A stretch of DNA of 64,000 nt. Origin: a virus (Duplodnaviria; Heunggongvirae; Uroviricota; Caudoviricetes). The stretch lies in IMG/VR virus record IMGVR_UViG_3300021963_000032. One strand, 5' to 3'. The translations under genes and the position numbers were made by a program. This document shows, in pieces, positions 1-64,000 of this stretch; the stretch's first letter is position 1, and each line of letters opens with the position of its first letter. The notes below the pieces were generated by a model. The model saw only the letters and a program-made list of their open reading frames with translations, was not told the DNA's origin and ran no database searches.

Positions 1-2
1 AA

Positions 3-686
3 GGAGCTAGAAAAGAGCAACTAGTAAAGTTGTACAAAGACCACGAAGAGCGTTTAATGTTAATGCCAGCTAGTGGTAACATTAATTATCACAACTGCTT
101 TCCAGGCGGTTATGTAGATCATGTTATTCGAGTTATCGACATGGCTATCGTGGTAAACGAGATGTGGAACTCGTATGGTGCTAATATGAATCATACAGTG
201 GAAGAGCTTGTGTTTGCAGCACTTAATCATGATTTAGGTAAGATTGGTACAGAAGAATCTGAGCAATATATCCCTAACCCATCTGAGTGGCATAGAAAGA
301 ATCAAGGAAAGATTTACACCAATAACCCAGCAAATTCATTTATGACAGTACCTGATAGAAGCTTGAAGTTGTTAGCTGATAGAGGTATTCTTGTTTCTGA
401 AAATGAGTGGTTTGGTATCAAGTTGCATGACGGTATGTATGAAGAAGCTAACAAGCCGTACTACGTTAACTACAATCCAGAAAGTTCATTACGAACTAAC
501 TTACCTTACATTCTGCACCAAGCAGATATGATGGCTTCGAAGGTGGAGAAAGACTTAATGGCTAAAACACCACAAGCTCCAAAGACAAGCGTTAAACCAA
601 CAAAAAGATCTGTTAGCATTCCAGAGAATCTTTCTCAAGATCAAAAGGATGATTTAATGGGTGTATTTGGTAAACTATTTGAATAA
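3..686 (+). CDS. HD-domain phosphohydrolase, 5'-truncated by the window edge
   Basis: Motifs YVDHV, LNHDLGKIG, IKLHDG, QADMM. The frame is open from position 3, so the true start lies upstream of the window (ORF track starts at TTG 30). Confidence 0.8.
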   Translation, partial: GARKEQLVKLYKDHEERLMLMPASGNINYHNCFPGGYVDHVIRVIDMAIVVNEMWNSYGANMNHTVEELVFAALNHDLGKIGTEESEQYIPNPSEWHRKNQGKIYTNNPANSFMTVPDRSLKLLADRGILVSENEWFGIKLHDGMYEEANKPYYVNYNPESSLRTNLPYILHQADMMASKVEKDLMAKTPQAPKTSVKPTKRSVSIPENLSQDQKDDLMGVFGKLFE

Positions 687-1000
687 TGGGAATTATACTG
701 ACTATATCAATTCTAGGCAACTTGCTGTTAGCTTACCTTGTGTATGCTAACTGGAAGAAGTCAGAAAGAGCAGCTGAGTACTGCGAAGCTTATGTTCGAT
801 TTATTTCTGTACTATTTATGCGATTCACTGAGACTCGTAATAAATTAGAAGAAGTAGATCGTCTAGGAGCGTTTAAAGCCGACGATGAAGTTGGTTTTGT
901 ATTTAAGGATATCGATGAGTCAATAGATGACTTGTATCAATTTATAACAAAATATGTCAACACAGCAGAAGATAAAGAAAACGAGAAAACCGAAAACTAA
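686..1000 (+). CDS. Hypothetical protein with N-terminal membrane anchor
   Basis: Hydrophobic N-terminus MGIILTISILGNLLLAYLVYA; translationally coupled to the upstream gene (TAATG). Confidence 0.6.
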   Translation: MGIILTISILGNLLLAYLVYANWKKSERAAEYCEAYVRFISVLFMRFTETRNKLEEVDRLGAFKADDEVGFVFKDIDESIDDLYQFITKYVNTAEDKENEKTEN

Positions 1001-1685
1001 AAGAATGTACTTCGGTCCGGATGTTGACTTAGAAATAGTAAGATACAACCAGACTGAAGATGCATTTGAAAGAAGTAGGATATACCAAAAGGGTATTCAA
1101 CCGGCATTTGAGAAGTTAGTTGAAAACATCATTCACACATTCAAGTTCTACTATACTGGAGATCAAACAATGCAACAAATGCAACACGAAGTTGTAAGTT
1201 TCTTAGTTGAGAAGCTACCAAGATTTCAGCAAGCAAACGGAAAAGCATTTAGTTATTTCAGTATTGTAGCTAAGAACTTTTGTATACTTAAAAATAAAAA
1301 CAACTACAAAAAGCTACTAAGCCATGATCGTTTAGATGTAGGAAGTGATCTTGTAATGGGAACAACCTACTTAGAAAATGAAGATAGAGAGTTGCAGTTG
1401 AGACAGTTTGTTGACAAGTATGTTGAGTATTGGGATGAAAAAATTGAAGAGGTTTTTTCAAAACAAAGCGATAAGGTTTTAGGTTATGCAATATTGCATT
1501 TATTTAAAACTAGAGACTCGATTGAGTTGTTCAACAAAAAAGCACTTTACATTTACGTTAGAGAAATGTCAGATGCAAACACACAGCAGATTACTAGAAT
1601 GGTTAAGTTCTTGAAGGACAAGTATCGAGTAATGTACAACGATTACCTAGAGTATGGTTACATACCTAAAGACAAAGTTTATTAA
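954..1685 (+). CDS. T4 gp55-like late-transcription sigma factor
   Basis: Sigma-70 region-2-like segment FEKLVENIIHTFKF...KLPRF...KAFSYFSIVAKNFCI resembles the gp55 pattern; located beside late structural genes. Confidence 0.65.
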   Translation: MSTQQKIKKTRKPKTKRMYFGPDVDLEIVRYNQTEDAFERSRIYQKGIQPAFEKLVENIIHTFKFYYTGDQTMQQMQHEVVSFLVEKLPRFQQANGKAFSYFSIVAKNFCILKNKNNYKKLLSHDRLDVGSDLVMGTTYLENEDRELQLRQFVDKYVEYWDEKIEEVFSKQSDKVLGYAILHLFKTRDSIELFNKKALYIYVREMSDANTQQITRMVKFLKDKYRVMYNDYLEYGYIPKDKVY

Positions 1686-1930
1686 TGCTAATAGCAATAA
1701 ATAAAGAAGATTTAATCTCCACGTTAGAGACCCAAATTAAAAATTGGGAAGAGATAGGTGGAGGTGCAAATTACGAGGCATATGAGTTTGATCCTAAGAA
1801 AGTCGGTAAGCAAGAGCTTATCGACTTAGGTTTTTATGAGAACCGTGACTCGTGGATAGCAGGAGTTCAAATTAAGAAGCTTAAGGACTACCTTAACGAA
1901 ATAAAACAAACTCCAGGAATAAGGATTTAG
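1685..1930 (+). CDS. Hypothetical protein
   Basis: 81-aa ORF coupled to the sigma gene by TAATG overlap. Confidence 0.5.
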   Translation: MLIAINKEDLISTLETQIKNWEEIGGGANYEAYEFDPKKVGKQELIDLGFYENRDSWIAGVQIKKLKDYLNEIKQTPGIRI

Positions 1931-1949
1931 TACTATTTTTGTTTCCTGC

Positions 1950-1957
1950 TATTTATA
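1950..1957 (+). promoter_or_regulatory. Putative late promoter TATTTATA
   Basis: Recurrent octamer, 14 nt before ATG 1972. Confidence 0.65.
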
Positions 1958-1971
1958 TAAAAGCAAAACAA

Positions 1972-2313
1972 ATGGATAAAGATAGTCTACTGTTTGGTGA
2001 TAAGACATTCTCAGATTTACTGCAAGATGTTTACACAAACTCAAAAAAGAAAGAAACCCAAATTAATGGGTTGATTGATCAGTTGAAACCAATGATCAAA
2101 AGTATGACTGATGCCTCGGTTATGGTTCCTTTGGTAAAGGAGTATTTAGAGGTTTCAGTAAAGAATGATGACAACTTAGTTAAGTTGACAGCAATTATCC
2201 AAAGACTATTAATTAGTACTTCGAAGACTCCAACGGAAGGAGAATTTGGTTTATCTGAAGCAGAGCGTGCACAGTTAATGTCGGAAGCTCAAGAACTAAT
2301 AGACAAAGCATAA
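1972..2313 (+). CDS. Conserved-looking helical phage protein, function unknown
   Basis: Start moved from TTG 1939 to ATG 1972, which follows the promoter motif. Helical protein (FSDLLQDVYTNSKKKETQI...VSVKNDDNLVKL). Confidence 0.6.
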   Translation: MDKDSLLFGDKTFSDLLQDVYTNSKKKETQINGLIDQLKPMIKSMTDASVMVPLVKEYLEVSVKNDDNLVKLTAIIQRLLISTSKTPTEGEFGLSEAERAQLMSEAQELIDKA

Positions 2314-2315
2314 CT

Positions 2316-3431
2316 ATGGGAATGTTTGATTTGTTCCAAGGTCCTTATGGTCAGAATCCGGTACAACCTGGATTACAAAAGCAGCGAATAGTTCCTGCCC
2401 ATGTGATCGACGTATGTATGGATAAGAACTCGTCGATGTATGAGAATCCGGCTGACATTGGTAAGATCAAATATCGAGATGTAGGAAATATTTCACCATT
2501 CAAGAGTAAGGTGGAGGATGAGGTTATAGCTGTTGCATGGCCGATGGATAGAGCATTAGGTAGATATCCGTTACCAGGAGAGCAGGTGATGGTGTTTGAG
2601 GCTTTTGGTGATGTTAAGTTACCACAAGCTGATTCATTACAGCGAATAGCTTTCTATGCATTTAATGTGAATACGAATCACATTATAACCTCAAATCAAA
2701 CTCCATTCATTGTTTCTAATTCAGATTTAGTTTCTAAGAAACCAGTTGGAGCCTCTGTAGCACAAAAGCGTTTCGAAAAGAAACTAGCAGAACCAAAGGA
2801 GTATAGAGATGGTAGTGATATAAAAATATATCCACAAATTCAACCATACGAGGGTGACTTTATCTTGCAAGGTCGCTTTGGAAACAGCATTCGATTAGGA
2901 TCAACAGCTCCTAAGATTGAAGGTAAAAGAGATAAGGGCAACGAAGCATTACCATGGAAAAGCTATGGTCTTCCTGGTGATCCAATAATGTCGCTGCGAG
3001 TTAATAGTGAGTATGTAACGGACCCGGAAGAGATGTATGTAGTTGAAGATCCAACAAAAGATCAAGGATCTATATACTTGTGTTCTACTCAAAATATAGA
3101 GTTAAAGTTGCAAATTCCTAAACGAATGAAAACGTGGGAAGAAGTTTATACAGTAACAGCTGGTTCAGATCAAAAGGATGGTCAAATTAAATCGACTAGT
3201 AAATTGTATGAGCAAGTTTACTCCAAAGTTGTTGAGATGGACAAAGATGTTCATACTCAAATGGCTCCACAAGGTCCAGGACCAGCAGAGAATGCAAGTG
3301 CAGATGCAAACGCTGTGGATCAAAACCCACCAAGCTTGAGCAGTATCTCAGAAGAGGATCAGGGAGTAGATACACAAGGTAGTACTGAAGTAGTACAGAC
3401 ACAAGACGCCGACACAGGAGGTTTAGATTAA
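2316..3431 (+). CDS. Baseplate hub/spike protein, gp5 N-terminal (OB-fold)-like part
   Basis: YPLPGEQVMVF resembles the gp5/VgrG OB-fold motif; also QPYEGDFILQGRFGNSIRLGST; lies upstream of gp25 and gp6. Confidence 0.55.
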   Translation: MGMFDLFQGPYGQNPVQPGLQKQRIVPAHVIDVCMDKNSSMYENPADIGKIKYRDVGNISPFKSKVEDEVIAVAWPMDRALGRYPLPGEQVMVFEAFGDVKLPQADSLQRIAFYAFNVNTNHIITSNQTPFIVSNSDLVSKKPVGASVAQKRFEKKLAEPKEYRDGSDIKIYPQIQPYEGDFILQGRFGNSIRLGSTAPKIEGKRDKGNEALPWKSYGLPGDPIMSLRVNSEYVTDPEEMYVVEDPTKDQGSIYLCSTQNIELKLQIPKRMKTWEEVYTVTAGSDQKDGQIKSTSKLYEQVYSKVVEMDKDVHTQMAPQGPGPAENASADANAVDQNPPSLSSISEEDQGVDTQGSTEVVQTQDADTGGLD

Positions 3432-3441
3432 ATTAAAGTAA

Positions 3442-4413
3442 ATGTCATATACAACACCACCATCAATTGAAAGTGGCTTTGCAGCAAAGTGCAAAGAGAT
3501 AGCAGATGCTGTAGATAAAAACTACGAAAAGATTGTAAAGAGTTTCGTTGAGAATGCAGTTAAAGGAGCAGGAGTTGAACCAAAAGTTCGAGTAAGTACT
3601 CTAATGAAGTTGGCTGAAGGTTTCCTTATTCCTCAAGTTCAAAAGTTTGAGGGTGGTTGGGGAGATCATCCAAATGACTCCGGAGGTCCAACAATGCGTG
3701 GAGTAATTTCATCTACATTTCAAGGTAACTACGATAAGCTATTTATTGAAGCAACTGCACGTGCAGGTCTAAATGAAATATCAATTAAAGCAAAAGCACT
3801 AAAGGCAGCATACCCAAATGTCGCAGGTGGAGATGCACGAGGTGAGCACGTCAAAGGTGCTTTATACACGTTCAACTCTAGTCACAAAGTAGCTTCTTTA
3901 TTTATATGGAGTGGTTTGTGTTCATCCTATAATGGATATCCCATTGTAGTAATGGGAGAGGATGCATGGCTAGGATACATTCAGTTTGAGATGACATGGG
4001 GTGGTGGTCCTGGTTCTGTATTTGGAAGTAGCAACAAAGCTTCCTTCGATGGAGTTGCAGTAAAGCAGTATGGTAAAAAGGGAATGGGAACAAATGGATG
4101 GTGCAAGTGGTTATCTGAAGATTTAGGAGCTAGTAAGATTCCAGAATTTACAGTATCATGTTTTGCATCACAAGTGAACTTTTATGATCGAATCAGTAAA
4201 CCAGGTAACAAGAATAACGTATTCCGAAAAGGTTGGTTCAATCGATTAATAAATTGGCCAACATCGGATTTGAAAATGTGCATCATTATAAATGAGATAT
4301 ACAATAAGAATACAACGGGTATGTTTGAGTTCAATGATAAAGAAAAAGAGTTTCTGACACAGAAAGCTAAGATATACGAATCACTAACAATAAACTATCC
4401 TACTGGAGGTTAA
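3442..4413 (+). CDS. GH108-family muramidase with C-terminal peptidoglycan-binding-like motif
   Basis: FEGGWGDHPNDSGGPTMRGV matches the GH108 EGG...DPGG.T..G motif; C-terminal VFRKGWFNRL. Confidence 0.75.
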   Translation: MSYTTPPSIESGFAAKCKEIADAVDKNYEKIVKSFVENAVKGAGVEPKVRVSTLMKLAEGFLIPQVQKFEGGWGDHPNDSGGPTMRGVISSTFQGNYDKLFIEATARAGLNEISIKAKALKAAYPNVAGGDARGEHVKGALYTFNSSHKVASLFIWSGLCSSYNGYPIVVMGEDAWLGYIQFEMTWGGGPGSVFGSSNKASFDGVAVKQYGKKGMGTNGWCKWLSEDLGASKIPEFTVSCFASQVNFYDRISKPGNKNNVFRKGWFNRLINWPTSDLKMCIIINEIYNKNTTGMFEFNDKEKEFLTQKAKIYESLTINYPTGG

Positions 4414-4422
4414 AAATAAGAT

Positions 4423-5397
4423 ATGCCACAATTAACGTATGCAGAGGTACTTGAGAAAGTAAAGTCGGAAGGAGGCTTAGAAGCTGCCCTAAAAGGGACG
4501 TCGGCTGCAGGATCTGGTTTTGGAGGTGAAGCATCAGGTAGTGGAGGATTTAATCCACAAGACCTCGTTGGAAGAAGTATTGAGATAGAAGTACAGCAGC
4601 TTCCAGTCATAGACTTCCCAATGGAAGATTTATCTTATTCGCAGGGAGTAAGTAAGAAAGAGGGAGGAGGAGCAGATGCGGTCAAAAAGCAATTGTCAAT
4701 TAAGACGGGAGGAGCTGATGGATTGTTTATCAACAACTTTGCAAAAAAGACCGGACAAATTGTAATTAATAGTAGTCGTGTTTTGATAAACGCAGACAAG
4801 GATTATCTAATGCTTTTTGGAAAGAATGTAGCAATAGCTTCTACCGGACCAGTAAATGTAGATAGTGGCGATTCGGTAACGTTGTTTGGTGAAAGAGGTT
4901 TATTCTTGGGTGTTCCTAATAAAGGAGAACCATACGATGCAAATACACCACCGCCACCAAAAGCAAAGTCAGATCCTATTCCAAACCAGGCTTACGAGCC
5001 ATTAGTGTTAGGAACAAAACTAGCAGAGCTTTTGGATGATATGTTGGTAATTCTAAAGAACGCTAACATTATTACACCAATAGGAAAGGCTTACTTTCTT
5101 GAAGATACGCAATATGAGTTAGCATGTTTACAATCTCGTATTCCGGAACTACTAAGCACCTTTGCTTATGTAGATGGAGTAAGTCATCAACAAACAATCA
5201 AACCTGCACCAGTAGCTCCAGAAAAAGTAACACCATACCCAACTAAGTTGATTGGTACAATTACAGCAATTGGAGATTCAACACTAAGCAATGCAACAAA
5301 TAATCCACCACCAACGAATCCTATATCATCACCACTAAAAGATGCTCCAGGATTCTACGAGTCGGTAGACAACTTATATATTATACCAGGAATTTAA
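4423..5397 (+). CDS. Baseplate spike, gp5 C-terminal beta-helix-like part
   Basis: Beta-strand repeats QIVINSSRVLINADKDYLMLFGKNVAIASTGPVNVDS...LFLG, followed by EPLVLGTKLAELL. Confidence 0.5.
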   Translation: MPQLTYAEVLEKVKSEGGLEAALKGTSAAGSGFGGEASGSGGFNPQDLVGRSIEIEVQQLPVIDFPMEDLSYSQGVSKKEGGGADAVKKQLSIKTGGADGLFINNFAKKTGQIVINSSRVLINADKDYLMLFGKNVAIASTGPVNVDSGDSVTLFGERGLFLGVPNKGEPYDANTPPPPKAKSDPIPNQAYEPLVLGTKLAELLDDMLVILKNANIITPIGKAYFLEDTQYELACLQSRIPELLSTFAYVDGVSHQQTIKPAPVAPEKVTPYPTKLIGTITAIGDSTLSNATNNPPPTNPISSPLKDAPGFYESVDNLYIIPGI

Positions 5398-5398
5398 T

Positions 5399-6853
5399 AT
5401 GGCAAACTTAAACGGCAAATTAGGACAAGTACCGGGCGGAACAGCTGTAATAGACAAAGAAGTGTACGCACTCTTTGTGTTGATGACTGATGCACTAAAA
5501 CGTGATAAAGGTGTCGAGTTAAAAGCGTTACAAAGTTATTTATCAAAATACGAAATTACAGATGAGCTAAGGTTAACTGTAAAGAACAAGAAAGGCAACT
5601 CTGCTGAAATGGCAGCGATGCTAGATCCAAAGGTTAAGATGGAAGACATATTGGGTATCAAACCAGCGTCTGCAGCTCCAACTGGATCAACAACTCCAAC
5701 TGGTTCGATAAGTGGATCAACACCACCACCCGCACCAACTGGATCAACATTCCCAGCAGACTCCTATCCTAAGCTTGAAAAATACATTGGTGGATTGAGA
5801 CGATCTGACTTCGACCCACCTCTATATAATGAATACAAAAGTCCGGAGGAAGATTTCAACGTGTTTCCTTTTCCTAACTTTGTAGGTTCTGATCCTAGAC
5901 AAACTGGAAAGTTGGTAGTGCTAGGACCAAAGGAAAACATTAAACCTGATATCTTAACGTGGATTTACAACAACAGCATTCTGTACGGATTTGTTCCATA
6001 TGGCAATCCACAAACACAAGGATTATTTTATGTAGGTGTAGAGCAGTTAAAGAAGAAAGTAAAAACAGAAGAGAGTGTTATTAAGGTAGTTTCGATCTTT
6101 ATGCAAGAGCAGTTATCAGCAGACATCGTAACAGTGACTACTGAAAAGGTATTAACAAATAGCCTTACTGGAGGAACGGAGTTCCAAAATCCTGGAACAT
6201 TTGATTACGCTGTAGATAAGGTTTTAGACAATGATAAAAAGGCAATTCAGTTAGTAGTGATTCCTGGTGAAGGAACACACTTAGTGAGAGAAGATGTTGC
6301 TACTGCTTACTTTGCAATGAGAGAAGCTGCCAAGAAGGATGGAGTCACTGTACAAATAACGTCAGCATTTAGACCACCATTTAAACTAGAAGGTGCAGTA
6401 GTAACGAAGAGCGGAAAGAAATTAACACCGACATCACAATATGCAATTAGGAAAGAGCGAGCTCCAGGTAAAGGAGAGGACTTTTGGTTGCATGCAAAAT
6501 CTAGCGCATACGATGCTGCAGTAGCACCTCCAGGATCTTCAAACCACGGATCAGGTATTGCACTCGATCTCAACACGGGAGGATATCCACACTACCCAGG
6601 AAACGCATTGACTGCGGGAGGGAAGGTTTATGAGTGGTTAGCTAAAAATGCACACCGATATGGATTCATAAGAGGAGTGAGCACAGAAGCTTGGCACTGG
6701 GAATACTATCCACCAAACAAACCTGGTAAGAGTGGTCAAACTAGTAAGACTGGACCATATACTATGGTTGCAAAATCATCAGCAACATGGGGAGCTTATA
6801 ATAACGTTGACTGGAAAGCGACTGGAGACTTTGCAGGAACAATAACAGCATAA
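5399..6853 (+). CDS. M15B (VanY-like) Zn peptidoglycan peptidase with a degenerate N-terminal duplicate domain
   Basis: Motifs ITSAFR, APPGSSNHGSGIALDL, YEWLAKNAHRYGF, EAWHWEY. Confidence 0.85.
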   Translation: MANLNGKLGQVPGGTAVIDKEVYALFVLMTDALKRDKGVELKALQSYLSKYEITDELRLTVKNKKGNSAEMAAMLDPKVKMEDILGIKPASAAPTGSTTPTGSISGSTPPPAPTGSTFPADSYPKLEKYIGGLRRSDFDPPLYNEYKSPEEDFNVFPFPNFVGSDPRQTGKLVVLGPKENIKPDILTWIYNNSILYGFVPYGNPQTQGLFYVGVEQLKKKVKTEESVIKVVSIFMQEQLSADIVTVTTEKVLTNSLTGGTEFQNPGTFDYAVDKVLDNDKKAIQLVVIPGEGTHLVREDVATAYFAMREAAKKDGVTVQITSAFRPPFKLEGAVVTKSGKKLTPTSQYAIRKERAPGKGEDFWLHAKSSAYDAAVAPPGSSNHGSGIALDLNTGGYPHYPGNALTAGGKVYEWLAKNAHRYGFIRGVSTEAWHWEYYPPNKPGKSGQTSKTGPYTMVAKSSATWGAYNNVDWKATGDFAGTITA

Positions 6854-6855
6854 CG

Positions 6856-9800
6856 ATGGCGTTAAACTTTGAAGAAAAATTCACAAAACCATTAGCAGCA
6901 GACCTTACTCAAGGAAGAGTCAAGGGAGCTGAGGATTTTGCTAGTGTGATTGTGAAGTACTATATTGATACAGTTACGGATGGAATGCCAGTTGGTGTTC
7001 CACCCACACTTCCTGCTCCAGGATTAAACCCAACAGCACCACCACCCTTTACAATAGGTGTATCTGGTATAAAAGTTAACCCAGCTAGTAAGCAAGCTAT
7101 GTATGAGATACTAAAGGCATACTTTATGGCTAAGGATATAGATACAACTAAGATGGCTATAAACGGCCTTAAAGATTCTATTACTCAAACAGTCAATAGA
7201 CTAAATCAAAAAAAGCAAGAGATAAAGGATATTGCTACCCAAATAAGACAAGCATCTGTTGAGATTAAAAATGTACCAAAGTATATCGAAGAGGTAGTTG
7301 AGGGTGTAAAAGAAATTATAGGTGAAGAAAAGGTCAAGATCAAAAACTTACAGCAACTTTTTGCAAACCTAAAAGAGGAGTCAAAGTCGCTAGGAGTTAA
7401 CGAAGACCAGTTTAAGTCTATCTTTTCACAAGAGTTGCGATTGATTGAATCGTTGCAAAATTTTGAGGTTAAAAGCTTTGATGACTTTGCTAAGATTCCG
7501 CAACTTATAAGAACGTCAAAACAGACAATTTTTCAACTACAAAGTCAATCCAGATTTACACAAACGACAACTGAAGGCTTAACTAAGTACGATGATGTGA
7601 AGCAGTATGCTTTAGATAAAATAGCAGAAGTAGCTTTATCTTTTGAGGAATTGTCTAAGATTGTTTTAGAGCCACCGACGTTTATAACATACGTAGAGAG
7701 ATTAGCAAAAAAGAATCCTAAAGCAGCTAGGTTGTATCGTGGACTTACTAAACTAGATGCAGTTGAAAGATTCGTCAGACCACAAATAGAAAAGTTGCAG
7801 GTTGAGATGGATATTAGGAAAAGAGAAATACAACAATACATTCAACCGAAGATAGATTTAATTAAACAAAAGTTAGAAGATAAGGTTACTGAGTTGTCGG
7901 TAAAAGCTGACAATAGTATGAAACTGCGTCTATACAGTAAAGCTAAGGATCGAGTAAAGGATTTCAAAGAAAATCACGCAGAACATATTAAGCAGAAGAA
8001 GTTGGAGTTGGAAACAATTCAAAAAGCAATTGAGAAGGCTAACAACTTAATGAAGAAGGTAAAGCTCCTTCAGGAGGATTTGGTAGGTGAATTTGATACA
8101 ATTAAAAACGAACTAGTTTTGCTTAAGCAAGACGCAACAGCCAGTGTTTTAAAATACAAAAACCTATCAAAGGAAGCGAAAAAACAATTAGCTGATCGAG
8201 CAGCTCAACCATTGATACCTACTAATGTAGATGTAATTACGCCAACAGATCCAACACAGCCACCGCTAGCTTCGACAAGCAATCCTCAAGAGTTTGTAAA
8301 GGGGTACGAGAGACGTATAGATAGTACTGCCGATCTTGAGAGAACAAGAGAGTTAAGAAGGAATGCACTAAAGAATCAACAAGCACCAGGACCGACACCA
8401 GAGCAGGTGTATGACTATATGAATGAGATGGGACTGGGGGACTTTGCGAACACAGTAACAAAAATCCTTGCAGATAGTAAGACAGACTTGGATACCTTTA
8501 AGCAGTTATTCCAAATAAAGAGATCACAATTCGAAAGTTATAGGTTAACAATACAAGATCTTGTGCGAGAAATCCAAGACTTACTAACGATGATTCAAGA
8601 GTTGTCTGAGTCAAAGGGTGGGACTGGAAAGACAGCAGCTTGGGCTAAGGGTAAGCTAAACTCAGTAGGTGATAAGGTTAAGCAGTCAGGAGTAGGACGA
8701 TTTGCCACAGTAGTTGGAATATCGTTAATGGAATTATTCATGGACATAGTAAACTACCTCAAACCGTATGTAGACAAAGCAATCGCTTGGGCAAAGAAAC
8801 TATTCGACAAAGTTAAGGCGTTTATTAAAAATCAGGTAGATAAATTTAACCAAGACATAGAGTCTTATTTATTAAACCTAATACCACTAAAAGGTCATCA
8901 AGCGCAGATTGTAAAAGACATTCAAGAGAAGAAAAAGATACTAGATGCAAAACGCAGAAAGGTAGAAGACATAAAAGAAAAAGCAAAATACTATCAAAAG
9001 CTAGGAACAATTATTGGAAAGATAGCTAGAGGTGGAGCAGGATTGTCAAACAATCTTATACAAAAAAAGAATTTCAAGTACCCTGCAAACGAACCACACA
9101 TTAAAAACATTGTGAACGGTATTTTTGAATACAAAGCAGAGGAATTAGGACCAGGTGGTGCAAAAAGCTTAGCAGCCGAAAAAGAGCAGTTCGAGAGTAA
9201 AATGAAAATGATTGCGTCAATAGATACAATGGTAAACGGCATGATAGTATTGCTACAAGATTTCCAGCAAAACGCAAAACGAGGACTGAAAGCTGATATT
9301 GATGGCTTCACTTTGGCATTACAGCAATCGTCTTCACCATATGCCGCAGCTTGGAATCAACTAGCCAACATACTTAATACACCAGTGAAAGATAAAGATG
9401 GATTAACAAAAGCTATAATATCACTAGTAAGAAGTACAGAAGCTATTCAAGAAATTGCACATGCATTACAGAGTACAGAAATTATAGGATTCTTAACTAG
9501 TTTGGAGACTAAGTATTTAGGAAAGGCGAGACAAGCGCTAAGAAGTTATGCAGAAACACCACTAGGAGCTAATACAAAACACCAAGCTTTATTAAAGGAG
9601 TGGCTCGATGTCTTAGATAAAAAGCAGTCTTTGGTTTCGTTTTTTGTAACTAAGCTAGCAGAGGTTACGGATGAGTTTTTCTTATTCTTAAACAAGCAAG
9701 TGAATGCCTTTATCGACAAGCAGAAGGCTATGATTAAAGTGCAATTGGAAAAGTGGAAAGCAAACCACGAAGTGGAGTTAGACAGAATAAAAGAAAGGGT

Positions 9801-10077
9801 TATTAATACTGAGGCAGTATTCATGTCTGTAGCATTGGATCTAGCTGCACGAGCTTTCTGGACTGGAGCAACGTGGCAGGGTAATACTGGAACAACACAC
9901 CTATCACTAAGCATTGGTGTATTTAAAAAGATAAAAGCATTACCGCAAGATGGTGTAGTTAGTATGGTAGATGAGATTGCACAGAGTTTTGAGTTGCAGT
10001 TGAAAGCGATGACTGGATTAGTAACGCCACCACCAAATACAGCAATACCTCCTATACCATTTCAAGGCTACATCTAA
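6856..10077 (+). CDS. Large alpha-helical/coiled-coil baseplate-region protein (tape-measure candidate)
   Basis: 1073 aa, K/E/Q/L-rich and helical with Pro-rich ends; between spike genes and gp25. Confidence 0.4.
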   Translation: MALNFEEKFTKPLAADLTQGRVKGAEDFASVIVKYYIDTVTDGMPVGVPPTLPAPGLNPTAPPPFTIGVSGIKVNPASKQAMYEILKAYFMAKDIDTTKMAINGLKDSITQTVNRLNQKKQEIKDIATQIRQASVEIKNVPKYIEEVVEGVKEIIGEEKVKIKNLQQLFANLKEESKSLGVNEDQFKSIFSQELRLIESLQNFEVKSFDDFAKIPQLIRTSKQTIFQLQSQSRFTQTTTEGLTKYDDVKQYALDKIAEVALSFEELSKIVLEPPTFITYVERLAKKNPKAARLYRGLTKLDAVERFVRPQIEKLQVEMDIRKREIQQYIQPKIDLIKQKLEDKVTELSVKADNSMKLRLYSKAKDRVKDFKENHAEHIKQKKLELETIQKAIEKANNLMKKVKLLQEDLVGEFDTIKNELVLLKQDATASVLKYKNLSKEAKKQLADRAAQPLIPTNVDVITPTDPTQPPLASTSNPQEFVKGYERRIDSTADLERTRELRRNALKNQQAPGPTPEQVYDYMNEMGLGDFANTVTKILADSKTDLDTFKQLFQIKRSQFESYRLTIQDLVREIQDLLTMIQELSESKGGTGKTAAWAKGKLNSVGDKVKQSGVGRFATVVGISLMELFMDIVNYLKPYVDKAIAWAKKLFDKVKAFIKNQVDKFNQDIESYLLNLIPLKGHQAQIVKDIQEKKKILDAKRRKVEDIKEKAKYYQKLGTIIGKIARGGAGLSNNLIQKKNFKYPANEPHIKNIVNGIFEYKAEELGPGGAKSLAAEKEQFESKMKMIASIDTMVNGMIVLLQDFQQNAKRGLKADIDGFTLALQQSSSPYAAAWNQLANILNTPVKDKDGLTKAIISLVRSTEAIQEIAHALQSTEIIGFLTSLETKYLGKARQALRSYAETPLGANTKHQALLKEWLDVLDKKQSLVSFFVTKLAEVTDEFFLFLNKQVNAFIDKQKAMIKVQLEKWKANHEVELDRIKERVINTEAVFMSVALDLAARAFWTGATWQGNTGTTHLSLSIGVFKKIKALPQDGVVSMVDEIAQSFELQLKAMTGLVTPPPNTAIPPIPFQGYI

Positions 10078-10086
10078 AAAGGTAAC

Positions 10087-10094
10087 TATTTATA
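10087..10094 (+). promoter_or_regulatory. Putative late promoter TATTTATA
   Basis: Intergenic; 12 nt before ATG 10107. Confidence 0.65.
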
Positions 10095-10106
10095 TATAAA
10101 AACAAC

Positions 10107-10589
10107 ATGAAAGCATCTGATTTTGTAAATTTAATGCGCAAGGTTATACGCGAAGAAGTTCGCTCTATTGTTCGAGAAGAATTGAAAACAATTAAGCCAC
10201 TACTAAAGGAAACCGCACAACAAGGATTAAACGCGTCTCTAAGACAAGGACTGCCAGCCAAAACACCAAAGGTAGCAGCTCCAACAAGAAAGCCTGCAAT
10301 CACTCCTCCAATATTTGAAGGACCATTAGCAGGATTGTTAAACGAAACCTATGAGTCAATGTTAAACGAGGGAATACAAGAGGAAGAAGAGTGGCCAGAT
10401 ATGAATGGAGGAGCTCTTACAGCTGACCATGCACAAATGGGAATACAAAGTATGTCGAGCTTATCGGCAATGATGGACGACGACTCACCATTACCAGAGA
10501 TGGGAGGATACAGTGATCCAACAAGAGCGTTTATGAAGGATTATTCGGCAGTATTGAAAGCAGCTGATCAACATAGTATGGGTAAATAA
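10107..10589 (+). CDS. Hypothetical virion-associated protein with an N-terminal RKVIREEV motif
   Basis: MKASDFVNLMRKVIREEVRSIVREE; several LxE motifs (LLKE, LLNE, MLNE). Confidence 0.6.
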   Translation: MKASDFVNLMRKVIREEVRSIVREELKTIKPLLKETAQQGLNASLRQGLPAKTPKVAAPTRKPAITPPIFEGPLAGLLNETYESMLNEGIQEEEEWPDMNGGALTADHAQMGIQSMSSLSAMMDDDSPLPEMGGYSDPTRAFMKDYSAVLKAADQHSMGK

Positions 10590-11020
10590 TGGCAATAGAA
10601 GTAAGAATAAACCCGATTGATTTCGAACCAAACACAGCGATTGGTATTGATTTACCTATGAACGCTAGCTCGGGTAATTCTTTTCAGCTTAATTATTTAT
10701 CAATCGATCAAGCAGTTGCAAATGCTAAGAACCTACTACTAACAAATAGGGGTGAGAGAATCATGCAACCAGAATTTGGCTGTGATTTGCGAAAGTCGCT
10801 ATTCCAAAACATAACAGAAGAGTTGGTATTGGATATAGAAAATCGCATTCGTACAAGCTTTGAGTATTGGTTACCTTACATATTTATTAACAAGCTTACT
10901 ATAGATGAAGAGGCAGATGCAAACCGTGTAAACGTGACTTTGTCTATCAGTTTAGTAGGTAATCAGGTAGACACTAGATCAATACAACTTGAGATCATAA
11001 ACACACAACAGAATGGCTAA
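10589..11020 (+). CDS. Baseplate wedge protein, gp25-like
   Basis: NLLLTNRGERIMQPEFGCDL...FEYWLPYI is the gp25/GPW signature. Confidence 0.9.
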   Translation: MAIEVRINPIDFEPNTAIGIDLPMNASSGNSFQLNYLSIDQAVANAKNLLLTNRGERIMQPEFGCDLRKSLFQNITEELVLDIENRIRTSFEYWLPYIFINKLTIDEEADANRVNVTLSISLVGNQVDTRSIQLEIINTQQNG

Positions 11021-12905
11021 CATATCAAAAACGACATCAAAAGATATAAAGTACTTGGGTAGAGACTTTGACTCTTTGAAAAAAGGGTTAATTGAGTTTA
11101 CCAAGACTTACTATCCTGATACATACAATGACTTCAATGAGGCATCACCAGGAATGATGTTTGTTGAAATGGCTGCGTATGTTGGTGACGTTCTTAACTA
11201 CTATGTGGATTCTCAATTTAAAGAGACTTTACTGCTACATGCAACTGAGCGTAGAAACATACTTTCTATAGCATCTGCTATGGGATACAAACCAAAAATC
11301 AGTGTACCATCTCAGGTAGATATCGACGTATATCAATTATTCCCAGCATCGGGAAGTGGTGAGAACATAGTACACGATACGAGGTATGCACTTAAAATTC
11401 CATCTGGAATGAGAGGAAGAAGTACCTCAGGTAATGTGGAGTTCTTAGTTCAAGAGGATATAGATTTCTCAGTAGATAACATTTACTCTCCAACTGAGAT
11501 TTCAGTATACACGGTAGACAATAATAATGCACCAAACTACTACCTTGCTAAGAAGACTGTAAAAGCAATCTCAGCTCAGCCAAAAACACTTGACGTCGTT
11601 GTTGATGGAACTCAAAAGTTTTTCAAGTTTCAAATAGAAGACGCTTCGTTAATAGGAATTGATAGCATTGTAGATGCTGATGGAAATACTTGGTACGAGG
11701 TACCATACTTAGCTCAGGATACTATTTTTGAGAAAGTAACAAATACAGCATACAACGATCCAGATGCGGTTGTGTATAGTGAAGAAACACCATACCTTCT
11801 AAAACTTAAAAGAGTACCTCGTCGATTTGTATCGAGAGTAACTGAGACTGGTTTAGAGGTTCAGTTTGGAGCAGGAGTGAGTTCATCACCGGATGAGGAA
11901 TTACTAGCAACTCCAGAAAATATTGGATTAAAACTACCAACTGGAAAGGATGATATTGATGTGTCGATTGACCCGCAATCTCCTATATTTACAACAGCTT
12001 ATGGAATTGCTCCTTCAAGCACAACGTTAACGGTTACCTATCTAGTGGGTGGTGGGATCGTATCAAACGTACCAAGTAACACCATAACAGAGGTGGTAGC
12101 TATAAATGCTAATACAAATAACTTCCCTTCAAGTACTGGAGCATTAAACGCAAACGTACTTAACTCTGTAGCGATTAATAACCCAATCGCAGCAGTAGGA
12201 GGAAGAAGTCAAGAGACATTGGATGAGATAAGACAAAATACATTAGCTCAGTTTACTTCTCAAAATAGAGCTGTAACAAGAGAGGATTATATTGTAAGAG
12301 CTTACGCAATGCCAAACGTATATGGAAGTGTATCAAAGGTATTCATTACACCAGATGAGCAGGCAAACATAGGAACGTCAGAAGTTCAAGATACAGTTGC
12401 GAATCCGTTAGCTATGAATATGTACGTGTTAGGATATACAAACTTCAAACAATGCATAATTGCAAACCGTGCAGTTAAAGAAAACCTAAGAACATACCTT
12501 TCTCAATATAGAATGCTAACAGACAGCATCAACATACGAGATGCATATGTTATTAACATTGGGGTGGATTTTGATATTATACCACTACCAAACTTTAACG
12601 CGAATGAGGTAATATTAAATTGCATCACTTTACTAAAAGACTTCTTTGACATTGATAGATGGCAGATTAATCAACCAATAGTGTATGGAGATATTTACAA
12701 CCTCCTACTAAAAGCAAAAGGAGTACAAACAGTAACCGCTGTACGAATTAAAAATCTCAACGATGAGCTACTAGATTACAGCAATGTAGTTTATGATATC
12801 GCAGCCGCAACTAGAAACGGTATCATATACCCAAGCCTAGACCCAGCAATCTTTGAGGTTAAGTTTCCAGACAACGATATTAAAGGACGCATAGCAACAT
12901 TCTAA
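11013..12905 (+). CDS. Baseplate wedge protein, gp6/baseplate-J-like
   Basis: DFDSLKKGLIEF, DFNEASPGMMFVEMAAYVGDVLNYY, GGRSQET, QNRAVTREDY. Confidence 0.88.
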   Translation: MANISKTTSKDIKYLGRDFDSLKKGLIEFTKTYYPDTYNDFNEASPGMMFVEMAAYVGDVLNYYVDSQFKETLLLHATERRNILSIASAMGYKPKISVPSQVDIDVYQLFPASGSGENIVHDTRYALKIPSGMRGRSTSGNVEFLVQEDIDFSVDNIYSPTEISVYTVDNNNAPNYYLAKKTVKAISAQPKTLDVVVDGTQKFFKFQIEDASLIGIDSIVDADGNTWYEVPYLAQDTIFEKVTNTAYNDPDAVVYSEETPYLLKLKRVPRRFVSRVTETGLEVQFGAGVSSSPDEELLATPENIGLKLPTGKDDIDVSIDPQSPIFTTAYGIAPSSTTLTVTYLVGGGIVSNVPSNTITEVVAINANTNNFPSSTGALNANVLNSVAINNPIAAVGGRSQETLDEIRQNTLAQFTSQNRAVTREDYIVRAYAMPNVYGSVSKVFITPDEQANIGTSEVQDTVANPLAMNMYVLGYTNFKQCIIANRAVKENLRTYLSQYRMLTDSINIRDAYVINIGVDFDIIPLPNFNANEVILNCITLLKDFFDIDRWQINQPIVYGDIYNLLLKAKGVQTVTAVRIKNLNDELLDYSNVVYDIAAATRNGIIYPSLDPAIFEVKFPDNDIKGRIATF

Positions 12906-12906
12906 C

Positions 12907-14040
12907 ATGGTACTAAGATTTTATCCAACAAAAGACGCAACAATATACGAAAGATATCCTGACAAGAATACAGGGTTAGACTCTATATTAGAATTATCGA
13001 AGATAGTAGATAATACGAGTAGTTATAATTCTAGAATCTTATTAGATTTTAATGCACAAGCAATAGCAGACACACTGAGTGAATATAGCCAAGATCCAAC
13101 AAGGGGGATGGATTGGAAGCTTAAACTATACAGCACAGAAGAGCAAGAAATACCATTAGATTATACGCTAGAGTGTAAGGTCCTATATCTAGGATGGGAT
13201 ATGGGAGTAGGTCGATTTAGTAATCTTCCAGAAACAACTCAAGGGGTTAGTTGGAGAAATAGACATGGAAAAGTGGACCCGGATCCGTCAAACTCGTGGT
13301 TTGAAACATACGGTGGTTCAGTACCCGTATCACAATCTGGAGCGTGGAGTTTTAATATGGTAGAAGGGGGTGGCTATTGGGAAACTCACTCAATATCATC
13401 ACAATCATTTAGCTACAAAGCTGCTGACATTTCTATGGATGTCACTGAGACAATAAAGCTTTATTTTGAAAAGTGGAACACCAATGGTGAAACTGAAGGA
13501 TTAATTATTAAGAACACTAGCGAAACTGAAAACTCAATCCTCAACTTCAAAAGTGTAAAATTCTTCAGTAAAGACACTCACACAATATACAGCCCAGTAT
13601 TGGAGGCTAGATGGAGGGATGATAGCCAAAACACAAACTTACCAGAGATTAATCTAAGTATAGATGGTGGTTATAATATAGTCTCAACAAACCTTGAATC
13701 CGATTACAAAGAGTCATCAACTCCTAGAATAGGATTTTCGGCAAGACCTAGATACCCAGCTCCAACCTTCGCTACATCATCAGCTTACTTAGATAGGTAC
13801 GCTTTGCCAGAAGGAACAATGTACGCTATATATAGTGCACACACGGATGATGTTATTATAGATTTTTACGACCCCGAAACTAAACTAAGTGTTGACAACT
13901 ATACCAATTATTTTGAGTTACCATTAATGGGATTTCAACCAGAACGATATTATAGAATTTTACTAAAAGTTCCAAGTAGGAATGTAGGATATACAATTCA
14001 CGACAATGACTGGATCTTCAAGGTTTCAAGAAATCAATGA
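12907..14040 (+). CDS. Putative baseplate/tail structural protein
   Basis: Follows gp6; KDATIYE...TH TIYSPVLEARW; beta-rich. Confidence 0.55.
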   Translation: MVLRFYPTKDATIYERYPDKNTGLDSILELSKIVDNTSSYNSRILLDFNAQAIADTLSEYSQDPTRGMDWKLKLYSTEEQEIPLDYTLECKVLYLGWDMGVGRFSNLPETTQGVSWRNRHGKVDPDPSNSWFETYGGSVPVSQSGAWSFNMVEGGGYWETHSISSQSFSYKAADISMDVTETIKLYFEKWNTNGETEGLIIKNTSETENSILNFKSVKFFSKDTHTIYSPVLEARWRDDSQNTNLPEINLSIDGGYNIVSTNLESDYKESSTPRIGFSARPRYPAPTFATSSAYLDRYALPEGTMYAIYSAHTDDVIIDFYDPETKLSVDNYTNYFELPLMGFQPERYYRILLKVPSRNVGYTIHDNDWIFKVSRNQ

Positions 14041-17000
14041 GAAATTTAGATGACACACTAAACGGCGATCTTAGCGATAACATTTCAGCGTATACAACGG
14101 GGAGTGTTACATCGACGTTGCCTACAAGTAGTGTTAATGAAAATGAAACATACTACGATCTGCTACCGGTGGTAATTAACCAACCACCAATTATTAATGT
14201 ACCAATCGCTGACGCATCTCGTCCAAACATTAAGTCGTCTATTTCAGCTGATGCTACTGGGCAATATCTATATCAATTTCCAGACGGAACAGTGAAGGTG
14301 TTAATGGGTGCTACTTTTGAATTAAAGATAGGAGCAGTTCAACCAAATACACTTAACGTAGAGAATGGTATTCCAGTAATTAAGCAAGCTAATCAAGACT
14401 TAACTTATGTTTGGAGACATGACGATGCTATCACTAGGTCAGATGAAAAACCATCACTACAAAGTAAGATAACGGTAACAAACAACGTAATTAGATTTGA
14501 AAGAATCCAACCAGAGTCTGCAGGAACCTATGTGTGTGAAATCTCAAACGATATAGGAGTTGTAATTTCAGAGCCAATAACTATAGAAGTTCTTAATCCA
14601 GATTTAGATGCATTTTTCTATAAAAACCTAATCACAAATGGGAACGCTACTTCTGGCATAAACGGCTGGGAAGGTGATATTGATTTGCTTGTATCTCGAG
14701 AAATGACAAAAAGAGACACGGTTGAGTTAAAACAACCAAACCGAGTTGATTTGTTTGGATACAACGCAGACACAATGCACCCACGACCATACCAAATGGA
14801 AGTAGGAGTTGTAAAGGGTGTCAATTACACTGAAGACTTTGGAAAAGGTGGTAAGGGAGGTTACTTCTCTCGTGATGTTTATAAGTACGAAAAAGCTGGA
14901 GGTAACTTTTATGTTAAGGCTTACCAGGATGTAGACGTGACTTTGATCCAAGACCTTATCAAGGGTAGTGTGTACGGTATTAACGGTGTTAGAGCCATTA
15001 TCGGTTGCTATATAGGGAATGCCATCAGTCAGTATATACCAACAAACGCTACAATTCTACCAGATCAAAAGACTAATGCAAACAACTATTTTATGGGAGC
15101 TCCTCGTATCAGTGTGGAGAACTTCTTAATGGCAGGACCTGGAAGTACCGTAGATAAGTGTTACGTTACAATAGAAGAGTTTGATAAAGAGTCAAGATTA
15201 ATTAGCTCAGTATTGCAGCCTGACGGATCAATTCGAAAAGAGCAGAATACAATAACACTACTCGATCCCTGGACTAAGAACCTGTCCAAGTACATGGGCG
15301 AAAAGTATTACAAAGTAGACAAATACAACTTAGGACTTACATCACCAGGTAATAACTATGACGCAACCTTATTTGCAGCAGATTACCTATATCCTGATCC
15401 AAATGATAGACCAACACACGGTCAGTATTTGGAGTTTAATCGATTAGTAATTGAACGTCTTAATCCAAAAACAACTAAGATTAGAATAGGGTTAAACTTC
15501 TTTACAAATGACTGGCGTATATTTGATAACGCAGATTATTATGAAACCAACTCCGATCAGATATTTGAAACAATAGGTTGGGAAAAGAATTATAAAAAAG
15601 CTACCTTTGAACAAAAAGGAAACTCAGACGAGGTTGACTTTATTAGATCGTTCGTAGCAAAGAATGCAAAATACAAAGACAAACCGCTAACTGAGCAGAT
15701 TCCTCTAGCTCCAGCTCCGCGCGTAGCAATCACTGGTTTATCTTTGAGTTTAATTCCAATTCAAAGACAGAATATAGATTCAACCAAGTACTACACTTCA
15801 GCTACTTTCAATAGAAATAGCAGACCACAAGTATCGATTCCAAGCGCTTTAGATCCAAACGCTATCTTTGATCCGAAAGATGTATTTAAGCAGGATATGT
15901 TTGTATACTTCAGACACGATTCAGAGCCAATGATAAGATACACTTACGATGAGTTTGTACAAATAAACAAAACAACTTTAAGCCTAAAGACGTTAGTTTC
16001 TGGTAACCAAAAGCTACCATCTAAATTCGCAGCGGTAAGTGGATCTGTGTTTCCATTCGAGGCAAACCAAAAAGCGTTAGCATTTAACTTAACTCAATTT
16101 GGATTTGCAGATGCGATGGTGTCTGTAGAGGATAGTATGGGTCCATATAGAACTTTTGTGTATACACATCCAAGTGGAAGTACAATCACAGCAACAGCTT
16201 CAGCTTCACTTGCTTCAAGTGTTAGTGGTATTAAAGGACCAGTCTTTACAATAAATACAGATTACATTCCACCAAGAAATACGGTAAGCAGCAAGTCTGT
16301 GCTTTGGAAGAATCAATTCAGATATATAATGCATTACATGGTTAGAGAGTCTGGATCAATTAATAGTACGCTAACAGCAGCGAATGAAGCAACCGGTTTG
16401 TATTATATGTTAGCTGACTTCAATTCAGAAACTCCAATTATTCTATATAGAGATTCTAGTCTTCCAGGATTATCTGACGCATCTTCCTCGTTCGTGGTTG
16501 ATAAGTATCAAATTAACGCTTCTGGTGAGTTCGAGTTTGATCTACCTAAAGAACTACTTACAGCTCCTATCAAAAAAGGAGGTATGGGTATTCCGGTAAT
16601 TAAAAATTATACAACAGAACAAGACGGAATAGTGGTATTGGAGTTTATGAAGGTGATAAACAATTACCCATCCGCTAGTCTTTCAAAGAACATAGATAAT
16701 TTGTATGCTAGTTTTGCAAGCACTCAAGGAGCTCAAGACCCAACGCTAGCAGAAATACAAAAAATGCAATTTGAAAATGATATTAAAAACTATTTATATG
16801 CAGATAGTATAATTTCGGTATCTCTTGCAGACTTAAAAAGTAAGTATCAAATAGATACATTAAAGTCTACTATTGAAACTGGTTTAGACATGCCTGATCC
16901 AAAATATACAACAACATTGTTTGCGGTAAGTCTGGCACCACAAATTGGTACAAACTTGAACGGTTCACCCTATCAAGGAAAGGATAAAGACGGTACGATT

Positions 17001-17048
17001 TATACAATAGGTTATCCACGCATAGTGGATAAGCAAACTGCTCTATAA
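14037..17048 (+). CDS. Structural protein with an Ig (I-set)-like domain and a possible carbohydrate-binding-like domain
   Basis: LTYVWRHDD...AGTYVCEISNDIG, followed by NLITNGNA. Confidence 0.6.
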   Translation: MRNLDDTLNGDLSDNISAYTTGSVTSTLPTSSVNENETYYDLLPVVINQPPIINVPIADASRPNIKSSISADATGQYLYQFPDGTVKVLMGATFELKIGAVQPNTLNVENGIPVIKQANQDLTYVWRHDDAITRSDEKPSLQSKITVTNNVIRFERIQPESAGTYVCEISNDIGVVISEPITIEVLNPDLDAFFYKNLITNGNATSGINGWEGDIDLLVSREMTKRDTVELKQPNRVDLFGYNADTMHPRPYQMEVGVVKGVNYTEDFGKGGKGGYFSRDVYKYEKAGGNFYVKAYQDVDVTLIQDLIKGSVYGINGVRAIIGCYIGNAISQYIPTNATILPDQKTNANNYFMGAPRISVENFLMAGPGSTVDKCYVTIEEFDKESRLISSVLQPDGSIRKEQNTITLLDPWTKNLSKYMGEKYYKVDKYNLGLTSPGNNYDATLFAADYLYPDPNDRPTHGQYLEFNRLVIERLNPKTTKIRIGLNFFTNDWRIFDNADYYETNSDQIFETIGWEKNYKKATFEQKGNSDEVDFIRSFVAKNAKYKDKPLTEQIPLAPAPRVAITGLSLSLIPIQRQNIDSTKYYTSATFNRNSRPQVSIPSALDPNAIFDPKDVFKQDMFVYFRHDSEPMIRYTYDEFVQINKTTLSLKTLVSGNQKLPSKFAAVSGSVFPFEANQKALAFNLTQFGFADAMVSVEDSMGPYRTFVYTHPSGSTITATASASLASSVSGIKGPVFTINTDYIPPRNTVSSKSVLWKNQFRYIMHYMVRESGSINSTLTAANEATGLYYMLADFNSETPIILYRDSSLPGLSDASSSFVVDKYQINASGEFEFDLPKELLTAPIKKGGMGIPVIKNYTTEQDGIVVLEFMKVINNYPSASLSKNIDNLYASFASTQGAQDPTLAEIQKMQFENDIKNYLYADSIISVSLADLKSKYQIDTLKSTIETGLDMPDPKYTTTLFAVSLAPQIGTNLNGSPYQGKDKDGTIYTIGYPRIVDKQTAL

Positions 17049-19771
17049 TGAAAAAGTTAACAATAAAGGTAGGCTCAATTCCAGAAACACAAGAACTTCG
17101 ATCAGGAGACTTTTTTCTAATGCCAGAAAACCCAGTACCTCCCGTTATTGTTTCAGACCTAAATAGAAACATAAGACAGAAGACGTGGATTAGAGAGTAC
17201 ATAGCTAATGAACCAAGTTACTTTGAAGTCGAACCCGTATTTGATGTATTCTATGTTGTAGCTGGTACTACTATCGAAATGTTCATACTAGCTGAAGATC
17301 CATCACTAGTTGATGCAAACAGCCTAGGCGATGATAGCAGGCTTCAATATACTTGGAAAAAGAATGGATCAGCTATTGTTCCGATAAACTCACTTCAAAA
17401 CGGTAAAGGTATACGAGGACTAAGTGTTCCAGGTAAAGATGTAAACTCAGAGATTTCTGGAGTATATACGTGTGAAGTATCAAATGCCTATGGAACTACT
17501 ATTTCATCTCGAGTAAAGTTGGAAGTAGTAGAACCAAAGAAGCACCCAATGTTATTTAGAAATCTGTTAAAAAATGGTTCTTCTATTCAGAACTGGTCAA
17601 CAGACGTCGATATCATAACAAGAGCCTTTATGGCTTCAGAACCGTTGACTAGAAACTACGGATCGTTACCAGGCTTTTCATACTACGATATGGATGCACA
17701 AAAGGTGGTAGGAAGTACGCCTGAAGACTTTCGTTTTTGTCAAGGAGGTCACGGTAGCCTACTGTATAGCCATTTAAGTAGTTGGTATAAAAAAGATAAA
17801 AACCTTTATAACCTAGACACAGTAAGTAATGCAGATAGAGATTTGGAAGGCTGGCAATCGTGGTTATTAAAAAGCTATCCATCAAACATTGTTCCAAACG
17901 AAGATTTTAATCAATGGAAGTGTGCAGGCTTCTTTCCAGGAATAAAGTGGATTGATTCCTATAATAGAAATTCAAGTAAGGTTATCGGGTTGTCTAATGA
18001 GGTTGAAAACCAAGTACTAACCTACATAACTCGAGACAAGATTAAGTTTAAGAAAGATGGTGGTAGAGAGGTATCATCACTTAATCAGGTAATCGATGTG
18101 TCAAATATCAGCTCAGTAATTGATGGAAACATTACTGGACTGCCACAACTCAATGGTCAGTTCTTTGCGTATGTGGGAGCTGGGATTACGGGCTATAAAA
18201 TTAAAGCAACAACGACAACGGGAGAAACTACATTCAATTGGTACGTTCTAGATCCAGAAGATTTCTTTGATAGATTGAAGAAGAGTTCAGATGGACGTCC
18301 AAAGTTAGCTGAAGGTAGTGTTATTGAGATTATACCATTAATGGAAGATACAACACAGATATCGATCATTGCTAAAAACTCTAACGACATGGAGCTATCG
18401 AGAGTTGATCTCGATGGACCGAGTGTAACAGATGTGTTTGCAATAAAAGAGAAATCGCAACTTCCAATCACGTGGTACCCTATATTTGATATGTTTATCA
18501 CTAACAATAATGAGATAAAGATTTTTGGACAAACATACTCAACAACAGAAGCGTTATTAGCCTTAATGTCACCAAACCCAGAAATACCAAGTAAAAGGGT
18601 AGTGGGTTATGAATATAGATTAAAATTAGAAAACTTTTCTGGTGGTGCGAATAAGCGAAGAAAGTTTAAAAACGTATTAAATGACGTTTTAATTCTTGAT
18701 GAAACTGGAGAGGTAATTATTCAATCTAATGGAGAAATAGACCTCACTAGATATATTCGTTTAAAAGAAACACAAGGTTACTTTAGAGAAGATTTTACAC
18801 CTTCAACACCAACAACAGAACCGGGATGGCAGTTTCTGCGAGTAAGAGAGCACTATGTGCATATTAAAGAGCTGCTTGAAGACATAGACGATGATATTAG
18901 AGTGAGATTAATTGAAACACCAATATACTCACCGGTTAGAGGAGACAACGAACAAACGCGTATTGATCAAACAGCGATGACAGCATTAGATCGAAACGCA
19001 GCTTTTTTTATTAAAAAAATACCATTCAAGCAGGCTAACTCTTACTATCCAATTCAAGTAAATGAGTGGACTACAGATACAAAGATAGACGAAAAACGAA
19101 CATTAAAGGCATTGCAAGATTACGGAGCAGCTGCAATGTTTGCAGTTGGAACTACCTTTGCAATTCCAAAAGGTACTAAATCGATTCAGATAGTTATAAC
19201 CTTTACTCACACATCTGAAGCTATCGACGATATACAACCAGAGCTTAGAGGTTGGAATAACCCAGAAATCTATAGAAACGATTACGGTTCACAAAAGAGT
19301 GGTAGACGCTTTGTTGAGTATGGATATCCACGATGCGGTGTGTCGATGGCTAAATTTATGCTACTAACACAAGACGCTACATTATCTCAAGACTATCCTA
19401 GCTTTTTCTTACCACCACCAGACACAACTGTCCTAGGTATGAGAAGAAAGAAGCTATATGAAAATTCAAACGATACATCACAACCGGGTACGTTTAGTTA
19501 TGACTTCTTAATGCCAAAATCAGTACCAGAATTTTCTGGAATAGACTTATACACATTGAATGATCAGTTAGAGTCATATGAAAGAGGAGTTCGTAAAAAC
19601 GAAAAAGACCTTTCACCAGCACTTTCACAAGAAGAGATACAACATTTCAGCGATACTGTGGTAGGAGTAGAAGATGCAGCACCAGATCGTCTTGAAAACA
19701 TACAATCTAATACGCAGATTGATGAAGGATTAAATGATGTGCAAATAGATACATCTCAAACTCCTCAGTAA
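17048..19771 (+). CDS. Ig-like domain structural protein, paralog of 14037..17048
   Basis: LQYTWKKNG...SGVYTCEVSNAYG, followed by NLLKNGSS. Confidence 0.6.
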   Translation: MKKLTIKVGSIPETQELRSGDFFLMPENPVPPVIVSDLNRNIRQKTWIREYIANEPSYFEVEPVFDVFYVVAGTTIEMFILAEDPSLVDANSLGDDSRLQYTWKKNGSAIVPINSLQNGKGIRGLSVPGKDVNSEISGVYTCEVSNAYGTTISSRVKLEVVEPKKHPMLFRNLLKNGSSIQNWSTDVDIITRAFMASEPLTRNYGSLPGFSYYDMDAQKVVGSTPEDFRFCQGGHGSLLYSHLSSWYKKDKNLYNLDTVSNADRDLEGWQSWLLKSYPSNIVPNEDFNQWKCAGFFPGIKWIDSYNRNSSKVIGLSNEVENQVLTYITRDKIKFKKDGGREVSSLNQVIDVSNISSVIDGNITGLPQLNGQFFAYVGAGITGYKIKATTTTGETTFNWYVLDPEDFFDRLKKSSDGRPKLAEGSVIEIIPLMEDTTQISIIAKNSNDMELSRVDLDGPSVTDVFAIKEKSQLPITWYPIFDMFITNNNEIKIFGQTYSTTEALLALMSPNPEIPSKRVVGYEYRLKLENFSGGANKRRKFKNVLNDVLILDETGEVIIQSNGEIDLTRYIRLKETQGYFREDFTPSTPTTEPGWQFLRVREHYVHIKELLEDIDDDIRVRLIETPIYSPVRGDNEQTRIDQTAMTALDRNAAFFIKKIPFKQANSYYPIQVNEWTTDTKIDEKRTLKALQDYGAAAMFAVGTTFAIPKGTKSIQIVITFTHTSEAIDDIQPELRGWNNPEIYRNDYGSQKSGRRFVEYGYPRCGVSMAKFMLLTQDATLSQDYPSFFLPPPDTTVLGMRRKKLYENSNDTSQPGTFSYDFLMPKSVPEFSGIDLYTLNDQLESYERGVRKNEKDLSPALSQEEIQHFSDTVVGVEDAAPDRLENIQSNTQIDEGLNDVQIDTSQTPQ

Positions 19772-19785
19772 CTTTTCTGCTGACA

Positions 19786-19793
19786 TATTTATA
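19786..19793 (+). promoter_or_regulatory. Putative late promoter TATTTATA
   Basis: 9 nt before GTG 19803. Confidence 0.65.
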
Positions 19794-19802
19794 ATAAAAT
19801 CC

Positions 19803-22800
19803 GTGGCGAAGAAATCAATACAGAGCATATCAACCGTACCTGCAGCTTCGATTAAGACCATTCCAAGGGTGCAATCGAACGGACAGCTGCCGCCTCCACT
19901 TCCACCAACAGCAAAGGTTGTAAAACCCTTTGGAATGGAGTCGAGTAATATTGCGCAATATCCAAATGATGTTGTTGTACTTGACGTTTATAATGCAGTC
20001 AACGTATTTTTAGAATCCAACTACAGAGTATCTACCTTTGTTAAAAAAGGTAACGATATTGAATTAAACGTTGAGGATGACATAAAAAACCTAGGTTATA
20101 TTTCTGGAAAGTATATTGCTGAATATAAGTTCCACAGAAACTACTTAGGATCTGGAGATGGACATAAAGTCCAAATTCAAGAAATAAGTTCAGATGGATT
20201 AGAAGCTAGAATTGTCGCAATACCAAGTTCAACAATAAATAATCCAAGCTACCTAGATTTCTTCTCAACAAAGTTGTTTGACTTACCAAAAGCACAAACA
20301 CTTTCAAATTTATTCTTATTTAAGAAAACTACAAGAGGTACTGAATCTTATAGAATTTTTGATTACGTTCAAGATAAGTTTACCTTACCGCTAACACCAT
20401 ATTCAATTGTATTGAAGTTTTCATCACCACTACCAACAACGGTAAGTATAGGTGATCAAATTTGGGTAGCGCAGCAATTAAGTGATTCGATTACAGACAC
20501 AATTGTAATGGTACCACCTAAGCCAAAGAGAAAGCAGACGGTAATTGCTGGACCAAACTGGGACGTATTAAATAAAACACAAACAACAGTCACAACTCCG
20601 TATAAGGATTGGGATGACATCTTAACAACAAACACACAAACTACCGAGGATATAATTAACAGCCTTTTGAGTGGCTCTTTGGTAGAGGGAATAAAGCTTA
20701 ATGTAGATTATAGAAGATTTGAGAACTTTATTGTACTAGGTTCAGCTGTAGAGAGGTTGGAGAACTTCAAATACAAAATGACGTTGTTAGAGGATTACGA
20801 TGCAAAGTTGGCAATCCTAACTACCAACCTCATAGGATCACCAAGTAGTGGGGTGTCTTCAAGTTTAGCTTTTCAAACTAACCTAATCAACACACAAACC
20901 AAAAAGTCAGCACTAATTGGTAGCTTTGATTCCTACGAAAAATATCTATATAATCAGTCAAGTAGTTATGAGACTGGTAGTTATGGAGAATTTTACTCAA
21001 CAACTTGGCCAAAGTCAAACAGCACAAAACCATATATAAACTACTCAGTAACGTCATCTCAGGTAGAAGATTGGTACAAGGGAATTTATGATTCTGCTAG
21101 TTTGTTTGACAACAATAATGAGCAAGCGTTATACAAACTAATTCCAGCACACGTACTAGAAGATTCTTCAAATGACCAATACAGTTTATTGGTTAATATG
21201 ATGGGTCATTATTTTGACACGATACTGCTTTATATAAAACAAATTACTGAAACAACGGATCGTAAGCAGTCAATATATGAGGGATTCAGTAAAGAATTAG
21301 TATACCACGTAGCAAAAAGTTTAGGTGTAGATTTTGAGAATGGTAATGTTTTAGATGAACTGTGGTCATATACGCTAGGTACTGATCCTACCGGATCTGC
21401 TTCATCGCAGTATGACGCAACTAGCGACGATCGAACAAAAGAAATTTGGAAGAGAATAATCAACAATCTACCATACCTACTAAAAACAAAAGGAACTGAA
21501 CGAGGTGTTAGAGCTTTAATAAACTGTTATGGTATTCCTCAAACAATTCTAAGAATTAGAGAATATGGAGGAGCAGAACCAGAGTTTGATACAAAAACAG
21601 ACCTACAATATGAGCGATTTAATTACGCTCTAAAGGTTGGATGGAATGGCCTATCAACTGGAAGCACACCTCCAGCAGAGCTATTAAGTGTTCCGTGGCG
21701 AAAATTAACGACCAACAACTTGTTCCCAATGGCGGTGCAGTTGAGAGTTAAAATGGCTAAAGATCAAACAAAAGAGCAAACCTTATTTGAAGTTCCAAGT
21801 CGATGGAAAGTAAAAGCTTTTCAAAGCGCTAGTAGCAACTATGTTGGATTCTTCCTTAAGAACTCAACAGCAACGGTGTGGGCAACAGCAAGCGTTAGTT
21901 CATCTATTTATGATGGAACTTTCCACAGCATTACATTGCAGCGAAGCATAGCAACCGATGCTACTGCGTCTAGTCAAAATTACACACTTATTATAAAAAA
22001 GGTTAACTACGATAAGGTCGTTTCAACACAAACTGCAAGTTTAAGTGTTGATGGTGCTACGAGTAGTTCGTATAATGCTAACTTTGTAACGGCAGCAAAT
22101 TTATGGATTCCTGGGTCAGGGTCATTTGCCTACAACCAATCTCAGTCCATGACGATACTATCTGGTAGCGTGCAGGAGTTGAGATACTGGACAACGCCAC
22201 TTCAAGATAGTATATTAGATAACCACGCTCTTACGCCAACTAGTTTCCAAGGAAACACGGATGAGGTGCATACCGGAAGTACATCTAGTTATTACGATCT
22301 TGGTTTCAGATTATGCTTGGGTTCAGATAATCGTAATATAGATTATAGTACCACTCAAAGTTTGATGTCTCAGCACCCAAACCAATCAGAACAGTTATTC
22401 GTTGGTAGTATAGTTAAGTCTGGTTCCTTTAAGCACTTTATATCACCAGCATCGGGTTCACTTTATGAGCCAATTGTTGAAAAACATTCGTTAGAGTGGC
22501 CAGATTTGGGTGGAAACAGAAGTATTGGTACTAAGATAAGAATTGAAAGCACAACAACAGCAGGTACAACGGAGCTGTGGAGAGATAATAAAGCACAAAG
22601 AAGTTTATCTGACACACAACCGCCGGATAGCTCTCGACTTGGAGTATATCTATCACCTTCAAACGAAATCAATCAAGATATCGCTGAACAATTTGGTGGT
22701 ATTAGTGTTGATGATTATATTGGAGATCCAAGCTATTTGAGTTTAGACACATATCCTGGTTTAGATAAATTAAAATGGGAGTATAGTCGTAAGTTTACTT

Positions 22801-24398
22801 TAGGACGAAATAATACACAAAATTACATAAGACTAATCAGGCATTACGATGCTTCTTTGTTTCAGTTAATTAAAAAGTTTGTACCCTATAGAGCTAACAC
22901 TCAAACTGGTTTAGTAATAGAACCAACAATAATTGAAAGAGCTAAGGTAAGAACGACAGTTCCATCTTACGAGTCTTTAGATTATAGTGCTTCATTGGAC
23001 GTAGGGCCAGATGCAATCTTTACACCTGGCGGAGCTATACAAGATGGAGATGGTGAACCTTTTAGAGATCAACCAGGTTCAGTTAACAATGGATATGTCC
23101 CAGAGGGAACTATTGGTGGAGACGAGTCAGATTACATAAAACTGAGTGGTGAAGAACAGCGTATTTCAGAGTATAACGATGTTGTTTATTATCCATCTTA
23201 CGATTACCAAGCTCCAAGACAGAATATAGATATGATACCGGACTTTAGTTCTCCGGAAGTAGACTATGTAGTAATTGACGGTACAGATATTCCATTATCA
23301 CCAACGTTTGATGAAAGCTTTGCGAACCAGTTTAATCAACTAGGTTTAGATGATAACCCATCTACTAGTGGTAGTATGGCAGCACAGTTGGATTTGGGTA
23401 TTTCTCAATACGGAAGAGATACGAGAGTTTTAGGATCGCAGTACACTTTCATGACTTGGGCAACCAGTGGTAGTGGAGCAACCGGTTCTGCACCATACCT
23501 TGTAACAAGTAGCCATTACGCTTATAGCGAAGCTCAAGGACCAACCCTAATGACAGCGCGCTATAGTGAGATAATAGATAACGACAGTGATGTATACGGA
23601 CTAAATGTGTTTGCAGGTAAGGCTTTTACAGGTAGCTATGCATTAGAAACTGGCTCTACAATCTTTACGGCATCATTCGCATTCCAAAAAAACAAATGGA
23701 CATCACAATATGGCTTGCGCATATCAAGCTCGTTTACGGCAAGTGTTGGAACCTACGGTACAAGTTTATATGGTATAAGCACTTATGGAGCTGGAGTAGC
23801 TGCTATTCCATCAACTGGTGCACAGCACTGGAGAATAGACAACTCTCGAGGATTACACTACTACAACAGCGGATCGGCAATCAGTAATCATTCAGGATCA
23901 GCAACGATTCACGCCTTTTACTATGAACCAGATCAAAAACAAACGTACGACTATTTGTATGACGTCAGTATAACACTAAACTGCTCTTCATCAAATTCTG
24001 GAACAGCAACGTTGTACTATGGAAGCTTCAACTCTAATTATACGCAATCGATAGTATTGCCATCTACCCCAACAACATACACGTATAGAACAAAGGCAGA
24101 CGGTAATGTGTTAGGTCTTTTACTAAAAGGAAGTACTTTGGTAAATGGTGGAAGTATGGAGATAAGAAACTTATCAGTTAAGTCTGTAAATTATAGAGCA
24201 GAGGTTCAAGATTTTCACTTACGAGATAGTTATGGTATGAGGAATGCTCGATACGATGGATGTAAAATGTCTTCAGCTGGCTACAACATCGATAGTACCG
24301 ACACAGTAGACGGTGGGCCAGTAATAACGATAACAGAGGGAACTGGGGTTGAACTTGTTTCTAATCCAAGTCCTCGAGGAAACTTCCAAATTAGGTAG
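19803..24398 (+). CDS. Large baseplate/tail structural protein with a LamG-like region
   Basis: LPYLLKTKGTERGVRALINCYG resembles baseplate wedge (gp7/P2-I-like) motifs; YDGTFHSITL...SVQELRYW is LamG-like; Ser/Thr-rich. Confidence 0.55.
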   Translation: MAKKSIQSISTVPAASIKTIPRVQSNGQLPPPLPPTAKVVKPFGMESSNIAQYPNDVVVLDVYNAVNVFLESNYRVSTFVKKGNDIELNVEDDIKNLGYISGKYIAEYKFHRNYLGSGDGHKVQIQEISSDGLEARIVAIPSSTINNPSYLDFFSTKLFDLPKAQTLSNLFLFKKTTRGTESYRIFDYVQDKFTLPLTPYSIVLKFSSPLPTTVSIGDQIWVAQQLSDSITDTIVMVPPKPKRKQTVIAGPNWDVLNKTQTTVTTPYKDWDDILTTNTQTTEDIINSLLSGSLVEGIKLNVDYRRFENFIVLGSAVERLENFKYKMTLLEDYDAKLAILTTNLIGSPSSGVSSSLAFQTNLINTQTKKSALIGSFDSYEKYLYNQSSSYETGSYGEFYSTTWPKSNSTKPYINYSVTSSQVEDWYKGIYDSASLFDNNNEQALYKLIPAHVLEDSSNDQYSLLVNMMGHYFDTILLYIKQITETTDRKQSIYEGFSKELVYHVAKSLGVDFENGNVLDELWSYTLGTDPTGSASSQYDATSDDRTKEIWKRIINNLPYLLKTKGTERGVRALINCYGIPQTILRIREYGGAEPEFDTKTDLQYERFNYALKVGWNGLSTGSTPPAELLSVPWRKLTTNNLFPMAVQLRVKMAKDQTKEQTLFEVPSRWKVKAFQSASSNYVGFFLKNSTATVWATASVSSSIYDGTFHSITLQRSIATDATASSQNYTLIIKKVNYDKVVSTQTASLSVDGATSSSYNANFVTAANLWIPGSGSFAYNQSQSMTILSGSVQELRYWTTPLQDSILDNHALTPTSFQGNTDEVHTGSTSSYYDLGFRLCLGSDNRNIDYSTTQSLMSQHPNQSEQLFVGSIVKSGSFKHFISPASGSLYEPIVEKHSLEWPDLGGNRSIGTKIRIESTTTAGTTELWRDNKAQRSLSDTQPPDSSRLGVYLSPSNEINQDIAEQFGGISVDDYIGDPSYLSLDTYPGLDKLKWEYSRKFTLGRNNTQNYIRLIRHYDASLFQLIKKFVPYRANTQTGLVIEPTIIERAKVRTTVPSYESLDYSASLDVGPDAIFTPGGAIQDGDGEPFRDQPGSVNNGYVPEGTIGGDESDYIKLSGEEQRISEYNDVVYYPSYDYQAPRQNIDMIPDFSSPEVDYVVIDGTDIPLSPTFDESFANQFNQLGLDDNPSTSGSMAAQLDLGISQYGRDTRVLGSQYTFMTWATSGSGATGSAPYLVTSSHYAYSEAQGPTLMTARYSEIIDNDSDVYGLNVFAGKAFTGSYALETGSTIFTASFAFQKNKWTSQYGLRISSSFTASVGTYGTSLYGISTYGAGVAAIPSTGAQHWRIDNSRGLHYYNSGSAISNHSGSATIHAFYYEPDQKQTYDYLYDVSITLNCSSSNSGTATLYYGSFNSNYTQSIVLPSTPTTYTYRTKADGNVLGLLLKGSTLVNGGSMEIRNLSVKSVNYRAEVQDFHLRDSYGMRNARYDGCKMSSAGYNIDSTDTVDGGPVITITEGTGVELVSNPSPRGNFQIR

Positions 24399-24415
24399 TT
24401 TTCTAAAAACTAACA

Positions 24416-24423
24416 TATTTATA
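24416..24423 (+). promoter_or_regulatory. Putative late promoter TATTTATA
   Basis: 15 nt before ATG 24439. Confidence 0.65.
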
Positions 24424-24438
24424 TTAAAATAACAAACA

Positions 24439-25197
24439 ATGGGGTATTTAGATAATACAACGGTAACAGTAGACGCAATACTGACAAACAAAGGTCGTCA
24501 AATTTTAGCTTCTGGCGGAAGATTAAATATCGTGAAATTTGCTCTTTCTGATGATGAGATCGATTACGACTTATGGAATCCGGCTCACACTTTGGGAACA
24601 AACTATTACGGTGCTGTAATCGAAAACATGCCAGTATTAGAAGCATTGCCAGATGAATCTCAGATGTTGAGATACAAACTTCTTACATTACCAAAAGATG
24701 TAATCGGTATTCCAGTGATTAGCGTTAACCCATCTAGCATTTCAATTACTTCATTGAAGCAAGCTGTAACAATTTCACCAAGCACATTAAACTTGGCAGG
24801 TGGAAACGATGGAGCAGGATATACAGCAATTCTTAGCGACGACACTGTAGCTACATTAGAAGTTGCACCAGATGGAGCTGTAAATACTGCAGCAAGATCA
24901 ACACTTAACGTTGCAACAGCAATTACCAACGTAGCAGATGCAAACTTAGCAAACACAGCTGCTAACTTTGTTGATGACGAGGTAACAGGAATGACCACAG
25001 CTGGTAAGACAATCACAAAAGTAGGATCTAAATTCATTATCAAAGCAAAACCACAAGCAGGTACAACAATCAAACGTGCATTGTTAACAATTGTAGGTAA
25101 TGAGACTGGTGGATTCAAAACAGTATCAATTACAGTTGACCCATCACAATTCTTAACTTTAGATGTTCAAACATCAGCACCATTAAATACACTATAA
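24439..25197 (+). CDS. Tail/baseplate structural protein with a tail-collar (DUF3751-like) N-terminal motif
   Basis: VDAILTNKGRQILASG...IVKFALSDDEIDY. Confidence 0.5.
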   Translation: MGYLDNTTVTVDAILTNKGRQILASGGRLNIVKFALSDDEIDYDLWNPAHTLGTNYYGAVIENMPVLEALPDESQMLRYKLLTLPKDVIGIPVISVNPSSISITSLKQAVTISPSTLNLAGGNDGAGYTAILSDDTVATLEVAPDGAVNTAARSTLNVATAITNVADANLANTAANFVDDEVTGMTTAGKTITKVGSKFIIKAKPQAGTTIKRALLTIVGNETGGFKTVSITVDPSQFLTLDVQTSAPLNTL

Positions 25198-25203
25198 TAG
25201 GCC

Positions 25204-26265
25204 ATGGCAGAGATTTTTAAATTCTTTACACAAGACGACATCGTATCAGGTGATATCCAGACTATATCACAACCAATATGGTCAGAGAATATGAACCCGT
25301 ACTCGGCATCTTATGGAGGTACGACTGGTATAGGTTTTTTCACATCATCAACTCAGATATCACAATCTGGAGATTACTATGCAAACGTATATCACCGAAA
25401 CCCAGCAACAGATGCAAACGCAGCAGTACAATTTGCACTTGCTTATGGGCACAGAAAAGGAAGTGGTTCTTATGGTGATCCAAATACAACTGGACAAAAC
25501 GTAAATGATACACCAACGAGAGCAATCTATTCTCAATACAAGAATATGTTATTGCCTCCAACGGACACAGCTTTTACATTTGGAAACGATACTCCAGACG
25601 ATATTATCGTTCTTAACGTAGCTAGAGCACGATTCCGCCAAAAAGTAGATCCAGGAAACTGGGAGCTACGCTTAGGAAGTGGATCTGTTACTTCTACATG
25701 GGGAACAGCATATAGAACATTCATCGATGCTAGTGGTCAAGGAGATACTCCAACGATCAATGAAGCAGGACGTGTATTTGGAATCTATAGCGGTTCCGGA
25801 GGTGTAACAGCATCAGCGACTCAGTATGGTTTATTCTACCCAGATCAAGGTGTACTTATGTTTAACGCCACAAGATTAAAAACTGAATTAGGAATCGCAT
25901 TCGATAGTCGTTCAGCAGATGTGTTAGATAACCTATTATTGCAACCAAGAAACCACGTGACAATGTCACACCGTATTGCAGGTGCATCTTACTTCCAAGC
26001 AAGAAGTGAAGAGAAAGTAACATCTACTCACTACTTTGTGAGAATCACAAATAAGCAGTTTAACTTCTCTAACAATCCAACGTTTGTAACTGGATCAAGT
26101 GGTACATTCCTACATGCTAGTATGGTTCGTAATCCAAGTGTTTACATTACTACAATTGGTATGTATGATACAATCAACAGACTTGTAGCAGTTGCTAAAC
26201 TAAGCAGACCTTTATTGAAAAGCTTTAACCGTGAAGCATTGATTAAGGTTAAATTAGACTACTAA
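25204..26265 (+). CDS. Tail/baseplate structural protein
   Basis: C-terminal YITTIGMYDTINRLVAVAKLSRPL (collar-domain-like), shared with 26343..28109. Confidence 0.55.
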   Translation: MAEIFKFFTQDDIVSGDIQTISQPIWSENMNPYSASYGGTTGIGFFTSSTQISQSGDYYANVYHRNPATDANAAVQFALAYGHRKGSGSYGDPNTTGQNVNDTPTRAIYSQYKNMLLPPTDTAFTFGNDTPDDIIVLNVARARFRQKVDPGNWELRLGSGSVTSTWGTAYRTFIDASGQGDTPTINEAGRVFGIYSGSGGVTASATQYGLFYPDQGVLMFNATRLKTELGIAFDSRSADVLDNLLLQPRNHVTMSHRIAGASYFQARSEEKVTSTHYFVRITNKQFNFSNNPTFVTGSSGTFLHASMVRNPSVYITTIGMYDTINRLVAVAKLSRPLLKSFNREALIKVKLDY

Positions 26266-26290
26266 TTAATTTATTGAAAAGTCATATTAA

Positions 26291-26325
26291 GTAACCCTTT
26301 ACTTTTAGTAAGGGGTTTACTTTTT
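26291..26325 (+). terminator. Rho-independent terminator
   Basis: Hairpin GTAACCCTTTACT-TTT-AGTAAGGGGTTTAC followed by a T-run. Confidence 0.75.
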
Positions 26326-26330
26326 AGCCA

Positions 26331-26338
26331 TATTTATA
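26331..26338 (+). promoter_or_regulatory. Putative late promoter TATTTATA
   Basis: Directly after the terminator; 4 nt before ATG 26343. Confidence 0.65.
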
Positions 26339-26342
26339 TCAA

Positions 26343-28109
26343 ATGGCAGGAGTATTTAAGAGTCTCGATAAATCAGATGTACGTATAACACCGTTTAGAA
26401 CGTACAAGCTTTGGGCTGATGTTATACAGAATAACCTTAGCGGATCTGTCTATACAATATACCAAGCTAATTATAATCCACAATCAAACTATCTACAAGT
26501 TGATCCGTTAAATGATTCCTTCGATCAAGGTAATGCTTACTTTGAGCAGTCTGAAGCAAAAACAGCAAATGGTAAATTCCAAAGAGTTGTACATAGGTCG
26601 GTGGAACACATATATTACAGAGATTTCTACACAAATAACAAAGCTTCTTTTGGAAGTGGAAACATTAACAATCAGGTACGATATTTAGAGGATCAAGCTC
26701 AGATGGTGAGCATGCCACAATCAAAGTTTGGAGAATCAATTCTTCCAGGATCGGTGCAAATGGTAATGAGTTGGTCTTATGCAGTGAATAGTGGTAGCTT
26801 GTATAACCCATTAGCATTAACAACAGCAAGTGGTATTTGGATAGTTGAAGATGATTTTCAAGGAAACTTAGTAATATCTGGAAGTGGATTCTATTCTCCG
26901 TACGGACAATATATTGGAGGAGCCTACACAAACTACACTTCATCAGTAGACAAGTCCCCAGTAGGAGAGTGGCCGATAGATACAATCTACAAGTACACAG
27001 GTATTGGACCAGTTAGCTTCACTAGCAGCTTTAACAAAGGCAATTGGCAAATGGAAACACTATATAATAGAGTTAGTGTATCCTTTCCAACTAGCTCAAC
27101 AACACCATCAGCATCTGCAGTTCAGCTCCTAGGAGCACAAATGCAATTTAGCTCAACGAATAGCTCAAGTTTAGTTATAAAGACAGATCTTGTGTCAGAT
27201 TATAAGGATTTGTATAACTTCCAAAGTAAACCATTCTCGGTGAGCATGTTTGTTAATCCAACAGCATATCCAACCCAACCATCTGGAGCTATATTATTAT
27301 CAAAGCATGGACCTGCTGAAGAGCTTCAAGTAGATATTAATGGAAACGTATACTCTCAACCAGTGAACAATCAATTCCCATATAGACTAAGATATGTGTC
27401 TGGATCAAACAAAATTGCATTTGAGCAAGGTGGTGGTCATGAGGGAATCTTTATGGTGACTAGTAGTGCGATCTTAAACACAAACGAATTGTATCACATA
27501 GTAGCCACCAAGTCGGGTTCGCTACTAAGCTTGCATGTTAATAGTGCTACCAGTAGATCCATTGACACAGCTGTTAGTAACTTGAACGATAGAGATTGTG
27601 TAAATTTAGCTAACACCTATATTGGTAATTCCTATAAACAGACTGAAGGATTTGATGGGTACATCGATAACATTAAGATTTACAATAAGTTATTAGACCA
27701 AACTGAAATAAACATCCTACATCACACTCTAGGAGTTGGTAATGTTAATGTTGGTAATGTATTTTATAATCACGGAATGATGGGATTAACTTCAATTCCA
27801 AGTAGATACGCAACCTTCAATACAATACAAACAAGAGGTACACATACAATCTGGGAAACAGAAATATCATGCACAATAGGACCGGGTGAGTTTACAAGAA
27901 GTACAAACCCATCTTTGCAAGTTTACGATCCAAAACAAAACCAATACGTGTTCAGTTCATTTGCAACGTCATCTGACTTTTCACCATTTGTTACGAGTAT
28001 AGGTCTTTACGATGATTACCATAGATTGGTGGCTATAGGAAAGCTGAGTACACCAGTACAACTTCCAAACAATACAGATACAACAATAATCGTACGATTC
28101 GATAGATAA
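26343..28109 (+). CDS. LamG/concanavalin-A-like domain tail protein
   Basis: FSVSMFVNP, LYHIVATKSG, FDGYIDNIKIYNKLL; C-terminal FVTSIGLYDDYHRLVAIGKLSTPV. Confidence 0.7.
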   Translation: MAGVFKSLDKSDVRITPFRTYKLWADVIQNNLSGSVYTIYQANYNPQSNYLQVDPLNDSFDQGNAYFEQSEAKTANGKFQRVVHRSVEHIYYRDFYTNNKASFGSGNINNQVRYLEDQAQMVSMPQSKFGESILPGSVQMVMSWSYAVNSGSLYNPLALTTASGIWIVEDDFQGNLVISGSGFYSPYGQYIGGAYTNYTSSVDKSPVGEWPIDTIYKYTGIGPVSFTSSFNKGNWQMETLYNRVSVSFPTSSTTPSASAVQLLGAQMQFSSTNSSSLVIKTDLVSDYKDLYNFQSKPFSVSMFVNPTAYPTQPSGAILLSKHGPAEELQVDINGNVYSQPVNNQFPYRLRYVSGSNKIAFEQGGGHEGIFMVTSSAILNTNELYHIVATKSGSLLSLHVNSATSRSIDTAVSNLNDRDCVNLANTYIGNSYKQTEGFDGYIDNIKIYNKLLDQTEINILHHTLGVGNVNVGNVFYNHGMMGLTSIPSRYATFNTIQTRGTHTIWETEISCTIGPGEFTRSTNPSLQVYDPKQNQYVFSSFATSSDFSPFVTSIGLYDDYHRLVAIGKLSTPVQLPNNTDTTIIVRFDR

Positions 28110-28112
28110 GTT

Positions 28113-28514
28113 ATGGCAAAAAGAGTTTACGCAAAAAGAGAAGCAGCTAAGATCAAAGGTTACCGAAGCGGGCTTGAAGAGGACCTAGATGCTACCTTAA
28201 AAAAGGTGGGAGTGGACGGCCAATATGAACAACACAAAATCAAATATGTTAAGCCAGAAACGCAGCATACATACACTCCAGACTTCAGATTACCAAATGG
28301 TATCTTTATTGAAACAAAGGGAAGGTTTGTGGTGGAAGATAGAAAAAAACACATTCTAATTAAAAGCCAACACCCTGAGTTAGATATTCGATTTGTATTC
28401 CAAAACTCAAGAAACAAGCTAAGAAAAGGATCAAAAACAACTTACGCCGATTGGTGCGTTAAGTATGGCTTTCTTTATGCAGATAAAGATATTCCAGCTG
28501 AGTGGTTTGCTTAA
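28113..28514 (+). CDS. T7 endonuclease I-like Holliday junction resolvase
   Basis: YRSGLE, YTPDFRLPNGIFIETKGRF, HPELDIRFVF, TYADWC, IPAEW. Confidence 0.92.
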   Translation: MAKRVYAKREAAKIKGYRSGLEEDLDATLKKVGVDGQYEQHKIKYVKPETQHTYTPDFRLPNGIFIETKGRFVVEDRKKHILIKSQHPELDIRFVFQNSRNKLRKGSKTTYADWCVKYGFLYADKDIPAEWFA

Positions 28515-28541
28515 TCAATAAAATCTTCGTATAGTTACTGC

Positions 28542-29465
28542 ATGACAGTAAGTGTAGCACAAGGAAGAAAATTACTTGACGGGTATTTAGGATCAAGCAT
28601 TCCTCACAGAAATGGTGAGATGAGTTATCAATGCCCATTTTGTAGCCACTACAAGAAGAAGCTACAAGTAAACCTACATACACAGAAGTGGCATTGTTGG
28701 GTTTGTGATGCAAGAGGTCAAACGGTTTCGTCACTACTTCGCAAGAGTAATGCACCATATGAGTATATTAAGCAGGCTAAGGAGCTTTATGGCGATACAT
28801 CGTCTAATTCAACCTCCCACCTAAACATGAGAGAGTTGGTTGCGTTGCCGGAAGGATACAAACCACTTTACATTAAACAAAATACACCAGACTACAGAAA
28901 TGCATTACACTACGCAATCACGGAAAGAAACCTAACCCCTATTGACATTCTAAGATATCAAGTCGGTTACTGCGAAGAAGGTCCTTATGCGGGAATGATT
29001 GTAATACCAAGTTATAATGAGGATAACAATTTAAACTATTACGTAGGTAGAAGCTACTACCACCAAGCTGTAACTCACAAGAATCCACCAGTATCTAAGG
29101 ACATTGTGGGCTTTGAGAACCAAATTAACTGGAAGGAGCCAATCATACTTGTTGAAGGAGCTTTTGATGCAATAGCAGTAAAAAGAAATGCAATTCCGTT
29201 GTTTGGTAAGAAAATTATGACTACATTAAGAATTCGTATACTAACTGAGAAAGTAAAGAAAATATACATAGCATTGGATGCCGATGCATTCGCTGACAGT
29301 GTAAGGGAAGTTGAGTACTTTTTGAACAATGGGATAGAAGTATTCCTGGTAAAGCTGCCAGGAAAAGATCCTAGTGAGATTGGGTACGAGGGAATGATTA
29401 ACGTAATAGCTACCGCAAAGAGGGTAGATTTTTTCGATTTAGTGAAATTTAAAATGCTTTTATGA
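28542..29465 (+). CDS. DNA primase (zinc finger plus TOPRIM)
   Basis: CPFCSH...WHCWVC zinc finger; ILVEGAFDAI; IALDADA. Confidence 0.88.
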   Translation: MTVSVAQGRKLLDGYLGSSIPHRNGEMSYQCPFCSHYKKKLQVNLHTQKWHCWVCDARGQTVSSLLRKSNAPYEYIKQAKELYGDTSSNSTSHLNMRELVALPEGYKPLYIKQNTPDYRNALHYAITERNLTPIDILRYQVGYCEEGPYAGMIVIPSYNEDNNLNYYVGRSYYHQAVTHKNPPVSKDIVGFENQINWKEPIILVEGAFDAIAVKRNAIPLFGKKIMTTLRIRILTEKVKKIYIALDADAFADSVREVEYFLNNGIEVFLVKLPGKDPSEIGYEGMINVIATAKRVDFFDLVKFKMLL

Positions 29466-32400
29466 TAAACAAAGTAAAGTGCGCAATAAAAAATGTTGAT
29501 TACATTTTACACATTGCAGACATCCATTTACGTAATTGGAAAAGACATAAAGAGTTTAAGGAAGTTTTTGATAAAGTGTTCAAGGCGGTAGACGAACTAC
29601 CACCTAATTCTATCGTTACAGTAGGAGGAGATATTGTGCACGCTAAAACTGATATGAGTCCAGAGCTAATCGAAATGGTTACATACCTATTTAATGGATT
29701 AGCAGACAGAGTACCTACAATCGTAATTGCAGGAAATCATGATGCAAACCTAAACAACAAACATAGATTAGATGCATTGACTCCAATCGTAAAAGGATTG
29801 AATCACAATAACTTATTCTACCTACGCAACTCAGGTTTGTTTGAAATTGGAGATATAGCAGTTAGTGTTATGTCTCTGTTGGATGAACCAGAAAAGTATA
29901 TCACCTACGATAAGATCACTGACCCGAACAAGTATAAGAAGCTTGTGGCAATGTTCCATGGTACGATCGCAAATAGTAAGGTAGATAGTGGCTTAACGCT
30001 AGCTCACGGGTTGGACTGGGCAACCTTTGCAGGTTTTGATGTAGTACCATTAGGTGACATTCACAAAAGACAAGTGTTATCAAAACAGAATCCAGCAATA
30101 TTCTATCCAGGATCTTTAGTACAACAAAACTTCGGAGAGGTGTTTGAAGATCACGGATATGCGTTGATAGACTTGACAAAAGAGAAAATTGAATACACCT
30201 TCCATGATATACCAAACGATTACGGTTACTATACTTTAGACGTTGTGGATGGTGTAGTTCCAGCTAATTTACCACTTACCTCTAAAACAAATTTAAGAGT
30301 AAGAACAACAAACACAGACCCGGCTCAACTTAAAAGAGTACTTGCTACAATTAGAAAAGAGTACCGTATTAGAGATGTAATTGTGCAGAGATTAGATCGC
30401 AATTCAGACGGAACTAGCTCTGGTTTGTTGGGTGATGCTATCAATCAAGGAGATGTAAGAAATGTACAGTACCAAAGTCAATTACTAACTGAATACCTTT
30501 CAGCTCAGGGAATAGACGATGATATGATTACGAAGGTTATTGAAATAAACAAAAAGCTAAATCAGGAAATTAACTTACCTGAGATGGCTCGCAATGTGGT
30601 GTGGAAGCCAAAGAAGTTTGAGTTCAGTAATATGTTTTCGTACGGAGAGGATAACGTAATCGACTTCAGCACGAAGCAAGGGACTTGCGGTATATTTGCA
30701 CCTAATCATGCAGGGAAGTCGGCTATTTTAGATGCTTTATGCTTTTGCTTGTTTGATCAGTCATTTCGAGCAAGTAAGGCAGATCAAGTGCTTAATCGTA
30801 AGAAGGAGGACTTCTATTGCAAGTTTAACTTTGAACTAGGTGGACTGGACTATTTTGTTGAAAAAAGAGCTACAAAGTATAGAAGTGGGCCACTTAAAGG
30901 AAAGCTTCGAGTAGATATAGATTTCTGGCATATTAACTCAGAAGGCGATCGAGTATCGCTTAATGGAGAGCAGAGACGAGACACGTCAGCTAACATACAA
31001 TCCTATGTTGGAACCTTTGATGACTTTATTTTGACAGCTCTTTCACTACAGCAAAATAATTCCAACTTCATTGATAAGACTCAAGGAGAGCGTAAGGATT
31101 TGTTAGCTAACTTCCTAGACGTTACTATTTTTGACTCACTTTGTGATTTGGCAAATAAGAACAACAGAAAGACGGTAATATTGCTAGAGGAGTACCAGAA
31201 GCAAGACTTTGAGACAAAGTTGGGTGATGCAGAGAGAGCTAAGGATTTGTATGAAGCAAAGCACGAAGCATCAGTAGCAGAGTTAGAATCAGCACAACAA
31301 TGGATGCAGGATTTAAACGATAAATTGCTCGAATTAAACAGAGAGTTGCAACCGTGTCAAGGTGAGGGATTGGATATCGATAAACTAAACGAATCACTGC
31401 AGCAGAAGTCGGATAGTGTGAAAGATCTAGAAGAAGCTAAGGTAACTAAGGGTTTGGATCATGGAGCTGCATGTGAGGTTTTTGAGCATTGGACGAGGGA
31501 GCTAGAAGTACTTAAAGGATTATTTAACGTATCACTATATAAGGAGTATCAAGCTAGTTTGCAAACCAAACAGAAACTAGATACACAACTCGATACGATG
31601 AAGCTTACAATCAAGAATAAGCTTGAAAAGCTAGATAAACTAAAAGACCATGAGTACGATGCAGATTGCAAGTACTGTATGTCAAATGTGTTTGTTCAAG
31701 ATGCAATGAAAACTCGTGAGGAGCTAGAGAATGATAAAAAGACAGTTGGAGAGTTCTTAGTAGAAAGACAAAAAGTTGTTGATTTTATCGAACAAAATAG
31801 CCCTATCGACCAGGAGGCAATAGTGCTACAAGAGGCGAGTACAGAGCTTAACAAAGCAGCGTTGCTTAAAGGAAAGGAGGAAGCAGCATTTGAGAGATTG
31901 AAAGCTCAGATCGAGCAAACAAAAGGCGAAATACAGAAGATTGAAACTAATATCGACATCTACAACAAGAACACGACAATCCTTGAAAACAACAAACGGA
32001 TCAATGATGAGATAAGTCAGATCAACAAAGAGAAGAATGTACAATCAATAGCTGTATCAAAGCTGAATAACACAGTAAAGGACTATCACGGAAAGGTGCA
32101 AGTTGCTGACCAAACAATTAAGGAGTGTTTGAAGACAATCGATCACATGCAACAGTTGGTAGAGGAGCAGGTGGCTTACGAATTATATTCAAAAGCTATG
32201 TACAAGGATGGTATTCCATATACTTTGATTAGTAAAGCGGTACCATATATTCAGCAGCATACAAACAACATTCTAAACCAAATTATAGACTTCACTGTCG
32301 AATTGGAAACGGATGGTAAAAACATAAACGCGTTTATATGTTACGACGATGATAAGTGGCCACTAGAATTGAGTTCCGGAATGGAACGCTTCATGGCTTC

Positions 32401-32644
32401 GATTGCAATCCGAATTGCATTGATTAAGATTACAAACTTACCTAAGCCCGACTTCATTGCAATCGATGAAGGATTAGGAGTATTGGATAGTAGCAACCTA
32501 AACTCGATGCACACTCTATTCACACATATGAAAGATATATTCAGATTCAGTTTAGTAATTTCACACATTGATGTCGTGCGAGATATGGTCGACACTATAA
32601 TATCAATAGATAAAAAAGACGAACATAGCTACATATCTTGTTAG
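29462..32644 (+). CDS. Fused Mre11/SbcD nuclease and Rad50/SbcC ATPase (gp47-gp46-like)
   Basis: Metallophosphoesterase motifs HIADIH, GGDIVH, AGNHD, LGDIH; Walker A APNHAGKS; hook CKYC; signature LSSGME; Walker B FIAIDEG; H-loop ISH. Confidence 0.92.
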   Translation: MINKVKCAIKNVDYILHIADIHLRNWKRHKEFKEVFDKVFKAVDELPPNSIVTVGGDIVHAKTDMSPELIEMVTYLFNGLADRVPTIVIAGNHDANLNNKHRLDALTPIVKGLNHNNLFYLRNSGLFEIGDIAVSVMSLLDEPEKYITYDKITDPNKYKKLVAMFHGTIANSKVDSGLTLAHGLDWATFAGFDVVPLGDIHKRQVLSKQNPAIFYPGSLVQQNFGEVFEDHGYALIDLTKEKIEYTFHDIPNDYGYYTLDVVDGVVPANLPLTSKTNLRVRTTNTDPAQLKRVLATIRKEYRIRDVIVQRLDRNSDGTSSGLLGDAINQGDVRNVQYQSQLLTEYLSAQGIDDDMITKVIEINKKLNQEINLPEMARNVVWKPKKFEFSNMFSYGEDNVIDFSTKQGTCGIFAPNHAGKSAILDALCFCLFDQSFRASKADQVLNRKKEDFYCKFNFELGGLDYFVEKRATKYRSGPLKGKLRVDIDFWHINSEGDRVSLNGEQRRDTSANIQSYVGTFDDFILTALSLQQNNSNFIDKTQGERKDLLANFLDVTIFDSLCDLANKNNRKTVILLEEYQKQDFETKLGDAERAKDLYEAKHEASVAELESAQQWMQDLNDKLLELNRELQPCQGEGLDIDKLNESLQQKSDSVKDLEEAKVTKGLDHGAACEVFEHWTRELEVLKGLFNVSLYKEYQASLQTKQKLDTQLDTMKLTIKNKLEKLDKLKDHEYDADCKYCMSNVFVQDAMKTREELENDKKTVGEFLVERQKVVDFIEQNSPIDQEAIVLQEASTELNKAALLKGKEEAAFERLKAQIEQTKGEIQKIETNIDIYNKNTTILENNKRINDEISQINKEKNVQSIAVSKLNNTVKDYHGKVQVADQTIKECLKTIDHMQQLVEEQVAYELYSKAMYKDGIPYTLISKAVPYIQQHTNNILNQIIDFTVELETDGKNINAFICYDDDKWPLELSSGMERFMASIAIRIALIKITNLPKPDFIAIDEGLGVLDSSNLNSMHTLFTHMKDIFRFSLVISHIDVVRDMVDTIISIDKKDEHSYISC

Positions 32645-32648
32645 GCCA

Positions 32649-32656
32649 TATTTATA
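32649..32656 (+). promoter_or_regulatory. Putative late promoter TATTTATA
   Basis: 4 nt before ATG 32661. Confidence 0.65.
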
Positions 32657-32660
32657 GTAT

Positions 32661-34778
32661 ATGAGCATAACATCTTTCTACAAGAAACAACAACCAAGAG
32701 GGTACGACACTAGCAACTACTATATTGAAGATGCTAGTGCAACCTCTCCTTTTTACTTTAATATACAGCAATTCCCTTCTGTAGTTGGAGGAGGTAGGAG
32801 TGTAATTGTAATAAAGGGTAACGGAAATAATCTTAGACTCAACTCAACAATTGACGTAGAGATAAAGGATGCCAATGGTGATAATGTTTTTGTTGAAATG
32901 ACCAACTACATTGATCGATTCAATAACTACTACATTACATTTGAGGTTTACGACATAACAGCTAAAGGACCAGCAACGGTTTACCTAGTCGGGGAAGCTT
33001 TGGTTGATGAAAATGGCGACAACATTCCGACAGAATACCAAGGTAGGTATAACGTCAGATGGTCACGAAGTATAATGCTACTTCCCTTCGAAAGAAACAA
33101 CGCTGATTTATTTTTTGATAAGCCACCATCAGTTAACATAGTACAAGTTATAACCCCAGAAAGGTCGTTAGTAAGTGAGTCATCTGGATCAGCTTACTCA
33201 GTGTATACTTCTAGTAAAGGAGATTACTCAATGCAGACGTCAAATTTTCAAGGATATGATCGTGACTTCTCAACTAGCGCTGAAATATTAGACACTAGAT
33301 TACAATCAATACTGGCTAACCCAAACCAAAAACCACAAACAACAAACACCGTCAACTCTTCACTAAGAAGAAGAGTCTCTGGTATAGAAAATGGTTATCT
33401 AAGAGATCAATCATCTAGGTACGGTACAGTAGTACTATCAGCTTCTGGATCTATTAAAAAAGATTTCTTAGGAGCTACTTTTAATTTTTTTGACATAGGA
33501 TCGACACCAGATTTCTTATACCCACAACTACCACAAGGTATCGTGTCTTCGGGAAGTGTAAGTAGTCAGTTAGAAGCTTTTGAAGCTAACGTTGTTGAGG
33601 TTATTAATAACAGCCAAATGATTATAAGTAAGCCACTATCTATAGTTACTTTGGATTCAAATCAAGCCAAGAAAGGTTATACAAGCACATTTACCTACAA
33701 AAAGGCAACTAACTTCACTGGTAGCTTAACATACTTACCAAGTGATGGTGCATTTATTACAAGCTCGACAGTAAGTCAGTCATATCTTGAAGCTACATTC
33801 TACGACGTTAAACCAATAAGTGGGGACGTTTATAGAATCAAAACTTATTACAAAAGAGGTATTGCTACGGGAGAGTATAAGTTGATTTATGACCACGTTG
33901 TAAAACCAGTAGAGTATATGACTGATGCTGCATACCCCAACCAAACATCTTACGCTAAGCATGACTCGGATTATAGGTTGATAGGTCATTTTACTACTGA
34001 GGAGATTAAGGATTATTATTGGGATTTTTTTGTAGAGACGCCAACATCTATATACACAGCAACCACTCCAAATATAGCGAGTGCTTCTCTTCACGAATCA
34101 ATAACAACACAAGCAGACTACACACACTCAGCAATTGCAACAACTAAGTATAATCAAAACTACAATGCCAATCAAATTTATACTCTAAGCTGTCTTGTGG
34201 CGTTAGACCCAAATACAGAGGTAGAAGTGTATATGAATAGTGATCCACTCAACACTAATACCTACATAGCAACCTCCTACCCAAGAGCCTTTTCAAAAAC
34301 AATAAACAAAGAAAAAACTAGATACACCGACTCTGTTAATCGTTTTGGAAAGTACATAGGAAGGGTTATTAACGATAGCGACAACGCAAAGTATATTGGC
34401 CGCGTTGAGTTTGATTTCTTAACGGATAGCGATGGACTAGGAAGGCCGGCATTTAGAACAAATACAATTGATAGGTTAAACATAACTGGAAGTGCATATT
34501 TAGCTGAAATAAGCATAAAGCCTCTAACAATGAACGGCTTTTCTCCAAACTTAGTTCAATTTGCAATTCCATTTAACAACGAGATAGACAACATACTTTC
34601 ACTATCTCAGTCACTGGATTTTAAAATAGAATACTTTGATTACACTGGAAGGCAATCGGAGTTTGTAACAAATATAAACGACTTGGTTGTAAACCTTAAA
34701 GGAGAGATACCATCAAACACCTGTCAAACAGAAACTACAACATTCTACTCAGCGGGTTCGCGTGAGTGGTATGATTAA
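32661..34778 (+). CDS. Putative virion structural protein
   Basis: 705 aa, beta- and Ser/Thr-rich, preceded by the late motif. Confidence 0.5.
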   Translation: MSITSFYKKQQPRGYDTSNYYIEDASATSPFYFNIQQFPSVVGGGRSVIVIKGNGNNLRLNSTIDVEIKDANGDNVFVEMTNYIDRFNNYYITFEVYDITAKGPATVYLVGEALVDENGDNIPTEYQGRYNVRWSRSIMLLPFERNNADLFFDKPPSVNIVQVITPERSLVSESSGSAYSVYTSSKGDYSMQTSNFQGYDRDFSTSAEILDTRLQSILANPNQKPQTTNTVNSSLRRRVSGIENGYLRDQSSRYGTVVLSASGSIKKDFLGATFNFFDIGSTPDFLYPQLPQGIVSSGSVSSQLEAFEANVVEVINNSQMIISKPLSIVTLDSNQAKKGYTSTFTYKKATNFTGSLTYLPSDGAFITSSTVSQSYLEATFYDVKPISGDVYRIKTYYKRGIATGEYKLIYDHVVKPVEYMTDAAYPNQTSYAKHDSDYRLIGHFTTEEIKDYYWDFFVETPTSIYTATTPNIASASLHESITTQADYTHSAIATTKYNQNYNANQIYTLSCLVALDPNTEVEVYMNSDPLNTNTYIATSYPRAFSKTINKEKTRYTDSVNRFGKYIGRVINDSDNAKYIGRVEFDFLTDSDGLGRPAFRTNTIDRLNITGSAYLAEISIKPLTMNGFSPNLVQFAIPFNNEIDNILSLSQSLDFKIEYFDYTGRQSEFVTNINDLVVNLKGEIPSNTCQTETTTFYSAGSREWYD

Positions 34779-34790
34779 AAAAACATTAAT

Positions 34791-36155
34791 ATGGCATCAA
34801 CTTACGTATATACTCACGCATTTGATTTTTATTACAAATGGATCCCAACCGGATCTGGTGCGCTTACAAATGTAACATGGAGTCAGCACTACATCTTTAA
34901 CGGAATAGGTAAGCCAAATACAGCAATGAGTGCGTCCTGGTACAACTATCCACCTTTTGGAGTATTAGGAATAACTGGAAGCATACTGACCAGGCAGACT
35001 GCATCTATCACTGGTAAGGATGGAGCACTAGCTTGGAGCAGCGCAGCAAGTGATTTTTTGTGGAATGTACTAACACCATCTGTGTCGATAGCACAATCAA
35101 CAGATGGAGCCGGAAGAGCTACAACATATTATAGGTTTGGATACAATAGTGAGAGTTTCAATTACAAAGAAGGAAAGATTATTGGAAGCGTCTATGGAGT
35201 ACCTACATACCCAATCACATCAAGCTGGATAGCATACGAACCAAGAATGGTCACATATGCCTCAGGAGCATCTAGCCTCGGTTATCAAATGAGAGGTACC
35301 GCTTCTTTTGGCCCATACTTTCCGGCATCATATCTTGGAAACCCATCCAACGCAGCATATAGCTTACCAACAGCATACACATCACCAACCACAACATATC
35401 CACTTGTAGGAAAAAACCCAACAAGCATCACGTATGGATCAAACAGTACGGGGTCAGATGATGGAAGGTTTTTTGATTTAGCTGGCGGTTGTGGAATACA
35501 TAGATCAAGTATTAGTGGGTCACTAGTAACCTTTGCAGCAAGCGCATCTGGAACCTCAGCCAATGCAATAGCAACGTGCAGCGTAGCTTTAAAGAATAGA
35601 CGTTTATTTTTTCCAATTATTAGAAACTCAGGATCTTTTACAAATGGAAACCCGGTAGCGTGGTTATACTTCAATACGGGCAAAGGTTCTAATGAGTTCT
35701 TCACAGAAAATGGTGGAATTTATAACGTAAAGTTTACACTAAAGAGAGATATTACTAATGGTTACTACCCAGACGTGGCTAATGGTAGCGAACTGCTAGT
35801 GTTTATTCATAACGTAAATACTCAGGTACCCTCACCAGCCAACAGAATAGCAGGAGCTAATGGATGGTATCCACCTGAAGCCAATATTGTTAGAATAAAA
35901 AACAACCCAGCCATGGCGTTTAATAACCCAGCGACGGGGTACCTTATCGAGACCTTTAACATAAACGTAGTTCAATATGGAACACCAGCCCAGTTGGTTT
36001 TTGAGGTAACCGGTAGTTTAGCAAATGATGCTTACTTTGGTTGCGTAATTGATGATGTGGAGTTTTGTAAGGTGGGAGTTACAACGGATCCAAATTTAAT
36101 TAAACCAACAACAACTGGTACCACTTTGGTAGAGGCTAATGCAACAAGAACATGA
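34791..36155 (+). CDS. Putative virion structural or receptor-binding protein (Ser/Thr/Gly-rich)
   Basis: Many TGS/SGS/SAS motifs; aromatic-rich beta character. Confidence 0.5.
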   Translation: MASTYVYTHAFDFYYKWIPTGSGALTNVTWSQHYIFNGIGKPNTAMSASWYNYPPFGVLGITGSILTRQTASITGKDGALAWSSAASDFLWNVLTPSVSIAQSTDGAGRATTYYRFGYNSESFNYKEGKIIGSVYGVPTYPITSSWIAYEPRMVTYASGASSLGYQMRGTASFGPYFPASYLGNPSNAAYSLPTAYTSPTTTYPLVGKNPTSITYGSNSTGSDDGRFFDLAGGCGIHRSSISGSLVTFAASASGTSANAIATCSVALKNRRLFFPIIRNSGSFTNGNPVAWLYFNTGKGSNEFFTENGGIYNVKFTLKRDITNGYYPDVANGSELLVFIHNVNTQVPSPANRIAGANGWYPPEANIVRIKNNPAMAFNNPATGYLIETFNINVVQYGTPAQLVFEVTGSLANDAYFGCVIDDVEFCKVGVTTDPNLIKPTTTGTTLVEANATRT

Positions 36156-36679
36156 TAAATAGTAGTAAATTTCATAACTGTAAAACATCATTTCCAGCAA
36201 TAGAGGGTTTAGGATTAACCGAAACCTTAGGAAAGGTTCGTATCAAGAATATATACCAAACCTGGAATGGAGAGAGTATGAATGATATTCGTGATCGTCA
36301 CGAGAACAATCCATATACACTACGAATAGGAATGCCAGCTGAAGATCAGCGATTAAAAAATGATTCAATATACTTTATATTAGATTACCTATCATACAAT
36401 CCAGTAACAAAGGATGTAGAACAGCGTCAGCTGACACCATTAAGAAATATGGAAAAGCTATACATTGGTCAATCTTTGCAAGAAAAGGAGTATAGTGATT
36501 ATAGATTATTTGTAGATGGAAACGCGGTCGTCGACGATATTTATTTGAAGAAGTACGAAAGTCTGAACAATCAGCCAATTGGTAGATTACTTGTAAATTT
36601 AATGGATACTGTAGAGAAATTAAAGCTAGAAGTCGTCGATCTTAAACGTCAACTTAAAACACAACATATTTATAAGTAA
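36152..36679 (+). CDS. Hypothetical protein with a fibre-chaperone-like C-terminal coiled coil
   Basis: YRLFVDGNAVVDDI...LLVNLMDTVEKLKLEVVDLKRQL. Confidence 0.45.
   Translation: MINSSKFHNCKTSFPAIEGLGLTETLGKVRIKNIYQTWNGESMNDIRDRHENNPYTLRIGMPAEDQRLKNDSIYFILDYLSYNPVTKDVEQRQLTPLRNMEKLYIGQSLQEKEYSDYRLFVDGNAVVDDIYLKKYESLNNQPIGRLLVNLMDTVEKLKLEVVDLKRQLKTQHIYK
36667..36674 (+). promoter_or_regulatory. Putative late promoter TATTTATA, embedded in the 3' end of the upstream CDS
   Basis: 4 nt before ATG 36679. Confidence 0.6.
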
Positions 36680-39003
36680 TGAACAAACTATCTGATTATC
36701 TAGTAGAACAACTCTTGCAAGAGTTAAACCAAGGTGTGACTGTTATGCTTCCTGGTGGATTCAAACCACCACACGCAGGTCACCTGCAGTTGGCAAAGAA
36801 GTATGCATCACTTTCGGAAGTATCGGAAGTAAAAGTACTTATCGGACCTAAAGAGCGTGACGGCATTACAATGAAGCAGTCAATGGAGGTTTGGCAATTG
36901 CTTTTAGGTGGAGTAAGTGGTATCAAAGTTGAGCAAGCGCCAAACGATAATCCAATGCGAGCAGCTTATGAGTTTATCGAAAAAGCAGCACCTGGAACTT
37001 ATGCTTTAGGTTCAAGTTCGAAAGGAAAGGATTACGAAAGAGTTAAGATGTTTGTTGCAGGGCATGCAGATGCAACTGGAACAACTCCAGCAGGTAAGTA
37101 CAACAGACCAAACGTAAGTGTAGTTGAGTTACCAGTTAATGCAGCACCAATGTTATACAAAGGACGTACGGATGATCAAAACGGTCAAGGCATTAGTGCA
37201 AGTACGTTACGTCAAGATTTAGCAGCAGGAGACTTTGTTAACTTCAAAACAAACTACCCAGGAGTTTCAGAACAAGTAGTTCGAGCAATATATACAATCC
37301 TTACGGGATCGCAGCAACTTTCAGAAGCTGTAATAAATGACTACGTTCAAAAGTTAAGAGTAAGATTCAAAGCTTTTTTACTTTCAATTAAGAAAGAAGG
37401 TCAAGAAACAAAAAAAGCATTTTCTTTGCTGATGCAGGCTGCTGCTGGTAAAAAAACCCTAACTAAAGAAGAAAAAGAACAGATTGGTAACCAAATGAAG
37501 GATGCGCTAAAGGCAGCCGGATTGTTGGCAGCTTCGGTGCTTCCAGGAGGAACCATCTACTTTATAATCATTCGACTTTTGAAATTAGAGAAGTGGACAA
37601 TGCCAAGTTCATTCCTAAGCAAGAATGCTGTATCAGCAGGAGTTGGTGCTACACTTCTTGAGTATGAATGGAAACCAATCTCAAAAAAAACCACAATAAA
37701 CGAAAACGCAGCTAGGTTGAGAAAAGCCATGAAGTTGACAGAAAGTCGACAAATGCTTAAAGAGGGAGGAGCAGCTGGTCACATGAGTCATCCATTTGAT
37801 GATTTGGATTTAACATTTGACGATGCTTCTAACATGATTGATGCAGCTTTGAGTGGTCAAGTTGAATTTGCTCAAGAGAAGTTAGATGGACAAAACCTAA
37901 TGGTAACTTACAAAGACGGTAAGGTACGAGCAGCAAGAAACAAAGGACAATTAAAAGACTTCGCAGCCAACTCAATCACAGCTGACCAACTAGATCAGAT
38001 GATGGCTGGAAAGGGTGCAGTACAAACTGCATTTGTTGAAGCAATGAGAGATATGGAATCAGCTATCAATAAGCTAGATCCAAAACAAAAAGAAGAGTTT
38101 TTCCAAAACGGAAAGAAGTTTGTAAACTTTGAAGTCCTTTATCCAGGAACAACAAACGTAGTACCTTATGGAGCTACTCAGTTAAGACTTCATGGATTTA
38201 AGGAATACGATAAAGACGGTAATGTAGTAGATGAGGATTCAGATTCAGCTATCATGCTACAAAAAGCTATCGACAACGTTCAAGCTTCTAGTCAAAAAAC
38301 ATATGAGATTAGAGTAACAGATCCAATCACTCTACATAAGACAGCAGATTACGAAAAGCAAAAAGCTGAGTTGCTAAAGCAGCTTGAGAACATTCGTAAG
38401 ACCTACAACCTAGGAGAACAAGAAAAGATGTCTATGTACTTCCAAGCTTGGTGGAAAGCTTACATTGAGCAGAGAGCAAAAGAATTAGGATATAAAGTTC
38501 CAGACAACACGTTACAATTGTTGATCAGTCGTTGGGGATTTGCAGATAAGAGTACCAATGTTAAGGTTTTGAAAGCAGGAATTGATAATCAGGATTTCTT
38601 AAACTGGGTTGATCAATTTGACAAAAACGGAGTAGCTGCACAACAAAAAGAAGCAAAAAGACCATTAGAAAATTTATTCCTTAAATTGGGTGTTTATGTT
38701 CTACAAAACGTACAACAATTAGTAGCGCTTAATCCAAACGACAGTATGCAAAAGATGCGAGATGAGTTAGCAGTTTCCATCCGCACAATTAGAGCAGCTG
38801 CCGCATCACCTGAGATGCAAGATGACGATAAGTCATTACAATTCCTAAAAAGAGAATTACAAAGAGTAAAGGATTTAGGAGGTTTCCAAGCGATTGTACC
38901 AACAGAAGGTATTGTGTTTAAGTATAACGGAAAGCTTTACAAATTAACTGGAGCATTTGCTCCAATCAACCAGATTATTGGATATTTAAAATTTCAACGA
39001 TGA
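36679..39003 (+). CDS. Multidomain protein: HIGH-type nucleotidyltransferase, LETM1-like helical domain and KxDG ligase-like domain
   Basis: PGGFKPPHAGH with later GISASTLR; ASVLPGG...MPSSF; GGAAGHMSHPFD...QEKLDGQN...VNFEV...EGIVF...KLTG. Confidence 0.7.
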   Translation: MNKLSDYLVEQLLQELNQGVTVMLPGGFKPPHAGHLQLAKKYASLSEVSEVKVLIGPKERDGITMKQSMEVWQLLLGGVSGIKVEQAPNDNPMRAAYEFIEKAAPGTYALGSSSKGKDYERVKMFVAGHADATGTTPAGKYNRPNVSVVELPVNAAPMLYKGRTDDQNGQGISASTLRQDLAAGDFVNFKTNYPGVSEQVVRAIYTILTGSQQLSEAVINDYVQKLRVRFKAFLLSIKKEGQETKKAFSLLMQAAAGKKTLTKEEKEQIGNQMKDALKAAGLLAASVLPGGTIYFIIIRLLKLEKWTMPSSFLSKNAVSAGVGATLLEYEWKPISKKTTINENAARLRKAMKLTESRQMLKEGGAAGHMSHPFDDLDLTFDDASNMIDAALSGQVEFAQEKLDGQNLMVTYKDGKVRAARNKGQLKDFAANSITADQLDQMMAGKGAVQTAFVEAMRDMESAINKLDPKQKEEFFQNGKKFVNFEVLYPGTTNVVPYGATQLRLHGFKEYDKDGNVVDEDSDSAIMLQKAIDNVQASSQKTYEIRVTDPITLHKTADYEKQKAELLKQLENIRKTYNLGEQEKMSMYFQAWWKAYIEQRAKELGYKVPDNTLQLLISRWGFADKSTNVKVLKAGIDNQDFLNWVDQFDKNGVAAQQKEAKRPLENLFLKLGVYVLQNVQQLVALNPNDSMQKMRDELAVSIRTIRAAAASPEMQDDDKSLQFLKRELQRVKDLGGFQAIVPTEGIVFKYNGKLYKLTGAFAPINQIIGYLKFQR

Positions 39004-39329
39004 AAGACTTATATAAGCAAATACAAGAGGCAGCAGTAAAGCAAGTATTGCAAGAAAAGAAAGAAGCTATTGCAACTTCGCCTAACACAAACATGACATT
39101 ACACTACAACGCTGACTTCAACGAGGTTGGTGAAAGTGGTTCACCAGAGGTTAGCTTTACAATAAGTGTATCATCTACTGGAGGAAAAGAATTCTACAGA
39201 GCCGTTTCTGATAAAGAGGAGGGGTCAAAATTAGAAGAAGCAGCAAAACTCGAACTACGACGAGCTATGCGAAAGTTTGACAAATACGTAGAGTTAATTT
39301 TAGAAAAATATAAGTTACAAGCAAGATGA
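39000..39329 (+). CDS. Hypothetical protein with a possible capsid-targeting N-terminus
   Basis: MKDLYKQIQE|AAVKQVLQE. Confidence 0.6.
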   Translation: MKDLYKQIQEAAVKQVLQEKKEAIATSPNTNMTLHYNADFNEVGESGSPEVSFTISVSSTGGKEFYRAVSDKEEGSKLEEAAKLELRRAMRKFDKYVELILEKYKLQAR

Positions 39330-39829
39330 GTAAATTATTTGTTACGACAGGAAACAAACGTACTAACTACAAAGAAGGTGATGTTTGGACAGAGAATGGA
39401 AAAGAGTGGACTATTAGAAATGGTCTAAAGCGAACAGTCTCGAAAATGGATGCAGCTAGAAAGCAGGTTTTTACACCACTAGCTTGCCCAGTGTGTAAAG
39501 GTTCAATGAAACATCATTTAGACGCAAAGATGTGGAACTTTAACCAAAGATGTTACTCGTGTACTATCGATATGGAGCATGAGATCCTGAAAGCAGGAAA
39601 ATGGGAAGAATACCAGAGAGGGAGAATTACAGCAAACGCAAATGCATTTTGCGAAGACATGGAAACAACTCTAAACGAGTTCATTCAAGACTCTGTAACA
39701 AAGACAAACGTTACTGAGGATGGATTGATTGAGAACTGGAAAGACGCAGATCAAGGTTTTTTAAAGTCAGTTGTAGATAAGGAGGTTAGTGAGTTAAAGG
39801 ATAAGATTGAAAAATATAAGAACGAATGA
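39326..39829 (+). CDS. Hypothetical Zn-finger protein
   Basis: CPVC...CYSC. Confidence 0.6.
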   Translation: MSKLFVTTGNKRTNYKEGDVWTENGKEWTIRNGLKRTVSKMDAARKQVFTPLACPVCKGSMKHHLDAKMWNFNQRCYSCTIDMEHEILKAGKWEEYQRGRITANANAFCEDMETTLNEFIQDSVTKTNVTEDGLIENWKDADQGFLKSVVDKEVSELKDKIEKYKNE

Positions 39830-40431
39830 GTGCATCAATAATTACAGCTTTTATAACGGGAGTACTAGGTCCAATACTTTTGTTAGTGTTAAAACATTAC
39901 TACGAGAAAGGAAAAGCAAAGCCAGACATGGTAGCTGAAGCTTTGGAGACTAGCGAAAGAGTTATGACAAAGTTGGAACATATTAGAGATGAGTTTAATG
40001 CGGATCGAGTTTGGATTACACAGTTTCACAATGGTGGACATTTCTACCCAACTGGCAAGTCAATTGCTAAGTTTAGCATGGTATACGAGTCTATTGGGTT
40101 AGGAGCTGTATCAATACAATCAAACTTCCACAACATTCCAGTAAGTTTATTCAGTAAGTCAACTAATCATCTATTAGAAAACGATGTTATAGAGATTGCT
40201 GATTATAAAGATGAAACAATAGCAACACACGGATTAAAGTATATTGCAGAAGAGGGTGGTTGCAAGTCAGGATATCTTTTTGCAATCAAAACTATTGACG
40301 ATAAGTTTATTGGTACAATGGGAGTGGATTATACAAGAAGAAAAACTAGATTGGACATAGAATCAATAAACCACCTAATGGTACATGCAACAGCTATTGG
40401 TGGAGTATTGCATAACCATTTGCAGAAGTAA
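39826..40431 (+). CDS. Single-TM GAF-like domain protein (T4 holin T-like architecture)
   Basis: TM segment IITAFITGVLGPILLLVL; GAF-like ADRVWITQFHNG...GYLFAIKTIDDKFIGTMGVDY. Confidence 0.5.
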   Translation: MSASIITAFITGVLGPILLLVLKHYYEKGKAKPDMVAEALETSERVMTKLEHIRDEFNADRVWITQFHNGGHFYPTGKSIAKFSMVYESIGLGAVSIQSNFHNIPVSLFSKSTNHLLENDVIEIADYKDETIATHGLKYIAEEGGCKSGYLFAIKTIDDKFIGTMGVDYTRRKTRLDIESINHLMVHATAIGGVLHNHLQK

Positions 40432-41012
40432 TGCCATATACAGCGAGAAAAGTAGGAGATCAATACTGCGTCTATAAGAAAGACGGAGGTGGTAAGGTTG
40501 GATGTACTGACGGAAACAAAGAAGCTTTACATAAGTACCTTGCTGCTCTACACTTAAACGCTAACGAAGCTATAAACGAAGAGTCAGAAGGTTTATGGGC
40601 AAATATTAGAGCAAAGAGAGCTCGAGGAGAGGAACCAGCACGTAAAGGTTCTGAAGCTTACAAAAGTGCAGTTGCAGCTGCAAAAAAGATTAATGCACAA
40701 GAGATTACTATATGTGATGGCTGTGCGTTAGCTTTATTGGAGGCTATTCAAGCAACAAAACAAGAATTAACAGAAGGAGAATACCAAGGCCGTACAGTTA
40801 AGCTAGGCAAACCTATGAGGGGTGATGTTAAGAAGTTTAAGGTGTATGTTAAGAATCCAAAAGGAAACGTAGTTAAGGTTAACTTTGGACAAAAGGGAAT
40901 GAGTATAAAAAAGAGTGACCCCGCAAGAAGAAGGTCATTTAGAGCTAGACATAACTGTGATAGTCCAGGACCAAGAGACAAAGCTCGATACTGGTCTTGT
41001 AGAAATTGGTAA
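40431..41012 (+). CDS. Modular small basic protein (three or four short modules separated by xNE/LTE sites)
   Basis: Modules MPYTARK...LAALH, GLWANIRAKRARG and YQGRTVKL...RARHNC...YWSC. Confidence 0.6.
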   Translation: MPYTARKVGDQYCVYKKDGGGKVGCTDGNKEALHKYLAALHLNANEAINEESEGLWANIRAKRARGEEPARKGSEAYKSAVAAAKKINAQEITICDGCALALLEAIQATKQELTEGEYQGRTVKLGKPMRGDVKKFKVYVKNPKGNVVKVNFGQKGMSIKKSDPARRRSFRARHNCDSPGPRDKARYWSCRNW

Positions 41013-41014
41013 GT

Positions 41015-42067
41015 ATGAAGTTAAAGAAAATTTTAAGCGAAATAGAAGTTCTTGGTCAGGAGAAGGTAATACCTCTTGATGCACTTTCTGTGGATGCGGC
41101 TAGAGACACTATCCGTAACGGAAGAAAGGATAAAAACCAAGTAGACGATGTTGCAATGTCTAAAAAAGCAGCAATAGCTGTTAAGGATTTGAAACCTGCT
41201 CAAACAGAGATAATCAAAGAAAAGGCATTTGGAATGGCTATTGCAATGTTGACTAAGGGTAAGTGGGACAACCAGGACCTAGAAGCAATTATATCAAAAG
41301 ACAATTTTATCATGGACGGTCATCATCGATGGGCAGCTGTGTCATTAATTGATCCAAGTGCAAAGATCGTAGGAACTGTCATTAACTTACCAGGAGTAGC
41401 ACTTGTGTCGGTACTCAACGTTGCAACAAAAGCAATGGGTAAGAGTGGTAATCCTGGTAAAGGAGATGTAGCTTCGTTTACTGGAGCTAACTTTGAACCA
41501 CTGATAACAGACGCAATGCAAAACGGTCTCAAAGGAGACTTCCCAATTGACGCTAAAACAATTACACGAGCTATAGCAAAGATGCCAGGAGCTAATGGTG
41601 ATGCTGAAAAGGGAAAGCAAATAATGGTAGCTAATGCAGATACGCTACCAAAACAGATTATGCCAGGAGCACCAGAAAGAGTCAACATGCCAGTGATATC
41701 TCCTGACGAAGTTCAAAAAGTAGCAAGAGCAATAAGCCAAGGTATTATTGACTTCACAAAACCATACGCACCAGGAACAAAACTACAACAAGATAAAAAT
41801 ATGAACGAACTTAGATTAACATCAGCAGGTGTGAAGGACATCTTAAAGGCAATTTTCAACAGAATTGACTTGCTTCCAAAACTAGGATTTCGTAAATTCA
41901 AAGATGTAATTGAATATCTTAAAGATGCAGATCTTGAGGAACAAGATGCACTAGAAGCTGAACTAAAGCGCCTAGGCGTAAACGTTGTTTACGAATCAAA
42001 AGAATCTCAACTAAGAAAGCTTGTACGAGAAGAAGTACGTCGTGCAATCAAAAGCAAAAAGAAGTGA
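41015..42067 (+). CDS. ParB/Srx-like domain protein
   Basis: LKPAQTE...ISKDNFIMDGHHRWAA. Start reassigned to ATG 41015 (MKLKKILSE). Confidence 0.75.
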   Translation: MKLKKILSEIEVLGQEKVIPLDALSVDAARDTIRNGRKDKNQVDDVAMSKKAAIAVKDLKPAQTEIIKEKAFGMAIAMLTKGKWDNQDLEAIISKDNFIMDGHHRWAAVSLIDPSAKIVGTVINLPGVALVSVLNVATKAMGKSGNPGKGDVASFTGANFEPLITDAMQNGLKGDFPIDAKTITRAIAKMPGANGDAEKGKQIMVANADTLPKQIMPGAPERVNMPVISPDEVQKVARAISQGIIDFTKPYAPGTKLQQDKNMNELRLTSAGVKDILKAIFNRIDLLPKLGFRKFKDVIEYLKDADLEEQDALEAELKRLGVNVVYESKESQLRKLVREEVRRAIKSKKK

Positions 42068-42759
42068 AACTAAAAAAGGCTTTAACGGAGGTACTCCTTA
42101 AACGTTTTTGTGAGGAGCTCGAGGTCGCAGTGCAACCAAAAGCAGCGACTGGTAAACTAGCGAGCCTATTGCAAGAATCTCAAAAGCTGATTTTTGAGCC
42201 TTTTGGATTGGAGCAAAATAAACAAGAATACTTTATAGCAGGATCTGCTAGATTATACTTATACCCAGAATTACAAGAATTACTTAAACTAAAACCAATT
42301 GGTGACTTGGATATTATAATTCCAAACAAACAGCATTGGCAAACTTTAAACACGTTTTTGCAAAGTAATCCTAACCCAAGAGTTAAACAAGCAGACGTAA
42401 ACGCTGGTCGATATATACCACACGATTTCATCGAAGCATTTGATCAATGGCTACCTAAGTATGATGAGGAGTCTGCAAAAGACTTCTCTGTTAGATCGAC
42501 AGCTGAGATTCTCAAAAACTCAAAGCTAATAGATGGGTACTACTACATGAGCTTATACGATATCATGGATTACAAACTCAACCTCAACAGAGATAAAGAG
42601 AAACAACTAACAACACTATTGATCAACTACCAGCGTGCAAAGACTGAATCTGAAAAACAAGAGATAAAGAACTTTGTACTGACGCTTTTTTCTGGAGATG
42701 AGAGTGAGGCTAGTGACTTTCTTGCACCAGCATTAACGCAGTTGGCTAAGAAAAATTAG
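42064..42759 (+). CDS. Pol-beta superfamily nucleotidyltransferase
   Basis: YFIAGS...IGDLDIII (G-S ... D-x-D); N-terminus MKLKKALTE. Confidence 0.7.
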   Translation: MKLKKALTEVLLKRFCEELEVAVQPKAATGKLASLLQESQKLIFEPFGLEQNKQEYFIAGSARLYLYPELQELLKLKPIGDLDIIIPNKQHWQTLNTFLQSNPNPRVKQADVNAGRYIPHDFIEAFDQWLPKYDEESAKDFSVRSTAEILKNSKLIDGYYYMSLYDIMDYKLNLNRDKEKQLTTLLINYQRAKTESEKQEIKNFVLTLFSGDESEASDFLAPALTQLAKKN

Positions 42760-42789
42760 TATTAATCAAAAAGCATAACATGGACGATA

Positions 42790-43008
42790 GTGAGCAGAGC
42801 GAAAAAGACACAGAAGGAGATCCTAGCAACGCGGGCACTAATGGTCGCACTCTTCTTCAATCCATTCGGATTCGATATAATTCAATACTGGCTGATATTG
42901 CTGACCGGGAGTTTGTGGAGAGCGAACTTCGTTATGTACTGTATAGCGGGATTGTTCTTTGGCTTATCCATCTTACTACGGTGGCAATCTAAAAAAGATA
43001 ACCAGTAA
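42790..43008 (+). CDS. Small two-TM membrane protein (holin/antiholin candidate)
   Basis: Two hydrophobic segments with basic termini; GTG start. Confidence 0.45.
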   Translation: MSRAKKTQKEILATRALMVALFFNPFGFDIIQYWLILLTGSLWRANFVMYCIAGLFFGLSILLRWQSKKDNQ

Positions 43009-43022
43009 GTTAAAACACATAC

Positions 43023-43030
43023 TATTTATA
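43023..43030 (+). promoter_or_regulatory. Putative late promoter TATTTATA
   Basis: 13 nt before ATG 43044. Confidence 0.65.
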
Positions 43031-43043
43031 TATAAAGCAAGGC

Positions 43044-43445
43044 ATGAAATTAATAAACCTTATACCACTAAGAGAAACAGAAGAATCAACACCAGAGTTG
43101 ATTGCAACTCCCTACTTCCGTGAGTTTCAAACGAAACATGGATACAAACCTTTGTTTAAGTATGTAGGAGTAAAAAACCAAGAGCATATCTTCTTGGCTG
43201 ATTTGGAAGACTTAGGTGCTATGGATCTTATAGTAGCAAAAGCACAGATCATGGCGAAGGTGACTGAAAAAGAGGCAGCGTTTGGTATAATCTGTACACT
43301 TACGGGTTTGAATCAATTTGACGCATCCATTTGTGTAATGAAACAAAAAGACAATGTAATCGAGGTTATACCTTATGATTCCAAAGATAAAAAGAATTTT
43401 GATGCTAAAGCGCTTAAGTTTGCATCTATAATAGAACAAGACTAG
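43044..43445 (+). CDS. Hypothetical protein with a possible capsid-targeting N-terminus
   Basis: MKLINLIPLRE|TEE. Confidence 0.6.
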   Translation: MKLINLIPLRETEESTPELIATPYFREFQTKHGYKPLFKYVGVKNQEHIFLADLEDLGAMDLIVAKAQIMAKVTEKEAAFGIICTLTGLNQFDASICVMKQKDNVIEVIPYDSKDKKNFDAKALKFASIIEQD

Positions 43446-43446
43446 T

Positions 43447-43815
43447 ATGAACAAGGACCTAGAAAAATTATTATCGTATTTATTGCATTCGAGAAATCAA
43501 GTACACGTATTTCACTTACAAACAAAGTCGTTCTCTGAACACACAGCTTTAGGAGGATACTACGATAGTATTGGAGGTTTGTTTGATGGTATAGTAGAAT
43601 CTTACCAAGGTAAGTATGACATCGTCACTAACTATGAGAACTTTGGATTAGAATCTTATAAAAGCAACGAGTCAACTATAGCATACTTAAAGGCGTTAGC
43701 TAAAAAAGTAGAAGACACATTCAGTAAAGTAGAAGATACTTACATCCAAAACCAATTAGATGGTGTAACTGAGTTACTATACTCAACAATATATAAACTA
43801 AGATTCCTAAAATAA
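43447..43815 (+). CDS. Ferritin/Dps-like four-helix protein (DUF5856-like)
   Basis: QVHVFHLQTKSFSEHTALGGYYD...DGIVESYQG...ELLYSTIYKLRFL. Confidence 0.7.
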   Translation: MNKDLEKLLSYLLHSRNQVHVFHLQTKSFSEHTALGGYYDSIGGLFDGIVESYQGKYDIVTNYENFGLESYKSNESTIAYLKALAKKVEDTFSKVEDTYIQNQLDGVTELLYSTIYKLRFLK

Positions 43816-44228
43816 TGACAAAGAAACCGGTAAAGTTAACTAAAGAAAGAGCATTGCGTGAAGCAATCCGTCGCTTAGCATTAAAAGTGCTTCGTGAAGA
43901 GGAGGAAAAGACAGCAGAAGAAACTCCGGAAGAAGAAACTCCGGAAGCTGATCCAACAACAGCAACTACAGCACCAACAGCTGATCCTGCAGCCAAAGAA
44001 GAACCACAAGAAGAGCCAGCTCCTGAGGAAGCACCCGAGGAGGAAGGTCTAGGTGGAGACTTCCAAACAGCAGTAGATATGTTTGCTCGTAAGATTAGCC
44101 TATCTCAAGACACTCCAACAAACGACGACTTAGTAGATATGTTATCTCAAGTTGCAGAGAAGTTTACAACAACTAGCGAGGAGAGATTAAACTTATTAAA
44201 AGGAATCCGTAATAACATTGTACACTAA
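43815..44228 (+). CDS. Acidic hypothetical protein, possibly a prohead core component
   Basis: LREAIRRLALKVLREEE followed by a Pro/Glu-rich linker. Confidence 0.55.
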   Translation: MTKKPVKLTKERALREAIRRLALKVLREEEEKTAEETPEEETPEADPTTATTAPTADPAAKEEPQEEPAPEEAPEEEGLGGDFQTAVDMFARKISLSQDTPTNDDLVDMLSQVAEKFTTTSEERLNLLKGIRNNIVH

Positions 44229-44626
44229 TGAACACAGCGCGCATTGAAAGAAGACTTAAAGAAGACACTGCATACCAGGAGTTCTTCCAAAAAGCAATGA
44301 AAAAGTTTGACATTTCATCTCCAACCGATCTCAAAGATGTAGAGAAGAAAAAGAACTTCTTTAACTACGTTGATAAAAACTACTCAGCTAAAAGTGAAGG
44401 CAAACTAAGTGAAGCTTACTTTCCAGCTCATGGGAGTGATGGTCAGGACCTTAGGTTAGCTAAGCAGGGATTAGCTAATTGGTTTAAGAACAGCATCGAG
44501 ATGGGTATGCAAAACAAACCCCTAGGTCGTAAGACATTTGATATTCTAAATGACCTTATCGAAGAATACGCAGCAGCAAGTGCAGAAGAGTATAAAGAAG
44601 AGTGGTCCAAAGAAGTAGGATTGTAA
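44228..44626 (+). CDS. Putative prohead core/internal protein
   Basis: LKE|DTAYQEFFQKAMKKF...KKNFFNYVDKNY...LSE|. Confidence 0.5.
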   Translation: MNTARIERRLKEDTAYQEFFQKAMKKFDISSPTDLKDVEKKKNFFNYVDKNYSAKSEGKLSEAYFPAHGSDGQDLRLAKQGLANWFKNSIEMGMQNKPLGRKTFDILNDLIEEYAAASAEEYKEEWSKEVGL

Positions 44627-44627
44627 G

Positions 44628-44975
44628 ATGAAAATAGTAGTTACAAAAACCAACCTTATACTAGCTGCAGTAATTTTGTTACTGCTTGGTTACATATTGA
44701 TCACTAGAAAGCCGAATAGCGCTGCAAGTGATCTAAAATACAAAACTGAAATTGACAGCTTAAACCAGGCAATATCTAAATACCAGCAGCACCAAATTGT
44801 TTTGGATGAAAAAATCACTAACAAAGAGTTAGTTATTGAAAAACTAGATCACGAGATTGATTCAACAAAACAAGCAATTATTCAAGAAAGAAAATACTAT
44901 GGTGAAAAAATTAAAAATGCTGGCCGTTATACTCCTACTGAGCTTAACAGCTTTTTCTCAGAACGCTACAACTAA
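44628..44975 (+). CDS. Membrane-anchored coiled-coil protein (i-spanin-like)
   Basis: N-terminal TM LILAAVILLLLGYILI followed by a coiled coil; overlaps the next gene. Confidence 0.5.
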   Translation: MKIVVTKTNLILAAVILLLLGYILITRKPNSAASDLKYKTEIDSLNQAISKYQQHQIVLDEKITNKELVIEKLDHEIDSTKQAIIQERKYYGEKIKNAGRYTPTELNSFFSERYN

Positions 44976-45336
44976 AGAACCTTTAGTCTGCATACCACAA
45001 TCAACAGCACAAAAGATAGCAGTCGATCTTATAAGATTAGACTCAACTACCGTTGAACTTAAAAGTACACAAACCTTACTTCAGAAGACAGAACAAAAGG
45101 TTTTGGAGCAAGATAGTTTGATAGCAATTTATAAGGAAAAGGTTTCAACCTACGAAAAGGAAGTCGCTACCCAAAACGAAAGATTTAATACTTGCTCAAG
45201 TCGAGTGACTAAGTTGGAGGGTGATGTTGCTGATCTAGCTAAGAAGAACAAAAACCTCAAAAAATGGTTAACTGGAATCGGTGGAGGTTTTGTTGCTAGT
45301 GTGGGTATATTAATAACCATGTTTACGATAAAATAA
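44899..45336 (+). CDS. Signal-peptide, coiled-coil, C-terminal-TM protein (spanin-like partner)
   Basis: Start reassigned to ATG 44899: MVKKLKMLAVILLLSLTAFSQ; C-terminal GIGGGFVASVGILITMF. Confidence 0.5.
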   Translation: MVKKLKMLAVILLLSLTAFSQNATTKEPLVCIPQSTAQKIAVDLIRLDSTTVELKSTQTLLQKTEQKVLEQDSLIAIYKEKVSTYEKEVATQNERFNTCSSRVTKLEGDVADLAKKNKNLKKWLTGIGGGFVASVGILITMFTIK

Positions 45337-45337
45337 T

Positions 45338-46915
45338 ATGTCAGATCAACAGAAGACATTAAAAGACATTATAAAGGACGAGTACATAAAGTGTGCTCGT
45401 TCTGCGTCTTACTTCATGAAAAAGTACTGTGTGATTCAGCACCCTACTAGAGGTAAGATTCCATTTCATTTGTATCCGTATCAGGAAGATGCACTACAAG
45501 ATTTCCAGGAGAATGATAGAACAATTATTCTAAAATCAAGACAGCTAGGTATATCAACACTTATTGCTGGTTATGCACTTTGGATGATCTTATTCCAAAA
45601 TGATAAAAACGTACTAGTTGTTGCGATTGACCAAAACACATCCAAAAACCTTGTAACAAAGGTGCGAGTGATGTTTGACAACTTACCGAGTTGGATGAAG
45701 TTGAAAGCGGTAGAGAGTAACAAACTATCGATGAGACTTTCAAACGGGTCTCAAATTAAAGCCGTATCAAGCACTGGAACATCTGGACGTTCAGAAGCCT
45801 TATCTTTGGTAATTATTGATGAGGCAGCTTTCGTTGATGGAGCAGAAGAGTTATGGGCATCGCTACAACAAACACTATCAACGGGTGGGGAGGGTATTCT
45901 ACTTTCAACACCAAATGGTACTGGTAACTTCTTCCACAAGATGTGGGCAAAAGCAGAAGCAGGTGAGAATAAATTTAAGACATTAAGACTTCCATGGACA
46001 GTCCATCCAGAAAGAGATCAAGTTTGGAGAGATAGACAAGAAGCTGAGCTAGGAGCTCGATTAGCAGCTCAAGAGTGTGACTGTGACTTTAGTACATCTG
46101 GTAACACAGTTGTATCGCCAGAATTGATAACATACTACATGCAGACCTTTGCTCAAGAGCCAATTGAAAAAAGAGGGTTTGATGGAAACCTATGGATATG
46201 GGAACAACCGAACTATAACAGAAACTACTTGATAGCGGCCGACGTTGCACGTGGAGATGGAAGTGACTATTCAGCATTTCACGTTATAGATGTAGAAAGT
46301 GCTACACAAGTCGCTGAGTATAAGGGTCAACTTTCTACTAAGGATTTTGGTAACCTCTTAGTGGCTGTTGGTACAGAATACAATGACGCATTGCTAGTAG
46401 TAGAGAATGCGAACGTGGGATGGGCAACACTTCAGCAAATTATTGAACGTGGTTATAAAAACCTATACTACACACCTAAGGATAGTGGACTAGATTCAGA
46501 TAAGTTCCTATCTCGAGGATATGACCTAACAGACAAGACTGATATGGTAGCTGGGTTTACAAACTCACACAAAGTAAGACCACTTACGATCAGTAAGATG
46601 GAGTTGTATATACGAGAAAAAAGCTGTATAATAAGGAGTAAGCGATTGCTAGATGAGCTGTTTGTTTTTATCTATAGAAACGGAAGACCAGAAGCAGCAG
46701 GAGGTTATCATGATGATTTAGTAATGAGTTTTTGTCAAGGGTTGTGGGTAAGAGACACTGCATTGAGATTAAGACAAGCGGGTATAGATTTAAGCAGACA
46801 AGCCGTAAGTCACATAAAATCAACAGTATCAATCTACAAACCGAGTAATACTAAATCCGGTTGGAATATGAAAACACCGGATGGTAAAGATGAGGACCTT
46901 AACTGGTTAATGTGA
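45338..46915 (+). CDS. terL: Terminase large subunit, gp17-like
   Basis: LKSRQLGIST, LVIIDEAAF, STPNG, AADVARG, HDDLVMS. Confidence 0.95.
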   Translation: MSDQQKTLKDIIKDEYIKCARSASYFMKKYCVIQHPTRGKIPFHLYPYQEDALQDFQENDRTIILKSRQLGISTLIAGYALWMILFQNDKNVLVVAIDQNTSKNLVTKVRVMFDNLPSWMKLKAVESNKLSMRLSNGSQIKAVSSTGTSGRSEALSLVIIDEAAFVDGAEELWASLQQTLSTGGEGILLSTPNGTGNFFHKMWAKAEAGENKFKTLRLPWTVHPERDQVWRDRQEAELGARLAAQECDCDFSTSGNTVVSPELITYYMQTFAQEPIEKRGFDGNLWIWEQPNYNRNYLIAADVARGDGSDYSAFHVIDVESATQVAEYKGQLSTKDFGNLLVAVGTEYNDALLVVENANVGWATLQQIIERGYKNLYYTPKDSGLDSDKFLSRGYDLTDKTDMVAGFTNSHKVRPLTISKMELYIREKSCIIRSKRLLDELFVFIYRNGRPEAAGGYHDDLVMSFCQGLWVRDTALRLRQAGIDLSRQAVSHIKSTVSIYKPSNTKSGWNMKTPDGKDEDLNWLM

Positions 46916-46916
46916 C

Positions 46917-46924
46917 TATTTATA
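46917..46924 (+). promoter_or_regulatory. Putative late promoter TATTTATA
   Basis: 15 nt before the portal ATG 46940. Confidence 0.65.
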
Positions 46925-46939
46925 TAAAACTATACATTA

Positions 46940-48808
46940 ATGGCTGAAAACCAACAACCAGTATCACTTTTTGCCTCACTAAGACGTTTGTTCAGTACAG
47001 ACGTTATTATACGTAACGTAGGAGGTAATCAATTAAAAGTGATTGATACCAACAAGATTCAGTCTGACGGTAATATTAAAACCAACAGACGAGTTGATAG
47101 GTATTCGAGATTATTCTCAGTAATGCCAGGTGGAATGTCTATGCACGCAGGTCAATTGCAGCTATACACTCGATTAGAGTTATTCCGCGATTACGAAGCA
47201 ATGGACACGGATAGTATTATTTCATCAGCATTAGACATTTATGCAGATGAGTGTACTGCAAAAAACGAATTTGGAGATGTTCTATCAATCCAATCACCTA
47301 ACGAAAAGGTACAAAAAGTACTTCACAACCTATTTTACGACGTATTGAATATAGAGTTCAATTTGTGGCCGTGGATTAGAAACACCGTCAAGTATGGTGA
47401 CTTCTTTTTGAAACTAGACATCGCAGAAAAATATGGTGTAATCAATGTGGACCCAATCTCAGCTTACGAAATGATTCGTGAAGAGGGAATGGATCCAGAA
47501 AAGCCAAATGAGATTAAATTCAAAAGAGACTTTACAGCTCTTTCATCAGCTTATTCTGTTTCATCCAATAAAGATGCAGAAGAGTTTGATAACTACGAGG
47601 TAGCTCACTTTAGATTACTTACAGATACCAACTTCCTACCTTACGGACGTTCATTAATTGAACCTACTAGAAAGGTGTGGAAGCAGATCACTCTTATGGA
47701 AGATGCGATGTTAATTCACCGTATCATGAGAGCTCCAGATAAACGTGTATTCAAAATTGATATTGGTAACATTCCTGCAAACGAAGTTGAGGCATTCATG
47801 GAAGGTATGGTTAACAAGATGAAGAAAGTACCGTACATCGATGAACAAACTGGAGAATACAACTTAAAGTATAACATGCAAAACTTACTTGAAGATTTCT
47901 ATCTTCCAGTTCGTGGATCGGAGAGTGGGACTTCAATTGAATCACTACCAGGAGTTAACTATGATTCTATTCAAGATATTGACTATCTAAAAAATAGAAT
48001 GTTAGGATCTTTGAAAATTCCTAAAGCTTATTTAGGATACGAAGAAGATACGACTGGTAAAGCGACTCTAGCTTCTCAGGACTTCCGTTTTGCTAGAACA
48101 ATCGAACGTATACAAAAGATTATAGCTTCTGAGTTAACTAAGATTGCAGTTGTGCATTTATATGCACAAGGGTTTACTGACGATGAGTTAGTAGACTTCT
48201 CAATCAGCTTGACAGCACCGTCATCTGTATATGAAAAAGAAAAAGTAGAGTTGTGGACTAGTAAGGTAACACTTGCTGGTGATATGATAGAAAAGAAATT
48301 ATTTAGCCGTTACTGGGTGTACGAAAATCTATTCAACCTAAGTGAGGCAGAATTCTTGCATGAGCAAGATAGGATTATCGAAGATACAAAAGCACAATTT
48401 AGAATCGAGCAGATTAAGACTGAAGGAAACGATCCAATTAAAACTGGTCAATCATTCGGAACACCTCACGATTTGGCAACTCTTTATAAAGGTAATGGAG
48501 GTGTTCCAAAAGGGTATGACGCAGACAAGAAGGCACCTAAAGGTGGCTGGCCTGGAGCAGGACGTCCTGAGGAGCCTGGAAGTTATCGAACACACGAACA
48601 TCCACTTGGTTGGGATCCATTAGGAAACAAGACTATAATGAACGTGTCAGAGACGAAGTCAAACAAAAGACAGTCAATCGAAGCATACAGAAGTATGTTA
48701 AACTCGATTCCTTCTAAGAAAAGAGCACTGACTGAGACTTTTAACGATGAAAATGAGCAAGATAGCTCAAATTTATTAAACGAAGATAACATCTTACAAG
48801 AGGAATAA
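46940..48808 (+). CDS. Portal protein, gp20-like
   Basis: RDYEAMD, EDAMLIHRIMRAPDKRVFKIDIGN, EDFYLPVRG, SLKIPKAYL. Confidence 0.95.
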   Translation: MAENQQPVSLFASLRRLFSTDVIIRNVGGNQLKVIDTNKIQSDGNIKTNRRVDRYSRLFSVMPGGMSMHAGQLQLYTRLELFRDYEAMDTDSIISSALDIYADECTAKNEFGDVLSIQSPNEKVQKVLHNLFYDVLNIEFNLWPWIRNTVKYGDFFLKLDIAEKYGVINVDPISAYEMIREEGMDPEKPNEIKFKRDFTALSSAYSVSSNKDAEEFDNYEVAHFRLLTDTNFLPYGRSLIEPTRKVWKQITLMEDAMLIHRIMRAPDKRVFKIDIGNIPANEVEAFMEGMVNKMKKVPYIDEQTGEYNLKYNMQNLLEDFYLPVRGSESGTSIESLPGVNYDSIQDIDYLKNRMLGSLKIPKAYLGYEEDTTGKATLASQDFRFARTIERIQKIIASELTKIAVVHLYAQGFTDDELVDFSISLTAPSSVYEKEKVELWTSKVTLAGDMIEKKLFSRYWVYENLFNLSEAEFLHEQDRIIEDTKAQFRIEQIKTEGNDPIKTGQSFGTPHDLATLYKGNGGVPKGYDADKKAPKGGWPGAGRPEEPGSYRTHEHPLGWDPLGNKTIMNVSETKSNKRQSIEAYRSMLNSIPSKKRALTETFNDENEQDSSNLLNEDNILQEE

Positions 48809-48820
48809 ATCATAAGTGCA

Positions 48821-48828
48821 TATTTATA
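48821..48828 (+). promoter_or_regulatory. Putative late promoter TATTTATA
   Basis: 5 nt before ATG 48834. Confidence 0.65.
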
Positions 48829-48833
48829 TTTAG

Positions 48834-49688
48834 ATGAAAAAGTCAACACACTCCAAGATCAAGAACACTGCAATTCTATTTGAGTTGCTGACTAGGCAAG
48901 TTGCAGCAGACACGATCAAGGGTATCGATAAGTCACCAGCGTTAAAGCTGATTAGAGAGTATTTCAAATCAAACTCTGTAGTCGCTAGGGAATTGGTGTT
49001 ATACCAAACATTGGTGAATGAAAGATTCGCTAATCCAGAGAAAGCAGCGTACCTAGTTAACACTGTGGTAAAGCTGCGCAACAAGCTAGACGCAAAAACC
49101 TTAAAAGATACAAAGTACTCCTTAATTCGAGAGATTAAGAATCACTACGATTTAGGGGATTTCTTTAAAACAAACCTATCTGACTACAAACTCTACGCTT
49201 CTATTTATAGAGTGTTTGAAGGTGTAACTGTCTCAAGGGCAGCAGAGGTTGTTAATAGCCGATATACAATTATTGAGCATTTAACAAAAAAGAAATCAAA
49301 CCAACTCAACGAATCAGCTAACCCAGTAGGCGACTATCTTAAACAAGATGAGGAAGTAAGGTTATTAGCATACAAGTTGATGATTGATAAGTTTAACGAG
49401 AAGTACGCTAATCTATCAACTAGACAGAGAAGCATTCTTAAAGAGTATATCAACAATATCTCAAACACAGTGTCTTTGAAAGAATTTGCTACAAAAGAGG
49501 CAAAACTACTACAAACTCAATTGAAGAAGTTTCAACCTAAGGTAGCAGATAAGGTGACTAAAATCAAGTTAAACGAAGTAAGCAACATGCTTGACTCTTT
49601 TTCCAAAATGCGTAACATTAAGGAAGAACACATCTTGTCATTGTTACTTTATCATGAACTATTAAAAGAGCTGAAGAATGTCAATTAA
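48834..49688 (+). CDS. Head-morphogenesis-region helical protein
   Basis: KHSK-like start HSKIKNTAILFELLTRQ; between portal and protease. Confidence 0.6.
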   Translation: MKKSTHSKIKNTAILFELLTRQVAADTIKGIDKSPALKLIREYFKSNSVVARELVLYQTLVNERFANPEKAAYLVNTVVKLRNKLDAKTLKDTKYSLIREIKNHYDLGDFFKTNLSDYKLYASIYRVFEGVTVSRAAEVVNSRYTIIEHLTKKKSNQLNESANPVGDYLKQDEEVRLLAYKLMIDKFNEKYANLSTRQRSILKEYINNISNTVSLKEFATKEAKLLQTQLKKFQPKVADKVTKIKLNEVSNMLDSFSKMRNIKEEHILSLLLYHELLKELKNVN

Positions 49689-50421
49689 GAAAACACTGAC
49701 CGAAGAAGAAAAAAACGAAGTTCGTAGTTATATTAAAAAGCTACGAAAAGAGGGAAGTACCACAGCAGGTGTTCCTGGCTTCCTTACTGCAGCTGCTTGG
49801 TCTGGCGAAGAGGGTGGAGATGGTACTACAGCTATCGATGTTGAAGATGACCAATATGCATACTCAATCAAACCTAGTGAGAAAAAACCACACTTTGTTA
49901 AGCTAAACGAAGCAAACTATAAAAACTTTAAAGAGGATAGTTCATTAACTGAGGTTCAGAAAGTGAATAGAAAGGTACTTGAAGTGAACCGTATGTTGAG
50001 AGAGATATCTCAAGCGCTAGATCACAGCATGAAGCTGAAGCAAGAATCAGCGTTAGATAATTCTCGTTATTGGAAAAAGACAAACGAAGCTATTCTTAAA
50101 ATGAAAGCTAGAATTGCAGAAGTTAATAAGAAGGTGAGTCGATTGGCTAACCTAAAAGAACTAGCTGCAAACTCGGTAAAGGATAGATTAGTGCAGATTT
50201 TCAATAAAGCAGGAATCCAAATAACAGCTCAAGATGTGGATTACAACCAGATTGGAGCTGATTGGTATGAGTTTGATATCATGCTTAATGGGGAACCAAT
50301 TGCTATTGATTACAAAGCTGGTGAAATTATCTATCAAGATTACGATGAGGACATAAGACTTGGAAACCTTAACCAAGAACAACAGTTAGTGCAAAACATA
50401 TCCAAAGAAATAAAACCATGA
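49678..50421 (+). CDS. Putative prohead core/internal protein
   Basis: LTE, LRKE|GSTTAGVPGF and KLNE| sites; coiled coil. Confidence 0.55.
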   Translation: MSIKKTLTEEEKNEVRSYIKKLRKEGSTTAGVPGFLTAAAWSGEEGGDGTTAIDVEDDQYAYSIKPSEKKPHFVKLNEANYKNFKEDSSLTEVQKVNRKVLEVNRMLREISQALDHSMKLKQESALDNSRYWKKTNEAILKMKARIAEVNKKVSRLANLKELAANSVKDRLVQIFNKAGIQITAQDVDYNQIGADWYEFDIMLNGEPIAIDYKAGEIIYQDYDEDIRLGNLNQEQQLVQNISKEIKP

Positions 50422-51032
50422 AACAAGTACTAGTTGACTATATAGGATCAATAACCGTAACGCCAGAACAGATTACAGAGTCTATGGCAACCAACAACGG
50501 TAAGGTTATTGTTAGTGGTATCATGCAAAGAGGTAGTACTAGAGGTGATGAAAACTTTAACCAGAATGGAAGAAGTTATCCATTACCGATTTTAAAGCGT
50601 GAATGTGATAAGTACAAAAAAGTATTCATTGCAGAGCGTAGAGCATTGGGAGAGTTAGATCACCCAGAATCTTCTGTAGTGAATTTATCAAACGTATCCC
50701 ACAACGTATTAGACTTGTGGTGGAATGGCGCTGACTTGATGGGTAAGATAGAAATTCTAGGAACGCCATCAGGAAACATAGCAAAAGAACTTCTGAAGGC
50801 TGGAATCCGTTTAGGTATTTCATCTCGAGGTATGGGTTCAGTATCAAACCTAGGAGAAGGTAAGGTAGAAGTTCAAGATGATTTTGAAATCGTTTGTTGG
50901 GACTTAGTATCGAATCCATCTACACAAGGAGCCTTTATGTCACCATCACTTAATGAAGGTGTAAATAGAGGAACAGCAAACAAATATTCAAAAATCAATT
51001 CACTTATTGGTGATATAATTTCAGTAATGTAA
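50418..51032 (+). CDS. Prohead protease, gp21-like
   Basis: ALGELDHP, GISSRGMGS, WDLVSNPST. Confidence 0.95.
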   Translation: MKQVLVDYIGSITVTPEQITESMATNNGKVIVSGIMQRGSTRGDENFNQNGRSYPLPILKRECDKYKKVFIAERRALGELDHPESSVVNLSNVSHNVLDLWWNGADLMGKIEILGTPSGNIAKELLKAGIRLGISSRGMGSVSNLGEGKVEVQDDFEIVCWDLVSNPSTQGAFMSPSLNEGVNRGTANKYSKINSLIGDIISVM

Positions 51033-51033
51033 T

Positions 51034-51393
51034 ATGAAACTAAAACAAATTATAGAAAATCTTGACCAAAAGGTAGAGCGCAACGAAAAAGCTGCATTCT
51101 TACAAGAGGTATCCTTATTCAATGAATATGGAAAGATCATTTACCGTACTGATGGTATGCGTGAAGCAGCTGAAAAAATTAGTAAGATTGTTGAGAACGC
51201 TGAGCGTATTGCATTGCAGGAAACTGACGAATGGTTCGATGAAGTAACCGTTAAGCGTAATATGAAGTCTCTTCGCTCCAACAATGAGGCATTTAGAAAG
51301 ACTGTAGGTGAAGTTGCTAAATTGCAACAACGACTAGAAGCTCTTTACGAAGAAATGGGTAGTACTTTAGGTAGATACTACGAAATACACTAA
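51034..51393 (+). CDS. Hypothetical head-region protein
   Basis: MKLKQIIE N-terminus; helical. Confidence 0.6.
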   Translation: MKLKQIIENLDQKVERNEKAAFLQEVSLFNEYGKIIYRTDGMREAAEKISKIVENAERIALQETDEWFDEVTVKRNMKSLRSNNEAFRKTVGEVAKLQQRLEALYEEMGSTLGRYYEIH

Positions 51394-51395
51394 GC

Positions 51396-51803
51396 ATGAG
51401 CAAGCACCTTATAAACAAGCTGATCTCAGAAATTCTCAATGAATATGTCTTTGAGGCTGAAGAAAAGGCTCCGACTAATCCCTTTGCAGCACCAGGTGCA
51501 GATGCCGGCGGAGATGCAGCGGCTGCAGATGAAGCAGAACCAGCAGCAGACGGTGCTGACGCTAAAGACGAAAAAGACACAGAAAAGAAAGAAGGAGGAG
51601 GGGAGGATGCCTTATCTTTTAGCTTCGATATTGATGGAGTCAAGAGGTATAATAAAGCACACTTCATAAATTCTAAAGCTGTAGCTAAAAAGATTACTAA
51701 AGATGGAATTATTGCTACAGTAGAACCAGATGGGGTTAACATCCTAGTAGGTTTCGACGATATTACAGAAAGCGCTAAAAAATTCTTTAAAGTTAAAAAA
51801 TGA
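51396..51803 (+). CDS. Hypothetical head-region protein
   Basis: LISE/ILNE sites followed by an Ala/Asp/Glu linker. Confidence 0.6.
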   Translation: MSKHLINKLISEILNEYVFEAEEKAPTNPFAAPGADAGGDAAAADEAEPAADGADAKDEKDTEKKEGGGEDALSFSFDIDGVKRYNKAHFINSKAVAKKITKDGIIATVEPDGVNILVGFDDITESAKKFFKVKK

Positions 51804-52576
51804 AAAAAACACAAATCAGCATAACAGAGCTTACTCAGCAGATTCTTTTCAAAAAGAGAATCAAAATGATAATGGAAAACGCAGCAGGAATGGCATCTGG
51901 TATTCAGAGTCAGGTTGTTAATCTAGGAAAGGAGCTACAAGCTGCCGGAGAAGATGCAACAGACGAAGAAGTACAAGCTGCACTTCTAATGGCTGCCTTA
52001 AATGACCAAGGAAAATTAGACAATGTAGATGCTCAAGATGTTGATGCAGTTGCCGGTCAAATTAAAGAAGCTAGAGGCTACACTATCTCAGAGAGTGCAG
52101 GTGGATTGATCCATACCCTTGAGATGGTAGGAAACATACTAGGGAATACGGCATTGATGAATGTAATAGCAAAAGCAGTAGAAAAAGCCACTGGAAAGAA
52201 AGTAGATCCAAGTAAAATGGCAGCTGGGATTACTAAGATGGCAGGGTTCTTGAAAAAGTTAACCGGACTACCTGCAAAGGCAATGGAAAAGTTTTTCGGA
52301 TTCATTGCTGGAAAAATGGGTGGTGGAGATGTAGCTCAAAAGATAGCAGGATATGCAGGAACAATGATTGTTGTATTGGTGTTCTTTGCTTTGGGTACGA
52401 TGTTCTTCCCAGTATTAGGTGCATCACCTTTAATGATTGTATTATCCCTTACTGGATTAGTTGGAAAAGGATTTGAAATTGCAGCACTATGGAAGCACAT
52501 TAAAGAAGCAATCAAACAGTACAAAGACGAAAAAGGAAAAGGCTCAGAAGAGTTACCAGATCTAGCAGTAGCATAA
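51800..52576 (+). CDS. Head-region protein with a hydrophobic C-terminal hairpin
   Basis: IME|, IKE|, ISE| sites; MIVVLVFFALGTMFFPVLGASPLMIVLSLTGLVG. Confidence 0.6.
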   Translation: MKKTQISITELTQQILFKKRIKMIMENAAGMASGIQSQVVNLGKELQAAGEDATDEEVQAALLMAALNDQGKLDNVDAQDVDAVAGQIKEARGYTISESAGGLIHTLEMVGNILGNTALMNVIAKAVEKATGKKVDPSKMAAGITKMAGFLKKLTGLPAKAMEKFFGFIAGKMGGGDVAQKIAGYAGTMIVVLVFFALGTMFFPVLGASPLMIVLSLTGLVGKGFEIAALWKHIKEAIKQYKDEKGKGSEELPDLAVA

Positions 52577-52603
52577 CCTACAAATATACAAATTATTTTT
52601 AAC

Positions 52604-52635
52604 AAACCCACCCTAAAAAGTGGGTTTTGTGTTTT
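52604..52635 (+). terminator. Rho-independent terminator
   Basis: AAACCCAC-loop-GTGGGTTT followed by a T-rich tail. Confidence 0.7.
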
Positions 52636-52734
52636 ACTGTAATACTTATTTGTAAATACGCTATCCTTATTATAGTGTCCTATATTTGATATTAAATTGC
52701 TGGCTCCAATAGCCTCAGGACAAAAAAATCCAAA

Positions 52735-53763
52735 ATGAACAAATTATTAAAAGATGCAATTGCAGATGCTAAAGCTGTTAGAGAAACCGCGTTGGCTAAT
52801 GCTAAGTTTGCACTTGAAGAAGCATTTGCTCCGAAGATCCAATCTATGCTATCTCACAAAATCAAAGAAGAGATGGAAGAAGATGAAGTAGAGGAAGTAC
52901 CTGCAGAAGACAGTGCTGATGAAAAAATGGAATCAAGAATGCGAAGAAACGCTGGAATCTACGAAGAAGATGATATCTTTGGAGATGAGAGTGGAGAAGG
53001 CGCTGCTGATGATGCAGGTGAAGATCCAGAAGCGTTAGCTGAAGAAGGTGACGAAGAAGAAATGCCTGCTGAAGAAGAAATGCCAACTGAAGAAGAGATG
53101 CCTGCTGAAGAAGAAGGTGATATCTCAGACGAAGACCTAGAAGAATTGATCCGTGAGTTAGAAGGTGAAGATGAAGAAGCTCCAGCTGAAGACGAAGAGG
53201 AATCTCTTGAAGAAGGTGAAGATGAAGAGTATGAAGAAGCTCCTAAGTCAGAAGGCAAAAAGAAAAAAATGAAGATGATGGAAGAAGAAGGAGACGAAGA
53301 GTCAGGTGATGACGAAGAAGTTGACTTAGAAGAAATCATCCGTGCATTGCGTGAAGAAGATGAAGAAGGTGGTGAAGACACTGAACGTGCTGAAAAAGCA
53401 GAGGAAGAGTTGGAAGAAGCTTACAAAGTAATCAAATTCTTACGTAGCAAATTGAACGAAGTAAACCTATTGAACGCTAAATTACTTTATGTAAACAAGT
53501 TGATCAAAAAAGAAGGTCTTACTGAAGGTCAAAAAGTGAAAATCATCGAAACTTTCGATCGTGCTAAAAACGTTCGTGAAGCGAAATTGATCTACACAAC
53601 TCTTGCTGAATCAGTAGCTAAGAAAGCAATAGCAAAAGCTCCTGCAACTAAAACTAAAATGGTAGAAGGATTTGCTTCTAAAAGCCAAAAGCCAACTACT
53701 AAGATTCTAAGTGAGAACAAAATTTACAACCGTTTTACAGAATTAGTAAAATTTAATCGTTAA
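52735..53763 (+). CDS. Prohead scaffold/core protein, gp22-like
   Basis: Highly acidic middle; LNEVNLLNAKLLY...; immediately upstream of the capsid gene. Confidence 0.8.
   Translation: MNKLLKDAIADAKAVRETALANAKFALEEAFAPKIQSMLSHKIKEEMEEDEVEEVPAEDSADEKMESRMRRNAGIYEEDDIFGDESGEGAADDAGEDPEALAEEGDEEEMPAEEEMPTEEEMPAEEEGDISDEDLEELIRELEGEDEEAPAEDEEESLEEGEDEEYEEAPKSEGKKKKMKMMEEEGDEESGDDEEVDLEEIIRALREEDEEGGEDTERAEKAEEELEEAYKVIKFLRSKLNEVNLLNAKLLYVNKLIKKEGLTEGQKVKIIETFDRAKNVREAKLIYTTLAESVAKKAIAKAPATKTKMVEGFASKSQKPTTKILSENKIYNRFTELVKFNR
53053..53106 (+). repeat. 18-nt tandem repeat, three copies (EEEMP[AT])
   Basis: gaagaagaaatgcctgct / gaagaagaaatgccaact / gaagaagagatgcctgct. Confidence 0.85.
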
Positions 53764-53785
53764 TCAAATTTAAAAAACCAAGAAA

Positions 53786-55396
53786 ATGAACTTGTTTGAA
53801 AACATGCATAGTGAAAACAGAGGCGAAGCAACAAAGCCTTTGATTTCTAAGTGGTCTCGTACGGGATTACTTGAAGGTTTGGGATCTAAAAATGAGAAGT
53901 CTACTGTGGCTGTCCTTTTGGAAAACCAAGCAAAACAATTAGTAAAAGAGGGTTCTGGTACAACTGCAGGTGTAGGTGGATCAGGATTTGAGCAATGGAG
54001 TGGTGTAGCTCTTCCGTTAGTACGTCGTGTATTCGCTGAGATCGCTGCAAAAGAATTCGTTTCTGTACAGCCAATGAACTTGCCTTCAGGTCTAGTATTC
54101 TACTTAGACTTCAAATATGGTAACAACAAAAAACCATTCGGATTTGCTCCAACTGGATCAAACCAAACTGGTACTCTACAAGGTATCACAAATGCAGCTG
54201 GTAACCCAACTGACGGTCTTTACGGAGCAGGTCGTTTCGGATACTCTGTAAACAACGCATCATCTTCATTGTTAGCTGTAGTGACTGGTTCAGTTCAAGC
54301 AACTGACGTTAACTTTGATGGTAACTACACTGGATCATTAGCTCAATGGAGAACTTGGTCTATCTCAACATCTACATTAACTCGTTTTGATGAGTATGGT
54401 GTACGTTCATTTGTACCAGTTTCTGGTTCAACTAACCTAAGTGAAGGTCAGTACTTGCCAGCATTTACTCGTATCGCTGGAAGTAATATCGTATTCGTTG
54501 TAACTGCATCACTTGCAACAGCAGGTATTGGTACAGCTGCAACAGTAGCTAAAGTTATCTACTCTGTACAACCAATCAACGATAACAGAAATGACTTCGA
54601 ATCTAAAGATGTAACTGGTACAAACCGTTCACTTGATGCGGATTTACAAATTCCAGAAATTGAATTGCAAATGCGTTCAATTCCAGTAACTGCTAAGACT
54701 CGTAAGTTGAAAGCTGCATGGACGCCAGAGTTCGCGCAAGATCTTAACGCTTACCACTCAGTTGATGCTGAAGGTGAATTAACAGCTATGTTGTCTGAGT
54801 ACGTTTCTATGGAGATTGACTTAGAGATCATGGATATGTTGATTTCAGCAGCTGCAACGACAGAGTACTGGTCTGCAAAAGTTGGTCAAGAGTGGAATGG
54901 TTCTGCATTCGCTGCTGGACAGTTCACTGGAACTGCTTACATCCAAGGAACTTGGTTTGCTACTTTAGGTACTAAACTACAAAAAGTGTCTAACCAAATT
55001 CACGCGAAAACATTACGTGGTGGTGCAAACTTCCTAGTATGTTCTCCAGACGTTTCTACAATCCTAGAATCAATCCCAGGATATGCAGCAGACGGAGATG
55101 GAACAAAATCTAAGTATGCAATGGGTGTACAAAAAGTAGGTGCTATGACTAGCCGTTACCAAGTGTACAAAAATCCATACATGCAAGAGAATACAGTATT
55201 GATGGGATTCAGAGGTAACCAATTCTTGGAAACAGGAGCTGTTTACGCACCATACATTCCATTAATGTTGACTCCACTTGTATACGATCCGAATAACTTT
55301 ATCCCAAGACGTGGTGTAATGACACGTTACGCTAAAGTTGTAACTCGTCCAGAGTTCTACGGTAAAGTATACGTAGCTGATTTGAACAACTATTAA
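53786..55396 (+). CDS. Major capsid protein, gp23-like
   Basis: PLVRRVF, VQPMNLPSGLVFYL, TRKLKAAWTPEFAQDLNAYH, YAPYIPL, MTRYA. Confidence 0.96.
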   Translation: MNLFENMHSENRGEATKPLISKWSRTGLLEGLGSKNEKSTVAVLLENQAKQLVKEGSGTTAGVGGSGFEQWSGVALPLVRRVFAEIAAKEFVSVQPMNLPSGLVFYLDFKYGNNKKPFGFAPTGSNQTGTLQGITNAAGNPTDGLYGAGRFGYSVNNASSSLLAVVTGSVQATDVNFDGNYTGSLAQWRTWSISTSTLTRFDEYGVRSFVPVSGSTNLSEGQYLPAFTRIAGSNIVFVVTASLATAGIGTAATVAKVIYSVQPINDNRNDFESKDVTGTNRSLDADLQIPEIELQMRSIPVTAKTRKLKAAWTPEFAQDLNAYHSVDAEGELTAMLSEYVSMEIDLEIMDMLISAAATTEYWSAKVGQEWNGSAFAAGQFTGTAYIQGTWFATLGTKLQKVSNQIHAKTLRGGANFLVCSPDVSTILESIPGYAADGDGTKSKYAMGVQKVGAMTSRYQVYKNPYMQENTVLMGFRGNQFLETGAVYAPYIPLMLTPLVYDPNNFIPRRGVMTRYAKVVTRPEFYGKVYVADLNNY

Positions 55397-55418
55397 TAGT
55401 AATTCAAATATAACCTTG

Positions 55419-55448
55419 AACCCCTCCTTGTGAGGGGTTTTTTGTTTT
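55419..55448 (+). terminator. Rho-independent terminator after the capsid gene
   Basis: AACCCCTC-CTTGT-GAGGGGTT followed by a T-run. Confidence 0.85.
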
Positions 55449-55454
55449 CCATGC

Positions 55455-55462
55455 TATTTATA
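55455..55462 (+). promoter_or_regulatory. Putative late promoter TATTTATA
   Basis: 21 nt before the phoH ATG. Confidence 0.6.
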
Positions 55463-55483
55463 TAAAACGAAAGTTATTAGTTT

Positions 55484-56176
55484 ATGGAAGGACAACAGAA
55501 TCCGCAAAAGAAGATTAGCAATCTCGATAAGAGAAAGCCGAAGAATCCGATCAAGTTTAAGATTGAGCTAAACGAGGAGCAGAAAGCAGCGAAAGCTATT
55601 ATCTACGACAATCCAGTAATCCTTCTAAAAGGAATGGCAGGTTCTGGTAAGACCCTAGTTGCATGTCAGGTAGCCCTTGATATGTTTTTCAAAAGAGAAG
55701 TCGAGAAGATTGTGATAACAAGACCAACAGTCGCTAAAGAGGAGATAGGATTTCTTCCAGGTGATATGAAGGAAAAGATGGATCCATGGTTAGCACCCAT
55801 CTACGCCAATTTGTATATGCTATACAATAAGGAGGCGATAGATAAGATGGTAGCTGAGAACACAATCGAGATTGTTCCATTTGCATTTATGCGAGGAAGA
55901 ACATTCCCACACACAATAGTGTTAGTAGATGAGTGTCAAAATATTACACACACTCAGACCGAAATGATGCTAGGTCGATTAGGTAAAGGAGGAAAGATGA
56001 TTTTCTGTGGAGACCTTGCACAGATTGACTTAAAAAACAAAAAGGACTCGGGAATCAGCTTCTTTCTGCGCTTAGAGGAGCATGTACCAGGAGTTAGAAT
56101 TTTATCACTAAAAACTAACCACAGACATGAGATTGTAGAAAACATCCTATCTGTGTATTCAGATTATCGAGATTAG
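55484..56176 (+). CDS. phoH: PhoH-family ATPase
   Basis: GMAGSGKT, GFLPGD, RGRTF, VDECQN, GDLAQIDL, HRH. Confidence 0.95.
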   Translation: MEGQQNPQKKISNLDKRKPKNPIKFKIELNEEQKAAKAIIYDNPVILLKGMAGSGKTLVACQVALDMFFKREVEKIVITRPTVAKEEIGFLPGDMKEKMDPWLAPIYANLYMLYNKEAIDKMVAENTIEIVPFAFMRGRTFPHTIVLVDECQNITHTQTEMMLGRLGKGGKMIFCGDLAQIDLKNKKDSGISFFLRLEEHVPGVRILSLKTNHRHEIVENILSVYSDYRD

Positions 56177-56198
56177 AAGTTTAAACATATTATTTGAG

Positions 56199-56226
56199 AA
56201 AGGACCCTAGCGGTCCTTTTTTGTTT
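56199..56226 (+). terminator. Rho-independent terminator
   Basis: AAAGGACC-CTAGC-GGTCCTTT followed by a T-run. Confidence 0.85.
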
Positions 56227-56247
56227 GCGAAAAGCTTTTTTCGTTGA

Positions 56248-56255
56248 TATTTATA
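56248..56255 (+). promoter_or_regulatory. Putative late promoter TATTTATA
   Basis: 15 nt before ATG 56271. Confidence 0.65.
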
Positions 56256-56270
56256 GTAAAATCTAGATAC

Positions 56271-57446
56271 ATGAATATACCAATTTGGCCAGGCTCAAGT
56301 TCTTTCGCAAGTGCATCTGCTTCGTATTACGGTGGTACCAGTGCGACGAGACCAACACCATTTGGCTATTACGATAGTGACGTTACTTTCAAAACAGAAG
56401 CCAACAAGGTTGCTGATTGGTGTGCTCGTAAGCTAGGATATCCAATAATGGAAGTTGAGTTGCAAGACATTAACTTTTTTGCAGCATTTGAAGAGTCAGT
56501 AACTGAGTTCAGTACTCAAGTTAACATGAATAACGCTAAGGATTATATGCTTACGTTGCAAGGCACTCCTACAACAAACCAGCTATCTCAAAGAGTTATT
56601 ACACCTAATATGGGTAGAACAATTAGCATGGCTAAGCAGTACGGTAGTGAGGCCGGATCTGGTGGAGATGTATCTTATAAAAAAGGCTACATTCAACTAA
56701 CCGGATCAGTGAGTGAGTATGACCTAAACGCTTTATGGGCTAATGTATATGAGTCAGGAAGTGCTATTGAGATTAAGAGAGTGTATCACGACTTTACACC
56801 TGCAATTGTAAGATACTTTGACCCTTATGTGGGAACGGGAGCAGGAACGCAACAGATGTTGGATAGCTTTGGATGGGGTTCTTACTCACCAGCGGTATCG
56901 TTCATGGTAATGCCTTTGTATGCAGATTTACTTCGTATGCAAGCTATCGAACTAAATGATACGATTAGAAAGTCAACATATAGTTTTGAGTTGAGAAACA
57001 ATAAACTAAAACTATTCCCAACACCAACATATGGAGTTAATATGTGGTTTGAGTATATTGTAGTAGCGGATAGAAATAATCCACTAAAAACTCCTTCAGG
57101 ATCGATAAGCGATTTAAGCAACGTACCTTATAGTAGAATACAATTCACAAACATCAAAGATATAGGATTGCAGTGGATATACAAGTATACCCTTGCAACA
57201 GCTAAAGAGATGCTAGGATTGATTAGAGGTAAATACTCTACAGTTCCAATCCCGGGATCTGAGATGACATTAAATGGGGCAGACCTAATTGCACAAGGAC
57301 GTGAAGATAAAACTGCACTAATATTGGAGTTGAATACATTACTAACATCGATGACACGACAAGGTCAGATGGAACAAGAAACAGCAATTGCAACAGCACT
57401 TTCAACACAGTTATCGAAAGTACCACTATACATATACATTAAGTAA
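56271..57446 (+). CDS. Neck protein, gp13-like
   Basis: RKLGYPIMEVEL, WIYKYTLATAKEMLGLIRGKY, PIPG..LNG. Start reassigned to ATG 56271. Confidence 0.85.
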   Translation: MNIPIWPGSSSFASASASYYGGTSATRPTPFGYYDSDVTFKTEANKVADWCARKLGYPIMEVELQDINFFAAFEESVTEFSTQVNMNNAKDYMLTLQGTPTTNQLSQRVITPNMGRTISMAKQYGSEAGSGGDVSYKKGYIQLTGSVSEYDLNALWANVYESGSAIEIKRVYHDFTPAIVRYFDPYVGTGAGTQQMLDSFGWGSYSPAVSFMVMPLYADLLRMQAIELNDTIRKSTYSFELRNNKLKLFPTPTYGVNMWFEYIVVADRNNPLKTPSGSISDLSNVPYSRIQFTNIKDIGLQWIYKYTLATAKEMLGLIRGKYSTVPIPGSEMTLNGADLIAQGREDKTALILELNTLLTSMTRQGQMEQETAIATALSTQLSKVPLYIYIK

Positions 57447-57955
57447 TGGCATTATTTGGAAGTAGTAGAGATATCAGCTTTATACACAAAGTGAATGGTG
57501 AGTTGCTAGACAATATAATTCAGCAGGAAGTTCACTATTACAAATTATACTTACCAGGTGTAAAAAGTAAGGATGTGAATAATCTTTATGGAGAAGCTTC
57601 TGCACAAAAGACTTATTTTAGACCAGTTCGGTTAACTTGTATAATTGACAGAACTCAAGGAGTTCAAACAGTACAAGACGATCAGTTTGGTATAGACGCT
57701 ACTTCTGGTTTCAATTTTAAGTTTTTAAGATTAAAGTTAGAGGAGCTAAACTTGGTACCACAAGTAGGTGATATTATTGAAGATCGTGGAATGTACTATG
57801 AAGTAGATAACACAAACGAGGTTCAGTTTATTGCAGGTAAGGATAACGAGCACTCCAAAGGAGTTGGACCAGAGTTCGGTAAGAGTTTAACTGTCGAGTG
57901 TGTAGCTCACCTATCAAGAGTATCAAGACTTCAGATAGAAAAAATTAGAATATAA
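57446..57955 (+). CDS. Neck/head-completion protein, gp14-like
   Basis: NLYGEA...PQVGDII...YYEV; follows gp13. Confidence 0.7.
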   Translation: MALFGSSRDISFIHKVNGELLDNIIQQEVHYYKLYLPGVKSKDVNNLYGEASAQKTYFRPVRLTCIIDRTQGVQTVQDDQFGIDATSGFNFKFLRLKLEELNLVPQVGDIIEDRGMYYEVDNTNEVQFIAGKDNEHSKGVGPEFGKSLTVECVAHLSRVSRLQIEKIRI

Positions 57956-59151
57956 TGTACACGAAAAAGAATTTACCAAAATCCCAATACGAGCTTTCTA
58001 CTGGAAACGTAGATAAGCGCTTTGGTCGTGACAACGATGTCAGAAGGGATGACGATACTCTAAAAGAGTTATCGATTGGTTTATTTGATATCGATCATAC
58101 AATTAAATGGTACTTTGATAATGTAATTAAACCACAAGTAGATGAGTTTGGTACAACAGTAAAAGTTCCAGTAATGTTTGGTGCTCCAGAAAAATGGAAG
58201 AACGTCCAAGCGGATGGATACTTTCGTGATATGGCTGGAAAGATTCAATCACCATTAATTTCATATAGAAGGAGTGGTATAGAAAAGGATAAGACTTTAG
58301 GATCAAAAGTAGATGCTAACTATCCACAACTATATCACACACAAGAGATAAAATACGGTCACCAAAACAAATACGATCAATTCAGCGTACTCACAAATAG
58401 CAAGCCAATCAAGTCATATGTGACTACTATAATTCCTGAGTTTGTAAACGTGACTTACGAAGTAATCATTTGGACCGACTTTGTTGAACACATGAATGGT
58501 ATTGTAGAATCGATACTTTACTCAGAGGGATCTTTTTGGGGTGAACCTGATAAGTTTAGATTTAGAACCAAAGTTGACAGCTATACAAATACAACAGACC
58601 TACTTCAAGATCAAGATCGAATCGTAAGAACCTCGTTTACATTAACTTTGTTCGGATACATTATTCCAGACGTGTTGGTGAAAAACCTTAGCAAGAAACA
58701 ATCATCCAAAGCGTTTGATTCAAGACAGCTTGTTATGGAAGCGACTGCGGATGTAGATCCAACAGTATTCCAACAAACAGATACGCTAACTGCAGGACCT
58801 GGAACTAGCATGACACAGCCAACTGTAACAGCTACTCCAAATGCTTTATCAACAGCAAATCCAGCATTACTTCAATATCTAAATACAAATATTGCAAAAC
58901 AAGCCACAACCATAACTGTACCAGAATACGCTTACTTTACGGCAGCATTCCTACAAGCACCTGCAGGATTACCTACAACAAGTGTTACTAACTTTATGTT
59001 CTTCGTTAATGGCCAGTATGTTGAGCCAAGTGCAATTCTAGAATTTGTCGATAACGGTAGTGGTCAGTGTAGGTTGAGAATAGATCCTGGACTACTAGGT
59101 TTCACACTAGTTACAACAGATGAGGTTATAGCAATAGGAAAATTCGCTTAA
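57955..59151 (+). CDS. Tail terminator/completion protein, gp15-like, with a C-terminal extension
   Basis: VKVPVMFGAPEKW, PLISYRR, VTYEVIIWT, VRTSFTLTLFGY. Confidence 0.75.
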   Translation: MYTKKNLPKSQYELSTGNVDKRFGRDNDVRRDDDTLKELSIGLFDIDHTIKWYFDNVIKPQVDEFGTTVKVPVMFGAPEKWKNVQADGYFRDMAGKIQSPLISYRRSGIEKDKTLGSKVDANYPQLYHTQEIKYGHQNKYDQFSVLTNSKPIKSYVTTIIPEFVNVTYEVIIWTDFVEHMNGIVESILYSEGSFWGEPDKFRFRTKVDSYTNTTDLLQDQDRIVRTSFTLTLFGYIIPDVLVKNLSKKQSSKAFDSRQLVMEATADVDPTVFQQTDTLTAGPGTSMTQPTVTATPNALSTANPALLQYLNTNIAKQATTITVPEYAYFTAAFLQAPAGLPTTSVTNFMFFVNGQYVEPSAILEFVDNGSGQCRLRIDPGLLGFTLVTTDEVIAIGKFA

Positions 59152-59152
59152 C

Positions 59153-59470
59153 ATGGCATTAATAAGAGGAAGTCAAATATCAGGTAGTGTTCAGAGTGCA
59201 AGTTATGCACTTACAGCTTCATATGCATTAAATGGTGGAGGTGGAAACGTATTCCCATTCTCAGGAAGTGCAGTAATTACTGGTTCTCTAACAGTGAGGG
59301 GAACTATTAGCGATATTTTTTTAATCAAGAATACTAACAATCAACCAATCCTAACCGTATCACAAAGTGGTGTTATAGTGGTAGCAACGCAAAGCGCAGC
59401 TTTAACTGGATCAGCTCCAAATGGAGGAATATACTTTACTTCGGGTGCATTTTTTGTAGGATTAGATTGA
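59153..59470 (+). CDS. Short fibre/appendage-like protein
   Basis: ISGSVQSASYALTASYAL; FSGSAVITGSL. Confidence 0.55.
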   Translation: MALIRGSQISGSVQSASYALTASYALNGGGGNVFPFSGSAVITGSLTVRGTISDIFLIKNTNNQPILTVSQSGVIVVATQSAALTGSAPNGGIYFTSGAFFVGLD

Positions 59471-59487
59471 TTAACCAAATACAAACA

Positions 59488-59495
59488 TATTTATA
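59488..59495 (+). promoter_or_regulatory. Putative late promoter TATTTATA
   Basis: 29 nt before ATG 59525. Confidence 0.6.
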
Positions 59496-59524
59496 TTCAA
59501 ATAACAACTTATTAAAAATTACAC

Positions 59525-60811
59525 ATGGCAGAATGGAAAAAGGTCATAGTCTCAGGCTCCGCAGCCGAACTATCATCGCTTAGTTTAACAACCGACTTAT
59601 CGGTTGCAAATGGGGGTACTGGGGCATCAACCTTTACCGCAGGTCAACTCTTGACAGGAAACGGAACGAGTGCAGTAACTACAACAGCAGTTAACGGTAC
59701 TGGTAATATTGTAGCAACTACTGGTGCAACTGGTTTATCAGCATCTGGTTCATTTAGTGGATCATTTCAAGGTAATGGTGCAGGTTTAACTGGAGTAACT
59801 GCAACAGCAGTATTCCCAACAACCAACCTAACACCAATCACAGCAGCATCTCAATTATTTGCTAACGATGGTGTAAACAAATACGTAACAGTAGGACAAG
59901 TATCGGCTTCAGTATATGGAGGTGTATCGGGTGACATTACAATTTCAGCAGCAGGTGTTGCTTCAATTGCAGCTGACTCAGTAGCATTAGGAACTGACAC
60001 AACTGGAAACTACGTTGCAACAATCGATGCAGGTGCAGGTTTGACTGGTGGTGCAACTACTGGTGAAGGTATTGCTCACACACTTGCGGTAGGTGCAGGT
60101 ACTCACATCACAGTAAACGCGAATGATGTAGCAGTTAATACTGGAACATTAGTACCAGCGATTTCTGGTTCAATCTTTGGACAAGTATCAGGTGACGTAT
60201 TAATAACTGGAGCAGGTGTTGCTACAATTCAAGCGAATGCAGTTGCTATCTCAACAGACGTATCTGGATTAGGAACTGGAGTTGCAACATTCTTAGCTAC
60301 TCCATCATCAGCTAACTTAGCAGCAGCGGTAACGGATGAAACGGGAACTGGAAACTTAGTATTCTCAGCATCTCCAACGTTCACTGGAACCTTAAACGCA
60401 GCAGCAATCTCCACATCAGGAAACGTAACTGTAGGTGGTAACTTGACTGTAACTGGATTAATCACTGGATCAGCAACATTTATTAACTCCACTAACGTAT
60501 CGATTACTGATCAGTTTATATTACTAGCATCTGGATCAGGAGTAACGGTAGATGCAGGTATTATTGTTCAAGATGCAGCAGGTGATGGTGAAGCGTTCTA
60601 CTGGGAAAACAACACAACCGGTACATCACGTTGGGCAATCGCATCATCTGTATCTCCATCTGCAGTAACAGTAACAGCAGCGGAATACATGGTATCTGCT
60701 AAAACAGCAGCAGGTGCTCCATCAGGAGCTCCTACATATGGTGGTGCAACAAATGGATTTGGTCAGATGCACATAAATAGTGCAACTAGCGACATTTATA
60801 TTTACGCATAA
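59525..60811 (+). CDS. Fibre protein (Gly/Ala/Thr/Ser-rich)
   Basis: VANGGTGA and GTGVATFLATPSSANL are fibre-shaft motifs; N-terminus MAEWKKVIVSGS. Confidence 0.7.
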   Translation: MAEWKKVIVSGSAAELSSLSLTTDLSVANGGTGASTFTAGQLLTGNGTSAVTTTAVNGTGNIVATTGATGLSASGSFSGSFQGNGAGLTGVTATAVFPTTNLTPITAASQLFANDGVNKYVTVGQVSASVYGGVSGDITISAAGVASIAADSVALGTDTTGNYVATIDAGAGLTGGATTGEGIAHTLAVGAGTHITVNANDVAVNTGTLVPAISGSIFGQVSGDVLITGAGVATIQANAVAISTDVSGLGTGVATFLATPSSANLAAAVTDETGTGNLVFSASPTFTGTLNAAAISTSGNVTVGGNLTVTGLITGSATFINSTNVSITDQFILLASGSGVTVDAGIIVQDAAGDGEAFYWENNTTGTSRWAIASSVSPSAVTVTAAEYMVSAKTAAGAPSGAPTYGGATNGFGQMHINSATSDIYIYA

Positions 60812-60826
60812 CATCAATAATCAGTT

Positions 60827-61024
60827 ATGAGTTTGTTAAGCAAATTAGGAGTATCAGATACTCCAAAAGAAACTAACCTAGCTCTTGAGGATCAATTAAA
60901 TCTTCAAGAGCTTGAGTTTTTATTAAGAGCATTAAAATCTACCAATTTAGTTGGAGAGCAGGTTGAAATGTTTTATAATATGGTTATAAAGCTACAAAAC
61001 CAATACACAAAGTTAGCTAATTAA
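60827..61024 (+). CDS. Small helical protein (fibre assembly chaperone candidate)
   Basis: 65 aa, directly after a fibre gene; similar to 61037..61279. Confidence 0.5.
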   Translation: MSLLSKLGVSDTPKETNLALEDQLNLQELEFLLRALKSTNLVGEQVEMFYNMVIKLQNQYTKLAN

Positions 61025-61036
61025 AAATAACAAGTT

Positions 61037-61279
61037 ATGAATTTATTCTCAATTGATCTATCTCCAAACGAGGTAGCAGTCCTACGTCAATCACTAGATG
61101 TGATAACTATCCCAGGCAAAGATGCCGTATTTATCGCTACCTTGCAACAAAAACTTGATCGCGAGTTAACTGAGATTGGAAGAGCGTTGAATGCTCAAGA
61201 ACAGCAGAAGCAAGTGGAGCTAGAAGCTTTCGTTAAAGCAGAAGCCAAGAAAGCAGCCAAAGCAGCACCTGCTCAGTAA
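61037..61279 (+). CDS. Small helical protein (fibre assembly chaperone candidate)
   Basis: 80 aa; LSPNEVAVLRQSLDVITIPG...KL. Confidence 0.5.
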   Translation: MNLFSIDLSPNEVAVLRQSLDVITIPGKDAVFIATLQQKLDRELTEIGRALNAQEQQKQVELEAFVKAEAKKAAKAAPAQ

Positions 61280-61288
61280 ACCGCATAC

Positions 61289-61296
61289 TATTTATA
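61289..61296 (+). promoter_or_regulatory. Putative late promoter TATTTATA
   Basis: Precedes the structured leader and ATG 61384. Confidence 0.65.
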
Positions 61297-61306
61297 TAAA
61301 ATAACT

Positions 61307-61368
61307 TGTTGCAGGCCGCAAGGAAGTAGGCGCACACACGGCATTAGTGTATGTATCTAACCGCAACA
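61307..61368 (+). ncRNA. Candidate structured RNA (three-way junction) in the fibre-gene leader
   Basis: Hand-folded: UGUUGC/GCAACA closing stem, CC-GCAA-GG GNRA hairpin and a second long hairpin; GC-rich island in an AT-rich intergenic region. Confidence 0.55.
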
Positions 61369-61383
61369 TAAAAGTATTATAAT

Positions 61384-64000
61384 ATGCCAAGTTGGAAAAA
61401 AGTCATTACCTCAGGCTCTGATGCCGTATTAAACTCTCTATCAGGATCCTCGTTTGTTTACTCAGGAGCAGACGTAACCGCAGCACAAAATCTAAGATCA
61501 ATAAACTCATCAGGAGATGAGGGAGGGGAAATCTTCCTTAATAAAGCCGTTACAAACACATCTATTACGGGAGGTGTTACTATCGATGTTTGGCAAAATA
61601 GATTAAGATTTTTTGAGCAAGGGGGCACTGCACGAGGATATTTCTTGGATATTACAGCAGGCGGTGCAGGTGTTGGAACAAACCTAGCATCGGGAGGTGG
61701 AACTGTAACATCAGTATCAACAGCAGGAACAGTATCGGGTATCACTCTAACTGGTGGTCCTATTACGGGAGCAGGTACAATCACATTAGGTGGATCTATT
61801 TCAGGTTTGACAAACTCAAACTTATCAGGCACAGCGGGTATTACAAATGCTAACTTAGCAAATAGCAGTGTTACGATTGGATCAACTGCAATATCGTTAG
61901 GAAGCACGTCTACAACGTTAGCAGGATTAACAAGCGTAACATCGACTAATTTTACCGGCTCTCTACTTGGTACAGCATCTTGGGCAACTAATGTTGTTAA
62001 CAATGGAGTAACCTCAGTAGGAGGTACTGGTACTGTTAATGGCATCACACTAACTGGTACAGTAACAAGTACTGGTAACTTGACTTTAGGAGGTACACTT
62101 TCCGGTATTGGTAACTCACAACTAACAAATAGTAGCATTACAATCGGATCAACCGCTATATCATTAGGTGGAACATCAACCACATTGGCAGGACTTACTA
62201 GTGTAACTTCAACAAGCTTTACTGGTTCATTATTAGGAACAGCTTCATTTGCGAGAACTGCATCTTACGCAATCAACCCAACAATATCAGGTTCAATTAA
62301 CAATGTAGATTACATTGATTTTGCTACCGGTAGTGTTATTGGAACCAACGCACCTGCCTGGAAACAAGGTCGATTGTTTTATGATTCTGGTTCCGGTGCA
62401 TTAGCAATGTACAATTGGGAACAAGATGTAACATTAAACATAGGACAAGAACAATGGTTAAGAGCTAGAAACCAAACTGGTGTCACTATTACAAATGGTT
62501 CAGTTGTTAGATTAAGTAGTGCTATTGGAGATAGACCAACAGTTGTTTTAGCTCAAGCTACCGACCAATCAAACGCTTTTAGTACCGGTAATGAGATTAT
62601 GGGTATGGCAACGCACGATATCGAACATGGAACAGATGGTTTCATAACTACATTTGGGATAGTTAACGGAGTAAACACATCAGCATTCACAGCCGGTGAC
62701 TTGTTATGGGTATCACAGTCTGCAGGACAGTTTACAAATACACCTCCAGCAGCTCCAATTGATAAAACTTTTGTTGGTATCGTAACTAGAGCCAATCCAT
62801 CCAATGGTTCAATATTTATGACACCATCAACACCAATTCACTTTCATGATATAAGTTCAGTTTCAGCGTCTACATACCAACAAGGAGACTTATGGATGTA
62901 TCGCTCAGGATCTGCTGGATTATCCAATGCTTGGATTAATACAAAACAACTATCAGGTTCATATGGTTTAACGGGAAGCTTAACAGCAACTTCGTTTACT
63001 GGTTCACTATTAGGAACAGCATCATTTGCACGAAGTGCTTCATACGCAGTTTCGTCTTCATGGACAACTCCAGGTGGAAATAATCGAGCTGTGCAGTTTA
63101 ACAACAGCGGTACTTTAGGAGGTGAGGATTTTTTCACATACAATTCATCACTAAGAGCAGTGACGCAGGGAGCTTTCAATATAGCATCAGCAAACTACGC
63201 CCATGCGGAAGGGTTATTCGCATCAGCATCAGGTGAATATTCACACGCAGAAGGAGCAGGAACAAAAGCAATTGGTAATTACTCACACGCAGAAGGTCAG
63301 AATACAATCGCTACTGGATTGGGTTCTCACGCAGAGGGTTTAGGTAGTATATCAGTAGGTAATTTATCACACGCGGAGGGTGGATTTACATCAGCCTCTG
63401 CAGACCTATCTCACGCTGAAGGATCGCAGACAATAGCATCAGGAAACGGTTCACATGCAGAAGGTAGTGCTACTATAGCATTAGGACAATACACACATGC
63501 GGAGGGTAGAAGCACAGTAGCGTCGGGATCATTCTCACACGCGGAAGGGTTATTCACATCAGCATCAGGTCAGCATTCGCATGTAGAAGGTTACTATGCA
63601 GTTGCAAGTGGAATATATTCTCACGCTGAAGGTATTAGTACAGTCACTTTTGGGTCAAGTTCACACGCAGAAGGTGAAAAGACTTCAACATATGGAGTTG
63701 CATCGCATGCAGAAGGTAGCTATAGTACAACGGGAGCTATCACTGCATACATGGCAACACTAGGATCTAATCCTGGAGAATATGTACTAAACTCATCGTA
63801 TGGTGACCAAACTAGCTACCTATCACAAGATAGCCGAGTTCTAATTGATGACACACCATACGCCAACACTTATGGTTTTACTGAAACGACAATATCATCA
63901 TCCTATTTTAGTGGAACTAATACGGTTATAACTTTTCTCGATACGAGCATTTCAACTAGTACAATTCTAGTAGTTAACAAACAATATTTGAATGCAAGTC
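61384..64000 (+). CDS. Long fibre/adhesin protein, 3'-truncated (absent from the ORF track because there is no stop in the window)
   Basis: Reads MPSWKKVITSGSDAVLNSL...; frame checked at the 5' part and from 63181 to the end; contains SHAEG repeats. Confidence 0.8.
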   Translation, partial: MPSWKKVITSGSDAVLNSLSGSSFVYSGADVTAAQNLRSINSSGDEGGEIFLNKAVTNTSITGGVTIDVWQNRLRFFEQGGTARGYFLDITAGGAGVGTNLASGGGTVTSVSTAGTVSGITLTGGPITGAGTITLGGSISGLTNSNLSGTAGITNANLANSSVTIGSTAISLGSTSTTLAGLTSVTSTNFTGSLLGTASWATNVVNNGVTSVGGTGTVNGITLTGTVTSTGNLTLGGTLSGIGNSQLTNSSITIGSTAISLGGTSTTLAGLTSVTSTSFTGSLLGTASFARTASYAINPTISGSINNVDYIDFATGSVIGTNAPAWKQGRLFYDSGSGALAMYNWEQDVTLNIGQEQWLRARNQTGVTITNGSVVRLSSAIGDRPTVVLAQATDQSNAFSTGNEIMGMATHDIEHGTDGFITTFGIVNGVNTSAFTAGDLLWVSQSAGQFTNTPPAAPIDKTFVGIVTRANPSNGSIFMTPSTPIHFHDISSVSASTYQQGDLWMYRSGSAGLSNAWINTKQLSGSYGLTGSLTATSFTGSLLGTASFARSASYAVSSSWTTPGGNNRAVQFNNSGTLGGEDFFTYNSSLRAVTQGAFNIASANYAHAEGLFASASGEYSHAEGAGTKAIGNYSHAEGQNTIATGLGSHAEGLGSISVGNLSHAEGGFTSASADLSHAEGSQTIASGNGSHAEGSATIALGQYTHAEGRSTVASGSFSHAEGLFTSASGQHSHVEGYYAVASGIYSHAEGISTVTFGSSSHAEGEKTSTYGVASHAEGSYSTTGAITAYMATLGSNPGEYVLNSSYGDQTSYLSQDSRVLIDDTPYANTYGFTETTISSSYFSGTNTVITFLDTSISTSTILVVNKQYLNAS
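63181..63730 (+). repeat. 13 tandem 14-aa (42-nt period) xSHAEG repeats (YadA-head-like beta-roll)
   Basis: H-[AV]-E-G codons begin at 63202 and recur every 42 nt to 63706. Confidence 0.9.

Follow-up and report, generated by a model that had tools for sequence, protein, structure and literature searches.

In an uncultured T4-like phage of Bacteroidota, we find that eleven genes around the head-assembly genes begin with a short leader ending in hydrophobic-x-Glu. We think it reasonably likely that these leaders are T4-type capsid-targeting propeptides that would be removed by the S77 protease, with two fates for the proteins that carry them, degradation as prohead core or retention as cargo. 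The leaders are non-random, conserved, portable, ended by a protease motif and linked to head genes, as would be expected of a T4-type capsid-targeting or propeptide signal; the general principle, leader-directed packaging into the head, is already known from T4. The window is the whole stretch of 64,000 nucleotides that was analysed, in which the leader genes share a neighbourhood with the genes for terminase, portal and S77 protease. Genes are named here by their start positions, and the features are as follows.

36666–36674, plus strand: ATATTTATA motif shortly 5' of gene 36679
36679–39003, plus strand: three-part 774-aa protein (leader, NMNAT/PPAT-fold domain, C-terminal domain)
39000–39329, plus strand: 109-aa protein with leader MKDLYKQIQE (from sequence)
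40431–41012, plus strand: 193-aa protein without an N-terminal leader; weak DUF5754 match
41015–42067, plus strand: 350-aa protein with leader MKLKKILSE and a conserved DGHHR core (from sequence and homologues)
42064–42759, plus strand: 231-aa putative Pol-beta-type nucleotidyltransferase with leader MKLKKALTE (from motifs and weak fold matches)
43044–43445, plus strand: 133-aa protein with leader MKLINLIPLRE, retained in 5/5 family members found
43815–44228, plus strand: 137-aa protein whose long basic leader (LRE16, LRE28) precedes an acidic low-complexity stretch
44228–44626, plus strand: 132-aa protein with leader MNTARIERRLKE (from sequence)
45338–46915, plus strand: terminase large subunit (profile match), without leader
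46940–48808, plus strand: gp20-type portal (profile match), without leader
48820–48828, plus strand: second copy of the ATATTTATA motif, 5' of gene 48834
48834–49688, plus strand: 284-aa protein in which [LI]-x-E occurs ten times, 3.5 per 100 aa
49678–50421, plus strand: 247-aa protein with six sites, its leader being MSIKKTLTE (from sequence)
50418–51032, plus strand: prohead serine protease, Peptidase_S77 (T4 gp21 family; PF03420, E 1.6e-25)
51034–51393, plus strand: leader gene 3' of the protease, MKLKQIIE, 4.2 sites per 100 aa
51396–51803, plus strand: leader gene 3' of the protease, MSKHLINKLISE
51800–52576, plus strand: leader gene, MKKTQISITE, with a hydrophobic stretch at residues 178–230 that has room for two membrane helices
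52604–52627, plus strand: terminator-like hairpin that ends the 48834–52576 unit
52735–53763, plus strand: gp22-like scaffold with helical conserved ends, an acidic middle and 15 [LI]-x-E sites
53786–55396, plus strand: gp23 major capsid protein (profile match)

The protease gene lies between those for portal and scaffold. When its product is aligned with T4 gp21, H82 and S135/S136 are invariant, and we take these to be the catalytic residues of the S77 protease. Conserved ITE21 and LNE180 lie close to the two ends of the protein. The capsid protein carries V-K-E55, which aligns with T4 gp23 LTE65 and gp24 LRE10; E55 is invariant in five sequences, and relatives have V-S-E or I-S-E. Judging from sequence, the specificity of the protease has probably been conserved with T4. 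In that phage, gp21 cleaves after L/I-X-E, a capsid-targeting sequence (CTS) of 10 residues is enough for packaging, and the CTS is the sole part common to T-even internal proteins (PMC9026906, PMC3012670, PMC5694885); the CTS or propeptides of IPI, IPII, IPIII, Alt and gp24 are removed by this prohead protease (PMC9026906, PMC3012670, PMC9958956). The same motif is found at residues 9–10 in T4 IPII/IPIII, gp24, gp21 and gp22.

Several genes around the protease encode proteins with many such sites, among them 48834, which is retained immediately 3' of the portal in 68 related loci. Because the site density of 48834, 49678, 51034 and the scaffold 52735 (2.4–4.4 per 100 aa) resembles that of T4 gp22/gp67/gp68 (3.5–5.9), we read these as core proteins, more likely degraded within the prohead than delivered as cargo.

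Upstream of the terminase, gene 36679 begins with a leader at residues 1–10/15 (MNKLSDYLVE, ending in LVE10, then LQE15), followed at residues 18–214 by an NMNAT/PPAT-fold HIGH nucleotidyltransferase with the motifs HAGH and ISASTLR. The fold is matched by 3h05 (VIA-align Z 12.8, rmsd 2.9, 151 aligned) and 1yum (Foldseek E 1.8e-4), with a PHROG match to cytidyltransferase (E 1.1e-6) and no match to the nucleotidyltransferase in a Pfam scan, and it bears out a HIGH nucleotidyltransferase; an earlier note on this DNA had placed two nucleotidyltransferase classes in a head-packaged cargo set. Residues 216–303 are helical, with a single hydrophobic stretch at 279–301, and the disordered linker at 304–368 holds LLE328, INE342, LTE355 and LKE362. 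That internal sites fall at domain boundaries, as the note had also claimed, holds for 36679, where 7/9 sites lie in segments with pLDDT<50 making up ~22% of the model, and fails for 42064, in which helices modelled with confidence contain the sites at 38, 45 and 72. L-x-E immediately precedes GGAAGHM in 8 of 10 orthologues of 36679. Its C-terminal domain begins at residue 369 and has an invariant K-x-D-G (K401, D403, G404 and N406 are unchanged across 10 orthologues); the label ligase-like is a tentative one drawn from motifs, with no match to this domain in the PDB by sequence and profile, and with fold searches of 36679 dominated by the N-terminal domain.

Motifs likewise hint that 41015, whose start is an ATG within an ORF opening at TTG 41006, could be ParB/Srx-like. 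Its DGHHR is invariant in 21 homologues, Pfam gave no match, a profile search of the PDB returned only a ParB/Srx-fold serine kinase and 1vk1 at a weak E of 0.17, and comparison with Atlas rows carrying ParB_N gave a TM of 0.25–0.28. Gene 42064 starts at a GTG overlapping the preceding stop, and its G60, S61, D81 and D83 (G-S, D-x-D) are invariant in 34 homologues. Pfam found no match to it; the top Foldseek matches of its AF2 model (pLDDT 84.8) are all Pol-beta-type (TM1012, MenT1, ANT(2'')), the best at a weak E of 0.012, so that motifs and weak fold matches point tentatively to a Pol-beta nucleotidyltransferase.

The leaders are retained by orthologues across 80 related loci, and the leader-bearing share per family is bimodal, either near 0% or 50–100%. 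They are separable modules, portable among unrelated proteins. Homologues of 41015 place at least eight leader types, 9–38 aa long, before one conserved core, with hydrophobic-x-E no more than 3 residues from the point where leader meets core in 105/111, and in one relative (L089) this core is preceded by a 43815-type leader. In orthologues of 39000, MKLKKLIE or MKLKKLLE replaces MKDLYKQIQE. Alignment with solved NMNAT/PPAT enzymes begins at residue 18–20 of the 36679 model, which pairs with residue 1–2 of those enzymes; residues 1–17 of this protein (pLDDT<50) are therefore an add-on. Orthologues of 43815, which itself has LRE16, carry L-x-E at residues 9–12, and those of 44228 retain L-K/Q-E at residue 12. 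There are exceptions: the leader is missing in two orthologues of 36679, the motif of 49678 drifts in close orthologues and is not strictly retained, and the leader of 42064 is not cleanly separable and may not be freely accessible, because it begins a confidently predicted helix (2–22). At the junction in 41015, the Glu may be part of an acidic core start rather than a cleavage site.

This modularity bears on a narrower reading, which we consider unlikely, in which only scaffold and core proteins of the head cluster (48834–52576) are protease substrates and the enzymes of 36679–44626 are ordinary late cytoplasmic proteins whose L-x-E is irrelevant to packaging. The genes from portal to scaffold do sit where T4 gp67/gp68 do and have high site density, terminase and portal intervene between the upstream block and the core genes, and genes 39326, 39826, 40431 and 43447, all upstream of the terminase, are without a leader. 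However, the upstream enzymes share the leader type MKLKK-x-L-x-E with 51034 and 49678, the swappable leaders of the 41015 family keep a conserved Glu junction, the leader of 36679 extends beyond a complete enzyme fold, and on the plus strand between 36679 and 48808 we found no strong terminator that would part the upstream block from terminase and portal.

The position of the motif is also far from random. All ten N-termini quoted in the earlier note were found at the starts it gave, and 43815 is an eleventh leader-bearing member absent from its list. [LI]-x-E ends at residues 8–12 in 10/22 genes in 36679–52576 versus 0/35 in the rest of the window (Fisher 1.5e-5); given how densely the motif occurs in the bodies of these proteins, chance would account for 7.4% per protein (binomial 1.4e-6). 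The enrichment that the note had proposed to check, (L/I/V/M)-x-E within residues 1–15, is present in weaker form (11/22 versus 6/35), so that the T4-like range of 8–12 gives the clearest signal. Terminase and portal, both without leaders, serve as internal negative controls. The complete genome of a cultured relative, Flavobacterium phage immuto, gives the same picture, with the motif at residues 7–14 in 15/30 genes of the head region (100.8–126 kb) versus 22/194 elsewhere (p 3e-6).

These counts make it improbable that the motif is a by-product of composition with no signal function, arising because Lys-rich, A-rich starts aid translation when a genome is AT-rich and because proteins often begin with short amphipathic helices. 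GC is indeed ~38%, the leaders are predicted to be helical, and a chance match (IIKE) occurs in 15/59 members of the terminase family; yet the motif is found in none of the 35 other window genes and in only ~9–11% of immuto genes elsewhere, its frequency peak at residues 3–18 is confined to the head region, and leader swapping at a fixed Glu junction is unexpected from composition. It is more doubtful still that the leaders are tags for another partner (for example a chaperone, an export route or an enzyme that modifies the tagged protein): targeting to the prohead core is an inferred step, but Pfam and PHROG scans of 36152–56176 revealed no candidate modifying enzyme, the S77 protease is the only adjacent-encoded enzyme with matching specificity, and the tag ends in a protease motif that also occurs at the T4 maturation site of the capsid protein.

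If the leaders are capsid-targeting propeptides, the proteins bearing them would be produced late, together with terminase, portal, protease and scaffold, and drawn by the basic/hydrophobic leader into the prohead's scaffolding core, where the activated S77 (gp21-type) protease would cut after the Glu of hydrophobic-x-Glu and remove the leader. In 36679, cuts in the disordered linker would probably split its domains. The site-dense 48834, 49678, 51034 and scaffold 52735 would be degraded like T4 gp22/67/68, whereas proteins with sites only in leader or linkers would stay in the head and exit with the DNA; candidates for such retained cargo are 36679, 39000, 41015, 42064, 43044, 43815, 44228, 51396 and the membrane protein 51800. 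Interchangeable tags that end in the cutting site of the head protease make it probable, by analogy with the way T4 loads its internal proteins, that leader-bearing proteins are loaded into the capsid. What we infer is that they are targeted and cleaved, stay in virions and are injected, and that they may have some role in the host. The protease-matured cargo set proposed earlier is partly supported, its leaders being enriched, conserved, portable and furnished with the protease motif, and reduced in membership, since 48834, 49678 and 51034 are more likely degraded core. Its description as an injected host-takeover or anti-defence kit would follow by analogy to T4 IPI and Alt; in the literature we found no virion proteomics, cleavage or genetic report for this phage or its close relatives, immuto included.

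The likeness to T4 extends to the S77 protease family, to the surrounding genes (portal, core proteins, protease, scaffold, capsid protein), to site-dense core proteins, and to leaders of ~8–19 residues ending in hydrophobic-x-Glu (IAE10 in T4 IPII/III, ITE19 in IPI, LRE10 in gp24) that alone are common to unrelated proteins. Enzymes are among the leader proteins here, and T4 cargo also includes one (Alt). The differences are a larger leader-bearing block of 11 genes, several leader types within one lineage, Val allowed at P3 (capsid protein V-K-E55), putative cargo that is NMNAT-like, Pol-beta-type or built on a DGHHR core and includes one protein of several domains that may be cut internally, and a packaging and cleavage system that is here a prediction. 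The leaders are also unlike the T4 IPII/IPIII CTS, MKTYQEFIAE, with no sequence similarity beyond M-K, a hydrophobic P3 and Glu at P1, a likeness that is no strict requirement because within T4 itself the leaders of IPI, Alt and gp24 deviate from it too. Residues at P1' after the predicted sites are diverse (Q, A, I, V, T, D, E, N, L), whereas T4 commonly has small ones.

Two further systems offer parallels. In the giant phages phiKZ, 201phi2-1 and SPN3US, a protease related to gp21 cleaves many head proteins behind the Glu of a short motif, propeptides holding multiple sites are thought to direct proteins into the prohead, and the cargo includes a virion RNA polymerase and membrane-domain ejection proteins (PMC5694885, PMC9026906); their motif is S/A/G-x-E and their propeptides often exceed 100 residues, in contrast to the L/I/V-x-E and T4-sized leaders found here. 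Capsid packaging has been predicted for polyvalent proteins and solo effector domains (Iyer, Burroughs, Anand, de Souza, Aravind 2017, PMC5512222), and these too include Pol-beta nucleotidyltransferases and ParB-like domains beside virion structural genes, in a matching late-gene context, with domains fused or solo depending on the phage (PMC5512222). The same variation is seen here: in L020, the homologue of 36679 has the 39000 domain as its C-terminal part, a 40431-type protein is fused 5' of a 41015-type core in other phages (511–613 aa, L-x-E at the junction), and the immuto homologue of the large protein has a Pol-beta-like domain at its N-terminus and no short leader. Polyvalent proteins typically have their own zincin-like peptidase (PMC5512222), whereas neither Pfam nor PHROGs detected a peptidase domain (zincin-like MPTase or similar) in 36679 or its neighbours; here processing is instead predicted to fall to the prohead protease, with each solo protein carrying its own leader.

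We think it fairly probable, from sequence and comparative analysis, that the leaders at 36679–52576 (short N-terminal peptides ending in (L/I)-x-E) serve as capsid-targeting propeptides of the T4 type, which the S77 head protease removes. The proteins that bear them would be packaged into the head and lose their leaders there; part of the set would then be degraded as core, and the other part retained and likely ejected with the DNA. The region of leader-bearing genes contains a T4-type head module, as its sequence indicates:

45338–46915, + strand, terminase large subunit
46940–48808, + strand, gp20 portal
50418–51032, + strand, prohead protease, Peptidase_S77 (gp21)
52735–53763, + strand, acidic gp22-like scaffold
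53786–55396, + strand, gp23 capsid protein
55484–56176, + strand, PhoH

All 57 credible genes of the window lie on the + strand. Megablast found no near relative of 40000–52600 and no near-identical phage among GenBank phages; the nearest cultured phages by portal identity are Flavobacterium phage vB_FspM_immuto (52%; hereafter immuto) and Microcystis phage Mel-JY01 (50%). Because the protein starting at 41015 is also encoded on a 170.6-kb contig, the window derives from a roughly 170-kb uncultured T4-like phage. A portal-based scan retrieved 80 related loci (portal identity 52–93%).

All ten leaders quoted in an earlier note, which had proposed a head-packaged, protease-matured cargo set, were found at their gene starts. 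T4 gp21 cleaves after L/I-X-E, and T4 leaders span 10–20 residues (PMC9026906, PMC5694885). Counting [LI]-x-E motifs that end at residues 8–12, after this published rule, we found an enrichment: 10/22 genes of 36679–52576 carry the motif versus 0/35 elsewhere in the window (Fisher 1.5e-5). From the motif's density over the rest of these proteins, 7.4% per protein would be expected (binomial 1.4e-6), and the excess is limited to the first ~18 residues and to 36679–52576 only. The protein starting at 43815 is an eleventh member, its leader ending at LRE16 and its orthologues having L-x-E at residues 9–12. The complete immuto genome served as an independent replicate (motif at residues 7–14, head region 100.8–126 kb against the rest) and gave 15/30 head-region genes versus 22/194 elsewhere (p 3e-6). 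Leader-bearing immuto genes include those at 111675, 113188, 114006, 117631, 118632 and 123355. As immuto is in culture (on Flavobacterium sp. LMO8), the leader prediction is directly testable. We rejected the N-terminus of terminase as a leader: its IIKE (15/59 relatives; IIKD here) falls within the conserved start of a domain and matches by chance. In the tail module, a 160-aa gene adjoining baseplate genes (10107–10589) starts MKASDFVNLMRKVIREEVRSIVREE, resembling immuto 81525 (MKLDLLKKLIKEAVKEAVREE) and the 43815-type leader.

Leaders with their terminal hydrophobic-x-Glu are kept at about the same place in orthologues of 36679, 41015, 43044, 44228, 51034, 51396 and 51800, even at 30–60% identity elsewhere in the protein. 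When 860 complete ORFs from the related loci were clustered on residues from 26 onward, the families fell into two groups, with either ~0% or 50–100% leaders. The first includes portal, membrane proteins and the 48834 and 39326 families; in the second, leaders occur in 5/5 members of the 43044 family, 4/5 of 44228, 15/23 of the large (36679-type) proteins and 37/59 of 49678. The weakest case is 49678, whose close orthologues read L-T-K-K-E or similar. In more distant relatives (loci L029, L034, L058 and others), the 51034 domain forms the C-terminal part of a ~200-aa protein, and an N-terminus MP-x-SQQQQK-MGL-LAYKRG stands in place of the short leader.

Four results establish that the leaders are separable modules. 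The first concerns 36679, a 774-aa protein modelled with AF2 from a 10-sequence alignment (pLDDT 66): residues 18–214, the N-terminal domain of the model, match NMNAT/NadD/PPAT enzymes (VIA-align Z 12.8; Foldseek E 1.8e-4). Residues 1–17 (pLDDT below 50) are an extension, since the solved enzymes align their own residue 1–2 to residue 18–20 of the model. Second, the 41015-family core, which starts (D/E)-x-x-(V/I)-L-G and contains an invariant DGHHR, follows, among 120 homologues, one of at least eight unrelated leader types (9–38 residues); in 105 of the 111 with a definable leader, [LIVFM]-x-E lies within 3 residues of the leader/core junction. Some of these types also head other window proteins (the 43815 type), and some recur in immuto (M-x-NFDLKKFLVENKL; MKKQILSE...LAGIITE). 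Third, in a close relative (contig L089) the DGHHR core is embedded in a 43815 homologue, between its first 27 residues and the remainder of that protein, and 40431–42759 is replaced by one different, unrelated 290-aa gene starting MKLKNIL; by sequence, this swap identifies a hypervariable site for cargo cassettes, flanked by conserved neighbours. The swap lies at L089:4396–7121, on an ENA contig syntenic with window 36152–46000. Fourth, domains occur both solo and fused: at another locus (L020) the large protein has the 39000 protein as its C-terminal domain, and solo 39000 proteins have a leader of their own that varies from orthologue to orthologue; in proteins of 511–613 aa, 40431 precedes the DGHHR core in a fusion, with L-x-E at the junction. 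The immuto counterpart of 36679, gp183 (L005:7131–9854, annotated NadR), begins with a Pol-beta-like domain (G-S / D-L-D-I) and lacks a short leader; the two nucleotidyltransferase types encoded by separate genes in the window are thus fused in immuto.

The protease probably shares the specificity of T4 gp21. Capsid protein Glu55 (V-K-E) shares an alignment column with T4 gp23 Glu65 (L-T-E) and gp24 Glu10 (L-R-E); it is invariant, relatives reading V-S-E or I-S-E. His82 and Ser135/136 of the protease are shared with gp21, and a conserved hydrophobic-x-Glu lies close to each of its ends (ITE21 and LNE180). The N-terminal self-cleavage site of T4 gp21 (LIE9) is not retained, the aligned position reading L-V-D; a different site, ITE21, is conserved in the clade. 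The same signature stands in the T4 record: IAE10 in IPII/IPIII, ITE19 in IPI, LRE10 in gp24, LIE9 in gp21 and IAE9 in gp22. T4 core proteins have 3.3–5.9 sites per 100 aa versus ~1.5–1.7 in portal and capsid proteins. Similar to the core proteins in site density are 48834 (3.5), 51034 (4.2), 49678 (2.4) and the scaffold (4.4). On the same sequence measure, 41015 (0.9), 36679 (1.2) and 42064, with sites in its first 72 residues only, resemble retained cargo.

The earlier note had also placed internal sites at domain boundaries, which holds for 36679 but not for 42064. In 36679, ~22% of the chain has pLDDT below 50, and these segments hold seven of the nine [LI]-x-E sites (binomial ~7e-4); four of the seven cluster in the disordered 304–368 linker, and in 8/10 orthologues the C-terminal domain, which opens with an invariant GGAAGHM-HPF, has L-x-E directly in front of it. 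In 42064, the sites at 38, 45 and 72 lie in folded-core helices. Its family has a ~45-residue N-terminal region with 3–5 L-x-E motifs, which we rejected as a long propeptide because helix 30–47 already belongs to the nucleotidyltransferase fold, as its first helix (AF2, pLDDT above 90). The first 9–10 residues are the only remaining candidate leader on this model, in which the leader runs on into helix 2–22.

Of the two nucleotidyltransferase classes claimed for the cargo, the HIGH type is confirmed in 36679, whose NMNAT/PPAT-type domain has HAGH and ISASTLR, and the other is only probable: from sequence and model, 42064 is probably of Pol-beta type (G-S and D-x-D invariant; all top fold matches in the Pol-beta superfamily, best E 0.012). 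The relationship of 41015 to ParB/Srx is suggested by DGHHR, a profile match to ParB/Srx-fold proteins (E 0.17) and weak Atlas rows, and the 'ligase-like' label of the 36679 C-terminal domain by its invariant K-x-D-G only. A 53-residue hydrophobic stretch in 51800 (178–230) has room for two membrane helices. Pfam gave no match for 36679, 41015, 42064 or most small genes, and PDB sequence searches gave chance-level matches only (PARP1, E 0.03; eL15). Pol-beta nucleotidyltransferases and ParB-like domains, polyvalent or solo and adjoining virion genes, have been predicted to be capsid-packaged (Iyer et al., PMC5512222).

For T4 the principle is already established, as is the idea that capsid-targeting sequences let T4-like phages load varied proteins (PMC9026906, PMC3012670). 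What is added is the replicate in a cultured phage, the interchange of leaders on one cargo family, the leader as an add-on to an enzyme fold that can be recognised, and a multi-domain protein whose linkers carry candidate protease sites. A literature search found no proteomics for the lineage. Complex prediction for the scaffold with 41015 residues 1–110 (score 0.00, partner pLDDT below 50) is neutral on binding.

A speculative extension, which we regard as rather unlikely, is that the head protease is both tag remover and polyprotein cutter for plug-and-play injected enzymes. Recombination between phages at the leader boundary would swap cargo domains, leaving them solo, fused or behind another leader (compare 39000, 40431, 41015 and L089); 36679 would be cut within the capsid into three parts: an NMNAT-like enzyme, a helical piece associated with the membrane, and a K-x-D-G enzyme; and an NAD-forming enzyme arriving with the DNA could forestall host defences that deplete NAD.

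If the leaders act as they do in T4, distant T4-like phages infecting aquatic Bacteroidota (and apparently cyanobacteria) would bring a ready, rapidly exchangeable set of proteins and enzymes into the cell before any gene expression. The internal-protein concept would widen from the three small inhibitors and Alt of T4 to a candidate modular enzyme kit, and a short leader with a protease motif at its end could provide a simple rule for finding injected effectors in metagenomes.

The expression context probably links leader-bearing and head genes. The motif ATATTTATA, a candidate late promoter or start-site element of the phage group by sequence, has 8 copies in the window versus 1.6 expected, all on one strand and ~4–30 nt upstream of gene starts, 36679 and 48834 included:

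19785, 24415, 26330, 32648, 36666, 48820, 56247, 59487, + strand, exact motif ATATTTATA

In immuto the motif favours the + strand 16:1, mostly before structural genes. No strong + strand terminator lies between 36679 and terminase/portal; clear terminators follow 3' of 52576 and of the capsid gene. Given the motif positions and the uninterrupted stretch before terminase/portal, the leader-bearing genes are probably co-transcribed with the head genes. One immuto copy (25037) precedes a leader-bearing gene (25061) far from the head module.

Several leaderless genes share the region. A DUF5856 / PHROG 'starvation-inducible regulator' (Dps/ferritin-like; 43447–43815) lies among the leader-bearing genes and is kept in relatives. 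Four small proteins with predicted membrane helices are interspersed upstream of terminase (39826–40431, 42780–42992, 44628–44975 and 44899–45336) and may be lysis or superinfection-related; the last (MVKKLKML...), in which the leader motif is absent, combines a signal-like N-terminus with an anchor at its C-terminus. Directly 3' of portal, 48834–49688 (284 aa) matches no Pfam or PHROG family; it is the most widely conserved unknown of the phage group (68/80 loci), with a near-invariant N-terminus, MKKSTHSKIKNT-ILFELL.
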